Assembly: GCF_000150275.1 (NCBI RefSeq)
Contig: NW_002060953.1
Location: 1,523,693-1,587,692, forward strand
Source of the DNA: Trichoplax adhaerens
Lineage: Eukaryota > Animalia > Placozoa
Length of the DNA stretch: 64,000 bases
Direction: 5' to 3'
In this document: piece by piece, positions 1-64,000 of the stretch
Layout: each line of letters opens with the position of its first letter
Position numbering within the stretch: the stretch's first letter is position 1
The notes under the pieces: generated by a model
Seen by the model: only the letters and a program-made list of their open reading frames with translations
Told to the model about the DNA's origin: nothing
Database searches by the model: none
Translations under genes and position numbers: made by a program

Positions 1-1127
1 ATCCCGCTCAAGGCTGCTTTTCTTACAGGATAGTTTATGCTGTTGGCATAACGATATCGATGTTAATTATTCACTTAATGCCAGTTATAGTTGTTATAGT
101 TAAGTATATCGTGATGGGAAGGAGCAGGGATTAGCTCACGAAGTACTCCGACTATCGAAACGTTGGTATATTCGACTTATTGACTCGCAATAACTTGGAA
201 ATCTTCGGTTAAGTAGTACTCCTCTTCTCGATTAGCTACACTGCCAGTAACTGCGAACTAAGAATAATGTAATGCACGTGTATCCTAAGGTATTGCCTGG
301 TGATGCAGGGCTTCTAATCTCTCAGGAGAAATTCAAGTTACTAATTGTACATTTCGACTACCAATTTTGAAGAAACAGCTGACTCCCGAATACTTGAATA
401 CTATACAATCTAAATACAAGTTTTCGTTATGATGTGTGCGAACAGACAAGACTGATCGGTCCTTTACGCCTAATTTACATTCTAAACCGCAAGCGAGTAC
501 AAAACTAAGATTAAAACAATAGCCCTTTTTTTGATCACTAAGCTTGTGAAACTTCAGATTTTATAAATGGTTTAAGTTACGTACACTATTGCTGCATTTT
601 TTGATTACTATTATTAAATTATTCAAGTTCTATTCCGTCACAAATCGTAATTTGTAATTAACAATATGGCTTATAGAGTAAAAATTGACGTTAGGAAAAT
701 ACTGTCAATATCTTCAAGAGTATTTACAAAAAAATCTTATGAATAGTACTAGTACATTATTGTAGCAACTACATCAAACGGCCGAAATGAGAGAAACACA
801 GTAAAAGCACTATTCTTAACTTCTTAATACGATCCGCTTAAATATATGGAATACCAATTTGTTATCGAACCAGAATATTGGATAACCTCTGTTATTCCGT
901 TAATACTCTCTGTAGGATGCGTCAAGAGTTCATTAATTAAGCATCCTATACGAGGCGGCATCTGACAGGAAAGAGAAATATTGCAAGGATGCATTTCTAG
1001 TTTCCTCTTCATAATCCCAACTGTAGTTTTCGATCGTTGCTAAGTTACTCCATATAGCAAAATTATCCAAGTACTATGGTCGAGCGTTCACTAATTCAGT
1101 ATGAAATCTGTTTTCTACTGAAGTATG

Positions 1128-1800
1128 CGGACGGTCGATTTTGAGTTGAATCATTTTTTCTAAATTTAGTACTATTACTTTAAAATTGAATTTTATTATC
1201 TATGACTAAGTTTTGCTTAGAAAAATTTCTATAAGGTTATCAATATTAGTACCAGTAATATAGGAAACAGACGCGGAAGATCATTAATCGAGTAGCCATT
1301 TTTCGAAATTTATGGCCTCCTTTGGTGAGAAAAGTCCGCACTGTCAGCCGATTGATCGATCTTGGATGGACAGACGTTTTCAGCCTCATCGCGTTAAATA
1401 TCTGTACCAAACAGTCGGTTATAAATATAATACTGTATATAGGTCTAGCTGGACTTTACCGGTAACAGCCAGCCATTACTGGTAATGGCCGGATTCCCGG
1501 CTATGGCCGTAACATATTTGACTATGTCACACTATACGGACGGTCGATTTTAAATGGACTGATTTTTTCTCAATTAAGTAATATTACGTTGAATTTTATT
1601 ATCTTTTACCAAGTTCCGCTTAGAAATAGTTATGTATAAGATTGTGGACGTTATTTAATTTACTACCAGTGATTTGGAAAAGATACTAAGAAGGAAGTAG
1701 GCATAGTACGATATTTGCAGCCTCATTTGTTGCTGAAAGTCCGTCTGTCTAGACACTCTTGGACGGACTGACATTTGGAACAAGATCTGGTTAAAATATT
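1128..1800. repeat. Diverged direct repeat of about 270 bp (about 1128-1400 and 1537-1800)
   Basis: Shared colinear blocks: cggacggtcgatttt, ttgaattttattatct, gcttagaaa, taccagt, gcctc..aaagtccg, tcttggayggac. Confidence 0.8.
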
Positions 1801-2779
1801 GCGCCAGAAGCAAAATTTGTTACTGTTACATTACGATCGGGACGCGAAATGATGACACCCCTCGTCCTGTCTTTCTGTCCTTCCATTTGGTAATGATGGT
1901 ATACACTGCGGTACTGTATATGATGCAAAATATCTGTCGGCAGAGTACAAAACAGCAAGACTGGATGACGAGGAGTGACATCTTTTCGGGTCCAGATCGT
2001 AGGTTACCGCATAACGATTCCAGCGAATTGACAGTTTTCAAACACAATTGTACTACTGTAGATGGATTTATTACACGTAATTCCGTAGGTTAGAGTCAGG
2101 ATGGTACCGTATAAATAGCCTAAATACAGTAGAAAGAACGCGTCTATTTTTTTTTAGCGTTACCTTGAGGGTATGTCTGACTATGTCTGACTATGACATC
2201 ACGGCAATTCGTACAGTACGCATGAACGCTTCAACCAACTCCTACAGCGCATTCATGAGGTAGAAAAATAGCCAATGGTATACAAGCTCGTTCTTTATAT
2301 TGGTCATCCGGATCGGTGACAGATGTACAGACGTACCGATCTCCATCAGCACCAACGACGGTACTGTAGTAACAAGATAAAACATACAGCACGTTACAAC
2401 CAATCACAGGGGCTTGTAAATCGAGCTTTGAGAGTGGTCGCTGCACCAGAAGCCACTAGCAACTTTGCTTGGCAGCTTTTTACACTTTGTTGTTGTCCTG
2501 TTTATGGCTGGAATAGATCAATTTTAAATTGGATAAATTCATCATTACGATTCATTTGCAACATTGAAACTTACTGTGAAGACTTTCATTCAGTTGAATC
2601 CACTTTTGTGTATCATTATAGGCTATCTAGTAGCAGGTTAAAGAATCCCCTTAACTGTAATTACAAAGTAATTACAGTTGGAAAGAGCTGCAGATATCAG
2701 GTAGCGTGTCTTTGCAACACCGTGACAAGTTGACTAGGCTGCTTCTCGTTTTTCACTCTTGAAGAAATTATTGCTTACA

Positions 2780-3361
2780 ATGGCGGAACCAAGTCGATGT
2801 GCATGGTCTAGTCATGGCAATGCACTATGCAATGACTATCATGATACCGAGTGGGGTGTACCTGTACATGATGATGCTAAATTATTTGAAATGCTCATCT
2901 TAGAAGGTGCTCAAGCTGGCCTCAATTGGAATACGATCTTGAGAAAACGTGATGGATACCGTCGTGCTTTTCACAAATTTAATGTTAAAAAAGTAGCTGC
3001 CATGAAGGATAAGCAGTTAGAATCGCTATTACACAATCCAGATATTATTCGTAATCGTTTAAAAGTCTATTCTGTACGTAAAAACGCAAAGGCGTTTATA
3101 GCTATCCAAAATGAGTTTGGTTCTTTTGACAGTTATGTCTGGCAATTTGTTGACGGCAAGCCTGTTATAGGAAATCGAAAAAAAATCCAAGATTTGCAGT
3201 CAAAGTCCGATATCAGTGATGCTATTTCCAAAGATTTGAAAAAGCGTGGCATGAGCTTTGTTGGTTCAACCATCATGTATGCTTTTATGCAAGCTGTAGG
3301 GCTAGTGAACGATCACACTACCAATTGCTTTCGATATCGTCAATTAGTGAATAAAAAATAA
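2780..3361 (+). CDS. tag: DNA-3-methyladenine glycosylase I (Tag family), intronless coding region, 193 aa from the ATG at 2780
   Basis: Tag motifs RCAW, YHDTEWG, LFEMLILEGAQAGLNW, IIRNRLK, SKDLKKRGMSFVGSTIMYAFMQAVGLVNDH and TTNCF are present, including the Cys/His/His/Cys zinc ligands. The ORF track starts at TTG 2759. The first ATG, in acaATGG context, is at 2780. Confidence 0.95.
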   Translation: MAEPSRCAWSSHGNALCNDYHDTEWGVPVHDDAKLFEMLILEGAQAGLNWNTILRKRDGYRRAFHKFNVKKVAAMKDKQLESLLHNPDIIRNRLKVYSVRKNAKAFIAIQNEFGSFDSYVWQFVDGKPVIGNRKKIQDLQSKSDISDAISKDLKKRGMSFVGSTIMYAFMQAVGLVNDHTTNCFRYRQLVNKK

Positions 3362-5662
3362 ATCAATCCTCATGCTGCATTTGGAAATGGAAGACATAAC
3401 TATAGTTGTCTTACTCTGAATTGGTTATAGTAAGGCAGATTAACTTATGAAATTGATCCAGATGTACGTAGCACAACACATATCCGCCTACACAGTAAGT
3501 TGACTTTAGGCATGCAATCAATCAATCAAGCTTCTTACCTAGATGATGGTATTTATCTACTTGTTATCAATGATGGAAAATTACCACAATGTTAAATTGG
3601 CAGATGCAAATGACTTAGCAGCCTGTTTCTGCTGAAACTTGAATCGTTCCTGCTGTTCAGAATAATGTATACGAGTAAGTAGCTATTCTTCGCTCAATTA
3701 AGGAGCAGTTCACGCGAGCAATTGCAGTGCTTTATCTTTGACACTGTTTAGCCTCTACTAGATAACTTGCATTTTGATGATAAGACAAAATGTTTTGAAC
3801 GAATGGTTTATAAGTGCTAACATACTGTATGGGTACTTTTGCTTGATATTTACTGTAAATCACTGATACATCAAGGTCTCCAGACGATTTCTTCATAAAT
3901 TAGTATTTACTGATTTATTCTAATAACGTCTTGCCGTAGATATCCGTATCTTTAGCAATATCTTAATCTTTTGGTTTTACGTTTGTGAAGCTATTTCCTG
4001 AGATGATAGTTCTTTGCCACTAATTATCGAGTATCTACTGCATGTGCAATAGAAAGGTGTTTTAAGAATTGTCTTCTCTTTTGAAACTTGTGGAGAATGG
4101 ATGTTATATTACAACTTGAGTCAATCATGATCTTAACTTTATTCTTCAATTTAAGGTATTGTTTATTTCGCTATTTGTTATTGCAATAGTAACTGTAGAA
4201 TAGACAATATTAACACCATGAAAACTCCAATAAAGTAATGTGCTATTTATAAGTAATATTGATAGGTAATATTTACCAATCAATCGCTTTGTGAAAAGCA
4301 AGTTTGTAAACTTCATTACATTTACTATATTTATTGCTTATATACTCCCTGTATCCTATTTCCAGTATTTCGTGAAGGATATTTTTGATAATTGATTTAA
4401 TTTTAGCAATGTGAAAGGCAAAAGATAATCAATTACTGTTATTACCAATTTTGATCTTTCTCAGTTAGATTATTAAATTAATTAAATTGTGCATAACGTT
4501 AGTACATTGCTCTTGATGCGGTCGTCAACAATTCTCCGCAATCTTGGAAAGGCATCTTTAATAGGAGGTATATTTGAGAGTAACAGTATGTCGATTGTAA
4601 CGTTATAAAGTCCAATGTTTAAGTTTGAGATAATATAATATCATATAGTACTGTAAAATACGTTTTTGCCATTGAGAAAGCCAGCTGATGTCCGATATAT
4701 TGGAGATATTTATTTTATATATAAGTATATGGTACTTACTAGTAGAAATACAACAACAAACAGTCCTTCCTGTACTAATAACATTAAAAGCAGAGCTGTC
4801 GTGACAACAGCTCATTACTGTAGTTGTATGTTTTGCATTTTTATGGGAATGGTATGAAGTTAAGACCTGCATACGTTAAAACAGTCAATTTCACTTAATA
4901 AATAAACTTAGATTGTGGCTGGTGAATGATGAAACGGCATACTTATACCATTCGATCTATGTGTAATTCAAGCTTACTTAGATTTGGTCTCTAAGTATTA
5001 AGTGTGGAATTCTTTCATTGTAGTTGTGCGACGTTTTCCCAAGGTGATATAATTAACCACTAATGCAGTATCACTTCTAAGAGTGATTGCCTTCGATGTG
5101 GTATGAGATATCTTTTCAATGTTAGTAGAACTTGTCCATCGACTAGATAATTTCTCATTATTAAACTGTAATAGTTTGTGGCCCATAGCTGATGATGTGA
5201 TGGAGAAGTACGGTATTTGATCTTATAACGATTACTGAAAGCCAGGACTAGCAACTTATAAGCTGTGTTTAAAATGTGTTAGCAGTTATTACTATTTAAT
5301 GCTGTTGCTGTGTCTGAGTAGTTCTAAGACAGTAAGATCGCGAACTACAAACCTAAAGTAGTAGCAGTGAGGCTGCTACTTAACTTTCTAAATTTCAGAG
5401 GCGATAACGAAACATAGGAAATAGAACATCAAAATGACAAGTTGGAAATAAATATAGCTTAGTTTTGATACGAAGTGATTCTTGAAGGATAAAGATTCCT
5501 AATTTTTGCAAGTAGTTGAAAATGTTTAAAATTTAAAACGTTTAACGTTCTGGCGATGCGAGCTTCGAGATGTAGCAAACATTCTTCATGCCGACAGTAA
5601 CTAGTAATAGAATATATAAGATAATACCCAACAAATGGTTATCCTAAGTCACTACAGTCCAA

Positions 5663-8401
5663 TTATGAAAGAATTTCGGCAACTTGGTCAACAGTGTTGA
5701 TTGAATGTATTTTATTGTTAGGAGATTGGTGTTCCTTCTGAGTTTCATTGCAGCCAATATTAGTGGTGGGTTCCTGTGTATTCGTAGATTTTTCTCGAAT
5801 ACCTCCTTTAGCAAAAGTAAAATGAGAAATATTTTTAGTGGCTTGTGCCCTTGTATTTAAATGGGGTCGAAAAAATATAATATACAACTTGGGAAGAAAT
5901 AAGAAAATCATAGGAGCTGCCCCTAATAAGAGGGTATTTGTTATGCTTAACGCAATAGTAGCGACGCCTGAGGTAAAGGAATCAACCATAAACGTGGCAA
6001 TCGCAATTATACTAACAGCAAGTGTAGACATGAAAATATATTTTGACTCATTAAAATTTTCAGGAAGAGAGCGCGTTTTATAAGCTAGATATAAACAAGT
6101 TGAGACAATGACTATGCTCCAACAGACTAAGTTAATATGTCCATAAAAATATTGAATATTACAATCAATGACAGTTTGATTCCCATCTCGATATTTTAAT
6201 AGAGGAAAGGGTAGGATGATTATAAAGGCAGTCAAGATTCCATTAGAAAGGAATAGAAAAGCCAAGATGAAAGCTACTTGGCAGTAAGTCTTGGTATATT
6301 GCTTCCTTCTACTGCTCATGTTTGTTACGTTCTGAAATATATTCTTGACTTGATTTGTTTTACATAATATAGTGGTGTATATTCCGATGCAACTCGTAGT
6401 AACAAGATAATTCTTGACAGCACATACTTCAGGAGTGGCAGGCAATAAATGGAGGACAGATACTAGTACCAGTAAAGCAAGGAAGGCTAATAGTAGATTT
6501 ATTAATATGAAATTGGAGCCCTTAACTATAGGTGTCTGTCTTTTTGCGATCATAATGGTCCAAATAAATATTAATAATAGCAAGTATAAACCTATTGCAA
6601 CATAACATATTATTGAAATTGGACTAGTATATGATAGCTTTAAAATTGATAAATCAGCGCAATATGTTCTATTTATGTCTGGATTAGTTAGAATTGGGCA
6701 TTTAGTACAAGTAGATTGATTTGTTGTATTAGAAATAGTCCTATTTTGACATAAACGACATGACCAGCAGCATGATCGATGTTGCAACTTTATTCGTCTA
6801 TCTTGATACATATAATATCCTGGAAGACAGTCTTGCGAGCATCGTGACAGGGGTTTATTATTCCCAAATAGATGATGATTCCACACAATACTTTCTTCAT
6901 TAAGAATTAGACCTTCGTTTTGATTCCAATAACCAATATCAACGGGTTCAAATCTTGACGTATTTGAATTCATCGATGATTGCAAATTAACAATATTAAA
7001 GGATATCTGACTGTTGCCATTAGGTGCAAACCGAAAAGAACGACTTGAGATACCATCAAAACGAATCTTACTTAAAATATTATTAAATTGCTGATTATTA
7101 AACGATTTTTCAGATATTGATGGGCAATAAGTTTCGTTACAGCCTAGATATTTATGTAGAGCATGAGCTAATGCTAATGTAGCATCCATAACGAAAGCTG
7201 AAATTGGACTTATTTTATAAAATGCTTGAAAATATCGAATTCTAGTCTTATTAAATGTACAATTCGGTATTTTAGCATCTATGCTAAGTATTTCTTGTAA
7301 GGCTTGTCTAAACCAGATGTTATCTAAATTATTACATAAATTAAGGCGATCCAGATAGAGATTAAACGCTTGCATAGTAACAGAATTGAAGGAAATGCCG
7401 ATTACCCCATTAAGGATACTTGATCTAATAGAATAGATTGACGGAGATATCAACCAGTGATAGGAACCGATCCAAGTTTTACCTGTTAGCTGATGGATAT
7501 CAGCTTGTTGAAAGAATCGATAGATGATTAATTCATTACCTAGTAGAACAACTACTTCTGATTTAGTCTGATTCTTTAATTTTAAAATAATTTTAGTAAT
7601 GGAAGACAAAGTATAGTTCTGATCAATCATCAATATCTCATCATAACATATGCCGTGATTTTGGGGTAGTCGGTTAATATCTTGAATAATATTTTCACTT
7701 ATGGTATTTCCAGCAATGACAATTGATATCCAATTCCAGTTAAAATAAGTTATAATCTCTTTAATGGCATACCAATATAGATCATCCGGTACAGAAGTAG
7801 AATAAAAGTAAGGAAATTGTTGCTGATCGGTTAAAGACTGATTGAAAAAATAGCTAACTTGAGTAAAGTGATTTTTGCTTGTATACGATGCCGTTTTAAC
7901 GGTTATATTGTATAATTTGGCACCAATAACACCAAATATAGGGGAAGAATTAGCCGAAATATTGTAAATTGGTTCTGGTAGACTAGATGGAGCGTTATTC
8001 GTATTATTGATTTTTGTATGGCTTTGCCCTGTATTCGAAAGTTTTTGATTGGATAAAACACTGCTGAGTAATTCCATAGTTTGGTTAATAGATGAAGAAG
8101 AATCTAGAAGTGTCCAACCAACTTGAATATTGGGTAGCAAAGCTGGGTTATGATTGATTAATTCCTCAATAGTATAAATCATAGCTTGAGTAAGTTGGAT
8201 ATTTTCCGGGTTAAAATACCGAGATAAATTGGACGATTGGTTCTTGTAATCTACTGTGTTAGGAAAAATACCCACTAACTGCACTTGACCTGGTTTAAAA
8301 GTACTGGATTGTGAATTACATAGTTGAAAGTAGCTATGAAAAACAAAATTGGAAAGCCACAATAGAAATAAGGAGCAAAACGATTTAATATGGTTCTTCA
8401 T
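5663..8401 (-). CDS. Class C GPCR (mGluR/CaSR-like), array copy 1, 912 aa, single coding exon
   Basis: Signal peptide; VFT (GIFPN, QAMIY, FNWNWIS, MDATLALAHAL); 9-Cys domain (RCSQDC..CCWSCRLC..CTKC..C); 7TM with TPIVKGSN, RSLPENFNESK and FLPKLYII. Confidence 0.95.
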   Translation of the reverse strand: MKNHIKSFCSLFLLWLSNFVFHSYFQLCNSQSSTFKPGQVQLVGIFPNTVDYKNQSSNLSRYFNPENIQLTQAMIYTIEELINHNPALLPNIQVGWTLLDSSSSINQTMELLSSVLSNQKLSNTGQSHTKINNTNNAPSSLPEPIYNISANSSPIFGVIGAKLYNITVKTASYTSKNHFTQVSYFFNQSLTDQQQFPYFYSTSVPDDLYWYAIKEIITYFNWNWISIVIAGNTISENIIQDINRLPQNHGICYDEILMIDQNYTLSSITKIILKLKNQTKSEVVVLLGNELIIYRFFQQADIHQLTGKTWIGSYHWLISPSIYSIRSSILNGVIGISFNSVTMQAFNLYLDRLNLCNNLDNIWFRQALQEILSIDAKIPNCTFNKTRIRYFQAFYKISPISAFVMDATLALAHALHKYLGCNETYCPSISEKSFNNQQFNNILSKIRFDGISSRSFRFAPNGNSQISFNIVNLQSSMNSNTSRFEPVDIGYWNQNEGLILNEESIVWNHHLFGNNKPLSRCSQDCLPGYYMYQDRRIKLQHRSCCWSCRLCQNRTISNTTNQSTCTKCPILTNPDINRTYCADLSILKLSYTSPISIICYVAIGLYLLLLIFIWTIMIAKRQTPIVKGSNFILINLLLAFLALLVLVSVLHLLPATPEVCAVKNYLVTTSCIGIYTTILCKTNQVKNIFQNVTNMSSRRKQYTKTYCQVAFILAFLFLSNGILTAFIIILPFPLLKYRDGNQTVIDCNIQYFYGHINLVCWSIVIVSTCLYLAYKTRSLPENFNESKYIFMSTLAVSIIAIATFMVDSFTSGVATIALSITNTLLLGAAPMIFLFLPKLYIIFFRPHLNTRAQATKNISHFTFAKGGIREKSTNTQEPTTNIGCNETQKEHQSPNNKIHSINTVDQVAEILS

Positions 8402-9696
8402 TTTATCGATAATTGGTCAAATAACTGAATGGAAAATTGACTCGATAATTAATCATTGCTCCTCATGTATTTACATTTACTGAGACACTAATACTTCTAG
8501 ATCAACTACTGGACTCGTTTAATGGTTTATATAGAATTCATTCAAGGCCATTTATATTGCTTAAGCTATAGAACATATTATTCATGCCCAGATGCCTTTA
8601 TTTATATAACTGTTAAGATTAATTAGCTAACTGCTTTCGTTGTTTCAAAAAAATAATAACATTACCGTTTACGTAAGCGAAATTTTCTTATTCACGTGAT
8701 GTAATAAAATCTATCATTATTCGAATAGAAAATTGTTTCCTGCTTAAATTTCTTTGTTCTAGTGATCATAAATTTGTTTTTAATTGAATTGCATAATGTG
8801 TTAGAGCTATTTATAAGTTTGAGAAATTGTAAATATTTAACGCTAGAGACCGGATTCGATAATAAAAAATAGTTGGCCATCCTATGCTGGATTTAATTAA
8901 TACGCTTGACTATCCTGGAAGTTTGAAACATAATTTAATGAGTTATAAATCTACAAGTCAATTGAATTGCAGTTGCTTCATCTGCCTTTTCCTTAAATTT
9001 GGTTATCAACAGTAGAAAGTCATTTAAGCCGATCTGTTTATTGTATAAAGGGCTAAACATTGGCCAGATGTATACAGTACTAATGGAATAGACTAAATAT
9101 AACTAACTAAATGAACGTAATTTATTTCTGACTGCATTTGTTAACAAATAAATTGCATTGATTTCAGATAAACATCTAATAACTGTGACAGATGATAAAA
9201 TGGCAATTTATTAAAATTTATTCTTTTAACAATCGAATCAATGTTAATAGGAAAATAGGTAAGTAATTTACATTATGGGAATACAGCTAACTTATTTCAT
9301 GAAATAAAATCACAAAATCACTTGGGAGTCAAAGTATTGCATTACTCTGGCTAAATTTTATTTTTCAGGACAGTTAAAAATAAATTAACACTAAATCATT
9401 CAACAGAATCGTAATAATACGTATAAACTATTTAAATAGAATTAATTATTAATTACCGAACATATTAGACTTATGAAGAACATGGATTGTATAGATAGTA
9501 ATAACGGCGAACGGATCGATAAAAGTATGATGTTCGTAATATTAATGATCTGTGATAAATTGCTAGGGTAAAATGATTCAATATTTTTAGTAATGTCTTT
9601 CAAATATTCATTTAACAATCTGTTATCTACTCATTGTGGTAGCAGTTCAATTAAAGACTAGATAGCATTTTCCTTCGGTAATAATCGAAATATAAG

Positions 9697-9985
9697 ACAA
9701 CTATGGTGCTTTACTAAGTGTGTAGTAGATTTTTATTGAGCTCATAGATATAACATTAAACATTGTATAAATGGAATATAAAATAAACTAAACTGTTTTT
9801 GAGCTTCTATCCTTTGTTGAATGTAATAATCACCAGTGACTTTTAGTGAGAAGAATCTTCAATTCTATAGAGGATTTCCTGCAGGAAGTCAGTCCACAAA
9901 ACAAAATAATAGTAGCATGTTCGTCATGCTAATGCTGTTAGGTTAACTGATATAGTTCTTAACGAAGATTGCATTAGCATTAGTT
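9697..9985 (-). repeat. Copy A of a roughly 290-bp duplicated segment (copy B at about 14504-14785), possibly an ancient GPCR TM6-TM7 relic
   Basis: Colinear identity, e.g. ttgagctcataga, aaaataaac, cctttgt, tcaattc, ggatttcctg, ctgatata, tagcatta. Confidence 0.75.
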
Positions 9986-11611
9986 TTTACACATTAGCAA
10001 ACATAGACTTTAACTTGTATTTGTAATGCGATTCTTTCTTGATCAATTATTTCTTATATTTTCTGACTGAAACATTAATTAAGCAGCGTCAGTAAAAATG
10101 ATAAATTAAATGAATAATACCCAGCGGTAGCTGTTAAAAGGATAGTTGCTAAGGCTTTTCATTCATTTGTAGCGGTATGAGTTAAGAGACAATTTCAAAA
10201 GTTTCTGAGTTTGTGTTTTTCTCTTTTCTAATATTAAAATGAAATAACTTAGTCTATCTGTATTTCCTTGAGCACAGTGTGAGGTTGGTAGATCAAGAAT
10301 CTTCAAACGTTTTGAAAATTAAGAATCGTTGCACAAAACCTCGTTTATAAATATACAGCATAATTGACAAGCTGAGGACCTCTAACGAGAAAGTGCTATT
10401 TTATTGTACTAAATTGCTCGCATATATACTTTTCCTCATTAACAATCTTACATACTACGCACTGCAGTATTGGTATCTCAAATACAAGATAAATTAGACC
10501 TTTCATGTGAAGCTCTAGTGTGAGCACTGTAGCACTCTTCTTCAAAAGGATACAATTACTAAGCTAGCTATATTCAATACTTAACCCTCTAAAAGAATAT
10601 CTATCATACGCTGAACATAATAACTACGGTAAACATTACTAAATATATCATCAACTTAGAATACAATATTACACTGTCCTACTCATGGATATCAACAAAA
10701 ACTGAAGAAAGATTGCTTATGTCAAAATTTCTAGAAAATCCGTCTAATATAATGATTTCCCAAGTTTTGATCAATTTTATATCAGCTCCAAGCGAATAGT
10801 TCATTTGTATTGTGTGCGATTTACAAAAAATATTACCATTTGGTAATAATCTTAATTTACTCATTTATTTAAAGAGAGTTTCTGATAACTACAGTATATG
10901 AACTTATTTATAGTGAAACGGAAAAAGAACAATTCTTCTTATTAAGGTTAATCTTTTGCAGCAGGATTATTAACTCTTGAATATGCAACTATAAATCTTG
11001 TAAATAATGGTTGTCCTAAATTTTAATAAATATTTTGATAGATAGAAGATATCATTCTGAATAATTTTATCACGATTATCGATTATGTATTTTAGTTCGG
11101 CTTGTAATTTAGAAAATATCTGATTTAGTATTGTGATTGGCTGTCATTATGAAATTGTCTATCATTAGATCGCTATCGAAAAATTTCCCAGTTAAACTCT
11201 TACTATCTGAAATCTCGTGATAGAAAGGTCATTAAATTATTAATATTAAAATATTACTACATGAAAAGTTAAGAATCGACTCAGTTAATCATTAGTTGGT
11301 ACATATGGTCTGTATATTATCTAAAAGTTTACCCTACTCGATTTTTCTGAGCTTCCTTTGCTAAGTATTTTATAAACTATTTGAAAGCTATGTCGCTAAA
11401 ATTTATGTAACATTATTTTCAGAAATATTCGCCATAATAGGAAAACTTAAGGTTATAAATATTTCGACATCAATATGCTCAGGCCAAATTTAAATATACA
11501 AAATGGTTTACTAAAGTACGTGAAAAAATCTGAACCACATCACAATATGGTAATTTCCTGATTTCTTCATTCTATATTGCAGTATAGAGTATATAATGAT
11601 ACTTGCAAGTT

Positions 11612-11938
11612 NNNNNNNNNNNNNNNNNNNNNNNNNNNNNNNNNNNNNNNNNNNNNNNNNNNNNNNNNNNNNNNNNNNNNNNNNNNNNNNNNNNNNNNNN
11701 NNNNNNNNNNNNNNNNNNNNNNNNNNNNNNNNNNNNNNNNNNNNNNNNNNNNNNNNNNNNNNNNNNNNNNNNNNNNNNNNNNNNNNNNNNNNNNNNNNNN
11801 NNNNNNNNNNNNNNNNNNNNNNNNNNNNNNNNNNNNNNNNNNNNNNNNNNNNNNNNNNNNNNNNNNNNNNNNNNNNNNNNNNNNNNNNNNNNNNNNNNNN
11901 NNNNNNNNNNNNNNNNNNNNNNNNNNNNNNNNNNNNNN
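11612..11938. other. Assembly gap
   Basis: Run of N. Confidence 1.
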
Positions 11939-14100
11939 CCTTTTACAGATTTAAAGGAAAAATCAATGATACTTGCCGTAGCTTCTTGCTTTTGGATTTA
12001 ATTCAGGATGGAAAGAATAATACCAATTTTCGTGAAAGGCAGAAAAATAATGCAACTCCTCCACTGTATAATGTAATAAGAGCATCTAAGCTAGTAACTA
12101 GGCATTCATCTAGCAATAACTCAAAGAAGAGGTCGATTGTACTAATGACTATTATTAAAATAGTCGTTAATAGATATCGTTTGATTCACTAAAATTATCT
12201 GGGAGATGACGACTTTCATAATTAAAAAAAATTAACAGATGCAATATGGTAATCTATACCATTTCATTTAAGTAAATAAAATAGATTAGAACATTACTTA
12301 GAAATTCCATTTGATTATCAGCTTTGGGTTACCAATATAGTTCTGATGGTGTACTTAAGCTTATTATAACTGAAATGCTATTAGCGATCAATAAAACAAG
12401 AACTATCATGAGAATTTGATTATGATTTTTAGTTAATTTATTTCTGAACTCACTTTGATTAAACTTGTGCAAAAATATTACATATATTCGATAAATTTTA
12501 CATAACTTCGTCGTATCCCTACCTATATATGCTGTCGTTGCCAAATATAATCTTGCTTGACAGACAAGAACGGATGATTCTAATATAAAGGCAGTTGATG
12601 CAGGAATACATAATGCAGTAAAAATCAAAAATATTAAGAAGCAAGTAATTAGATACTTTACGACAGGTGTATTTCGTTTAGTGCTTATAGTTATCCAAAT
12701 TACGACCACAATTATAAAATATATAAACTCAATTAAATAACTAAAATCGAAATAGGGTCATTAAACTGTTTCTTTGCTAGTGGCAGATTGAAACATTTAG
12801 TCTCGTTATTGTTTGGATCAGCATCTAACAAACATAGAATACAATTATGTCCATTACAACTCTTAGGTATATCTGCATGATATGATTGACAAATTCGATA
12901 AAATCGACAACATGATTAATATCGATAATACAATGATTCCTTTGATTGTAAATACTGACCAGGAAGGCAGGTATTTAAACATTGTGCTTCTGGTATCTGA
13001 CCCCATGATTGGTTAGCGTTCCAAATTATACTAGCTATATTAATCAATAAACCACGTCTTTGATTCTAATAGCAAATTATAACAGGTTTTGTAGCTTTAT
13101 CTAATGTTTCTGTCTCTCTTTTTAAGTTAACAATATCAATTGAGGGTATGCTGGGTGTATTTTCGCAAATAGAAAAGAATGACTAGAGATTCCTTTAAAT
13201 TGGATAGATTGTAATATGCCATTGAATTAATGATGATTTAATGTTAGATTTTCAAGTCTTGAACAATATATTGCATTACAGTTTGATATACGACCTAATG
13301 AATGTACTAATGCTAAAACAGCATCCATGAAAAATATTGAGTGAGCATCAATCTTGTAAAACTGATGGGAATATTGAGTTTTCCAACTGATGTCAAGTCC
13401 GTAATTTGCAATAAAGCTGACATTATTAAAAACCAATTTTTATGAATATTTGACGCCATGCTTTTGCAAACCAAATATTTCGAATGTAATTCCATAAATC
13501 GAGTTCAATTAAAAAGGTTTTGTATTTGTGAATTTCATTTGAATTAAATGCAACAGCGAGAGCTCCTTCAAGTATATCAGCGCTTATAGAATAAATTGAC
13601 CGCGATATTAATCATTCTACCAAGCCAATCCATGTTTTCCATCTAAATTTTGACTTTCGGCTTGTTTCAATAATTAGTATAAATAATGTGTATTGCCAAG
13701 AAGTAAGACGATTGGTGATTGAGATTGATTTTGTAGTTTCACAATAATATATTTTATATCTGAATGTTCAGATTTATCTCGAATAAAGAATATTTGATTG
13801 GAGCATAAATGATTTTGTCGTAAAACTAACTTAGTTTAATGTATGTTATTTTTAGTAACTGTATCGCCAGCAACGACGATTGTAATCCAATTCCATTTGA
13901 AATAGTTTATTACTTCGGGCATGACATACCTATCAAAGTAGTCGGGAATTGAGGTACGATAAAGATACAGATCGCAATTGAATTTGGTACCACTAATACA
14001 ACTATTGGAGATTTACGGAATTTTTAATAAATTCGTACAATTTGCAATGGAAAGGGTAGTATTTAGTGACTATGCGCCAATAATCGAAACTATGGATGGA
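11939..14100 (-). pseudogene. Class C GPCR pseudogene with frameshifts and stops, N-terminus missing, C-tail running into an assembly gap
   Basis: Colinear minus-strand fragments: SIVSIIGA, YLYRTSIP, NYFKWNWITIVVAG, FFMDAVLALVHSL, TKRNTPVVK, LCKIYRI, SRHLPDNFSES, HPELN and ASIIDFSFK, separated by stops and frameshifts. Confidence 0.9.
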
Positions 14101-14503
14101 TTAATGATTAGACTTTAAATGACGAAAATACTTGAATATGTCGATGCTTTAATATCAATATAGCATTGATGATTAAATGGTATTGCGGATGATTGATACC
14201 GTTGTAAATGGTGATACCTTACGTATAACGTACCATTGGAATAAAATTAATTACTAATTACCGTACATTTTAGGCCTTATAAAGAATATATATTGTATAA
14301 GTAGCCAGATGGCTGTAAGGATTGATAATAGTAGGATGTATGTAGTATTTGTGATTCGTAATAGACTGTTAGGATAAAAATGATTAAACATCTTAACTAT
14401 CGACGTACGAACATTTTCTATCTCTATGCTATCTACTTATCGTAACGGCAGTCTACTAAAAGACTGGAATCGTATTTTCCTACGGAGGTTACCAGAATGT
14501 GAG

Positions 14504-14785
14504 GCAACTACGGTACTTTACTTAGTAGTCGCTTTTGGTTGAGCTCATAGAGATAGCAGTTAATAATATATACGGAATGCAAAATAAACCAGACTGATTT
14601 TAAGATTCTAGCCTTTGTAGAAAGTAATAATTACCTACGATACTTTATTAAGAACAAATTTCAATTCAATAAAGGATTTCCTGTAGTAAATTAGCCCACA
14701 ACACGAAATAGTAGAAGCATACTAGTGATACAAATCCAATCTGGTTGGCTGATATAACTCTGATTGGAAATTACACTAGCATTAT
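14504..14785 (-). repeat. Copy B of the roughly 290-bp duplicated segment
   Basis: Aligns by eye to 9697-9985. Confidence 0.75.
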
Positions 14786-16432
14786 TTTCTGCTTGATACG
14801 TAATAATACGGATCCCTACTTAAAAGTTCTTATTACGAACGTATAATATTCCGTATTATGCTATTAGAGAATCTCGCATCAAGGTAAATAAAGCAGACTA
14901 ATCGAAGATATAGCTATTATCTATACGATGACTTAGATAATAGCATAACTTCATTGATCAATATTCTGATAGCACGGATTTCTTAATAGCAAGCAATGTC
15001 TGATAATATTGCTACATGCGGCCGTATATAATATCATTGATGTAAAACATAGACAAGACCTTAAATTTGCTTAAGGATATCATCATGACTTAAAGGAAAA
15101 TAAGATTCATCTCGTAGTATTGGATCAATTTACACATTATTGATAATATATTTATAGCAATACCGTAAATGATGGTAATAAAAATGTTACAATATCATAA
15201 ATATCGCTATCGCAACACCAGTTCGAAGAAAATAGCAGTAAAATTAACCTTATTACTGATAATAGATATTCAAATTAGGTAGATCTCCTATTAATTTTCG
15301 ATGGGATAATTATAAGTTAATTATACAGTTGTTAGGATCTAGTAAGAAAAAAGAATTTATTTGAAGACACTGCAAACTACCCTTGTGACCAAGGGCTGAA
15401 TTTAAGCATTATTAGCTACCTTTGTAAATTACTAATCTATCTTTTAGCGCAAAAATCAAAATTTGCATTATTTGCAAATCTATTCCTTACAATAACGGAG
15501 CTATGTTGCAGTTTTTCGAAATAACCTTAACAATTATCTCTCAAGTACTCCAGATAGTCAACATAATAATTACGAAATAATTCAAGAACTCTTTATTAAT
15601 AATCAATAGACCTCGCTGAGTTATCTGTTGAAATAAGAACTAGAACTGTTAACCATAGATGCAGCCTATTTATACGATCTCATAAGTAGGAGACTGGTAA
15701 GTGATGATCGGTTCAGGGCTAGTCTAATCTCGTTTATCTAATATCAGCAGCGATTTGAGATAAATAACTTGTACTAAGAATAATCAATTGCTATTCAGAT
15801 ATTTCCGTTCCATTTTTAAAGATTTCCTTATTCAAAATGCAGATATTATATAGTGTATCAATTTAATCGCAGTTTGAAAGGTTGTAGTAGTACATAATTA
15901 TGGCTTATAATTTCTGATAGTGAAGCCAATTATTTTGTGAACGCTAGTGTCCCATACCTAAATCTTTTATATTGCATTCTTCGTTACTTTCAATGATCGT
16001 CTTTTGTTAACTTAGACAATCTTACTGAAATTATTTGCACTTTTAAAATAAATATATCGTGAAATATTTGTTTATGAGCTAGACCCATTACTCTATTTAG
16101 GATAGATAATAATAATAAGTAATTTGAATTCTTTTTCCTATAATACATAAAGTGATCATGTATAGCTTATCTTTGACGCAAGAATTTCCAAATAATATTA
16201 TAATTGAAATAGTCTAACTTAGAAAGATCACATTTATTGAACTAGTAACTGTCTAAAAATCTTAAATGATATAGCGCTTCCTATCTTCATAATTAGAATA
16301 GGCAGCTAAGACCTTGATTTTACTTAGGGATTTAATTAAGTATTTACGCCAAATCGTCCTAGTTTCAACCGTACTACTATAAGATTAATTGATACCCAGC
16401 ATACAATATCAGAAATATGATAGAGATTTTAC

Positions 16433-19201
16433 TTATTCGTAGCAGTCACTGTCTTTTGAAATATTGACAACAGCAATTGGTTCTGGGTGCACTTGTGTTG
16501 TATTCGATCTGCGTTCTAATAATGTTGTCATAGTTCCTGAGCTAGAGCTTGACGTAAAGAATCCATTAGATTTTGTAGACTTACCAGAACTATGAAAGGA
16601 ATAATTAGTTATACTGGACATGATTTGTTGCCGAGTATTCAATTCTGATTTATAAAAGATAATATAGAGCTTGGGAAGAAATAAACAAAGCAATGGCGAA
16701 GAACCGATGATTAAAGTAGTTATCCCTCTTACGCTATCAGCCATACTTCCGCTTACTATAAATGTAATAGGGAAGCAACAAATTCCTAAAACCACTATTA
16801 ACAGCGATGATAGATAAATATGTTTTGATTCATTGAAATTATCAGGTAATGAGCGTGCTTTAAACGCAAAGTAGAGGCTAAGTAGTCCTAAAACAGCCAT
16901 CCACGTTAATAAGTTGATATCGAAATAGAAATTGTCAACATGACATAATATTTCCACTTGGTTATCATATGTGCGCTGCATTTTAATATTAATAGGTTTG
17001 GAAATAACTAAGCAAAGTAAAATTCCATTGACTACTAGTATAATAGTAAAAATAAAAGTAAATTGACTTCTATTCTTTGTTAAATGTGCCAGTTTTGCCC
17101 TCTTATTAACCGGATTGTGAAATATCGTAGAAACTTGATTTGTTTTACAAAGTATAGTTGCATAAACACCTATAACAAATGTGGTTATCATAAATATCCG
17201 TGTATAACAAATGGCTATGGTTGGCTGGGCTAGGAATAGAAAAGAAGCTGGTACACCTATTGCATGAAAAAATAGTAATAAGCTAGTAAGTTTAAAATTA
17301 GAACCTTTAACGATTGGAGTATTGCGCTTAACAATAATGACCGTCCATATGACAATTAAAAGGACAAAATATATCGTTACTATGATAAAATAAATGATTT
17401 TCATCGGTCTTCCATATCGCGCTTGGACTAATGGCAATGGTACACACTGCGTATTATTATGATTTGGATTGGTTAAATTTGGACACTGCGTGCAATAAAG
17501 AGAATTCATTTTATTCGTGATGCTATGCCCCTGACATTTCTTACAAGTCCAGCAGCAAGATAATTGACTCTGATGAATTTCTAAACCTTGATACATATGA
17601 TAGCCGGGAAGGCAATCTGCGGAACATCGTGATACAGGTATTTGAGTCCAAGGCTTATTTCCATTCCAAATGATTTTGTTGTCACTAATTAATAAGCCAC
17701 TTTTCCTGTCCCATGAACCAATTACAACTGCTCTTATTCTACTGTGTCCTTTTACCAATATTCTTTGCAAATTGACAATATCAAGAAGTGAATCTGTGTT
17801 TCCATCTGATCTAAAAGTAAATGCATAGCTTGATTTGCTAGCGAAATGAACACGACCTAAAATATCGTTGAAAAGCTCTCTGTCCAGGCTAGATGTTTGC
17901 GTTAGTGAGCAATGAGTATAATTACAGCCTAATAAACTATGCAAAGCATGGCCGTAAGCCAAGACTGCATCCATAACGAAGACTGCTTTAAAGCTTGGAG
18001 AATAGAATGAATTTCCCAACGATCTTTTCCATTCTCCATTTAATGTGCAATTGGCAACAGTTTTATCTACATCTAAACCTAATTCTGTTAACTTTTTCCG
18101 CCATAATTTCATAAACCACGGGTTGCCTAAATTATTGCAGAAATTGAGTTGGTGTAAATATTCGTCAAATCCTTTTATAGATTGACTATTGAAAGCAATA
18201 CCAATAGCACCGCCAATAATGCGATAATCAATTTGTTGAATTTTTCTTGATGTTAGCCAAGTATAGGAACCAATAAATGTTTTACCGGTCAAATTTTGAG
18301 CTTGTGCTTCCAATAAGAAGCTGTAGATAGTAGTTTCCTTGCCAAGAAGAACGATAGCTTGAGCTCGAGACTGATATTTTAGTTTCGATACAACGTTAGC
18401 GATTGCTTCCAGAGTAGCATTGTTTCCTAGTCGATAGATTTCTTCGTAGCATATTAAATGTTTATTTTGAGCTTCACTTTTGCTAGATTGAATCATTTCG
18501 AAAGTTGATTTGTCTGTGAGAACAAAAGAAATCCAGTTCCATTTAAAATAATTGATTATATCAAATATATTTTTAATTTGAGTAGTAGAGGATATAGATG
18601 TGCGATAGAAATATGAAAACACTTTACGGTTATTTAATAATTTGTCAAAAGAAAAGTAACTAATCTGTGGTATCTTTAAGCTGCTAGTCAATGCTGCCGT
18701 AGAAATGGTAATATCTTCATTTTTTGCACCGATTAAGCCAACTATAGGTGACGAATTTGTATAAGGACTAATTCTAGATTGCGTAACATTGTTATCAGTA
18801 AACTCTAAATTACACCGCAACTGTGGGAAGTTTCGCCTCTCAGATAGTATTAAATTAGAGGCAACATTTTGTAAGGCGACAGTACGATTTTCACAGGAAT
18901 CGATGATTTTCCAGCCAATTTTAATGCCTGGTAATAAATAAGGATTGTTATTGATAAACTTATCAATAGCATAAATCATAGCTTGAGTTAACTGTACATT
19001 TTCCGGGTTTAAGTTATAGCATTGTCTGGTTAAAGGATCATATCGGCCGGAATTGGGAAAAATTCCCTGCAGTAGAAATTGTCCTGATTTTGTGGCTACC
19101 ATAGTTGCTGTAGTAGGCTTGAAGAGTGACAAGATTGCCAAATAGTGCAGTAACAGGCTAATGAGAATAGTAGTCATTGCACTAAAATACTGATATTTCA
19201 T
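16433..19201 (-). CDS. Class C GPCR, array copy 2, 922 aa from ATG 19201
   Basis: Same architecture as copy 1. The ORF track starts at TTG 19249. The first ATG (MKYQYF) at 19201 is followed by a signal peptide. Confidence 0.95.
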   Translation of the reverse strand: MKYQYFSAMTTILISLLLHYLAILSLFKPTTATMVATKSGQFLLQGIFPNSGRYDPLTRQCYNLNPENVQLTQAMIYAIDKFINNNPYLLPGIKIGWKIIDSCENRTVALQNVASNLILSERRNFPQLRCNLEFTDNNVTQSRISPYTNSSPIVGLIGAKNEDITISTAALTSSLKIPQISYFSFDKLLNNRKVFSYFYRTSISSTTQIKNIFDIINYFKWNWISFVLTDKSTFEMIQSSKSEAQNKHLICYEEIYRLGNNATLEAIANVVSKLKYQSRAQAIVLLGKETTIYSFLLEAQAQNLTGKTFIGSYTWLTSRKIQQIDYRIIGGAIGIAFNSQSIKGFDEYLHQLNFCNNLGNPWFMKLWRKKLTELGLDVDKTVANCTLNGEWKRSLGNSFYSPSFKAVFVMDAVLAYGHALHSLLGCNYTHCSLTQTSSLDRELFNDILGRVHFASKSSYAFTFRSDGNTDSLLDIVNLQRILVKGHSRIRAVVIGSWDRKSGLLISDNKIIWNGNKPWTQIPVSRCSADCLPGYHMYQGLEIHQSQLSCCWTCKKCQGHSITNKMNSLYCTQCPNLTNPNHNNTQCVPLPLVQARYGRPMKIIYFIIVTIYFVLLIVIWTVIIVKRNTPIVKGSNFKLTSLLLFFHAIGVPASFLFLAQPTIAICYTRIFMITTFVIGVYATILCKTNQVSTIFHNPVNKRAKLAHLTKNRSQFTFIFTIILVVNGILLCLVISKPINIKMQRTYDNQVEILCHVDNFYFDINLLTWMAVLGLLSLYFAFKARSLPDNFNESKHIYLSSLLIVVLGICCFPITFIVSGSMADSVRGITTLIIGSSPLLCLFLPKLYIIFYKSELNTRQQIMSSITNYSFHSSGKSTKSNGFFTSSSSSGTMTTLLERRSNTTQVHPEPIAVVNISKDSDCYE

Positions 19202-21625
19202 GGTTAAATTTCCACGGAAAAGTAAAATTATTTCGTTAAAATTGATCAATCGATCTTGTCCTTGTATTAACCTCGGTTATAAATGACACTTTAATTTGAA
19301 TAGCGGAAATAAAAATTCTCTTGCAAATTAATGGTTGATTTTTTACATAACTTGCCCAATAATTAACACCTGCTCAAATAATTCAACACTTCTAATTCTA
19401 AATTGGTGTTAATGACAAAATTAATATTAAGAAAGAAAACTTCGATAGTGGTGAACAGTATTTTTATAACATTGTTATAATATAATGTGAAATAGTAACT
19501 AAACAGCTATTTAAGCTATCTTAATATTACTAAATCAATTTTTTTGACAACAACATGTTTCCTTAGCATTATGAATCTGTATTTATCATTTATCAGGACT
19601 CTTATGCTTTCTGTATAACTTCGATTAACTATCACTTGTTCAAGTGTGCTCGTGCATAGGCATACGAACTCTGAAATAATACATCAGCATCTGGTTTCAA
19701 TTAGTATAGAACAATCTCACAAAAAAAAGTAGTAAGAATTTAATTAGGAACTAAGTCATCAATCTACGTGATGCCATTTCGTTATGAAATAAATTTTGAA
19801 TTTACCGGCACAAACTAAAAAGAGAGAGATATTTACATCGCAAATGTTGGAATATAAAATAAAATTCAACAATCTGCAAATTTATCAAAAAATTATTGTG
19901 TAATAAGATATGCTATCCATTTGGTAATGTCAGCTGTGTCTTCTCAGTTTTAACTTTTCAATTCTATTGCCTTAACAATATCAGAATAAATAATTACTTT
20001 GATAGTAGGTACAGATAATGTTCTTGGATGGAGACGATTTTTGAATTCTTTTATTGTAAATCATAGTTTGTAAGACTGGGAAATTGAATGACAGCGCAAA
20101 CTAGGCAGTTTGTATAAACTTACATGAGTGTCTTCTGATTATAAGCAAATTAGAATGACAGTACCATCTCGATAGCTTATGAAAAAAGAGCGAATATCAC
20201 CTGATTATAATCAAAAGAGCTTATTGTAACAACTACACCAATGCCCATACAAGAATAATAGAACATAGAAATTCTAAGTTTCATATACTCTAATATATTC
20301 GCTTCAATGCATGCAGCTAGAAAGGGAATCCAATGCAAATAGAGCAAATTTTTTTTAGCTAAAATTCATATAAAATTATAAGAACAAAGCGTCACGTAAT
20401 TAGTTTCGTGGCACGGATCTTGCAAGTGCTTACTGTATAGAATAAGGAAATAATCATTTATAAGGCCAATAAACCATGTTGCACTTTCAATTATAGCTAA
20501 ATCTATTTGTTAATATAGTTAACAGAGTTAATGGTATTCTAGATTTTATTATGCTTCATTTGTCAGTAAAACGTTGAAGTACGGTATTATCCTACAATTA
20601 ATAGTTATAGAACTCCAGTGAACGTTGTAGAATTGCATTTAGGATAGAAAAGATTAAGCCAATAACTTAAGTATTAGAAACTTTGCTTAAATGCGAAAAT
20701 ACCATTCATGATTTCTCTAAAGAATTGAATTCTCTTGAGGATCTATCAGGTTTCTATTACTATCCAAATTATTAAAGTCTCAGTCAAGAATTATAATTCG
20801 GTCTATAGCTTTGATGTTAAGAAAGGTTTGTGCTATCAGTGACCTAAACTAATTATGTATATAGAAAGTAATATAGGATATATACAAACAGTAATGGACA
20901 GAGCAGAAAATCCATTTACATGCTAGCAATTATTCCAATGACTGAATAGCCGAAAAATTATAAATACTTACTACATTTTATTATCGTATTTAGTAATATT
21001 ATTTTACCTGAACTTAATGAAGCACAAATTATAACTTAACTTATCTTAGTCTGTTTTAGCGACTACGGTATCAAAGTAGCTTTTATAAAATATCCACAAA
21101 TAGACATCATTTGTACAGACCTGCTAATAACGTTCTGACACCTTAAAAAGCCAATTTAATATAGCTATCTATCAAGGATCATTTTTCACATTCATTTTGA
21201 AGATATTTTCAGAAGATATAAGTCTATTTTTAAGTAGCAATTTGAATGTTGTGTATGATGTTCATGTACAGCGTAATGTAATATTCTATTAATAAAAGGC
21301 CAAATAATTTCTGTTGTTTATCTACTAGATAATGTAGTTTCATCTCAAGGTTGCAAAGTTTTATACTTATATATGCAAATTTCAATACAGCCACAAAACT
21401 GAGCTTACAAATAATGTAAATTAGATTGAATTGACTTAATGATTAAAATTGTTTTTAAAAATTGCGGAGAAAGTTTCCTAAATTTTCCTTTCTTCAATGC
21501 AGAATAAGAAGTAAGAATTCATAACATGGCATACAATTTCGATGCTCTTATCTTGAGTTCGCTGTCTCTCGATTGTAACGGGATTAATCATGATAAGGCA
21601 AAATAAAATTTCATTAACCAAGGAA

Positions 21626-22270
21626 TCAATACATGCTATAAAAATGAACTAAGTTCCCTTTAGAATCAAAGCCGTCAGCTTGACTTGATATACCCTTAAA
21701 ACGAATGTGACATAAAATAGCGTTAAATTTGTTTCTATTTAACTTATTAGTTATTAATGATGGACAATGAGTAGGATTGTAACCCAACGCTTTATGCAGT
21801 GCATGACCGAAAGCTATAACTGCATCCATAACAAATACTGCCTCATAGATGCGAGAATAAAATTTGTTACTAAATTGTGTTTTTAAAGAACTATCCAGCG
21901 TACAATTAGCCGTAATCATATCAGCATTTAAATCCAATTCTGATAATTTTTGATGCCATAATTGCATGAACCGTGGGTTATCCAAATTATTGCAAAAATT
22001 AAGTCGGTCTAAATAGTCCCGGAAGCCTTCTAATGACCTACTACTAAAAGCAATTCCAATTACAGCGCCGATAATGCGATAATCAATTTCTTGAATTCTT
22101 GGTGATGAAAGCCAGGTATAGGAACCAATGAAAGTATTACCGGTTAAATTATCAGCTTGTGTTACAAGAAAAAAGCGGTAAATAGTATTTTCATTACCTA
22201 GAAGAATTGCTTTAGAGTGAGCGTTACGTTTTAATTTTAACACAACGCCAGTAATTGCTTCCTCAGTATT
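21626..22270 (-). pseudogene. Isolated fragment of a class C GPCR (C-terminal half of the VFT), closest to copy 2
   Basis: TEEAITGVVLKLK..GNTFIGSYTWL..IDYRIIGAVIGIAF..LNFCNNLDNP..FVMDAVIAFGHALH. Similarity stops after FDSKGN. No start codon, Cys-rich domain or 7TM is adjacent. A 50-N gap lies just upstream. Confidence 0.85.
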
Positions 22271-22394
22271 ATTTTAGTCAAGCTCATATATTCCTTTATC
22301 ACGTAACAATCAAAGGCTCAGTACAAAGCAACAGAAATTACTATTGTGTGAATATTAGTTATCACCTCTGTAAATACATTGCTCTGCACAGAGT

Positions 22395-22444
22395 NNNNNN
22401 NNNNNNNNNNNNNNNNNNNNNNNNNNNNNNNNNNNNNNNNNNNN
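22395..22444. other. Assembly gap
   Basis: Run of N. Confidence 1.
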
Positions 22445-23572
22445 ATTCTTGAATTGGATTTTTATGAGCTAAAATTATAAACCGTACTCATAAGTTAACG
22501 GTTACTTCGTATTATATTGTCTAGTTGAAGTTGTTAATAATATACGACAGAAATATTGCATCAAGAGATTTGATGTTCTCTTTAAAAGCACAATCATTAA
22601 TTAGTGAAACAATTCCTAAGTTAAAAGACTGGATCTCTGAAACAAATTTTAAATTCAATTTTATTTTCTCTAAGAAGCAATTATAAGCCTTTAATAAAAT
22701 AAATTCACGTTTCAGATAGTACATCTATAACATAATAAGAATAAATGCTATGTTTAGTCTTCTAGGTAAGTGAGCATACTTGCCTTTATCAAATTGATTT
22801 CGTACACTCATATAAGTCTTTAACCTTTACATAGTAGTTAGAGCCTTGAAATAAATAGCTAGTACGTCAAGCTGGCTTCAATGGCAACTGTACGCTATGA
22901 GGAAAATTCTTACCGAATTGGAATTGATTAAATGATATAACACTGTCTTACAAGCATATTACATTAAAAATTTCATATTCTTTAAATATGAACAATAAAT
23001 TATTAAATGATAATTTTCAGCTCAAGGGATAATTAATTGTCGATCCTTCGCTAAACTGAAGGAATTGCGGTTTGCTTATAGGATGATAAACGCAATTTCC
23101 GCTATACATACTTCATTGTTTCAAAATGAGCTTTCGCTATTGCTATTTAGCTTCATTAATGTGCATTTACAAGAATATTAATTAATTCAGTTTTGGTTAC
23201 AGTAGCATATTTATTTAAGTATCAATCTGCATAACAGCTATATATTAGAAGTTAATGATAAAATGTTTACCTCAATACTTCGTTGTGGTATGTAATTCCT
23301 TGCCATGTATTAATTATCGGCCATTTACTTTATTTGTAAGAAAATTATTCCACTCATTGGTAGGAGTGATCTGCTATTCGTAAAATTTTAATATCATTAA
23401 GATAAAAAACGGAATGGGTAAGGATTATAGAAATTGCAACTCAAACTTTAGCTCTACAGAACTTTTCAGAAAATTTCTAGCTAATCTTCTTTATTAACAG
23501 TAGAAGAGTTTCGAAAACGTCAGAATAATGTATAGATAATGGTCGAGTTATGATTTGATGACGAGAAAATTG

Positions 23573-26287
23573 TCAGCCAAGTGGTGTAATTTTCGATTTA
23601 GTAATAGACTTATTAATCGATTCTGAAGGCTTTAAGTTAGCTACGTCTTTCTTTGCTCCAAATGAATAATTGGTTATGCTATTCAGCATACTTTGCTTCG
23701 AATTTAGTTCAGGCCGAAAATAAATAATATAAACTTTGGGTACGAATAAGCATAGGAATGGCGGCCCACTTAGTAGCAATGCAGTCAATGCAGCAATACT
23801 ATCTGCCGTTTGGCCGGATAAAATGATGGTAACAGGGAAGCAACATAAACCGAAAACTGTAATCATTACTGATGAAAGATAAATATGCTTGGATTCGTTA
23901 AAGTTATCCGGTAATGATCGCGTTTTATATGCCAAATATGTACAGGCTATACCTATTATAGCCATCCAAATTAATAGATTGATATCATTATAAGAATTTA
24001 AACCGTGGCAATAAAATTCAATTTGATTGTCTTTGGTGACAGCTTTGAAAACTATAAATGGATGAGCAAGGGTTAAGCATAGCAGAATTCCGTTGACTAC
24101 AACTAAAACGCCAAAAATGATTAAAAGCTGATTCCTGTTCTTAGTTAAGATTGCAAATTTGCTTTTTCTTCTAACTGATCTTTTAAATATTATGAAAACT
24201 TGATTGACTTTACAAAATATGGTGATGTATGTCCCTGTGACATACGTAGTCATTAGAAATGCCCTTAGATTGCATACTTTATAGCTTGGAGGAAGTAGAT
24301 GTAGCAATGAAGCTGGAATACTTAACGCGAAAAAGAAGAGTAAAACATTCATCAGGACAAAGTTAGATCCTTTAATAATCGGTGTTTGTCGGTGGAGAAT
24401 AATAGTAATCCAAATGAAAAGGAGACATAAGCAATAGACTGTTATTAAGGTGAGAATAATGATTATCATTGGACTTCGATAAAGTACATGCCCGTAGATT
24501 AAGGATAACGGTAAGCATTTCGTTTTATTCCTATTCGGTCGGGTAAAAGTTGGACATTCGGTACAATGTAGCTGGTTTGTCATATTCGATACGGTTTGCA
24601 TTGGGCATGGAAGACAGCGCCAGCAACAAGCCATGATATCTTGCTTTATGTTAGAATCCTGATATACATAATGGCCTGGAGGACAACCTGGCGAACATCG
24701 CGAAATAGGTATATCATACCATGATCGCTTACCATTCCAAATTATTTTTTTAGGATCAACTCGCAGACCTTGCTTTTTATTCCAAGAGCCAATTTTAATG
24801 GCTGATACACCAAATTCATTTTGATCAGCTATAGCTTGATAATTTATAATATCAAATGTCGATCCGACGTTGCCATTTTCATCGAAATTGAATTCCTTAC
24901 TAGAAATGCTAGTGAATTTAACTTTACTTAATATATCATTAAATGATTGTTTCATTAGATTCCACTGACTTGGTGGAGGGCAACTAGTCGAATTACACCC
25001 TAAACCTTGATGAAGAGCATGACCAAAAGCTAATACTGCATCCATAACTAATATTGATATAGTATTTAATACGTAGAAAGGATCACGAATTTGAGGTATT
25101 ATGTGAGCTAATTGATGGCATGGACGCATCATTTTACCTGGACGATTTGGCCTAGTAGATAATATCTCATCCCAAATTTTTAAAAACCAAGGATTTACTT
25201 TATTATTGCAAAGGTTGAGTTGGAATAAATATTTGTCAAATCCACTGATAGCTTCACTATCAGAGGAAATACCAATTGCTCCTCCAATAATATCAGCGTT
25301 AATTGTCATGATCTTTGACGAATGCATCCAAGTATAAGTGCCAATAAAAGTTTTACCGGAAAAATTTCGATTCTGAGCTTCTTTGAAAAATTTGAATATT
25401 GCATGTTCATCACCTAATACCACTACCACTTGAGAGCGTGAATCTGATTTCATCTTCACGACAATATTCTTGAGTTGATTAGAAGTAGAATTTTGGTAAA
25501 TCCGATATATGGCAGAATAGCATATCTTATGCGTATGATACGCATTAAACCGACTATTGCGAATCATGTTTTCGTCATCAGTTTCAGAGACTACGAAAGA
25601 GATCCAATTCCATTCAAATCTATGAACGATATCAAAGATATTTTGCATCTGAACTGAATGAGAGATGGAAGTACGGTAAAAGTATCGATAAATTAAGCGA
25701 TCATTCAGCGAGTTGTCGAAGGAATGATAACTAATTTGAGGAATTTTGATGCTGCTAGTTAAAGCCGCCGTTAAAAGTGTAATGGCATTTAATTTAGCGC
25801 CAATAACACCCGCAATTGAATTTTCTCGAAGCATTGGACTACTCATCGTTTTTTGAAGTAGATCTATTACGGTATCGACGTTAGTTTCTGTTAATGAGTC
25901 ATTATTGCGAGATAATATTTGATGATGTCCTTGCATGATGATATTGGAAATAACATTGGCCAAAGTAATATCAGCAGATGAACACGAATCGAGCAATGTC
26001 CATCCCATAGTAATGCCTGGTAATAGCGAGGGATTCCGATTTATCAAGTAATCAATCGCATAAATCATGGCTTGAGTATACTGAACATCCTTATGCCTAA
26101 GATGCATGCATTGATCTGCTGTTTTGTTATATGTTTCTGAATTTGCAAAAATACCCAACAACATGATCTGACCGGGCTTCATAGTATATTGAAGTGAATT
26201 TTGCTTGCTTTCCGCCAAACTCCAGATATGGCATAGCAAGACTAGAACAATCTTCAAATGTAAATACTCGATGCATTTAACTTTCAT
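23573..26287 (-). CDS. Class C GPCR, array copy 3, 904 aa
   Basis: Signal peptide, VFT, 9-Cys domain, 7TM with RSLPDNFNESK and FVPKVYII. Confidence 0.95.
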   Translation of the reverse strand: MKVKCIEYLHLKIVLVLLCHIWSLAESKQNSLQYTMKPGQIMLLGIFANSETYNKTADQCMHLRHKDVQYTQAMIYAIDYLINRNPSLLPGITMGWTLLDSCSSADITLANVISNIIMQGHHQILSRNNDSLTETNVDTVIDLLQKTMSSPMLRENSIAGVIGAKLNAITLLTAALTSSIKIPQISYHSFDNSLNDRLIYRYFYRTSISHSVQMQNIFDIVHRFEWNWISFVVSETDDENMIRNSRFNAYHTHKICYSAIYRIYQNSTSNQLKNIVVKMKSDSRSQVVVVLGDEHAIFKFFKEAQNRNFSGKTFIGTYTWMHSSKIMTINADIIGGAIGISSDSEAISGFDKYLFQLNLCNNKVNPWFLKIWDEILSTRPNRPGKMMRPCHQLAHIIPQIRDPFYVLNTISILVMDAVLAFGHALHQGLGCNSTSCPPPSQWNLMKQSFNDILSKVKFTSISSKEFNFDENGNVGSTFDIINYQAIADQNEFGVSAIKIGSWNKKQGLRVDPKKIIWNGKRSWYDIPISRCSPGCPPGHYVYQDSNIKQDIMACCWRCLPCPMQTVSNMTNQLHCTECPTFTRPNRNKTKCLPLSLIYGHVLYRSPMIIIILTLITVYCLCLLFIWITIILHRQTPIIKGSNFVLMNVLLFFFALSIPASLLHLLPPSYKVCNLRAFLMTTYVTGTYITIFCKVNQVFIIFKRSVRRKSKFAILTKNRNQLLIIFGVLVVVNGILLCLTLAHPFIVFKAVTKDNQIEFYCHGLNSYNDINLLIWMAIIGIACTYLAYKTRSLPDNFNESKHIYLSSVMITVFGLCCFPVTIILSGQTADSIAALTALLLSGPPFLCLFVPKVYIIYFRPELNSKQSMLNSITNYSFGAKKDVANLKPSESINKSITKSKITPLG

Positions 26288-29026
26288 TTTTCTCCGACTG
26301 CTACGAAAGATTTAAAAGCTTTACACACCGACTGTTGTTACAAAAATTTCCCAAGTTAGAATATTTCAACAAAGAAGAGGCTAACGACTTCTCTTGATTT
26401 TAAATGTTATAGTTTTAGATTGCAAAGTAATTTATTGCAATACTTTGATGATACACACCTGGGCTAAAACTATTTATTTATCCAGAAATAAAAGTTGCAG
26501 ATGTGATCTTAAGTACAATCTATTTAGCTTTTATGATTAATAATTAGTAGCACAAATTTAAGCTTTAATTATACCCTTGATTAATTAATATCTCCTAATA
26601 AAGGAACCTAAAATAGTTAAGCATTCCGGCTTTGATATACGAAATGTTTACATTTAAAGCGATCTTTAACTTGATACATAACAAAAGCGTAAATGACATA
26701 CATTGATATTTTTAAGAGACCTACTTAGAGAGAATTTAGAAATGCGTAATTACATCACAAAATTGATGTTTACGGATGCATAGTACTTTCCGTAAAAATA
26801 ATGAATAATATCTGGCCATTTTAAATAACTGAGCAGACAGCTAGCTCTACCTACAATTTATTAAAATGATAACTTTAAATTATCATTTCTACCTATACAA
26901 TTGATGCCATATTAAAATTTATATTAGGGCATTAAATAATGCTTTGGAAATGGCAGGTATTAAAGGAAAGCATTTAAGTTCATAAATGTAACTTAATTTA
27001 GTAACTCTGATAAAACGAGTATAAAATTTTAAACTAGGTAGAAAGTTAGAACATTATTAGATCTTCATATAAAATTACACTACACCCAGCTCCACTCTAG
27101 CTGATTGCAATTTTTAGACAGAACTAATAATCTAATTTTACCTGCTTGTACACTCTTCGTAACATTTGCAGCTACTATCAGTATAGCAACGTTCTACCTT
27201 ATATTAAAATAATGCTGATTAATTATTATTATTAAAAATATTTTACGGTCGATCACCTATATCAAATATAGAAATAGCTTCAGTATTTACCTAGACGTTA
27301 TTTCTGCCTGCCCAAGTACAATGAATTATCCATATCTAAATATACTCGTATATGTATAGTGGATAAGTTCTTAGATTCGCAATCCTATAATTTTAAATTT
27401 GAGTTATCAAAGTATAGTTAATCTCTAATGTGTTACAAACAGTCTGCACAGTATTTTATTGACTTTAAAGGTAGCATTTATTGCATCCGTTAGCCGTAAA
27501 AGAATTTTAATTTCTTCTTGTCATAAGAACAGTCATAAATGGCTAAAATTAAACCCGATATTAGCTTGTATCAAACAATTTAATACGAATTATACACATT
27601 TGTACAATGCCTAATAACAGTTCTTAATATGGCTATTATCTACAGCCTTATAGAACGCAAACTGTAGTATATGAGAGTTGTTTATCATATCAGTTATAAT
27701 TTACAATTACTTCATTAAGGCATACAATTCTGTACTGCACTACTATCACTGTTTTCCTTAACATATAAATACTGTGAATAATTAAAATCATTACGAAATA
27801 ACCTCTATTTTTACCTCTAGAATCAATCGTAACTCACTGCCCTACCGCATATGATCATCAGTGCTTTAAAATAAAATCTTCAGTTGAAGTCTATGGCTAT
27901 ATGCTACTAAATACAAGCAATGCTACCGTACAGTATGTTTTATATGGCTCATACTAAGTTACTTTATAGTTCAACCTATCAAAATTATGCAGTATCAACA
28001 GAATTATCAATAGCACGAATCAATGAGAAAGTACCGAAGAGACTTTGTCGACACGGTCTATAAAACTTTCATTACTGACATCAGGCTATTAAATCTTTAT
28101 GGATATTTCATTATGGAATTATGACTAAAATGTTGACTAGGATGATTGAAGATTGCTTAATTAAAACTAAATAGACTTCACTAGATAGGAGAAATGTTAA
28201 AAAAAGAAGGCTAAAAAAGTCTTAATTTCTACCAAGCTTAATCAAATTATTATATATAATTAGATTATTTCATAACAACGGTTACCATCTCTCACAATTT
28301 CACTTCTTCGACTAGGTAACGTACAGTAAAAGTCTATAAGTAGCTACTGACTTAAACGCACTTTTGCCTAACGTTAAACATACACAGTAAAATACAGTAA
28401 CGATGAAACTTTTATTAACAAAAATACATCTTCAACTTTTACCACCCCACTCAACTCAAATGTTCCCGTTTACATAGGAACCGTCTAATTTGTAAACAAC
28501 AACAGTATTTTTATTATACCTTACTAGGAGAAACATCTCGAGTTGAGATATTCCTTACATAGCTTTTACATTAGTAAATATTTTGAATCTCTTACTCATA
28601 CTTAATCTTAATCTAAGTTCGTAGGTTGTCTAATTCAACTATCATCAACTAGAACTTGAATCATCTTACTGCTATCTATCACACAATAAAAATCAATATC
28701 AAATATGTAATGAACGATTACAAACAACATCCACGTTAAGGCATTACTTATCTTACCTAGCGCTACAAATATGGATATTCTCCATACTAGCTACTACTGT
28801 ACTTATTAAACTATCCTAAAGACAAGGCAACACCGTCACACCATCAATTTACGAAATTAGACATTTCTAAAATTTTTGAAATTATAGTAGAATATCAAAT
28901 AAGTAGTTTATACGTATAATTATCTGATTGCAGATATAGAAAGTACTGTATGTGATCTCCGAGTTCTTTCTCCTATTCTCGCAACATATCTAGTCGTATT
29001 TATACATCACTCATCCCAGAATACAC

Positions 29027-31747
29027 TTAGCTGCTGGACGATTTTTGATCTTGACTATTAGAAGGTGGAGGTGAACCAATACCTGGTTCAATATTCCCAG
29101 AGGTAGGATATGGCTTGATGGTATTAAAGTTATAATTTGTAATACTAGCCATTGTTTCTTGTCGAGTGTTTAATTCTGATCGAAAGTAGATAATGTACAT
29201 TTTGGGAAGAAATAAACACAATAGTGGCAATAGCCCGAAAAAAAGGATAGAAAGTGCCATAACTTGATTGGCATGAACACTAGGAATGACCAACGCTGTC
29301 GAAATAGTACAAAAACTAACAGCTACGATCAATATTGATGTCAAATAAATATATCTAGACTCATTAAAATTTTCAGGTAACGAACGTGATCTGAACGCTA
29401 AAATTAAACAAGCCGTACCAATTATTCCTAACCATACTGACAAATTAATCGCGCTAAAATTATTCGGAATTTTACATCGCAATTGCATTTTCTGTTCTGG
29501 TGCCTGTATCTGTTCAACACTAATGGGTAAAAGTAAATTTAAACACAGTAAAATTCCATTTACAATAGCTAATACGATAAAAATAAGCATCGCTTGGCTA
29601 CTATTTCGAGTAAATCGTACAATCCTTGCTTTCTTGTAGACGGCATTTTTAAAGATTAAGGATACTTGGTTAGTTTTGCTAAATATGGTTATAAATATGC
29701 CGACTTGGGCAGTCGTCGATGCAAACATTCTTAACCGACAAATTGTGGCTGACGAAGGCAATAGATAAAGAAACGAGGCAGGAATACACGCCACGAGAAA
29801 AAAAAGCAACAAATTTGTTAATATGAAATTTGAACCTTTGACGACAGGAGTGTGCCTATAAATAATCATAGCTATCCAAATGATGACAGTAGCAATCAAG
29901 TAGAATGCGGTTATGACATAAAATGTAATAGATATAGAGCTGCCAAATTCGAACTGAGCAAACGGAAGATCAATGCATTCTGTATGATTAGAGTTTGATT
30001 GAGTTAAACTAGGACAACGTTTGCAATTATGAGAATTTGTGATATTGGAAATCATATTGCTAGGGCATTTTTGACATTCCCAGCAGCAGGGGCGCATTGA
30101 TAGTGAAATATTTTGATCATGATATAGGTAATACCCGGAAGGACAATCGCTAGAACATCTTGCTATCGGAATATCGCTCCATGATTGCTTTCCATTCCAG
30201 AAAATTTTATCCTTTTTAATAACTAAACCTTGTTGCTTATTCCAATATCCTATTTTAACACCTTTAACTTTTCTTCCTGGGATAGACGTTTCCTCTTGTA
30301 AATTAGTTATGTCGAAGGAAAACTGGATTGCACCATCAGATTGAAATGCTATATCTGGACTAGTAAATCCAGAAAATTGTATCTTACCAAGAACTTTATT
30401 AAGTTCTTGAAGATTGAAAATATTTTTTCGTTGATTTAGACAGTAGGTTTCATTGCAACCCAGCAAGTTGTGTAATGCTTGTGCAAATGCTAAAGCTGAA
30501 TCGATAACATGTCCAGAGATAAAATCGACTACGTAGTGCGATTTAAGATATTCTTTTAAGCTAGGATTGACTGTACAATTTCGCATGGTTTTATGTGCAT
30601 TTACTCCCATGTCCGTTAATTTTTGATGCCATAATTGTAGAAACCAAGGATTTTGCTTGTTGTTACAAAAGTCCAGTTGGTCAAGGTAGTCAGCAAATTT
30701 GAGCAATGAATTACTATTAAATGTTGAGCCTATTGCGCCTCCAATTATATCGGCTCTAATAGTATGGACCCTAGCTGAACTCAACCAGCCATAAGTACCC
30801 AAGAACGTTTTTCCTGTTATATTATAAGCTTCAGCTTGTTTAAGTAAATCATAAATGATCGGTTCACTACCGAATAATGCTATCACTGACGACTTAGATT
30901 GATTTTTCCATCCAAGGACAATCTCTTTTAAATCCGATATCGTATAATTATCATAAATTTTTGCCAAATCTTCAAAACATATACCAACATCTTGTGAGAT
31001 TAAAGGAAGAAAGGCTGCAGAATTGTCTATCATAACGGTACCGGCAATAACAACAGATATCCAATTCCAATTAAAGAATTTTATCAGGTCAAAAATAGCC
31101 CGCTTATGTACTCTTGCTGCGGCAGAAATACGATAAAAATAGGGAAAAAGATCACGATTACTTAGCAGTGAAGCGAAGGAACTATAGCTAATTTGAGAGT
31201 AACCAAGACTACTAGTAAGCGAAGCTAAAGAAATTGTAATAGAATCTGTTCTTTCACCGATAATCCCAACAACTTGTCCACCTGGAACGGTTGTACTGTT
31301 AATAAAGGATTCACTACATATGTTGTTTGTAACAGTGTTAAAAACATTTAAATTTTCATATTGTGCTAAAGTAGCTCGGTGTTGAATATCTTGTACAAGA
31401 ACAGCAGCTAGTTTTGCCGTAGCTCTTTCTCGTGACGAACAGGCATCAATTAAGTGATAGCAAAGTCTGATACCAGGCAATAACGTGGAATTAGAATTGA
31501 TCAATTTATCTACGGCATAGATCATAGCTTGTGAATATTGTATTTCTATCGGCTTTAGTCCTTCACATTGTTGAGTAGTAACATTAAAGTACAAGGAATT
31601 GGAAAAAATACCAATTAGCTGAAAATCGCACGATCTACGTAGCGCTAATTGCGATGAACCACGACAGACTTTACTGAAAAAAGACTGATGTATGATAGAT
31701 AAGTTTAATAGTGTAGCAATCCAACTTGAAATGCTTGAATATTTCAT
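29027..31747 (-). CDS. Class C GPCR, array copy 4, 906 aa
   Basis: VFT, 9-Cys domain, 7TM with RSLPENFNESR and FLPKMYII. It appears most similar to copy 5. Confidence 0.95.
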   Translation of the reverse strand: MKYSSISSWIATLLNLSIIHQSFFSKVCRGSSQLALRRSCDFQLIGIFSNSLYFNVTTQQCEGLKPIEIQYSQAMIYAVDKLINSNSTLLPGIRLCYHLIDACSSRERATAKLAAVLVQDIQHRATLAQYENLNVFNTVTNNICSESFINSTTVPGGQVVGIIGERTDSITISLASLTSSLGYSQISYSSFASLLSNRDLFPYFYRISAAARVHKRAIFDLIKFFNWNWISVVIAGTVMIDNSAAFLPLISQDVGICFEDLAKIYDNYTISDLKEIVLGWKNQSKSSVIALFGSEPIIYDLLKQAEAYNITGKTFLGTYGWLSSARVHTIRADIIGGAIGSTFNSNSLLKFADYLDQLDFCNNKQNPWFLQLWHQKLTDMGVNAHKTMRNCTVNPSLKEYLKSHYVVDFISGHVIDSALAFAQALHNLLGCNETYCLNQRKNIFNLQELNKVLGKIQFSGFTSPDIAFQSDGAIQFSFDITNLQEETSIPGRKVKGVKIGYWNKQQGLVIKKDKIFWNGKQSWSDIPIARCSSDCPSGYYLYHDQNISLSMRPCCWECQKCPSNMISNITNSHNCKRCPSLTQSNSNHTECIDLPFAQFEFGSSISITFYVITAFYLIATVIIWIAMIIYRHTPVVKGSNFILTNLLLFFLVACIPASFLYLLPSSATICRLRMFASTTAQVGIFITIFSKTNQVSLIFKNAVYKKARIVRFTRNSSQAMLIFIVLAIVNGILLCLNLLLPISVEQIQAPEQKMQLRCKIPNNFSAINLSVWLGIIGTACLILAFRSRSLPENFNESRYIYLTSILIVAVSFCTISTALVIPSVHANQVMALSILFFGLLPLLCLFLPKMYIIYFRSELNTRQETMASITNYNFNTIKPYPTSGNIEPGIGSPPPSNSQDQKSSSS

Positions 31748-31984
31748 GATTGATATTATCCAACTAAATCAGTATCAGGATATTCTATTACTGTATACGA
31801 TCCAAATCTCTAACACAAATGAAATGTATTTTACCAGGAACCAAACAGAAGCATATAAACACTGTAGGCTAGTACAATAAATTGATGTTTTATTGTGACG
31901 TTGTAGGGATCGTTTCGTCGTTAATTAAAATTTTAATTAGTAGTCTCGCCATTGAATGGAAAGTAAACCATAAGGGCCATAGTA

Positions 31985-32228
31985 GAAACAACAGTAATGA
32001 TGACTTACTACTAATGCAATTATGTGACATTGTATCTTTAAATTAAAATCTTGAATGAAACATCAAGGATCAACGTTAGTATTCAATTAAGGAAATCATA
32101 ATACAGTTCAAGCCCTTATTCTGTTAGGACTAGATGATATTAGGTTAGTAATTTATTTTATTTTATGTTGTCACTGTTGGTGATCTTGTACTAGTTTATC
32201 ACCAATTTCTAGATATAGAATATATCTA
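31985..32228. repeat. Diverged non-coding segment, copy A; homologous to about 42667-42900
   Basis: Shared ordered blocks: aacagtaatgat, ttaaatta, aaacatcaa..tcaac, tattctgtta, gtgatcttgt, tcaccaatttctagat. Confidence 0.7.
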
Positions 32229-35200
32229 ATAATAGGTATTTGTAGATTCTGTGAGTTGGAATACATGTATAATGCTTTTGCACTAGAACGATGACAGAGG
32301 AGCAGTAATTGCATAGGAACATCATTAATTAATAAAATTCAAGGGCATTAAAAAATCAGTAGCTATTCGATTCTTAAATTTCGTTGCTAGCGATATAATT
32401 TTCAATAATTTAAGACAGCAGTTAGCCAGTTTATGATTTTTGCTCTAAATTAACATTAATCGAAACAAAGTAAGACTGACTTAAGACTTTAATTGTTAAT
32501 TGAAAAGCTAATTGCCTCTATTAGATACAATAGAGAAGTCTATTCTAAGTATTCTAGCATCCTTGATAGATAACTAAACTTTTATTTTTATAAACGTAAA
32601 CCGTATAGTGATAAAGTATCTTCAAAATAGTAGAATATGAACAAGTGTTTCTCGTAAAATTTATTTTTTGTAGCATAAAATGTGATTTGTCTAAAATCAC
32701 AAGCTGGCTATCTTCAGTTTTACATGTTTCCACACACTTCAACGAAATCCATCGTTGAAGTACAACTGGTTACACGCCTATTTTAGGTAACTCAATCATA
32801 TCTCATTGATATAGTCGCAAAATCAAGAAAAAGTTCAATATCGATCGATCTATTGTGAATAACCTTTACTAATTAAGCCATCACGATGAATTCTTCATAA
32901 TGTCAACTTAGTGCAATCGTCAAATATCTAATAGTCGCAAACTATATTTATGGCTGCAAAAGTCAACTATCCGTATCGTAATTATATCACCTTAGAACAG
33001 ATATTAGTACAATCGTACGATCGAACGTCCAATTTCAATTACTTTCCTGCAATTTTATAGTCTTTTAATCGCAAGCTAATTGAGGACCGTATCGTACACT
33101 CCAAAAAATCAAGTTAATTCCAGCGTAAATGGGCTTAGTCAGAATTATGAAAACTGCGATCAATCTCAAGTTGCCAATGTATCTGTTATAGTCATTCATA
33201 TTTCATGCGATTCTTATGCGATCCATTAAGTCCAGCAATAAATCGCATATTATTTTCAAGTATGGAAGTCTAGAACGTAAGAAACGCTCGAAATCATAGC
33301 GGCAATGATTTAAAAGGTTTGTCTTAGTCCGATGAATTATAGTATATAAGTTTACAACACACCTTCAGTACGGAAGCCTTAAGTGATGATTTAATTAAGA
33401 CGCTAGACAGATGGATTGTATAGATAATAATAATTTTATGCTGGTCTATTGCAGTCGAATTTTAAAATGTATGTCATGACCAAGTATTAGTCTTTTACTG
33501 TAACTATAGGTTCGCGACCTCCAACTCTTAATGTGAGTTGTTTAAGTTGAACAAATCCTTTTGATACGCAATAAACCGTCACAACCGAGAGAGCAGTTTT
33601 AAAACCTCATTTACTATTCCGTTGTGACAGTGCTATATACTGTATTAGAGTAAAAATATCTATGTTAGGATAATTCTGCTAGACTATCCTTATTTGGTTA
33701 ACTTCTAATTTGGATATACTGTGTGTTAATATAGCACTGACTTTTTATGACAGTGACACTTATACACATACTGAAATTAATAGTTATAATAGGGAATGCA
33801 AATCATCTGCTTACAGTTCGAATCATTGTGATTGTAATTTACTTATGGTAGATTGTAAATTATCATGGAAATGTTCCGAGATAGGACATATCGTAATCTG
33901 GCTATTCCGTATTAGTCATTACATGTCTATGTTCATAAATCCTGTTGTCTGCATTAAGGGAGCAGTAGCTAAAATTAATATCTAGTTCAGTAAATGATTC
34001 CAATGTTAATTGTATTAACTACGACTCTTGAACTGTTGAGGAATAGTATATAAATGCAGTATATCGTGTAATAAAGTGGATTCTGAAACTTAGTGTTTAA
34101 CGTAAAATACGAGGCGTCTAAGTCTTTGTGTAGTCTGCTAGTAGAGCAAAAGTGTTTGTGATAGAGCAGATATCGTTCCTTGATACGTGGTTCAAGGAAT
34201 TGACTTATTGATCGCACATTACGTTATCTTGTTCCAAAGCTGTTTCGTGACATCCGTCTATTCGTGAGAGTGAATTCAATGTTCACCTCTCATATAATCG
34301 GTCGAAAACGGTCAAGATGAAACCTTGATACGATAGAATGATAAATTTAGATTCATTCGCAGTTTTTGGTAATGAACAAGCAGATATAACTTTTATAGCC
34401 TTACCATTAAATTAACGATATTTTCCTGATTCGAAATGTAGTACTATAATTGAAGTCGATTTTATGGAGCATAGTCAAATACACAGAACCAAATTGAGAT
34501 AGGGGAAAATGTCACCAATAATTGCTTTTGCAACGACAATCAGTATAACTTTACAACTGCTCTGAATAAAACAACAATGCATGCTTTCTTTTCGAGAGTT
34601 TCTTAAATCTTAAGAATAAATTATTTGTTTTACAAAATAGGGTTATAGATATATTGGCTTGGTGAGTAGTCCATGTAAATACTCTTACTTTGCTAGTCAA
34701 ACTTGACAGAGGTATTAAATGAAGAATTACCGTTAAATACTCCCTGTTACGAACGATAATAGAACGCTAACTATAATGAAATTAGATTCCTTAATTGCTG
34801 CTATATCTATGCGAACGATTATAGGAAATGAGTATTTTACTGAAAAATTTGAAGCATGTTTGGCAGTAATGTAGATTCGTAAGCATTAGAAGATCATATT
34901 GTAGAATTACTCTCGATATATTCAATGATATGAACGTGTATAATTAATGATGGTAAGATAGTTTGATCTTGATATATATTGCATCTAGAAGAATGGTATT
35001 AATAATGCCTCAACAAAGGTACTTCAAGCCGTGAGCGAGTTTCATTCCATGTTATTTTCTATTCATTTAATAAACAAAATGAGACCAAAGCAACTCCAAT
35101 TTATTTCATTATCTTATGTAATAATTTTAACTTTCGATAATGAAATTGAAGATTCTACTCGTAAATTAGCCACGTTAAAATAGAAATTATTCAAACCCTT

Positions 35201-37027
35201 GCATCTAAATTCAATATCTGGCCGTAGTAGCCCCATAAATGATTCTAAATTTTGATGATTTCAGTTTGGTTTTAAATTTAATATTAGTCATTTTATAGGT
35301 TCAACGGATTAAATTTTAATCAGTATATGCCCTGTGGCATAAATCAATTCTTTATTGATCAAAGCTTACGATTTGACTTATGACTGCAGTATATAGCTCC
35401 ATATCCCAAATTTGCTCTTTATGCGTTATTTTAAACTTTTATAAATTTCTTGTTTGTAAAACATATCTAATAAAAAGCTGAAATAGCTTTTCACAATAGC
35501 GTATCAAGTCAAAGCTCCGAAGAACTGCAGGGCAAATAGCCGTACATGTAATTTGTTTCTTGATGTAAACTTGATATAATAACAATTTATTGAAATGATT
35601 TTGGTTTACACGTAGACTGTATAACCGTATCTTTGCATGTGCACGGCAATTAATGTTCAAGCCAGAAGATTGAATAGCAATAGAAATTATAATGATTAAG
35701 ATTACATTTAATCACGAATAAAATCAGAAATGTGTACGCGATCACACTGTACTGGCGAAAGTTTTGAACTTTCTGTATTGGAAAATTGACTTAAAGCTCA
35801 AGTAACAATTCTTTTCAAGACAATATAAACTTTATTACTTTGAAAAGGTGTACTTATTAAATAAAGGATGGTAAGATATCAAATGAGAAGATAAAATTGT
35901 TATTGAAACAGTCATATTTGTAATAATAACATATACTGAATGTTTTTACATGCGAATACGCCGATATCGCATAAAATGAATAATAGGGCAACAACCCTTT
36001 AAGTTGTAAAGGATGATTAATTTAGTAATCAAAAATTTTAATTGCAATAAAATTAAAAGGAGAGTGATTTCAAAAATAATAGAGAGAAAAGTTGAAATAA
36101 CAATCATTGACATATATAATACGGGGTTGTTATTAACTTGTTAGGGTTGGAATGATTAATATTCTAAAAATAGCTGACAATATAACCTACTCATACTTTG
36201 CAAGCATTATCATTGCCTCATGAGAATTATGTAAAAGTATAAGTATAATTTATCTCATAGCTCCATGAGAAATAGGTAATAACTATATTAACTTTATATC
36301 AATATATTAATACAAGACAAGGTGTCATAGTTTAAAATTGTGACTAATTGGACCAAGATTGAACAACTTGTGACTATTTCCATAGAAAGCCAGCGCAAAT
36401 AGCAAGTTGATCATAATATTGGATGTAGGAGATATTATCAATTTATAAAAGAGAATATTTTAAGGATATACAATAAGACATTAGACAATATCAAGACCGT
36501 TAATTATTTCGTCTTACGATGACTGCTAGGGCAAGCATAAAAGATGTGAATCGCAAAATAGTCTAATTGAGTTGTTTTCGATAAGAGAACATTCCTTAAT
36601 TGATACCGTATGATTAATAAATTAACTTATAAATTGAATTGAGAATAGCTACCAGTCAACATGTTCCGACTTTGTAAGAATATTAACTATAGCAATTAAA
36701 ATCTTTTAGTCCTTATCATAAGAGTTCGATAGTGTTTTGATGACACGTTTTGCTAGAGATATTATTGTTTACATAAATATTATTTTAAAAGGTCAATGTC
36801 GAACAAAAATGTCATTGTATTATATAAGAAGTAAAACTTGACAAATTTCTGGCTCATAAAATGATCCTACATGTCTTTCATTCATGAAAAAGGTTTAAAT
36901 CGAGCGCGTAAATTAAAGAGGGATTCGATCCTCGTCTATCGAATGGCAATGCAATTCTGATGTTGAAATAACCTTCAGAATCTTGATCAAATTGTTTAGC
37001 CAGAGTTTTTGTTCAAATTATTTATTA

Positions 37028-39787
37028 TCATTTGCGAGGATGAACTTGATTGCTGGTCTTTCTTTGATCTTGAGGGTTGTTGTCTGGTTGAACAGAATCA
37101 GCGCTGGCATCGGCAAGTACTTCCACAGGTTTTGTCTTCAAAGAATTTTTAAAATTATAACTAGTAATTTCCGCCATTGCTATTTGCCGATTATTTAATT
37201 CAGGGCGGTAATAGATAACATATATTTTAGGAAGAAACAAACATAGCATTGGTGAAATACCAAAAAAAAGAGTGGTTAAAGCTGTGATACTATCTGCAAT
37301 TTCACCGAATAGAATCACGGTCGTTGGAATAGTACATATTTCGACAACAACGATCAAGATGGACGATAAATAAATATATCTAGATTCATTAAAATTTTCA
37401 GGTAACAATCGTGCTCTAAATGCTAGAACCAAACAAGCTGAGCCAATCAAACATAGCCATACAATTAAGTTTAGACTACTATATCTATTGGGAATCTGAC
37501 ATATAAATATCAGCTGCTTATTTGTTACTTCATGATGAATAGTAATCGGGAAGGCAAAAACTAAACATAATAAAATCGCATTAGCGATGAATAGCACCGT
37601 GAAAATAAGTAATACTTGACTGGTATTACGAGTAAAATGAATAATCTTGGTTTTTCTTCCAATAACATTCTTAAATATTAAGGATACTTGATTTGTCTTA
37701 CAAAATATGGTGATAAATATACCAACTTGGCTAGTAGTAGAAGAGAACATTCTTGCTAGACAAATTGGAATAGATGGAGGCAGTATGTACAAGAAAGCTG
37801 TTGGAATGCACGCTATGATAAACAACAATAGTATATTGATTAAGATGAAATTGGATCCTTTAACTACAGGGAAATTTCTATGGCGAATCATGACTATCCA
37901 AATGCCCATTACTACAAACAAATTAGCCGAAGCTAATATAATAAATGTAATAGCTAAAGGTCTATCAAATTTCGATTGAATTAATACAGGATCAGCACAT
38001 TTTGTATTATTATCATTGGGTAGGGTTACATCGGGACATAATTGGCAATGGGGACTATTGCTCTCATTTGAGATCATATTTTGGGGACATTTTCGACATT
38101 TCCAACAGCATGGTCGTAATGATAGTGAAATATTAGGATCTTGATATAAATAATAGCCAGGAGGGCAATCGCTGGAACATTTCGACAAAGGACTGTTAAA
38201 CCATGATCGATTTCCATTCCATATAATGTTCCTTTTATTGATCATTAGACCTTGCGTTTTATTCCAGTACCCTACTTCGACAATTTTGACCTTTGCCTGT
38301 GAATTAGAAGTTGTTCTTTGTAAATTGATAACATCAAAGTAAGATTCTACCGCACCATCAGATCGGAAGGTAATATCTGGACTTGTTACCCCGGTAAATC
38401 GTATATTTCTTAAAACTTTGTTAAATTGTTGACGATTGAAACTAGTATTATATCCAGATGGACAGTGAGTTGTATTACAACCAAGAGCCTTATGCAATGC
38501 TTGAGCATATGCCAAAGTTGCGTCAATAACATATCCAGCGACAAAATCTGCTTTAAAAAACGAATTTAAAACTTCTTGTTTTATAACCCTATCTACTGTA
38601 CAATTTTCTAAAATTGAATCGAAATCCAATCCTAAATGATTTAATTTTTCGCGACACAGTTCTATAAACCACGGGTTTTCAAGGTTGTTGCAGAAATCAA
38701 GTTGGTTAAGATAGTTTTTAAAGCCATGTAATGCTTCATTGCTAAATGTTATGCCTATCGCTCCTCCAATAATCTCGGCTCGAATAGTGTGGATACGAGG
38801 CGAACTTAACCAATTATAGGTACCCACAAAGGTAATACCGACCACATTTTGAGCTTCTGCTTGCTTAAGCAGATCATAAATGATTGATTCTTGTCCAAAT
38901 AAAACAGCAACACGTGAATTGGATTGGCTCTTCCATTTTGTAACAATGTCAATCAGATCAGATGTCGTATAATTGTCATAAATTCTAGAAACAGTATGGT
39001 AACATATACCGTGAGTTTGGGCCAAAGTAGATATCATTTGATAGGAATTTTCTACCTCTGCAGTACCAGCAATGACTATGGATATCCAGTTCCATTGGAA
39101 AACTTTAACGATATCAAAAATAATTTGCCTATGAATCGTGGAGGATGCCGAGGTTCGGTAGAAATAAGGAAAATGTTTACGATCGCTTAATAGGGAAGAT
39201 ATGGAAAAGTAACTAATTTGAGAATAGCCAAGACTACTCGTAAGCGAAGCTAAAGAAGTGGTGATAAAATCCGATCTCTCTCCTACAACTCCCACCACAT
39301 GTCCTGGAGAATTCTCTTCAATACTTGTACCACTTGCAGATAATGTACGACATAAAATTTTAGAAGAATTTAAATTACGTCCATTTTGACAGTGAGCTAA
39401 ATAGGACTGCCTTTGTTTATCTTGTATTAAATGAGAGGCCAATTTTGTGATGGCTACTTCTCGTGACGAACAGGAGTCGATCAAGGTCCAGCCAAGATTG
39501 ATACCTGGCAGCAATTTGGTATTATTATTGATTATATTATTAAGAGCATAGATCATAGCTTGTGTAAGTTGTATATCTCCGGTACTTAATTGGCTGCATC
39601 GGCGAGAAGTAGCATTAAAATGCAGAGAGTTGGAAAAAATACCTATTAAGCGAAAGTCGCCAGAATTGACATGTTCTATTTGTGATTGAATTTCAGGAAT
39701 ATCGGCAAATAATTGCTGAAAAATTAAAAGCCATCGAAATATTGAATAAGCACCAAAAGGCAAATAACGAAGGCTCCGAATTGACAT
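37028..39787 (-). CDS. Class C GPCR, array copy 5, 919 aa
   Basis: VFT, 9-Cys domain, 7TM with RLLPENFNESR and FLPKIYVI. Confidence 0.95.
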   Translation of the reverse strand: MSIRSLRYLPFGAYSIFRWLLIFQQLFADIPEIQSQIEHVNSGDFRLIGIFSNSLHFNATSRRCSQLSTGDIQLTQAMIYALNNIINNNTKLLPGINLGWTLIDSCSSREVAITKLASHLIQDKQRQSYLAHCQNGRNLNSSKILCRTLSASGTSIEENSPGHVVGVVGERSDFITTSLASLTSSLGYSQISYFSISSLLSDRKHFPYFYRTSASSTIHRQIIFDIVKVFQWNWISIVIAGTAEVENSYQMISTLAQTHGICYHTVSRIYDNYTTSDLIDIVTKWKSQSNSRVAVLFGQESIIYDLLKQAEAQNVVGITFVGTYNWLSSPRIHTIRAEIIGGAIGITFSNEALHGFKNYLNQLDFCNNLENPWFIELCREKLNHLGLDFDSILENCTVDRVIKQEVLNSFFKADFVAGYVIDATLAYAQALHKALGCNTTHCPSGYNTSFNRQQFNKVLRNIRFTGVTSPDITFRSDGAVESYFDVINLQRTTSNSQAKVKIVEVGYWNKTQGLMINKRNIIWNGNRSWFNSPLSKCSSDCPPGYYLYQDPNISLSLRPCCWKCRKCPQNMISNESNSPHCQLCPDVTLPNDNNTKCADPVLIQSKFDRPLAITFIILASANLFVVMGIWIVMIRHRNFPVVKGSNFILINILLLFIIACIPTAFLYILPPSIPICLARMFSSTTSQVGIFITIFCKTNQVSLIFKNVIGRKTKIIHFTRNTSQVLLIFTVLFIANAILLCLVFAFPITIHHEVTNKQLIFICQIPNRYSSLNLIVWLCLIGSACLVLAFRARLLPENFNESRYIYLSSILIVVVEICTIPTTVILFGEIADSITALTTLFFGISPMLCLFLPKIYVIYYRPELNNRQIAMAEITSYNFKNSLKTKPVEVLADASADSVQPDNNPQDQRKTSNQVHPRK

Positions 39788-41134
39788 TTTAAACTGAAAT
39801 ATGGAAATTAATAGCAGTTTACGGAAAAAATGTTATGATTTCTTCGATCCTCGAAGCGAATCTAATTGTTCTGTTATCGTCCAATGAAGAATAATTTATC
39901 GGATATATTACTAGACTATTTTCCTGTAAAATTCTTTTGCCTCAATCGTAACGTTAATCAAATTAATTGTAATGGTAGTTGTTTAGAAATAATTTTATAC
40001 AGATAATTGCAATGGTTACAATGATAACTGTTTAAAGAAAGAATAGTGCTTATTGTTCTATAAGTAAGAAAGATAACCTTTCTGGAAAATACCTTTTCAT
40101 ACTAAAGATCCGGCTGATCACAATATAGTATTCAAATCTATTTGAATGTTGAAAACAGATTATAATATTGGTTTGGACATCTTGCAATTTTATGAGCAAG
40201 TAATACAATTTTTGCTGTTACTTCTTGTTAGTTTCGTTTCGGAGATCATGTACTGGCTTAAAAGTAATCCAATTATGCTTTAACAGATATTTTAATTTCA
40301 GCACATGGTATACGGGACGGATAATTAAGCGTTATTGACTTAACTGATATTTTCACAATAAATGATAATTGTAATTTATCATATAAAAAGAGATTTTTAA
40401 GATTTTCAGACTGAATTACCGGTAGACCTTCTACTATTGAAATTTATGCTTGCTCTGTATAGAAACTGAATTACATCTCTACAGAATTGTTTATTTCCTA
40501 TTATTTGATATCGTATTGCAATGACTTGAGAAAAGAATGAAAAATCAAAATACTAAATGTTGTCGACTGAATTACCTTAGTTAGGAAGTTCGTTTTTAAC
40601 TATAGTCGGGTTAACTTAAATAGAAATATTATGTTGGTAATAACTTATACTTTTCTACTTTAATGCAACAATTAACTATGAATGCTACTGTTTGACATTA
40701 TTGTAGAGCGTAAAGAAATCTTAAACAATCTTTACTAAAACATTCGCGAACAGATTCAATACTGTTGATAGAGCAGCAAAACTGAACAAATCTGTAACAA
40801 AATGGAAGTTCATTTTACAAAGAATTTGAAAATTATCTCAAGTTATAGCTAAGTGTGTGAAGTGATTGAATTACTAATCATAGTGATTCAAGTTGACAAA
40901 AGAAATTGGAATACTAAATTGTAGCTTCAGCGGACAATCTTTCAAGCGGAAAAAAAGTTCTACTTAAATTGACAGCGTGGGAAAAAAATCTTCAACATGC
41001 AATACCAGAAAATAAGGCGTTTGTAAAGTTGGAGTCGATGTGAATTTTAACTCTTTTTTTATTTCTTTTCATTCTTACTTAATCCTTTCAAGTAATAAAT
41101 GATATTATAAACAGTTACGGAGAGTGTATAAAGA

Positions 41135-41971
41135 NNNNNNNNNNNNNNNNNNNNNNNNNNNNNNNNNNNNNNNNNNNNNNNNNNNNNNNNNNNNNNNNNN
41201 NNNNNNNNNNNNNNNNNNNNNNNNNNNNNNNNNNNNNNNNNNNNNNNNNNNNNNNNNNNNNNNNNNNNNNNNNNNNNNNNNNNNNNNNNNNNNNNNNNNN
41301 NNNNNNNNNNNNNNNNNNNNNNNNNNNNNNNNNNNNNNNNNNNNNNNNNNNNNNNNNNNNNNNNNNNNNNNNNNNNNNNNNNNNNNNNNNNNNNNNNNNN
41401 NNNNNNNNNNNNNNNNNNNNNNNNNNNNNNNNNNNNNNNNNNNNNNNNNNNNNNNNNNNNNNNNNNNNNNNNNNNNNNNNNNNNNNNNNNNNNNNNNNNN
41501 NNNNNNNNNNNNNNNNNNNNNNNNNNNNNNNNNNNNNNNNNNNNNNNNNNNNNNNNNNNNNNNNNNNNNNNNNNNNNNNNNNNNNNNNNNNNNNNNNNNN
41601 NNNNNNNNNNNNNNNNNNNNNNNNNNNNNNNNNNNNNNNNNNNNNNNNNNNNNNNNNNNNNNNNNNNNNNNNNNNNNNNNNNNNNNNNNNNNNNNNNNNN
41701 NNNNNNNNNNNNNNNNNNNNNNNNNNNNNNNNNNNNNNNNNNNNNNNNNNNNNNNNNNNNNNNNNNNNNNNNNNNNNNNNNNNNNNNNNNNNNNNNNNNN
41801 NNNNNNNNNNNNNNNNNNNNNNNNNNNNNNNNNNNNNNNNNNNNNNNNNNNNNNNNNNNNNNNNNNNNNNNNNNNNNNNNNNNNNNNNNNNNNNNNNNNN
41901 NNNNNNNNNNNNNNNNNNNNNNNNNNNNNNNNNNNNNNNNNNNNNNNNNNNNNNNNNNNNNNNNNNNNNNN
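41135..41971. other. Assembly gap
   Basis: Run of N. Confidence 1.
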
Positions 41972-42666
41972 TTAAAACAAATTAATTACAGATCGATAAA
42001 TTCTGTATAATTAGAGTTGGATGGAGTTACACTAGAACATAAATTGTAATACTTTAAACTGGTACTGTTATAAATCTGGTAAACGGGATATTTTCGACAT
42101 TTAAAACAACATAATTGCGTTGATTGTGAAATATTTTAATCGTAATATAGATAATATGCAAGACGACAATCGATAGATCATCTCACTATCGAAATATCGT
42201 TCTGTGGTCGCTTTCCATTCCAAATAATTTTGTCGCTATTAATAACTAGACCCTGTAATTTATACCAATAACCTATTTTAGCTCTTTTAAGGTTTGCATA
42301 TTTACTGTAGTTTTCTTTCTGGAAATTAGCTATAACGAGGAGTGACTTGACTGAGCCTTCAGATGAGAAAGTTATATTTACATTTATAAATGTAGAAAAT
42401 TGTAAGTTACTAAGAAAATCATTAAATTATTGATAATTGGAAACATGATCTTGCTGATATATACTGTTGGTCCTATTGCAACCTAGGAACTTATGCGATA
42501 CTTAAACAAATAATAAAGCAGCTTTGATAGCGTGTCCAGAGAGAAAACCGATACTATAGAGCGATTTAAAGTTCTTTCAAATTACTATTAATTAAACAGT
42601 TCCGCATGATTATATCAGAATTAAGTCGTAACTCATTTAATAGACAATATACCATAATGATCGCAC

Positions 42667-42900
42667 TAGAAATAAATAACAGTAATGATTTGTTAGGCAA
42701 ATGACTGTAGGATATAGTACTTGAATCATTAAATTAGAATACTGAATTAAACATCAAAAGTCAACCCTATAATCAATTCATTGGATTATTCACGTGATCA
42801 TACCTGTATTCTGTTACATTGATATCATCTTCTATTTTTGAATTACTACTTTCAGTGATCTTGTGCATGTCACCAATTTCTAGATTTAAATTACATCAAA
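42667..42900. repeat. Diverged non-coding segment, copy B; homologous to about 31985-32228
   Basis: Same ordered blocks as copy A. Confidence 0.7.
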
Positions 42901-44140
42901 TTGTTGTGGAAAAAATTCTCAGTAATAAGATATAATACTAGTACACAAAGTAATTGAGAGTTGGTGAGCATGATTTGAATATGAAAGGAGGGTTTGGAAA
43001 TGCCTGTCATCAGCTAATATCAAAATTACGTGGAGTTAATACGTAATTTGCTGTAATGTTAGGTAAATAAGTATTGGTGTACCCATATACAGAGCTTCTA
43101 TACTTACAACATGACTACCCTTTCATAGATTTCTTAACTACTAGTAAATAAACTAATTCTGAGTGAGCAATATCTTTAATTTCTTTATTATTATGGATTA
43201 AATATTTATGTTTTCAAGGTAGTGCTTTGACACGTTTAGTATTTGGATTTTAGGTACGAGTTTCAATCTGAGTAGTCATGTTACTCTTTTAGTTAATATT
43301 CCAATAATTATAAGTTATTCTACAAAACGATAATAAGATCAACTTAAATATACAAATTTAAACGTTCGTCAGTGGGAAGACATATAGTAGTTTAGAGATA
43401 TTTTTAAATAATTTTCAAACAAAATAAGTCCTTCAATAAGAAACAATTTTAGTTTTATTTGAGGCTAAAATTTTGCATACCTAAGCAGAAAAGGCGTAAG
43501 AGCTCGTATACACCGGTGACATCTTAAAAGCATTAATATCAGTAATTTTAAATTATTATGCTAATTTATAATTTAAAATTAGTCAAGTAAGATGTTGTAA
43601 TATAAATGCTAATTCTATATTAAAATATAGCAGAGGTAAATTTCAGGACTGTTATAAATCAGAAGAAATTTGACATCCCTAGCTAATGAAATATCGTTCC
43701 TACATTCCAGGTTACGAGAAAAATTACGAATAAAGTGATAAATTAACACTTCGAAGTTATAGCTTGATTTTTGATATTTATAAGATAGAAATAAATTAAT
43801 ATTTTTTCATAATACATATTTCTTTATACATTTGTTGAACTAGTACGGTGTGACATTTTGTAGTAGATAGTATCTGTTGCAGCAAAAATTCGTAGTAAGA
43901 TAAAAAATACTTAACCCTGATAATTTTTTAAGTCAATCAAGTTGAGAGAATAGAATCTTCCAGCCAACAATGATTGGCTACTTTTAATTCTCATCTTTAG
44001 TTAAGTAAAACTTGTAAATAAACTTCTAAATAGTGTAATGCCAATTTTATACCAGCAAAATGCGAAAATTGAATTTATGCTTCAAGTTTGTGTAAAATTT
44101 AGAACATTAAACTTGATAGAAGAAGTTAGTAAAGTTGTTA

Positions 44141-46942
44141 CTACAGTACATCATTTTCAATAAACTCCGGGTTAGTTATGCCTTTCACGGCTAATGAGCT
44201 TGCCCTATTTGGAGTCTGAGGAGAAAGAATCTTACGTCCAATAGCTATGGGAGAACTTTGCATATAACTGTCAGTGGAGTTATACGGTAAAGGCGATCTT
44301 GCTGCAGGCTTGCTATTTCCAAAAGAAAAGTTAGCCACACTTACTACAGCTTGTTCTTGAGTATTTAACTCAGGCTGTAGGAATATTATATAAAATTTAG
44401 GTGCGAAAAGACAAATTAAAGGAACTAAACCAAATAAAAGGGTAGTTATGGATCCAATAATCCTATGTAGAATCCCAGTTGTAGCTATAAATGCTGGTAT
44501 TCCTGTCAAGGATACACAAAGAAGCATTAACGAAGACAAAAATATGAACTTTGCCTCACTAAAATTATCCGGTAATGATCGTGTGCGATACCCCATGAAT
44601 AATGTAACTGGACATAAGATACCTATACTAATAGTAGCAATTAGAAAAATTGGCTCTCCTCCAACTCGACACATAACTTCCATAGCTTGCCCCGAGTTTG
44701 CCCCGGATACTTGCAGCTTAAGCAATTCTGCTGGCTTATAATAGTATACTCCTATCATGAGGCCATTCAGTAGGAGTAAAATGAATATAATACTGATAAC
44801 TTGGTATTTATTCCTAACTACTTTGGATCGAAAGGAATTATGATTGATGGAATTTTTAAATATCAAGGAAATCTGGTTGGCTTTACATATGACAGTTAGC
44901 AGGATGCCACAATCGGTAGTACATACTAAGCAGACAGTTGCTAAACAAACTTCTTTACGAACTGGCAAGAAAAAAGTCAAAGAAGCTGGAAGAGATACTG
45001 AAATAAAGAATAAAACAAGACTTAGAAGAATAGAATTAGATGCTTTAATAATTGGAGTATTCCTTTTAAAAATAATGATAACCCAGCAGAATAGGAGGCA
45101 TATAATAAAAATAGAGGCCACGATGTAATAGACGATAACGAATCCATGATTCCAACTAAATTGAACAATATCAAAATCAATGCACTGAGTTCTGTTAGCA
45201 TTTGGCTTAGTAAAACTTTGACATGTTATACATTCAAATTGATTTGTTGTATTAGATATTGTCGGTGATAAGCATGGATGGCATGTCCAACAACATAAAC
45301 GATTCAGAATATTTTGGCTGCGAACTTGGTAGAATCCAGGTTGGCAATCGATAGAACACCTAGATTGAGGTACTTCGAACCATGGTCTATTTCTATTCCA
45401 GACAATTTCCTCATCGTTTATTTTTAGACCTTCTTGATCATTCCAATAACCAATGATAATAGGCTCAATACTAGTAGTACCGTTAATTATTCTTGGTTGG
45501 AGGTTAATAACGTTATAAGACAACTTACTACTACCATCGGATCGAAAACGAAAATGTTGACCGGTAATTCCTTTGAAGGTAATATTACTTAGGATACGAT
45601 TGTATGTTTCAGAGATTCTTTCAATCGTATGAATTGGAGGACAATACGTAGCATTGCATCCTAGATATTCATGCAATGCATGGGCAAAAGCTAATGCAGC
45701 GTCCATTACAAATGCTGAAATATAACTAATAGAATAAAATGAATCCCTATAAATACTTTTTAATTTTAATTCTAAAGTACAGTTGGCGATAATTTCATCA
45801 ACGTTATAGTTTAAAGACTTCAACGTTTCTCGCCATACTTGCATAAACCAAGGATTAGCCAAGTTGTTACAAAAATCGAGTTGATAAATATATTTTGCAA
45901 AGTCTATTAATGTATTGGCTTTCAAATCAATTCCAATTGCGCCTGCGATTACATCAGCATTTATCTTACGAATTCGAGGGGAATTTATCCATCCGTACGA
46001 GCCAATGAATGTTCTACCTGTTAGTTGTTGCGCTTGAGCTTGCTGAAGAAGGTGATAAATAATAGATTCATCACCTACTAAGGAGATTACATGAGAAGTA
46101 GGCCGTATCTTTAAGTCGTGAATGACCTTTACTAGTTGATTTTGAGTATAATTATCGTAAAGAGTAGCTATATTTCCAATACATATTTTTCGGCCGGAAA
46201 TTCCAATACTCTGGAGCATCGGTAGAACAATATCGATCGTTTCACTACCGGCAACCACCACTGAGCCCCAATTCCAATTAAACTTAGTGGCAATATCCAT
46301 TAAAGCATCAACTTGAGCATGATGTGGAGGAGAAGTACGGTAGAAATAGGGATAAAATTTTCGATTCGTTAAAAGTGAACTAAAAGAAAAATAACTAATT
46401 TGAGGGAGCCGGAGGCTACTTGTAAATGATGCAGTAGATAAAGTAACAAATTCCGACTTCTCTGCTAAAATTCCAAATGTTGGCGGATGATTAGTTTTAT
46501 TGGCGTTAAGGCCATCCATAATGGTAATTTGTGTTTTATTTAAGTTGTCAATATTAATTTCACATTCCAATTCCGGAAATTCTTCTGGTTCTGACAAGAA
46601 GACATTGGCTGTAAGAGCAGTAATAGCTAATTCTCGTGATGAGCAAGAATCCATTAATGTCCAACCAACATGAATACCAGGCAGCAGATTTGGATTATCG
46701 TTAATCAATTTGTCAATAGCGTAAATCATGGCTTGAGTCAACTGTATATTGGTCATACTAAATTGACTACATAATCTAGTAGTTAGGTTGAAACGAAGCG
46801 AATTGGGAAATATACCTTGCAGCTGAACATGACCAGATTTTCGACTAATAATTTGATTTTTGCTAAACGTTAAACCATGGCAATCGAATAAATTAATTAG
46901 AAAAACGCAGAAGAATAGGAGTAACGTGTTGATTTTCAACAT
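44141..46942 (-). CDS. Class C GPCR, array copy 6, 933 aa from ATG 46942
   Basis: The ORF track starts at a non-ATG codon at 47101. The ATG at 46942 (MLKINTLLLFFCVFLI) begins a signal peptide. VFT, 9-Cys domain and 7TM (RSLPDNFSEAK, FAPKFYII) follow. Confidence 0.93.
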   Translation of the reverse strand: MLKINTLLLFFCVFLINLFDCHGLTFSKNQIISRKSGHVQLQGIFPNSLRFNLTTRLCSQFSMTNIQLTQAMIYAIDKLINDNPNLLPGIHVGWTLMDSCSSRELAITALTANVFLSEPEEFPELECEINIDNLNKTQITIMDGLNANKTNHPPTFGILAEKSEFVTLSTASFTSSLRLPQISYFSFSSLLTNRKFYPYFYRTSPPHHAQVDALMDIATKFNWNWGSVVVAGSETIDIVLPMLQSIGISGRKICIGNIATLYDNYTQNQLVKVIHDLKIRPTSHVISLVGDESIIYHLLQQAQAQQLTGRTFIGSYGWINSPRIRKINADVIAGAIGIDLKANTLIDFAKYIYQLDFCNNLANPWFMQVWRETLKSLNYNVDEIIANCTLELKLKSIYRDSFYSISYISAFVMDAALAFAHALHEYLGCNATYCPPIHTIERISETYNRILSNITFKGITGQHFRFRSDGSSKLSYNVINLQPRIINGTTSIEPIIIGYWNDQEGLKINDEEIVWNRNRPWFEVPQSRCSIDCQPGFYQVRSQNILNRLCCWTCHPCLSPTISNTTNQFECITCQSFTKPNANRTQCIDFDIVQFSWNHGFVIVYYIVASIFIICLLFCWVIIIFKRNTPIIKASNSILLSLVLFFISVSLPASLTFFLPVRKEVCLATVCLVCTTDCGILLTVICKANQISLIFKNSINHNSFRSKVVRNKYQVISIIFILLLLNGLMIGVYYYKPAELLKLQVSGANSGQAMEVMCRVGGEPIFLIATISIGILCPVTLFMGYRTRSLPDNFSEAKFIFLSSLMLLCVSLTGIPAFIATTGILHRIIGSITTLLFGLVPLICLFAPKFYIIFLQPELNTQEQAVVSVANFSFGNSKPAARSPLPYNSTDSYMQSSPIAIGRKILSPQTPNRASSLAVKGITNPEFIENDVL

Positions 46943-47735
46943 ATCTAAACATGAAAAAATCGACCTGAATTTAATAGAAAAGAACAGGCAAAGGTCTAAT
47001 ATTCCTTTCAAAGAAGTTTTATTGTTGACATAGTTTAATCTTGCAAGACATCCAGGATAACAATCTTGGCAACGATGGGTGTAAACATTAACGATTATCA
47101 ACGAAATAATCTATCGTTACAGCAATTGTAGAGCAATTGAAAAAAATTTTTTCAATCGAAGTTAAATGGCGAACTTGTAGTTTTTATTAACGGAAAACAA
47201 TTTTTTTCTGCGCATGACTTACTCAAACGTTATCGTCATGTTGAAGACTAGATAACGTCATAATGGCAAAAGAGGGACAGTAGAATAAATATATGACGTC
47301 TATATAAGAAGATAAAAGCATCATATGGCTAACAAGACTGCTATTATAAATTTCATGGCCTATAATAATCGATAGTTCATAGTAATTATCCCTCACGTCC
47401 TGTTATTCTCCTCTATTGGTGGGACTTATTCGTCTAATCTAAAAACCTTTCGATCGCGACTCTTGAACATATAACATGAACTATAAAATAAAGATTATCG
47501 GCATAGAATTAAAAATTATTCAAAAATTTAATCTGACAACAATGTGAGAAATTCTTATAAACAATACAAGTAAAATTGTATCTTTAAATTATTAACGTGA
47601 AATTGTTATTCTGCACTGATAGAGCATAACGCAAAAATAGTAACAGTTATGAATCATAATTATACTCAACTGCACTTTTTTTACATAGATCGATTGTGCA
47701 GCCTTATAATAAATTATATATTGAATAATAGGAAT

Positions 47736-48435
47736 NNNNNNNNNNNNNNNNNNNNNNNNNNNNNNNNNNNNNNNNNNNNNNNNNNNNNNNNNNNNNNNNN
47801 NNNNNNNNNNNNNNNNNNNNNNNNNNNNNNNNNNNNNNNNNNNNNNNNNNNNNNNNNNNNNNNNNNNNNNNNNNNNNNNNNNNNNNNNNNNNNNNNNNNN
47901 NNNNNNNNNNNNNNNNNNNNNNNNNNNNNNNNNNNNNNNNNNNNNNNNNNNNNNNNNNNNNNNNNNNNNNNNNNNNNNNNNNNNNNNNNNNNNNNNNNNN
48001 NNNNNNNNNNNNNNNNNNNNNNNNNNNNNNNNNNNNNNNNNNNNNNNNNNNNNNNNNNNNNNNNNNNNNNNNNNNNNNNNNNNNNNNNNNNNNNNNNNNN
48101 NNNNNNNNNNNNNNNNNNNNNNNNNNNNNNNNNNNNNNNNNNNNNNNNNNNNNNNNNNNNNNNNNNNNNNNNNNNNNNNNNNNNNNNNNNNNNNNNNNNN
48201 NNNNNNNNNNNNNNNNNNNNNNNNNNNNNNNNNNNNNNNNNNNNNNNNNNNNNNNNNNNNNNNNNNNNNNNNNNNNNNNNNNNNNNNNNNNNNNNNNNNN
48301 NNNNNNNNNNNNNNNNNNNNNNNNNNNNNNNNNNNNNNNNNNNNNNNNNNNNNNNNNNNNNNNNNNNNNNNNNNNNNNNNNNNNNNNNNNNNNNNNNNNN
48401 NNNNNNNNNNNNNNNNNNNNNNNNNNNNNNNNNNA
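47736..48435. other. Assembly gap, probably containing the last UXS1 exon
   Basis: Run of N just downstream of the donor site after WKPV. Confidence 0.95.
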
Positions 48436-48528
48436 TATTTTCGGGATCGATATCTTCAGTTCGTTGTACACAAAACGACTTCAAGCTTCATAAGTAAACT
48501 TAGAAAAGTAATGTATGCGTGAACTTAC

Positions 48529-51500
48529 CACGGGTTTCCAATTTAGCAATGTTTTTGCTTTAGTTATGTCAGGTTTTCGTTTTCGAGGATCATCTTGTGG
48601 CATTGGCTTATTTACTATAGGTACTTTACCGCCTGTGAGAGCATACACATGCATGTAGAAGATAACGGTTTATAGATCGAATATCAACAAGCTACAAATT
48701 ATTTTTCACGCTCTATAAGCTAATAGTATTTGAAAAATGGTATTATAATTTGATAGCCAAGACATAAAACTGGTAAACTACTTTCTCAATAGACAACTTT
48801 TGACGGTAGTAGTAGCGAAACAAACCTACGAATTTTCTTACAAATTCAGCGAAATCAGCAATTGTATGCTCTTCAGGATTACCCTTTCAAATTTTAATGA
48901 TATATCCGCAGTAACTCAGTCGATAAGTATAAATAATATTTTACAATTGATAAAAAGATGGAACAAACAAGATTTCTCTTACCAGGTTAACAGGAGAAGA
49001 GACGTTGCTATTCATTAACGTGATCAGCCCTCTGACAAGGTCGCTGATATAACCATATTAATGCGTTATAAAAGAATAAATGATTTTATTGTTTGTATTG
49101 CTACTTACAATTCCTTTTAAGTTTTTAACTATCAAAATATCATACCTAACATATTGGAAAGATCTAGTTTGTTTACCATTTCCGTACACCTATAAGAATT
49201 TAAATAGTAAAATCTTATGAATACTGCAAACAGTACGCTACAGCATTAATACAAACCGTTAGCGGTTTCCCTTGCAGGGCTTGAATAATAAAATTGCTTA
49301 CTACCCTACCTAAAGCACGATACCGAACAAATCAGTATAGTGCATCTATCAATTTTATCGTATATGGAGAGTATTAAGAATATTTGTACTAACATACCAT
49401 CATTTACGTGCATTCTTGGTCCATAGGTATTGAATATTCTCGCAACACGAACAGCAACATTTTCCTGCGTTGAATTGAAAAATATATCTTTAGGGCTATG
49501 AATTATTAGTTATATAACATTTAATCAGAAAGATATTTCACTTCTTTACCTGCTTTTTGTAAGCGTAGCATAACGTTTCTGCAATTCTTTTACCTTCATC
49601 ATAACAAGCACGGGGTCCAATCGAATTTACATGACCCCAGTAACCTTCATGCTGAGGATGAATCTACAGAAATATTGATATTAATTACTTGGTACCTGCA
49701 TTGTTAATAGCTGATATTACGCTAGTCTTGAGCTTTATAACGGTATACCTCAGGATCTAGATGATATAGCAATAATGCAACAGTGAAAATAGCAAACATC
49801 AACATTGAAGATAATTGGACGAAATTAAAATTTAGTTACGCGTATATCAGATAATTGAGATACCTCCGTAGACTTCAGAGGTTGATGCTAATAGAAGTCT
49901 CGCTTTGACGCGTTTAGCTAAGCCTGATAAAATAAGAATTTATGAATACAGCTACTCGTACCACCAACATTACAGTATAACCTATATAGATGTCGCTTTA
50001 CCAAGCATGTTCATAGTTCCAATGGTGTTAGTTTTTATTGTCTTTTGTAGAATAGAATGTAAAAGAGTTTAAAAAATTATGTGGTAAAGTACTAGTAAAT
50101 TATCATAGAAATTTGATTGCGTAGGCAAATCTTCTAGGATATTAACTTAGCAGTAATTCAACTATACCAATTCGTTGTTATAAAACTATTTCGCCGGAGA
50201 AATATACTCACTTTAATTGGATTATACATATAATGCGGAGGAGAGGCAGGTGAAGCTAAGTGATATATTTGATCCACTGTAAAATCATGGATGTTTTTTT
50301 AGTAAATTTAATTTAAATTAGTTCAATGTAGATCATACTGCACCTTCAATTCGTAAGGGTTCCGTAATGTCATGATGTAGTAGTTCAAAGTTTTTATGAC
50401 CAATCCTGTAGTGAATGGTTAGTAATGAGAATATCTATTTGCTAGGAAGATTGTATCAACGTGATTTGCAAAAATGATTATGTGTGGGGCCTTACCAATG
50501 GTCGACATTCACTTTTCGTCCAGTAAAAAAGTTGTCAGCTACTGTGACCTAAAGTAGAATGATGAATATCTATTATGTATATGCTATGAATGAATGATAG
50601 ATATAAATTAATATACGCGTAATTTACGTACTTCGTGACCAGCAAGCATTAGCGCATCTGCAAGATGAGATCCAACAAATCCAGCACCACCAGTAATCTA
50701 GTTATGACATTTAAACAAATAATAAGTACGATTCTTGCAGCATTTCACTGTTGATTACAAAAATATGTAATTAAGAGGTAACATCATCCATACGTAAGAT
50801 AAACTTCACAGTTAAGACAGAAGTACCGCAAAAATTGGAATATGATGACTATCCTATAATATCACTAACCAAGATTCTCAAGCGTTGGCCTTCTATTAAT
50901 GATTTCACAGGTGGGTAATTTTTTTGCCTATCATCAATTAACGAAATTGCCAAGTTAAAGGAATTATTAATGTAGCTCCATCATTTCTTTTGTATTCTAT
51001 CTCTTCGAGTTGTGATTGTAAGTCACGATATCCCATTTTAAAAACTTCTATCAACTCGTCTATAAATAAGACCTTACTTGTTTTCCAACTTCTCCACTCT
51101 CAGCTGAAGATCATCTAAAGACTATAGTTACATGTCATTACAAGGGGAATGGTTAGTCCTATCATAGTCACTGTACAATTTAAGCAAACTCTTAAAGGTG
51201 CATGATGCAATAGACGATTGATTCGTTTATCAGGTTATTGACCATTATTGATATTGCTAGTCATGATTACGTTAGAAATTGATTGCTTATTCCATGGCCG
51301 ATTGCTTGCTATTCTCGTCACTATACCTGTATATAATGCTTACTCCATTTATTCAAGATCTCGGTCTGATCTATTGTATTTGCCCTACAAAGTATCGGTT
51401 ATACAAGTTGCCATAGAATTGGCAATGATGAAATGAAGTAGACTGAAAGGTTAATCACGCCATTGGAGACACCATTGGCACTCTCTGCAGTTAGCAGGAT

Positions 51501-51763
51501 AGCCGAATAGCAATTTATATCGCAACTTACATTATCCAACCTTTAGGTCCATGAATACCGCTAAGTGAAACTATTTATAACATGCACAACAGTACCAGGA
51601 TTGAATAATTGAAGATGAAATGTCAATCATCACATCGCATAACTGAAATTACAATACTGAATTGCTCACCTAAAATAACAAGGATGAAGAGGAAAAGAAA
51701 GAGATAACTTCTAGCATAGCGTACAAAAAAGGAAAGAGAAAAGAAATTTTTCATTCGTGGCAT
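48529..51763 (-). CDS. UXS1: UDP-glucuronate decarboxylase 1 (UDP-xylose synthase), spliced; the last exon is presumably in the gap at 47736-48435
   Basis: Manually reconstructed GT-AG exons, 5' to 3': 51670-51763, 51531-51570, 51344-51384, 51078-51114, 50870-50927, 50632-50697, 50496-50548, 50344-50405, 50212-50276, 50002-50041, 49864-49923, 49749-49756, 49550-49663, 49398-49464, 49257-49309, 49146-49189, 48983-49043, 48826-48883, 48529-48632. They give an N-terminal membrane anchor, then [94 protein letters not shown]. Exons 2-4 are less certain. Confidence 0.93.
49749..49756 (-). other. UXS1: 8-nt microexon of UXS1 (ATCCTGAG)
   Basis: The minus strand reads ...catcTAG|ATCCTGAG|GTatac. This supplies exactly the conserved D-P-E missing between SEVYG and IHPQ and restores the frame. 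Confidence 0.88.
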
Positions 51764-51899
51764 TTTTGATTCTCCCAGCTGACTTATACGGCTATAACAC
51801 AGTCGTTAACAGCATTAGCGATGGATTATTCAATATATTTGTTGAATAGATATACGCTATTTGTCGTATCATGCAATTATCATCTTGCACATCGAGTTA

Positions 51900-52150
51900 A
51901 TTTACTATCGCCGGGATCGACATTTCGCTACTGGTTGGCCACTAGCTCAGCCTGGAATAGACCGTCAAGGCCACCCCTGGGTACAGTACCACAGTACAGC
52001 ATAATGTACTGTACACTGTACACTGTACGTTACAGTACAAGTGGCAGGATTACAGTGCAGTATTGTAGCGCGGACTGTAATACAATGATTAGTATTAGAA
52101 TGGCGAAGACATTGATGGACTTTAGTACTGTACACTGTACAGTACTATGC
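51900..52150. promoter_or_regulatory. Probable UXS1 promoter region, GC-richer with clustered ACAGTA/TACTGT motifs
   Basis: Lies 140-390 bp upstream of the UXS1 ATG and contains dense tacagta/tactgta/cactgta copies. Function is inferred from position only. Confidence 0.5.
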
Positions 52151-52367
52151 AATCTTTCCAGGATAGTAGACTAGTAGTAGTTTGACTTTCAATCAGGATT
52201 GACAATTGCAAGTCCATTTCCTCCTTTTTATTTTTGACTTGAATGTTCCTATTCAGGATCGAATTAGGAAAGGGTTACTAGAGGAATAGAAGGAAAGAAT
52301 GATGATCAAATTTATTTGTAAACATGGAATCATGAGAACAGTTGGTCTAGCGTAACAGTGCTGAAAA

Positions 52368-52512
52368 AAATTGGTTATCAGTTCGGGGACTAAATGTTAT
52401 CTATGCTTGAATACAATTATATCTAGAATCTTTTGTTCATAAATTGATCATCAACTAGGGGACTGAATGTTATCAGTCATTGAATACAATGATATCTAGA
52501 ACCTTTCGTTAA
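52368..52512. repeat. Two diverged tandem copies of a 73-bp unit
   Basis: aaattg..atca..ggggact.aatgttatc..ttgaatacaat.atatctagaa occurs at 52368 and 52441. Confidence 0.8.
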
Positions 52513-53270
52513 TTCATATAACCTTCAAGGTGAAATATCTCGCCTCCTGAACATGGCAGATCAGTGCAGCTAGTAACATTAATTTCGCGAGAATAGGATC
52601 CTGTGTTCTGTGCCAAGAGTCCAAGACCATTTCATTCATACTGTCCTTCCATGTTGCTGCAATACCAAGTTTAGTCCTTTCACTTACTGTACTATACTGT
52701 ATAAGTGTATAGTACAACATCCAATGTCCAATGACCATATCAGAACAAGTGATGGGTGCTGAGCATGATATTTGCCGTTACACTTTCCTATTTCTACCCC
52801 ACACTTTATTTGCACCTTGGACGTTTGGATTTTTCCTTGTACCACGGAAAAATCGACTAGATCATGGCTCTGTAGTGATTGCAATTTCACATGACCTACG
52901 CAATCTTTGCTAACATATTGACCTTACTAATACAATTCCTGCTCTACAACTACATTCTCATGTTAAAATATTGTCGCCCTTTCTTGTACTATCCGTGTAC
53001 GTTTCAAGATATTATGGAATCAGTATTTTGTTGACTGTCTATGGCTATGAAGCTAAAAATTTCATATTTCTTGAGTTCGTCAACGCCATTCTAGCAGTGC
53101 TTAGCGTTATATTGTATTGGGAGATCTAAAAATTACACTACTTACGGTGCAGTAGAGTGCATGCTTGAATACCATCGCTTTGTATACTTTGTTACTGAAT
53201 TAAATTCTTATCGTTGATCCTGTCCTAATGTACAATTGGAGTAGCTAAAACCAAAATGATAAGGACTTGC

Positions 53271-53400
53271 AGCAATGCGCGTTGATGTACATCTTCCAAA
53301 GCGGTGCGTTACCCCCTTTGTCCACTTGCATATAGAAAGCTTAACGAATTTTTAAGGGGTAATGCACTGCTTTGGAAGATGTATATCAACGCGCATTGCT
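53271..53400. repeat. Inverted repeat: 45-bp arms (53271-53315 and 53356-53400) with a 40-nt loop
   Basis: 42 of 45 positions are Watson-Crick complementary. The other three are G-T on the plus strand. Confidence 0.92.
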
Positions 53401-54041
53401 ACATGGTAGACATTAGAAATATATCTATACATTTAGTTGGGGCACTTTTTTAATCAAGACTGCAATTACTACACATATGCCATTAATGGTTAGTACCTGT
53501 TTTATGAGATACTGAGACAAGAACTGTTTTAATCACATCAACTTGCAATACAATACATACCTGCATTAATGCGACAGAACAAATACAGTATAATGCGAAT
53601 GTAATTTACGGCTTTTATAATTAAATATACTTTATAGATAGGCAATATTTTCCGCAAGTTGAGTTAATGATAATTAACTGATTGATACATACTGAGAATA
53701 ACCATCATAATTTCGTAGAGACTATAAACTTATAGCGTTCAATATCAGTACATCAATAAAATACTTTTTTAATAATCATAATAAACGGATGTTGTAGATT
53801 TCTTCATGCTGCGATCACATGAATAAACCATACTAACCATCATAAAATTCTAAACTGCATTTTACACATACTGTATGTATTGCTAACCAATCCCACAGTA
53901 AGTAATATAACATTAAAGAAATTAATAAAATATTGCATTACTTATATAATAACGGACAATATTACAGTTTGCGCTATTTCTATGATACTAAAATTCTGTC
54001 AGAAAGATCAGATGATAAAATAGTTTCCAGCTCTAACCAGC

Positions 54042-56756
54042 TCATGAACTGGTGATAGTGGCGCTTGAATCAGATGATTTGTAAGACTGTCCACATTTTG
54101 TGTGTCCGGATAGGTTGCTAAATGTAAACTGCGTAATACTACTCTTTATTCCAGCTTTGGTATTTAAATCCGGCCGAAAGTAAATAACGTAAATTTTAGG
54201 AATAAAGAAGCACAGTAAAGGCGAAAGACCAAAGGTTAGCATAAATAGGGACAAGAGATAGTCACGAACCATACCGTATAAGAGGAATAATGCAGGACTA
54301 CTAATAAATTCCAAAGCCAGAAGCAGAATTGAAGATAAATAAATATATCTAGATTCATTGAAATTGTCTGGTAATGAACGGGCTTTGAAAGCGAGATAGA
54401 CGCATAGTAGACCCAATATGCCAGAGGATACCAGCTGATATATGCTGGGGTAACTGCTTTCTTCGAAACAAATTATCGTCAAATATCCTTCAATTCTCAC
54501 ATTTTTGGTAACTTTTATAGGATAGATTAGCATTAAACAAACTACAATACCAATATTGATAAATACAATGAGGAAAATGAATAAAATTTGTACGCTTGTT
54601 TTTCTCAGGGGAGCAGTTTTAGAATCCTGATTGATAGCATTTTGAAAAATGACCGAAATTTGATTTGTTTTACATAAGATTGTGGCAAGTATACCTATAT
54701 CCATAAGGGTGACTAATATTACTCTGGCATGGCATACTATCATTGATGGAGGCCTTAAAAATAGACCACCTGCGGGGACACATAAGGAAATAAAAAAGAG
54801 TAATATATTGACTAATGTAAAGTTAGAACCTTTTACAACTGGAGTATCCCTTTTCCGAATCATGACTGACCAAATCCATAGCAAAACAATTAAGTATAAG
54901 CTCGCGACAATATAGAATACAATGGAAATAGTATCATCCCAACGAATTGTTACAACTTTCAAAGGAATACATGCAGTTCTGTTGGCATTGGACTTAGTTT
55001 CATTTGAACACTGTATACAAGAATATTGATTTGTTGTGTTGGTGATACTTTGCTTGGGGCATACTTTACATTTCCAACAGCATGGACGATAACGTTTATC
55101 AATACTGTTATCATGATACCAATATGTCCCTGGTAGGCACGGGGATGAACATCGCGAGTTAGGAGCGTTATTTCCAACTGAATTATTATCCCAATCAATT
55201 AATGATTCGTTAATAACTACACCAGCCTCTCTATCCCAATAACCGATCATAACTGGCCTCACTGTTCGATTTTCATAATTAGTTTCTCGTTGCAAATTAA
55301 CAATATCTAGTTTCATAATTGGACTACCTTCGAAATCAAACTGGAAATTATTACTTGACACACCAGGAAACTGAATACGGTTAAGAAAATCATTAAGACG
55401 CAGCTTGTTTAAGTCGATATCATTTAATGGTGGGCACGAGGTTGAATTGCAGCCTATCGCGTTATGAAATGCGTTAGCTAGCGCAAGTACAGCATCCATA
55501 ACAAATATAGAGATATATGATGGCGAATGAATTGAATTAAGGAAGGATAACTGTAGTTGCTCAATTGTACATTCTTTCAAAACTGTACTGATGTTATATC
55601 CTGCTTTACTAAGTTGAGTTTTCAGTACATCCATGAACCATGGATTATCGCCATTATTACATAGGTTCAGGTTTTTTAAGTAACTATGATAACGATCTAA
55701 TGATCGTCCTTTAAATTTAAAGCCAATACTACCTCCGATAACATCGGCCCTAATATTGTACATGAGTGAAGAAGTTAACCAAGTATAAGAACCTACGAAG
55801 GTCATACCAGTTAAGTTTAATGCTTCGGCAACCTTAAAGAAAGAATAAACTACACGTTCGACACCAATCAATACAATTACACGTGATGATTGATTTTTTA
55901 GATTCAAAACAACATCGACCAACTCAGATTTGGTGTAGTTATCATTTATTTTACCCAAATAGCTATAGCAGATATTATATGAAGGACCAGCGAAATAGAT
56001 AAATTTGGATATTAAATCTATGGCTGTATTGCCTGCAAAGACAAATGAAACCAAATTCCAATTAAAACGAGTTAATAATTCCATGATTGCTGTCGCCTGA
56101 AAAGATGCCGGTGGGGATGTGCGATAAAAGAATGGAAAGTATCGACGAAGGCTTAGTGTATAGTCGAAAGAAAAATAGCTTATTTGACAGACTCTGAGGC
56201 TACCGGTATAGGCCGCAGTTGCCACCGTAACGTCGTCCGACTCATCACCTATAACTCCAATTATGTACGAATGATTGGACATATGCTCATGGTTGTGACC
56301 TCTGCTTACCATATCTGACAACCTATTATTATTGCCACTGGTTTGTATCAGCTTACATTGTAAATTTTGATAATCCTTTCTTTCTGATAAAATTAGACTA
56401 GATGATAAGGCAGAAATGGCTATTTCACGAGAGCCACAGGAATCGATAACAATCCACCCGACCGGAATTCCAGGTAATAAATTTGGATTATTATTGACTA
56501 ATTCCTTAACAGTGTATATCATAGCCTGTACAAATAGTATATTTTTTACACTGATATCGCTACATTGTCGACTTGTCGCGTTATATCGACTGGAAATCGG
56601 GAAAAGAGCTTGTAATTGTACTAATCCAGCCTTCATGGACATACGTCGACTTTGAGCATATCCAATATTGTTACTACCAGGATAAATTGAAATTGTTATA
56701 AGGAGAAGCGCAATGAAATAGTTAAGCCGCTGAGAAATTGCACAACCGGTAGCCAT
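54042..56756 (-). CDS. Class C GPCR, array copy 7, 904 aa
   Basis: Signal peptide, VFT, 9-Cys domain, 7TM with RSLPDNFNESR and FIPKIYVI. Confidence 0.95.
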   Translation of the reverse strand: MATGCAISQRLNYFIALLLITISIYPGSNNIGYAQSRRMSMKAGLVQLQALFPISSRYNATSRQCSDISVKNILFVQAMIYTVKELVNNNPNLLPGIPVGWIVIDSCGSREIAISALSSSLILSERKDYQNLQCKLIQTSGNNNRLSDMVSRGHNHEHMSNHSYIIGVIGDESDDVTVATAAYTGSLRVCQISYFSFDYTLSLRRYFPFFYRTSPPASFQATAIMELLTRFNWNLVSFVFAGNTAIDLISKFIYFAGPSYNICYSYLGKINDNYTKSELVDVVLNLKNQSSRVIVLIGVERVVYSFFKVAEALNLTGMTFVGSYTWLTSSLMYNIRADVIGGSIGFKFKGRSLDRYHSYLKNLNLCNNGDNPWFMDVLKTQLSKAGYNISTVLKECTIEQLQLSFLNSIHSPSYISIFVMDAVLALANAFHNAIGCNSTSCPPLNDIDLNKLRLNDFLNRIQFPGVSSNNFQFDFEGSPIMKLDIVNLQRETNYENRTVRPVMIGYWDREAGVVINESLIDWDNNSVGNNAPNSRCSSPCLPGTYWYHDNSIDKRYRPCCWKCKVCPKQSITNTTNQYSCIQCSNETKSNANRTACIPLKVVTIRWDDTISIVFYIVASLYLIVLLWIWSVMIRKRDTPVVKGSNFTLVNILLFFISLCVPAGGLFLRPPSMIVCHARVILVTLMDIGILATILCKTNQISVIFQNAINQDSKTAPLRKTSVQILFIFLIVFINIGIVVCLMLIYPIKVTKNVRIEGYLTIICFEESSYPSIYQLVSSGILGLLCVYLAFKARSLPDNFNESRYIYLSSILLLALEFISSPALFLLYGMVRDYLLSLFMLTFGLSPLLCFFIPKIYVIYFRPDLNTKAGIKSSITQFTFSNLSGHTKCGQSYKSSDSSATITSS

Positions 56757-57967
56757 CTACAGTCTATTGCCTTATAATGCAATAATTATAAAGCGCTAAA
56801 AAATGATGAGTGTATCTCTGAAAGATGTCTAATTAAATGATGCAAAGTCCTAGCATGGGCTGCTTATTACATCAATTCAGATATTTTGATATAATTACGT
56901 GGCATAGCGCCTGCACTTGCCCTAGATTAATTAATTAGTTTTTTAACAAGAGGTATTTTAGATGCTATTTGAACAATTACATTCTCGAAAAGAATTACTA
57001 ACAATGCAAAGTAACCTGATGCAATGATGTTTCCTAATTTTAATGAGACTTCGGCTATGAATAGAATATGTCAACACTTGAGCAACAGAATGAAAGAACT
57101 GGACCACCGCCACCTGGCAGCTTTATAGCAAGTGTGTATTAAAAAAATTTCGACTTATGTACTCCATAACATATGTTTATACTTACTAGTAATTGTTGAA
57201 ATTCAGATACGAGATTTATTGGCAGATGAAATATTAAGTATGATAGTCAATAAATTATCTATTAGCAACATTATGGCAATTATTATTAAGTTACAGAATT
57301 GTTAGCGAAAGCTATAATAGTAATGTCCGCCCTAAATAAAAAAAAATGGTGTTAACAAAGCTTGTATTGTTTAGCATAAACTACATTGAGATTTTAACAT
57401 TTTGGTATGTCATTTGGATCGCATTGTAAGGCCAATATATTATTAAGATTTCATGATTATAATAATTCAAAATTGTACATTTACGTGTTCTTCATAATAG
57501 TTCTCTTATATAAAATTTGACTCTAAGCAGATCTTGGTAAACATGTATTTATGATAGAATGAAAATAATTTAACGGTTCTTAATTTTCTTTATTTTCATT
57601 CATCGATAGTTATAAAGGCATTTCTAACTTTTACCGTACCCTTTAAAATGACGCCTTAGATTTGAGTAAAGCTAATTATACGATAATTTTTGTCTTATTG
57701 TAAATATCGCTCCTGTCTATAGACCTATATTACAGATCTTTCTAAAGACTCTGTAATTGACTTTAACTAGGTTCAGCTTTTATGAAGATCTTATTGTCTA
57801 TATATTTCAACTCATTCTCTTATAATATTACCAATTGCTTAATTTTTTTCTTTCAGAAATAGCAGCTCAAAGAAATACAAGAATTTATTTTAAATTAGTA
57901 ATTCTAGACAGATGTATCTTTCAAAATATTGACTTAGTTACTAACAGAAAATTTTGAATACCAGTAA

Positions 57968-58400
57968 TTATCATACAACTCCAATTAATTCGCTCGAGGA
58001 ACTAATACAACATCTTTAATGATAGCCAAAAGCAAACCTCTCTGTTGTGTCAATAGTTTGCAGAAGAACTTGTTTTCCCTAGATGCATTAAGTAATCAAT
58101 CATTTATCAATATTTTTACTAGCATATAAAGCCGTGTAATACTCAATCACAATATTCTATATAACTCCTCTCGATTTTTTAAAGCATGAAACACTCGCAG
58201 CTCGTTTACACTTCTGGAAATTAGTAATATTTCAGTGTCATCTAACTGTATCGCATTTAAATTCAACTATAATCTGATGACACTAAGTTATGGTAATGTT
58301 ATTAAAAAGTTTTTTGATACAACAGAGAGGTTTACTTTTTGGCTATCACTAAAGATGTTGTATTAGTTCCTCGAGCGAATTAATTGGAGTTGTATGATAA
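57968..58400. mobile_element. MITE/foldback-like element, 433 bp, with terminal inverted repeats of about 86 bp
   Basis: Arms 57968-58053 and 58314-58400 differ by 3 substitutions and 1 indel. TAA flanks both sides (57965-57967 and 58401-58403). No coding capacity. Confidence 0.65.
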
Positions 58401-59299
58401 TAAGTTATTTGCTCCATATTAAATTTCTTCAACTCCATTTAACATTTTGTAATTGGTGGGTATGTGCTTAGTCGATTATTTTTTTAAAGTCAAATCTAAT
58501 TAAGATACAATATATCAGTCAATTTGTCTGAAAACTTAAGGTTAGAAATTGTAAGGAACTTTGCGACATGGAGAATACCTGTAGGCTAAGTGTTTTGGTC
58601 TTTGAAGAGCTGTTCACGTTAAGTTTAAGCTAATGTGTGACGAAGTTCTAGAATCTTCCAGATACCAATTTATTAATTTATAAAATAATTCCAAAATAAA
58701 GAGAGAGTATGCGCTAATTTTTGCTAATTAAATAAGAGATTTACTCAAATACTTAGGAAGCCAATGAAGGATTCTCCTCGGCATGTAAAGATATGAATAA
58801 TATAACCTTAGTATTGGAAACAGCAACGATTTATGGGTGCTATTGTCAGACCGATTATAATATCCATGTAACAACATCAATACTATTAGAAGGAAAAATA
58901 TTAACTTCTTTCTATTGACCATAGCCGTTTTAAAATATTGTGCATACATAAACTCACGCTTTGCTTAAGGTCAGTGCAATTAGTGGATAAATTAATAGGG
59001 GATTTGAAGAATCTTGTTGGAAAATATTCTTGTTAATTTGAAGTTTTAATCGATTTAATAATTATTAGATATAATCTAATCTAATCACTATCATCTTTGA
59101 CACTAGTTGAAACTATTTAATGTTTAATCTAAAACTGCGGGGCAGCTAAGTTTACTTCTGCAATAACTAAAAGATTACAGGCATCTGCCAAAATAAATTA
59201 GATTATTAAAAAATCATTTACGATTGTAACTATCACCAATTTTTTTGGAGTTGAGAGTAATACCATTAATACTATATGTAAAATAAGTCACATAGTTTA

Positions 59300-59950
59300 C
59301 AGATTGTAATTGATTATGTAGCTACTGCAGACAAATAATGATCCGTATTTCTGGAAGAATCTGAGGTATTAAAATTGTATAAGCTGATAGAAATATTGCT
59401 GGCATAGCTGTAATCTTTGGAATTCCTCTAGCTACCTAGAAATATGTCGGAATGGAGGTCACGACCAGGCAAGATAATAGTAATATGACTCAGACATTTA
59501 ATCGCGCTTCATTAAAGTTTTCAAGTAGGGATCGAACTTGAAAAGCTATAATATTGTAGGTAAAACTTATAAAGTCATTACTACCGGAGAACTGAGATAT
59601 ATGCAAACTAATTGAACTTCGATGAAACTAGTGAGAACTGGCTTGGATAACAGTTGGCGATAAAAACTTAATCCAAACATCAGTGCTACGATACATATTC
59701 AAATAGCAAAAAATAAATGTAACTTGACTCCTTATTTTTGTAAGATTTTTTAGCATGGCGCTGTAGCTAACTAAATTTCGAAATATTAATCACAATTTTC
59801 TTCAATTTGCATGCTACGATGGAAGTTATACAAATTGATTTAATTTTATGACTGCAATTTGATAATACGCGAGGTAAATTATCTGGCGAAAACCTATTTA
59901 TGATTCAGTTTGACAAAATGAGATCTTTTAAAAGCTTTCTTAATTATGAT
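59300..59950 (-). pseudogene. Decayed 7TM remnant of a class C GPCR (not in the ORF track)
   Basis: The minus strand gives, in order, KAFKRSHFVKLN (cf. KGSNFxLxN), IAVIKLNQFV* (cf. VICKTNQV), and then in one frame AFQVRSLLENFNEARLNV*VILLLSCLVVTSIPTYF*...ILPEIRIIICLQ*LHNQ. Confidence 0.8.
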
Positions 59951-60621
59951 TATCCATCTTATTATTAGCATTGCCAGAACTATTGATGCAATACTTACTA
60001 GATTATAGGATTGCATGATCACTGCTCCAATTAAAGTGTTTGGCTTTAGGAGTTATGCTACTCTATAAAAAATTATCCTTCCATAAATAACTTTGTTAGT
60101 ACTATTTTGTGTTTAGGTTAGTAAATTTTTACTTTTAAGATTGATGTATTAAAGGAAATTATTAAAATGTACTATTATGAAGTGAATTTGAATGGAAATG
60201 TTTAATAGATCAAATAAAGGTTCTACGGCTTCATTAACACTACCAATATAAAGTTGTTTTACAAAGTCTTTTTATTCGATTATATTTGATACATTAATGT
60301 CATTCAAAGCTACTTAACTTTAGTAAATATCATAGGAGCATGAACTTATAATTATTAGATAGAACTACTTACAATTCAATTTAACATTAATTTCATACCA
60401 TTAAATATGTCCTTTATTGGGTAACTTGTAAGTCAGGCTTCCATTAAAAAAGGCTTGATAATATTATCTAATTGCGAAATAATTTTATTATGCGCCTACA
60501 GAGAAAAGTAAATTTAGTAAAGAAATGAATTTCGGAGTAATGTGCAAATTATAGGCTATCGGATATCATTACTCAAAGAATTATAAGAATGATTTCTTTT
60601 AGTTATGTCGTTACCGTGAAA

Positions 60622-63300
60622 CTAAATTGCAGATATGGCAGTGCTTCCATTATTTCTTGATGGCATTTGATTAGGATATTTGGTTTGCTTGTCAACCTTT
60701 GCAAATGTAAACTTAGCAATACTAGCTGCAGCTTCATATTGTGTATTCAAATGCGGTTGACGAATGATAATGTACATTTTTGGCAAGAAGTAACAAAATT
60801 GAGTCACGAATCCATAAAATATCATCATTAAACAAGACAGTATTGATCGCAACTGACCATGAAAAAAATACATGACTGGAGTTACGGTTAATGCAAGAAA
60901 TGCATACAAAATACTAGCTATCAAGATATATCGAGCATCATTATAGTTATCCGGTAATGATCTTATACGAAAGGCAAATACAAGGCCAACGGTAACTGCT
61001 GTTGTCCATAGCACTACAGCAGCAGTAAAGGCCGGAAAGCTGAAAACTTCGCATGATTTTACGAGCTGTTGTTTGTCGTTCTCATATTTGATAATTTTTA
61101 GTGGTTGATATACGATTAACCCAACGATAATCGCGTTAGTAATAGTCATAGTTACAATGAGAACAATAACTTGATTTCGTGTTTTTGACAATTTCTTGTA
61201 TAAGGACCGCTGACGAAAGCCATTTCGGAATATAGCTGCTACTTGAATTGTCTTGCAAATGACAGTAACTGCTACGCCAGTCTGACTATTAGCAGTGAGT
61301 AGTAATCTAAATGTGCAATTGAAAACAGTACTGTCACAAAGAAACATGATTGAAGCAGGAAGGGACATAGCGTTATAACCCATTAAAATATTAATCAACG
61401 TAAAATTGGATCCTTTAATTACAGGAGTATTTCGTTTGATGATAACGACAACCCAAATAAATATCGAATTAATCAAGAAGATAAACCATAGGCAGCAAGC
61501 AATAATAAAGTATTTATCTCTAAATGAAATATTAATGATTTCGTAACCAATACATTTCGTTTTGTTCTCATTTGGAGCAGTAAATGGCTCACATTTAGTG
61601 CAATTTGACTGATTGGTAGAATTAGTTATAGAATGAAAGTAGCATTTAGTGCAGAGCCAACAACATTTTAGTGATTTCTTGTCAAGACTATTGTAATAAC
61701 GGTAAGTACCGGGCTGACAATCATCAGAACAGCGAGCAACTGGTACAATACCACTATTCCATTTTATTTTTGTTTTATTAATAATTAAACCGTAATCTTC
61801 ATCCCAATATCCAACTTTGACATGTTTTATTGGACCTTTACCGATACTCTTCGCTGGAACTTGCAAGTTAATTATATTGTAAAGTAAATGATTAGTTCCG
61901 TCGGCGCGAAAGTGAAAATCGTCGTTTGATATGCCCTTAAAGGTTACCTTGCTTAAATATTCATTTAATTTTAGTCGATCGTAATGAGATGCAAGATTAT
62001 CTACTGGAGAACAGTGTGTTGAATTGCAACCTAATTTGCTATGTAGTGCGTAAGCTAAAGCTAATGCTGCATCCATAACATAAGCAGCGGAGTCATGCAT
62101 GGAATAAAATGATTCTGAAAAGTAACGTTTGAGATTATTATTAATTATACAGCTTGCCATTATGGATTCAGTATTATTTCCAAGAGATTGGAGTTTTTCT
62201 GACCAAGCTGCTATAAACCAAGGATTCTTAATATTATTACAGAAGTCAAGTTCGTCTAAATAAGATTGAAAGTCCTGTAACGAACCATCCATTATATCCA
62301 TACCCAATGCACCACCAATTACGCTAGGATTGAGTGCATTAATTCTAGCAGAACTTAACAAATCATACGACCCTATCCATGTCTTACCTACTAAACCCTC
62401 GGATTCTACTTTTCGAAGGAATGGATAAATAAGCGCTTCACCACCAGCGAGAATAATGACGTTCGAACGAGTTAAGTATTTAAGTTTTAATACAATTTCC
62501 TTTAAATTAGATTGCGTGTAATTGTCATTTATAATTCCGGTATATCCAATACAAATTTCATTATTAAAAAGTAATTTAGAAACAATTTTTTTATAATTCT
62601 CGGCAAAATTTGATCCAGCTACGATAATAGATATATAATTCCAGCGAAATTTTGCAACAATATCAAGGAATACTAGCACCTGCATCGTTATTGGTGAACG
62701 TGAACGATAGAAGTATGGAAAGAGTTGACGAAGTGATTGACTTACGTGGGATGTACCGTAACTGATTTGAAGAAAATACAAACTACTAGTATATATGGCC
62801 AACGAAGTTGAAATGTCATCTGATTTCTCACCGACAATTCCAAGAATTGGAGTGGTCATTGTGTGATTATATTGAAATTTTATGTTACTATCAGTCCATT
62901 GATTAGGTATATGGTTGAATTTTTGGTATGAAGGCCAGTCAAAATTGGCTGGATTACTGAACATTAATTCATAACTTACCAATTTCATAGCCATTTCTCG
63001 AGATGAGCAAGAATCAATTAGTGTCCAACCAACTTTGATACCAGGCAATAAGTTTTGATTGGCATTGATTAAAATATCTATAGCGTATATCATAGCTTGT
63101 GTGAGCTTTACATTGACTAAATTGAATTCATAGCATTGATTTAAGGTACTGTTATAATGTAAGGTATTAGGAAAAACACCTATAATTTGAATATCTCCTG
63201 GTTGATAAGAGTAAATATGGCAATGTGAAGACTTTATCTTTACAAAAGTAACAATGACGAAAAAAAAAATATAACTTTTAATAAGTTGCTTTAGGACCAT
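60622..63300 (-). CDS. Class C GPCR, array copy 8, 892 aa; appears the most divergent intact copy
   Basis: Signal peptide, VFT, 9-Cys domain, 7TM with RSLPDNYNDAR and FLPKMYII. Confidence 0.95.
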   Translation of the reverse strand: MVLKQLIKSYIFFFVIVTFVKIKSSHCHIYSYQPGDIQIIGVFPNTLHYNSTLNQCYEFNLVNVKLTQAMIYAIDILINANQNLLPGIKVGWTLIDSCSSREMAMKLVSYELMFSNPANFDWPSYQKFNHIPNQWTDSNIKFQYNHTMTTPILGIVGEKSDDISTSLAIYTSSLYFLQISYGTSHVSQSLRQLFPYFYRSRSPITMQVLVFLDIVAKFRWNYISIIVAGSNFAENYKKIVSKLLFNNEICIGYTGIINDNYTQSNLKEIVLKLKYLTRSNVIILAGGEALIYPFLRKVESEGLVGKTWIGSYDLLSSARINALNPSVIGGALGMDIMDGSLQDFQSYLDELDFCNNIKNPWFIAAWSEKLQSLGNNTESIMASCIINNNLKRYFSESFYSMHDSAAYVMDAALALAYALHSKLGCNSTHCSPVDNLASHYDRLKLNEYLSKVTFKGISNDDFHFRADGTNHLLYNIINLQVPAKSIGKGPIKHVKVGYWDEDYGLIINKTKIKWNSGIVPVARCSDDCQPGTYRYYNSLDKKSLKCCWLCTKCYFHSITNSTNQSNCTKCEPFTAPNENKTKCIGYEIINISFRDKYFIIACCLWFIFLINSIFIWVVVIIKRNTPVIKGSNFTLINILMGYNAMSLPASIMFLCDSTVFNCTFRLLLTANSQTGVAVTVICKTIQVAAIFRNGFRQRSLYKKLSKTRNQVIVLIVTMTITNAIIVGLIVYQPLKIIKYENDKQQLVKSCEVFSFPAFTAAVVLWTTAVTVGLVFAFRIRSLPDNYNDARYILIASILYAFLALTVTPVMYFFHGQLRSILSCLMMIFYGFVTQFCYFLPKMYIIIRQPHLNTQYEAAASIAKFTFAKVDKQTKYPNQMPSRNNGSTAISAI

Positions 63301-64000
63301 TTTGAAAGCTAATTGTACTAAAGGGAAGGGTTGTAGCGATAGAGCAGTATCCTGCTTTTAAATAACAGAAAATTTTTATACTTTTTCCACAATAGATTGA
63401 AATTCGACGATTTTCACTATTAGTTAAAAATATAACATAAACAGCAATATTGATGATTCTTAGCAATAAGTTACTTTACGCTTAGAAACGGAATACATAA
63501 TTTGGTCTTTACAAATATCGTGAAGCTTAATTATAGATGGATCTAGTTACTTTACGATATTACAAATTCATACTTGGTATCCTATGATACGCACGGCTTG
63601 TTAAATATATAATAAAGAATATAAATTTTTTATTTGCCCATTTATGATTAATTATTAGCATTTATGGCTAATAAGAATATAAGTTAGTAATGTAAGAAAT
63701 GGAAATTAAATTATTGATTATTTGTAAAGGAACATTTACAAACCGATCTTTTAGCATATTCTTAGATTAATATTAAATTTAATTTTTCTAGATGAGATGA
63801 CAGTTGGCTAAAGAGTTTGCTCGTAAATAATGGAGATCTTTTTAATTTAATGACGAGTAAAAATAAGTAATGATTTATTCCATGCAATCCATTTTTGATG
63901 TTTAATGATTAGCTCGTTGATAACTAATTGAAGATTTATCGTAATGTAACGGTACGAACTACCGTGAAGAAATAGATATCTAAATTTGGTGATATTATAT

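What the first reader, a model, noticed from the sequence alone, without database searches (positions are those of the whole stretch)
5663..63300. Tandem array of intronless class C GPCRs evolving by birth and death: a candidate chemosensory receptor repertoire
Seen: eight intact, clearly diverged paralogues plus at least three dead copies, all on the minus strand head-to-tail. Each has a single coding exon of about 2.7 kb, while neighbouring UXS1 has an intron roughly every 60 coding bases. Established: mGluR, CaSR, T1R and V2R genes are multi-exon, and clustered, pseudogene-rich receptor arrays are typical of chemosensory families (ORs, V2Rs). Inference: a retroposed class C founder expanded locally into an independent V2R/taste-like sensory system, plausibly in an early-branching animal.
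Basis: partly seen in the sequence, partly recalled or inferred. Interest (0 to 1): 0.85.

Follow-up and report, generated by a model that had tools for sequence, protein, structure and literature searches.

The report
Placozoan class C receptor gene array

Summary
The window is Trichoplax adhaerens scaffold DNA. It holds eight intact minus-strand ORFs of 892-933 aa, each with ANF_receptor, NCD3G and 7tm_3 domains, and five dead remnants. No ORF touches an assembly gap.

The eight genes belong to a 14-gene clade (SH-aLRT 100) that continues beyond the window. The clade has one-to-one orthologues in a diverged, probably placozoan, genome. No non-placozoan relative exceeds about 32% identity.

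The expansion and a nutrient-sensing reading are published (Nikitin et al. 2023, PMC10133484), so the core finding is known.

The retroposed-founder idea is only partly supported. At least 32 of the 38 cysteine-rich-domain class C genes in this genome are single-ORF, at about ten loci, and so is a coral homologue. Five sister genes keep one intron at the same codon and phase as a hemichordate gene. Intron loss is therefore derived, but it predates this array.

Two points were not found in the papers searched. The array clade has lost all five core alpha-amino-acid-binding residues: Ser to Asp/Glu, Thr to Phe, Asp/Glu to an invariant Tyr, and two positions hypervariable. This parallels mouse V2Rs. 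The VFT is not more diverged than the 7TM domain.

Expression evidence is thin.

The parts
5663..8401 (-). R1 (A01): intact single-exon class C GPCR, 912 aa
   Evidence: The ORF is and the Pfam ANF_receptor+NCD3G+7tm_3 match. The Trichoplax sp. H2 genome annotates the identical-length gene as one exon (L036 10001-12739). Against H2 there are 4 nonsynonymous and 3 synonymous differences.
16433..19201 (-). R2 (A02): intact single-exon class C GPCR, 922 aa from the first ATG
   Evidence: The H2 orthologue is also 922 aa. dN/dS for the 3' half against H2 is 0.105. The PKxY motif of TM7 is present.
23573..26287 (-). R3 (A03): intact, 904 aa
   Evidence: Thin RNA-run contigs lie over the CDS. Against the DNA-like run X1 there are 6 nonsynonymous and 7 synonymous differences.
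29027..31747 (-). R4 (A04): intact, 906 aa
   Evidence: RNA-run contigs lie at 29594-30521. Against X1 there are 3 nonsynonymous and 5 synonymous differences.
37028..39787 (-). R5 (A05): intact, 919 aa; nearest paralogue of R4 (53% identity)
   Evidence: It is 91% identical to gene model TRIADDRAFT_59558.
44141..46942 (-). R6 (A06): intact, 933 aa from the first ATG
   Evidence: It has a one-to-one orthologue, P0003, in another placozoan-like genome.
54042..56756 (-). R7 (A07): intact, 904 aa
   Evidence: Its orthologue P0011 is a single ORF on Logan contigs of SRR30664516/7.
60622..63300 (-). R8 (A08): intact, 892 aa
   Evidence: It is sister to A09/A10, which lie just beyond the window.
11939..14213 (-). 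psi1: nearly full-length pseudogene with many frameshifts and stops
   Evidence: tblastn pieces fall in three frames. The profile search finds eight or more stop-free pieces. The same wreck in H2 spans profile positions 66-866 in nine or more pieces. Nucleotide identity to H2 is 97.35%, against 98.2-98.7% in the other aligned blocks, which include R1 and part of R2.
21502..22294 (-). psi2: remnant with an internal deletion (profile 260-473 joined to 707-755), closest to R2 (58% identity)
   Evidence: The deletion lies in continuous sequence. The 50-N gap at 22395-22444 lies upstream of it.
34563..35239 (-). psi3: short relic of the VFT end and TM region
41974..42640 (-). psi4: fragment (about aa 377-603 of R4, 46% identity) abutting gap 41135-41971
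   Evidence: No N-terminal half is found in the continuous 42641-44140. The C-terminal part may be hidden in the gap.
59247..59786 (-). psi5: weak 7TM relic
   Evidence: tblastn gives about 25% identity. The profile hit at 59502-59573 has E 6e-4.
49157..50691 (-). Core of an intron-rich UXS1 gene embedded in the array (not part of the receptor family)
   Evidence: Colinear UXS1 motifs, from GGAGFVGSH to GKQTRSF, lie in all three frames on the minus strand. The motifs were recalled from memory and then found in the sequence.
28292..28845 (.). Dispersed ~550-bp repeat in the R3-R4 spacer
   Evidence: Depth is 80-370 times background in run X1. The own-genome search gave 214 candidate copies, and the 40 scored were 91-93% identical. 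There is no Rfam match.

Best explanation
**What it is.** The window holds the proximal eight genes of a 14-gene, placozoan-specific subfamily of class C GPCRs. Each protein has a signal peptide, a Venus-flytrap domain (VFT), a nine-cysteine domain (CRD) and a 7TM domain.

**How the array arose (shown).**
- It grew by repeated local tandem duplication.
- Several duplications predate the split from a diverged, probably placozoan, relative.
- At least one is recent: A09 and A10 are 96% identical.
- Copies have also died, leaving five remnants.

**Gene structure.** The single-exon structure is derived, because relatives keep introns at positions shared with a hemichordate gene. It was inherited from an older intron-free ancestor of at least 26 dispersed Trichoplax genes. 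That loss may have been a retroposition or another reverse-transcript-mediated event. It did not happen when this array was founded.

**Selection (shown).** The genes are under purifying selection.

**Function (inferred).** The genes are probably transcribed at a low level. The proteins most likely work as class C dimers: a ligand closes the VFT cleft and the CRD passes the change to the 7TM domain and a G protein.

**Ligand.** The cleft has been rebuilt (shown).
- All five core residues that class C receptors use to hold the alpha-amino-acid moiety are replaced.
- Three positions carry clade-typical substitutes: Asp/Glu, Phe, and an invariant Tyr.
- Two positions are hypervariable between paralogues.

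From this I infer that the ligands are not free alpha-amino acids. They are more likely a set of related molecules sharing a moiety held by the acidic and aromatic anchor, such as amine-bearing or cationic compounds or peptides. On that reading each paralogue is tuned differently, in functional parallel to the mammalian V2R shift away from amino acids.
For: **Architecture.** The Pfam domain matches are.

**Identity of the genome.** Trichoplax adhaerens.

**Extent and relationships.**
- The array extends to 14 genes.
- The array clade has SH-aLRT 100 and sits inside a placozoan-only clade, also 100.
- It has one-to-one orthologues P0011, P0003, P0013 and P0004.
- Two single-ORF genes lie in tandem on a contig of SRR30664517.
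- No non-placozoan hit exceeds about 32% identity among 1.84 billion representative proteins.

**Selection.** Pooled over four genes there are 18 nonsynonymous and 27 synonymous differences from close strains. dN/dS is 0.105 for the CRD and 7TM half of R2.

**Gene structure.**
- All 38 NCD3G hits lie in long ORFs.
- The C1411 genes have two exons, with a phase-1 intron in the Gly codon of L-G|V-F-x-I-P. This is the same codon and phase as in the Glandiceps gene.
- C1408b and Glandiceps share a phase-1 intron before (N)SIS in the CRD.
- The 26 intron-free genes form one clade with support 99.

**Pocket.**
- Among 16 array-clade sequences the five positions read Asp/Glu in 14, Phe in 12, hypervariable (93rd and 87th entropy percentiles), and Tyr in all 16.
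- All 20 comparison sequences keep Ser (Thr in one), Thr/Ser, Asp, Tyr and Asp/Glu.
- The roles of these residues come from PMC4977154 and PMC1764893.

**Transcription.** Contigs from the RNA runs lie mostly over the R3 and R4 coding sequence.
Against: - No ligand, G-protein coupling or cell type has been shown.
- The RNA evidence is thin: contigs at depth 3-24, and DNA carry-over in those libraries cannot be excluded.
- The VFT (40% mean identity) is not more diverged than the 7TM domain (35.5%) among paralogues. That does not fit a simple model of a diversifying ligand-binding domain on a constant signalling domain.
- Pocket positions were assigned by sequence alignment, not by a structure. 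The alignment around the Tyr218/236 position is the least certain.
- One tree nests the intron-bearing C1411 clade among intron-free genes (support 89). That topology would require more than one loss.
- Parallel intron gain at an AG|GT proto-splice site cannot be excluded. Scallop and ant genes have their nearby introns at other positions.
Confidence: 0.6

Rival explanations
1. A processed (retroposed) class C cDNA landed at this locus and founded the array, which then expanded in place into an independent sensory family.
For: - All array genes have an uninterrupted CDS.
- Intron loss is derived, not ancestral.
- Neighbouring UXS1 is intron-rich.
- Class C genes elsewhere have at least 6 exons (PMC1764893).
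- The hemichordate gene has about 11 coding pieces.
Against: - The nearest relatives at other loci are also intron-free: A17-A19, C1414a-c, C1410c-e, C1408a, C1412a/b and C1406.
- These form one clade with the array, so the loss predates the array.
- No multi-exon, CRD-bearing parent gene is present in the genome.
- No poly(A) tract or target-site duplication was looked for, and none is expected to survive at this age.
Confidence: 0.1
2. The array genes are amino-acid or nutrient receptors, like the mGluR, CaSR, GPRC6A, T1R1/3 and fish OlfC receptors. This is how Nikitin et al. 2023 read the whole Trichoplax 'mGluR-like' set.
For: - Trichoplax behaviour responds to glutamate, aspartate, glycine and GABA, and the expansion is interpreted as nutritional sensing (PMC10133484).
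- The domain architecture is identical.
Against: - All five core signature residues are replaced throughout the clade, including in orthologues.
- The carboxylate-holding Ser is replaced by an acidic residue in 14 of 16 sequences.
- Twelve other Trichoplax class C genes keep the full signature and are better candidates.
Confidence: 0.12
3. The receptors detect endogenous signals, meaning secreted peptides or small transmitters used between Trichoplax cell types. On this view they are paracrine receptors rather than environmental chemoreceptors.
For: - One-to-one orthologues are conserved between diverged placozoans.
- Purifying selection fits stable ligand-receptor pairs.
- The 7TM domain diverges as fast as the VFT, which is unlike classical odorant-type families.
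Against: - Tandem birth and death with pseudogenes and a recent duplicate fits environmentally driven families better.
- So do the hypervariable pocket positions.
- No data bear on ligands either way.
Confidence: 0.25

Closest known systems
Trichoplax 'mGluR-like' receptor expansion (Nikitin et al. 2023, PMC10133484; gene models TRIADDRAFT_59554-59566; Trichoplax sp. H2 models named 'Metabotropic glutamate receptor 7' and similar)
   Same: These are the same genes. The paper reports 34 mGluR-like receptors in four clades, three of them nearer to CaSR, taste and vomeronasal receptors. It describes lineage-specific expansion and proposes nutritional sensing.
   Different: The main text of that paper contains none of the terms searched for: intron, tandem, pseudogene, scaffold or binding site. 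Here the array clade is shown to lack the amino-acid signature, so 'amino-acid receptor' is doubtful for this clade.
Mammalian vomeronasal V2R genes (families A, B and D)
   Same: Both are class C receptors with the VFT-CRD-7TM architecture, in clustered, pseudogene-containing, lineage-specific tandem arrays. The core amino-acid-binding signature is absent from most members (PMC1764893).
   Different: The array genes are not orthologous to V2Rs. The clade is placozoan-only and at most about 30% identical to any vertebrate hit. Fish OlfC genes have six coding exons, the stated minimum for class C genes (PMC1764893), whereas these have one. V2R ligands and neuronal expression are known; here nothing is.
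Fish OlfC, CaSR and GPRC6A amino-acid-sensing class C receptors
   Same: The domain architecture is the same. PDB sequence similarity to CaSR (E 1.5e-78) is about equal to that for mGluR4 (E 3e-83).
   Different: Those receptors conserve Ser, Ser/Thr, Asp, Tyr and Asp/Glu in the proximal pocket. The array clade has Asp/Glu, Phe, variable, variable and Tyr.
Intron-free chemoreceptor families attributed to retroduplication (vertebrate ORs, TAARs, V1Rs and T2Rs; PMC11526382)
   Same: The CDS is uninterrupted, the genes lie in tandem clusters, and they evolve by birth and death.
   Different: Those families are class A or T2R-type 7TM proteins without a large ectodomain. Here a 2.7-kb VFT-CRD-7TM gene is intron-free, and the loss is shared with a coral homologue's state and with most class C genes of the genome.

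Membership tests
Class C (glutamate-family) GPCR | 7tm_3 transmembrane domain over its full length | tested here: met
   PF00003 matches positions 1-3 to 251 of 251, with E 1e-38 to 8e-48, in all eight genes. The TM7 PKxY motif was seen in R2.
Class C (glutamate-family) GPCR | Venus-flytrap (ANF_receptor / periplasmic-binding-protein type) ectodomain plus nine-cysteine domain | tested here: met
   PF01094 gives E 3e-36 to 5e-48, and PF07562 scores above its gathering cut-off, in all eight genes. There are 9-10 Cys in aa 501-600.
Amino-acid-sensing class C receptors (mGluR, CaSR, GPRC6A, T1R1/3, OlfC) | Five-residue proximal-pocket signature: Ser, Ser/Thr, Asp, Tyr, Asp/Glu (CaSR S147, S170, D190, Y218, E297) | tested here: not met
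   All five positions are replaced in 16 of 16 array-clade sequences, apart from a Ser at the second position of R8 and an Asp at the third of R1. All 20 comparison sequences keep them.
Vertebrate V2R / OlfC family | Common descent with vertebrate V2R or OlfC genes (orthology or nesting within that clade) | tested here: not met
   The array clade lies inside a placozoan-only clade with support 100. Vertebrate hits are about 27% identical; an example is the fused Polypterus 'CASR' model. No named V2R, T1R or CaSR sequence could be placed in my trees; for that I rely on PMC10133484.
Vertebrate V2R / OlfC family | Conserved six-exon gene structure | tested here: not met
   The array genes have a single-ORF CDS. 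The six-exon rule is from PMC1764893.
Retrogene (processed-copy origin) founding this array | Intron-free copy alongside an intron-bearing parent, with the loss mapping to the founder of the array | tested here: not met
   Intron-free relatives lie at about nine other loci and form one clade with the array. Only the C1411 cluster (one intron) and C1408b (one intron) retain any.
Retrogene (processed-copy origin) founding this array | Poly(A) remnant and target-site duplications | not tested
   These are not expected to survive at 32-53% protein identity between copies, so they were not searched for.
Birth-and-death multigene family | Paralogues of mixed ages, pseudogenes among intact genes, and some duplicates older than a species split | tested here: met
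   There are five remnants, and psi1 is shared with H2. A09 and A10 are 96% identical. Orthologues of A06, A07, A11 and A13 are found in a diverged genome.

The most novel reading that the evidence does not exclude
The array encodes a pre-neural, placozoan-specific chemoreceptor family. Its flytrap pocket was rebuilt around a conserved acidic residue and an aromatic Phe/Tyr anchor so that it recognises a ligand class other than amino acids, such as amines, cationic metabolites or peptides. Two hypervariable pocket positions tune each paralogue. This would be an independent parallel to the V2R departure from amino-acid sensing, in an animal without neurons.
Probability: 0.3. Interest if true: 0.65.

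Novelty: new member of a known kind. Interest (0 to 1): 0.38.

Why it matters
Placozoans have no neurons, yet they show food-directed behaviour. Which receptors read the environment is an open question.

The published view treats all Trichoplax mGluR-like genes as amino-acid receptors. This analysis splits them into two groups:
- About a dozen genes keep the amino-acid signature and are the better candidates for the glutamate and glycine responses.
- The largest tandem clade has lost the signature and should be screened against other ligands.

The analysis also gives a concrete case of near-complete intron loss in a large ectodomain GPCR family. One or two ancestral introns are retained in sister genes, which is useful for dating when and how class C genes became intron-free in non-bilaterians.

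The existence of the expansion itself is not new.

Tried and rejected
**Searches that led nowhere**
- The first whole-protein word search drew its words only from the VFT and returned only eight hits, six with Trichoplax names and two unnamed.
- A 7TM-region search added insect and echinoderm mGluR-like proteins but no CaSR, V2R or T1R. I therefore could not place named vertebrate families in my own trees. For that point I rely on PMC10133484 and on PDB similarity.
- Searching papers for the TRIADDRAFT identifiers found nothing.
- Rfam found nothing in the high-depth spacer repeat.
- P0075 (Montipora) was not on record for a gene-structure check.

**Closing gaps 2-4 with the H2 assembly failed**
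- The exact-sequence cluster look-up found none of my ORFs.
- Exact look-ups of R3 and R6 without the stop codon also found nothing.
- The single read-laying run had already been used on 24601-30600.

**Ideas considered and rejected**
- That run X1 is RNA: its depth is flat across genes and spacers, so it behaves like DNA.
- That the VFT is the fast-evolving domain: it is not.
- That the dead copies are only assembly-gap artefacts: the defects of psi1, psi2 and psi4 lie in continuous sequence, and psi1 is equally broken in H2.

**Steps not taken**
- No complex or structure prediction was run, because no claim in this report depends on one.
The C1411 genes were analysed from exon 2 alone.
Full report
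**1. What is in the window**

The window is G000:C1404:1523693-1587692 of a 105.6-Mb, 1414-contig genome. The best protein hits are Trichoplax adhaerens gene models; TRIADDRAFT_59558 is 91% identical to R5.

Eight long minus-strand ORFs are present. All eight match ANF_receptor, NCD3G and 7tm_3 over the full models and above Pfam's cut-offs. From the first ATG they encode 892-933 aa. Each begins with a hydrophobic, signal-peptide-like segment and has 9-10 Cys in the cysteine-rich region. Pairwise identity is 32-53%.

The Trichoplax sp. H2 genome annotates the R1 orthologue as a single 2739-nt exon and gives the R2 orthologue 922 aa. Both lengths equal my ORFs. The observation of eight intact, diverged, head-to-tail single-exon class C genes is therefore correct.

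**2. Assembly gaps**

The four gaps are at 11612-11938, 22395-22444, 41135-41971 and 47736-48434. None lies in or touches an intact ORF.

The H2 contig NOWV01000149.1 (L036) aligns colinearly with window 1-18009 at 97.4-98.7% identity. It has 361 nt where the window has 327 N, so that gap is a simple unread stretch.

I could not bridge the other three gaps. The exact-sequence look-ups failed, and the one read-laying run had already been used.

**3. Dead copies**

tblastn and a family profile find five remnants, all on the minus strand.
- **psi1 (about 11940-14213)** is broken into eight or more stop-free pieces. In H2 the same locus spans profile positions 66-866 in nine or more pieces and three frames. 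It is therefore a nearly full-length pseudogene older than the split between the two strains.
- **psi2 (21502-22294)** joins profile 260-473 directly to 707-755. This is an internal deletion in continuous sequence.
- **psi4 (41974-42640)** abuts a gap on its 3' side, but it also lacks its N-terminal half in the continuous sequence upstream.
- **psi3 and psi5** are short relics.

**4. Surroundings**

UXS1 motifs, from GGAGFVGSH to GKQTRSF, lie colinearly on the minus strand at 50691-49157 and switch among all three frames. An intron-rich UXS1 gene therefore sits inside the array, between R6 and R7. The motifs were recalled from memory and then found in the sequence.

A Tag-type methyladenine glycosylase ORF lies at 2759-3361.

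The array continues beyond the window. The 174 kb I assembled from the scaffold holds 19 long ORFs.

**5. Phylogeny**

In two trees the window's eight genes and A09-A14 form one clade with SH-aLRT 100. Inside that clade, sequences from Logan and ENA assemblies pair one-to-one with A06, A07, A11 and A13. One contig of SRR30664517 carries two such single-ORF genes in tandem. I did not establish the organism, but it behaves as a diverged placozoan. Several duplications are thus old.

Others are recent. A09 and A10 are 96% identical in nucleotides. A10 and A12 are 99.6% identical but are flanked by gaps, so they may be an assembly duplicate.

The array clade sits in a placozoan-only clade of 42 rows with support 100. 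In a full HMMER scan of 1.84 billion representative proteins, identity falls to 32% or less once the Trichoplax and placozoan-type hits are passed (hits named).

Solved mGluR4 and CaSR are about equally similar, at E 3e-83 and 1.5e-78. The copies are therefore monophyletic and are not orthologues of conserved receptors.

This agrees with Nikitin et al. 2023 (PMC10133484). [quoted passage not shown] The core of the finding is therefore already in print.

**6. Gene structure and the retroposition idea**

All 38 NCD3G hits in the genome lie in long open frames. The many 7tm_3 hits whose 7TM is split into exons have no NCD3G and look GABA-B-like.

At least 32 of the 38 genes have the whole VFT-CRD-7TM in one ORF. 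They are spread over about ten loci. They include C1410a/b, which group with bilaterian mGluR-like proteins, and C1395 and C1408c, which group with a coral-containing clade. A Pocillopora meandrina homologue is also a single 2667-nt exon. A hemichordate homologue, by contrast, spans 17 kb in about 11 coding pieces. Being single-exon is therefore not special to this array.

The single-exon state is nevertheless derived.
- The five C1411 genes have two exons.
- Their intron is phase 1 inside the Gly codon of L-G|V-F-x-I-P. This is the same codon and phase as an intron of the Glandiceps gene.
- C1408b and Glandiceps also share a phase-1 intron just before (N)SIS in the cysteine-rich domain.
- Scallop and ant genes have their nearby introns at other positions, so parallel gain is not excluded.

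In a 42-row tree the 26 intron-free genes of the placozoan-only clade form one clade that excludes C1411, with support 99. The larger tree nested C1411 among them with support 89.

The simplest reading is one complete loss of the remaining intron, by retroposition or cDNA-mediated conversion, in an ancestor of many dispersed genes. Dispersal and local tandem growth followed. A retroposed founder of this particular array is not supported.

**7. Are the genes in use?**

Differences from H2 and from the DNA-like run X1 total 18 nonsynonymous and 27 synonymous over four genes. dN/dS is 0.105 for the CRD and 7TM half of R2 and 0.37 for R1. This is purifying selection, though the counts are small.

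Three metatranscriptomic RNA runs give thin contigs, at depth 3-24, that lie mostly over the R3 and R4 coding sequence and rarely over unique spacer. That suggests low-level transcription but does not prove it. Contigs cannot show strand or level, and DNA carry-over is possible.

**8. Ligand pocket**

HMMER aligns the R2 VFT to mGluR4 without gaps across the key motifs. I used that alignment and a MAFFT alignment with comparison sequences. The residues compared are those that bind the amino-acid backbone in CaSR (S147, S170, Y218, E297; PMC4977154). They correspond to the five-residue core signature of Alioto and Ngai (PMC1764893).

| Core position (CaSR number) | Comparison set, n = 20 | Array clade, n = 16 |
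|---|---|---|
| Ser (S147) | Ser in 19, Thr in 1 | Asp/Glu in 14, Tyr in 1, Asn in 1 |
| Ser/Thr (S170) | Thr/Ser in all | Phe in 12 |
| Asp (D190) | Asp in all | hypervariable, 93rd entropy percentile of VFT columns |
| Tyr (Y218) | Tyr in all | hypervariable, 87th entropy percentile |
| Asp/Glu (E297) | Asp/Glu in all | Tyr in all 16 |

The comparison set is 12 other Trichoplax class C genes, two corals and six bilaterian mGluR-like proteins. The array-clade set is 12 T. adhaerens paralogues and four orthologues.

[quoted passage not shown] It notes that the signature is absent from most mouse V2Rs, which are taken to detect other cues.

I therefore infer that the array receptors do not bind free amino acids in the canonical way. 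An acidic residue sits where the ligand's carboxylate would lie, next to conserved aromatic residues. This points to a cationic or amine-bearing moiety or a peptide, but that is inference only.

Among paralogues the VFT (40.4% mean identity) is not more diverged than the 7TM domain (35.5%).

**9. Verdict**

It is wrong to place the retroposition at the array's origin.

A chemosensory role remains plausible and untested, and it has already been proposed for the wider family.

I did not find two points in the papers I could search. One is the loss of the amino-acid signature in this clade. The other is the evidence that the near-total intron loss is derived.

I class the finding as an uncharacterised member subfamily of a known receptor kind, of moderate interest. 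The C1411 genes entered the trees as exon 2 alone.

Noticed in passing
window 2759-3361 (+): This 200-aa ORF matches Pfam Adenine_glyco (methyladenine glycosylase) at E 1e-78. The same gene is annotated in the independent Trichoplax sp. H2 assembly (L036 15041-15622), so it is not contamination peculiar to one assembly.
   Followed up: partly
window 28292-28845: A ~550-bp dispersed repeat lies in the R3-R4 spacer. The own-genome search gave 214 candidate copies, and the 40 scored were 91-93% identical. Depth is 80-370 times background in a DNA-like run, and the element is also present in RNA-run contigs. It has no Rfam match. Copies also lie next to the class C genes C1411d and C1406.
   Followed up: partly
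window 24705-24956: One RNA-run contig (X11, depth 4) skips 250 nt with GT..AG ends read on the plus strand, which is antisense to R3. It could be a spliced antisense transcript, a paralogue or an artefact.
   Followed up: no
window 10768-11231 and 14198/14199: Two structural differences from Trichoplax sp. H2 were seen. A 464-nt stretch is present in the window but absent from H2. H2 has an 826-nt insertion at window position 14198/14199, next to the upstream end of psi1.
   Followed up: no
G000:C1404:1599568-1602233 and 1616981-1619645 (outside the window): A10 and the truncated A12 are 99.6% identical over 2.7 kb. A second block further on is 99.1% identical. Both copies are bounded by assembly gaps. 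This is either a very recent segmental duplication or an assembly duplicate.
   Followed up: partly
G000:C1411:1160633-1199004 (L040-L044): This is a tandem cluster of five class C genes, each with two coding exons. Exon 1 covers profile positions about 6-171. The intron is 1.5-4.1 kb, phase 1, in a Gly codon at the same position as in a hemichordate homologue.
   Followed up: yes
whole genome: Dozens of 7tm_3 hits have the 7TM split into two or more exons, in clusters on C1402, C1406, C1414 and C1411 (2.2-2.6 Mb). They have no NCD3G hit. These probably correspond to the 37 GABA-B-like receptors of Nikitin et al. 2023.
   Followed up: no
P0029 (Polypterus senegalus 'CASR protein, partial', 3927 aa): A fish gene model matches the query in 12 separate stretches. 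It is evidently several tandem class C genes fused by annotation. Summed bit scores therefore rank such fused models misleadingly high in the representative search.
   Followed up: no

Follow-up and report, generated by a model that had tools for sequence, protein, structure and literature searches.

Eight Trichoplax class C receptors annotated as glutamate receptors share a rebuilt flytrap pocket and probably respond to ligands other than amino acids

The 64,000-nucleotide stretch of Trichoplax adhaerens scaffold C1404 analyzed here (the window) carries eight genes for G-protein-coupled receptors (GPCRs) of class C that databases label as metabotropic glutamate receptors (mGluRs), which raises the question of whether their Venus flytrap domains still bind glutamate, or any amino acid. 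All eight genes are intact, intronless, and located on the minus strand: copy 1 (5663..8401; TRIADDRAFT_59554, mGluR-theta_Tad; 912 amino acids), copy 2 (16433..19201; TRIADDRAFT_11427, mGluR-gamma_Tad; 922 amino acids from the ATG at 19201), copy 3 (23573..26287; 904 amino acids), copy 4 (29027..31747; TRIADDRAFT_59557; 906 amino acids), copy 5 (37028..39787; TRIADDRAFT_59558, mGluR-iota_Tad; 919 amino acids), which served as the reference copy of the analysis, copy 6 (44141..46942; 933 amino acids from the ATG at 46942), copy 7 (54042..56756; 904 amino acids), and copy 8 (60622..63300; 892 amino acids). Counted from the first plausible ATG, the open reading frames (ORFs) thus span 892 to 933 amino acids. 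Pfam searches detected ANF_receptor (the Venus flytrap domain), NCD3G (the nine-cysteine domain), and 7tm_3 in every copy, with E-values of 2.7e-36 to 5.3e-48 for ANF_receptor and 9e-39 to 8.4e-48 for 7tm_3, and with NCD3G above the Pfam cut-off throughout. For six copies, a script counted nine cysteines in the cysteine-rich domain; in copies 4 and 8, the same cysteines were read from alignment A1. Every copy retains the activation motifs of the seven-transmembrane (7TM) domain, K-T-N-Q in TM3, N-F-N-E at the start of TM6, and P-K-x-Y in TM7, with copies 6 and 8 showing conservative variants. Having the flytrap, the nine-cysteine domain, and 7tm_3 with its motifs, copies 1 to 8 are class C (family 3) GPCRs.

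The eight intact genes share 58 kb with three pseudogenes, and five further genes of the same clade lie downstream on the scaffold. A pseudogene of the same family (12170..14213, minus strand) corresponds to residues 121-812; it is spread over three frames, contains numerous in-frame stops, and adjoins an assembly gap at 11612-11938. The 21.6-kb fragment (21508..22294, minus strand), with in-frame stops and an internal deletion, adjoins the gap at 22395-22444; it is 58% identical to copy 2, with G-S-Y at the motif equivalent to D318 of mGluR1 and E at the equivalent of K409. We considered that this fragment might be a by-product of the neighboring gap and rejected the idea, since its in-frame stops identify it as a real pseudogene. 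The remaining fragment (41974..42640, minus strand) covers residues 377-594, is 46% identical to copy 4, contains in-frame stops, and abuts the gap at 41135-41971. Together with a fourth run of N at 47736-48434, all gaps fall between the eight ORFs, so that no reading frame of copies 1 to 8 depends on a gap; they affect only the three pseudogene remnants, each of which also has internal stops of its own. Decay within the tandem array is visible in these three pseudogenes among eight intact copies. The array is tandem and lineage specific, with birth and death of copies, as is characteristic of V2R-like chemosensory class C arrays.

In amino-acid-sensing class C receptors, S165, T188, D208, Y236, and D318 (mGluR1 numbering) hold the alpha-amino and alpha-carboxyl groups of the ligand, and the basic residues R78 and K409 hold the side-chain carboxylate of glutamate. 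MAFFT alignments reproduced the residues that a preliminary description of this DNA had listed for three of these positions. The S165 equivalent in copies 1 to 8 is Y, E, N, D, D, E, D, D (Y164, with codon 7910-7912, E162, N167, D168, D173, E164, D174, and D161, respectively); the D318 equivalent is Y in all eight copies (Y314, with codon 7460-7462, Y313, Y318, Y319, Y324, Y316, Y324, and Y312) and in the 21.6-kb fragment; and the K409 equivalent is I, K, I, I, V, I, I, S, with lysine in copy 2 only. At T188, the listed residues agreed with ours for copies 2 to 8 (F, F, F, I, F, F, S), and copy 1 has either F or N because of a one-residue deletion there. None of the copies has a tyrosine at the Y236 position (I, T, D, M, E, T, A, F), as had been stated, although the aromatic F of copy 8 had been missed, as had the Asp that copy 1 retains at the D208 position (VPD). 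Every copy has L, Y, or F in place of R78. None of the five backbone contacts is present in six of the eight copies, the exceptions being copy 1 (Asp 208) and copy 8 (Ser 188 and Phe 236), and no copy combines Ser/Thr 165, Thr/Ser 188, Asp 208, Tyr 236, and Asp/Glu 318, the set expected of an amino-acid sensor, or has the Arg78 and Lys409 pair expected for glutamate binding. In copy 5, the pocket codons are those of L74 (39566-39568), D173 (39269-39271), I196 (39200-39202), S216 (39140-39142), E244 (39056-39058), E300 (38888-38890), Y324 (38816-38818), and V416 (38540-38542).

In the derived pocket, position 165 is Asp or Glu in most members, position 188 is mostly Phe, and position 318 is Tyr without exception; this combination was found in 13 Trichoplax genes and four outside sequences. 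The 16 carriers placed in a tree formed one split (SH-aLRT 100) with a stem of 1.2 changes per site, and this long stem separates them from the Trichoplax receptors with an intact signature. Among the 16 clade sequences tabulated, Tyr 318 is present in all, an acidic residue at 165 in 14, and Glu at 292 in 14; position 164 is Ser in 10 of them, including five of the eight window copies, and Thr in two more. Since an earlier word-index protein search, which returned eight proteins only, was too insensitive for a claim of absence, an exhaustive profile search of 1.84 billion protein representatives was run, and the best 150 of 2,237 proteins at E<=1e-30 were inspected. Within these best 150, all five canonical backbone contacts occur in 143 of 192 flytrap domains, and Tyr 318 without Ser/Thr 165 was restricted to the 12 clade representatives and one domain of a fusion protein at rank 144; the named clade representatives are all from Trichoplax. 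So far, the clade comprises placozoan-like sequences only, with at least 13 intact genes on scaffold C1404. Tree and search together indicate that the pocket was rebuilt once, in an ancestor whose clade extends beyond the window.

Purifying selection acts on the genes, with pN/pS of 0.235/0.695 between copy 6 and its 61% identical, orthologue-like partner P0003 and of 0.273/0.643 between copies 4 and 5; the near-identical pair L018/L019 (dN/dS 0.8) is uninformative because its divergence is just 2-3%. Mean pairwise identity is 0.384 over 16 pocket positions versus 0.407 over 478 flytrap columns. Neither excess variability (the hypervariable fifth includes 5 of the 16 pocket positions, P=0.23) nor excess conservation (three of the 16 rank among the highly conserved columns, P=0.51) was detected in the pocket, and selection acting specifically on it is thus unsupported. 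The earlier proposal that pocket variation reflects different ligands for different paralogues finds no statistical support, since the pocket and the remainder of the flytrap vary to a similar degree. Likewise, at least 85% identity is reached in 79 of the 478 flytrap columns, so that the invariance of Tyr 318 alone is unexceptional. The pocket consists of a conserved core (invariant Y318, E292, S187, L78, and acidic 165) and a variable rim. Its formal charge over the 16 positions is -1.6 in the clade versus -0.3 in other Trichoplax receptors, because basic residues were lost (0.8 versus 2.2) and not because acidic ones were gained (2.44 versus 2.47); an acidic enrichment of the pocket was rejected on these counts. 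Aromatic residues number 2.8 versus 2.0. What had been called an acidic and aromatic pocket is therefore net negative and slightly richer in aromatics, but not raised in its acidic count.

Identity to solved receptors is just 22-24%, which raises the concern that the residue differences are an alignment artifact and that the true structural equivalents are canonical. We consider this next to impossible. Pairwise HMMER alignments of copy 5 with mGluR4 and with CaSR gave the same equivalences in ungapped blocks of high posterior confidence, placing D, I, S, E, Y, V, and L of copy 5 at S165, T188, D208, Y236, D318, K409, and R78 of mGluR1, and the motifs flanking the pocket positions (VIG, QISY, F.R, WNW/Y, G-S/T-x-x-W, and FV.DA) are conserved. 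As an internal positive control, the MAFFT alignment that contains copies 1 to 8 shows the S-T-D-Y-D/E-K signature complete in seven further intronless class C genes from this genome (L001, L002, L003, L006, L010, L022, and L023) and most of it in five more, and a one-residue shift would restore Ser at 165 only, and in some copies only. Top sequence matches among solved structures are mGluRs, with E about 1e-71 over the full length. An AlphaFold2 model built for the flytrap of copy 5 (pLDDT 89, pTM 0.89) places every pocket residue at a helix N-terminus or in a loop following a strand, the location of the contact residues in mGluRs and CaSR. Based on sequence alignment and the secondary-structure context of this model, the residue replacements in the pocket of copies 1 to 8 are confirmed. 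The top Foldseek matches of the model include CaSR ectodomains and the pocket is net negative, both of which would suit CaSR-like sensors of inorganic cations such as Ca2+, Mg2+, or other metals. Such a function appears highly unlikely, given that the matches to CaSR are no better than those to mGluR ectodomains (TM 0.70-0.73 for both), that none of the five CaSR residues S147, S170, D190, Y218, and E297 is conserved in copy 5, that the acidic count is not raised, and that thirteen paralogues are hard to motivate for a few ions.

It might be argued that the receptors still sense amino acids, for example basic ones, in a shifted pose and through other contacts, given the Ser or Thr at 164 (12 of 16 clade sequences), the Glu at 292 (14 of 16), and a net negative pocket that could suit basic amino acids. 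Moreover, the genes have been counted among the Trichoplax "amino acid receptors," and amino acids alter Trichoplax behavior (PMC10133484). This alternative is nevertheless improbable: an acidic residue replaces the carboxylate-holding Ser in six of the eight copies, apart from Asp 208 of copy 1, neither 208 nor 318 offers an acid that could receive the alpha-ammonium group, and amino-acid sensing normally constrains the five contacts, as judged from their retention in 143 of the 192 related domains from the best 150 of 2,237 proteins. It is also conceivable that the flytrap binds no orthosteric ligand, the receptors being obligate dimer partners or being driven via the 7TM or cysteine-rich domain, as GABA-B2 is in the GABA-B heterodimer. 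Loss of the canonical contacts, a pocket set that evolves neither faster nor more slowly than the remaining domain, and the presence of many co-located paralogues that could pair would all agree with this. We regard it as unlikely, however, since 16 sequences share a stable rebuilt core (Tyr 318 in 16, acidic 165 in 14, and Glu 292 in 14) despite a flytrap identity of only about 41%. In addition, copy 6 and P0003 share 12 of 16 pocket residues versus an overall identity of 65%, and copies 4 and 5 share 5 of 16 versus 55%, a pair pattern that fits specificity residues better than neutral drift, though with small numbers and P about 0.05.

The earlier statement that these are not glutamate receptors agrees with the loss of R78 in all copies and of K409 in all but copy 2, and with the loss of the backbone contacts relative to mGluR4 and CaSR, with the controls from the same genome intact. 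That copies 1 to 8 would be neither glutamate nor amino-acid receptors is well supported by their sequences. Taken jointly, we consider it probable that they belong to a placozoan clade in which the orthosteric site was rebuilt once in the stem and spread by duplication, and whose ligand is not an amino acid. In the clade stem, the backbone contacts at 165, 188, 208, 236, and 318, as well as R78 and K409, would have been replaced in a single remaking of the site, yielding a new core in which 165 is Asp or Glu in most members, 188 is mostly Phe, 318 is invariably Tyr, Glu 292 is retained, and 409 is hydrophobic. The rebuilt design may then have been propagated by tandem duplication, with some copies decaying into pseudogenes. 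Flytrap closure on the ligand and G-protein signaling presumably proceed as in other class C receptors. With an acidic side chain at the carboxylate site and no lobe 2 acid for the ammonium group, an alpha-amino acid would be unable to bind canonically, and the ligand is for this reason most likely not an amino acid. Candidates would be a small molecule, either neutral or cationic, and a peptide, and the array might represent an orphan chemoreceptor-type repertoire comparable to that of mammalian V2Rs. An amine is a reasonable guess, and peptide ligands, as in V2Rs, would be an equally good analogy. It is tempting to speculate, albeit at rather long odds, that the clade was re-specified for cationic small molecules (for instance amines, polyamines, or quaternary ammonium compounds like choline and betaines) from algal or bacterial food, held by the carboxylate at 165 and the aromatics at 186, 188, and 318. 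If so, this would be the first class C family for such ligands and a chemosensory repertoire in a neuron-less animal.

Trichoplax has been reported to possess 85 "amino acid receptor" genes, 34 of them mGluR-like, the richest set of any animal (PMC10133484), and non-bilaterian mGluR-like proteins mostly retain the amino-acid backbone contacts (PMC6307864). In the phylogeny of PMC10133484, at least five members of the clade, including three window genes, already appear as unclassified "mGluRs"; a full-text search for the TRIADDRAFT identifiers did not find them, and they are present as TriadT names in the supplement. The counterparts in Trichoplax sp. H2 are labeled "metabotropic glutamate receptor 2/4/7." The preliminary description had recognized neither the single ancestral event, nor the prior publication of the genes as "mGluRs," nor the analogy with peptide ligands. 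Where databases and papers list the clade genes under amino-acid or glutamate receptors, the assignment is probably wrong, and the Trichoplax amino-acid receptor count would be inflated because the canonical contacts are lost in at least 13 of the genes counted. The genes were thus known under mGluR names; what is new is a defined, conserved, non-canonical pocket ready for deorphanization, in genes that are easily cloned and tested because they are intronless and about 2.7 kb long.

Copies 1 to 8 share with mGluR1-8, whose label they bear, the same three domains, the same flytrap fold, and the 7TM hallmark motifs, but differ in that both the backbone and the glutamate side-chain contacts are replaced and in forming a separate long-stem clade. 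Class IV mGluRs (insect DmXR/mGluRX) were predicted not to bind glutamate, since Arg78 and Lys409 are replaced, and they retain the amino-acid backbone contacts (PMC6307864). The Trichoplax clade resembles them in the replacement of R78 and K409, whereas the backbone contacts are kept in class IV only. Three of the four Trichoplax mGluR-like clades were placed nearer to CaSR, taste, and vomeronasal receptors (PMC10133484). CaSR and sensors of the GPRC6A/T1R1 type are structurally closest, but the five CaSR residues considered above are D, I, S, E, and Y in copy 5. GABA-B2 and T1R3-type subunits are class C flytraps without canonical ligand contacts, encoded by single genes and acting in fixed heterodimers; unlike these, the Trichoplax clade has a conserved new core common to at least 13 paralogues. 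Mammalian V2Rs form tandem, lineage-specific class C arrays with pseudogenes, have abandoned the amino-acid signature, and have a flytrap re-specified to peptide and protein cues, with ligands that are known. The Trichoplax clade is like the V2R arrays in its tandem organization, its pseudogenes, and its lost signature, without orthology to them, and its combination of acidic 165 and Tyr 318 is a motif of its own.

All eight class C GPCRs encoded in the window have lost the canonical amino-acid-binding signature S165-T188-D208-Y236-D/E318-K409 (mGluR1 numbering), the first five residues of which are the backbone contacts that hold the amino acid. This loss, claimed in the preliminary description, is upheld by agreement between the mGluR4 and CaSR registers and by same-genome controls that show the signature. 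The genes (copies 1 to 8) lie on the minus strand at 5663-8401, 16433-19249, 23573-26287, 29027-31747, 37028-39787, 44141-47101, 54042-56756, and 60622-63300, as located by a long-ORF scan and Pfam domains. Each encodes the complete architecture of ANF_receptor (E values 2.7e-36 to 5.3e-48), NCD3G (above its cut-off in all eight), and 7tm_3 (9e-39 to 8.4e-48), and as introns are absent, spliced gene models were unnecessary. Their top database matches were TRIADDRAFT_59558, 59557, 59566, 59554, and 29561.

The AT-rich window (approximately 30% G+C) corresponds to C1404:1523693-1587692 of a Trichoplax adhaerens assembly of 105.6 Mb in 1414 contigs. Its four N runs (11612-11938, 22395-22444, 41135-41971, and 47736-48434) all fall between the eight ORFs, and none of the reading frames or residues considered here relies on unbroken sequence through them. 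Three family remnants, at 12170-14213, 21508-22294, and 41974-42640, adjoin gaps and carry in-frame stops or frameshifts within read sequence; thus, they are real pseudogenes regardless of gap content. A putative unrelated multi-exon gene at 48500-54000 splits the array between copies 6 and 7. On the plus strand, a 200-aa ORF at 2759-3361 matches nearly the full Pfam profile Adenine_glyco (3-methyladenine DNA glycosylase I, Tag; E value 1.2e-78), an enzyme of bacterial type that here lies on the scaffold of an animal.

Residue equivalences were established with copy 5 (919 aa) as the reference. In a pairwise HMMER alignment with mGluR4 chain 7e9h_R, the V-G-x-x-G, Q-I-S-Y, F-x-R, W-N-W/Y, G-S/T-x-x-W, and F/Y-V-I-D-A blocks were ungapped and of top posterior confidence, equating mGluR1 R78, S165, T188, D208, Y236, D318, and K409 with L74, D173, I196, S216, E244, Y324, and V416 of copy 5. 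An independent alignment with CaSR (8szf_B) gave the same register, pairing S147, S170, D190, Y218, and E297 with D173, I196, S216, E244, and Y324. In mGluR and CaSR structures, flytrap contact residues occupy helix N-termini and post-strand loops. An AlphaFold2 model of copy 5 residues 38-530 (pLDDT 89.1, pTM 0.89) likewise places the pocket residues (model positions 136, 159, 179, 207, 287, and 379) at helix N-termini or in loops directly following strands, and Foldseek ranked CaSR and mGluR ectodomains on top (TM 0.70-0.73, identity 22-24%). The residue lists previously read by eye for the eight copies were recovered across alignments with three small corrections: copy 1 lacks one residue of the T188 loop, leaving Phe or Asn there according to where the gap is placed; copy 1 retains Asp at 208; and copy 8 has Phe at 236. 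The number of cysteines varies in a long low-confidence loop of lobe 1 (alignment columns 165-215; model residues 111-121), whose counterpart in mGluRs and CaSR bears the cysteine of the inter-subunit disulfide. One or two are present in copies 2, 4, 5, 6, and 7 and none in copies 1, 3, and 8, so covalent dimerisation may differ between paralogues.

As an internal control, copies 1 to 8 were aligned with 29 further loci of this genome that carry long class C ORFs, for the most part intronless and in a few cases without the N-terminal part. Seven (L001, L002, L003, L006, L010, L022, and L023) carry the full signature and five (L004, L014, L015, L016, and L025) retain the greater part of it, showing that the method detects the signature where present. 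The rebuilt pocket is common to copies 1 to 8, to L018-L021 and L024, situated just past the window on the same scaffold (1590-1647 kb), and to three aligned outside proteins: P0003 (Logan runs SRR30664516/7; 61% identity to copy 6), P0004, and P0006. A maximum-likelihood tree of 34 proteins unites the 16 carriers in one split (SH-aLRT 100) whose stem measures 1.2 changes per site, with copy 6 and P0003 as sisters. The most economical reading of these sequences is that the pocket was remodelled once, in the clade stem, and that duplication came afterwards; copy 6 separated from its fellow paralogues before the divergence from the organism carrying P0003.

L018 (C1404:1597385-1602631) and L019 (C1404:1590162-1595408) encode 97% identical proteins with dS 0.028 (dN/dS about 0.8), identity and dS indicating very recent duplication; theirs is the odd pocket of the clade, with Arg at 188, Tyr at 208, Asn at 292, and a positive net charge. 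In the same cluster, L009 (C1404:1649280-1654514) is a 615-aa ORF with a class C 7TM domain but without a flytrap, and it fails to align over the ectodomain. Also on this scaffold, L012 (C1404:1655684-1660924) and L007 (C1404:1670356-1675605) group as a separate pair. The signature is gone from L012 as well, through different residues (A, K, E, L, G, and S); thus, pocket loss occurred more than once in this genome.

Clade members have been used as unclassified Trichoplax "mGluRs" by Ramos-Vicente et al. 2018 (PMC6307864), namely TriadT59554 (copy 1), TriadT11427 (copy 2), TriadT59558 (copy 5), and, outside the window, TriadT59566 (L020) and TriadT29561 (L018). According to that study, most non-bilaterian sequences show high conservation of the backbone-contact residues, whereas glutamate binding is predicted for only a minority. 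Nikitin et al. 2023 counted 85 Trichoplax "amino acid receptors", 34 of them mGluR-like, in four clades (PMC10133484). In the literature searched, we found no paper describing the complete signature replacement in this clade.

A clade profile was scored against 1.84 billion protein representatives. Of the best 150 hits, 145 yielded 192 flytrap domains in which the five backbone positions were all aligned, and 143 of these domains retain all five canonical contacts. Within these best hits, Tyr 318 combined with a residue other than Ser/Thr at 165 was confined to 12 clade representatives, bar one domain of a multi-domain fusion protein at rank 144. The named representatives are Trichoplax adhaerens proteins, and their counterparts in Trichoplax sp. 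H2 carry the annotations "Metabotropic glutamate receptor 4", "7", and "2"; P0003, P0004, and P0013 derive from Logan assemblies and P0006 from ENA metagenome ERZ23499115. The best single-gene scorer outside the clade, Trichoplax 59571, reached 710 bits, versus at least 1009 within it, and is canonical. Non-clade entries above it are fused gene models of the fish Polypterus. The top non-placozoan hits, P0009 and P0014 (Polypterus senegalus 'CASR protein, partial'; 3927 and 3171 aa), have 13-15 matched stretches and most likely reflect automatic annotation that joined tandem class C genes or exons; their scores are sums over domains, not close kinship.

Pocket composition was assessed at 16 positions of the mGluR1 contact list in 16 clade sequences. 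Tyr 318 is invariant; Glu 292, an acidic residue at 165, and Ser 187 (Thr in copy 8, deleted in copy 1) each occur in 14, Leu 78 in 12, and Phe 188 in 11, and positions 74, 166, 208, 236, 293, and 319 form a variable rim. Pocket variation had been taken to suggest different ligands per paralogue, but as a set the pocket positions vary to the same extent as the remaining flytrap domain (mean pairwise identity 0.384 versus 0.407 for the whole domain; tail tests, P=0.23 and 0.51). The paralogous copies 4 and 5 share 5/16 pocket residues against 55% overall identity (P about 0.05), whereas the orthologue-like copy 6 and P0003 share 12/16 against 65%, a contrast that, with such small numbers, hints at specificity divergence. 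The proposed acidic and aromatic pocket stands in part: formal charge averages -1.6 in the clade versus -0.3 in other receptors, and aromatic residues number 2.8 versus 2.0, but the charge reflects loss of basic residues, not gain of acidic ones.

These substitutions argue strongly against canonical amino-acid binding, since an acidic side chain would occupy the ligand-carboxylate site (165), acids for the ammonium group are absent at 208 and 318, and both basic side-chain contacts are lost. Amino-acid binding in a non-canonical mode, and ion sensing, were given lower weight. Lower weight was also assigned to the flytrap domains belonging to non-binding partner subunits. All eight ORFs are intact and retain the K-T-N-Q, N-F-N-E, and P-K-x-Y motifs; the nine cysteines of the cysteine-rich domain were found by script in six copies and by reading the alignment in copies 4 and 8. 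Substitutions are much scarcer at non-synonymous than at synonymous sites for copy 6/P0003 (pN 0.235, pS 0.695) and copies 4/5 (0.273, 0.643), the ratios of 0.14 and 0.23 being only rough because dS is saturated. Most likely, the clade is a class C family of orphan, chemoreceptor-type GPCRs with a re-specified flytrap domain. Pocket electrostatics would fit a cationic small molecule and, equally, a basic peptide. Mammalian V2Rs form tandem class C arrays in which the amino-acid signature is lost, and the placozoan array resembles them in both respects.
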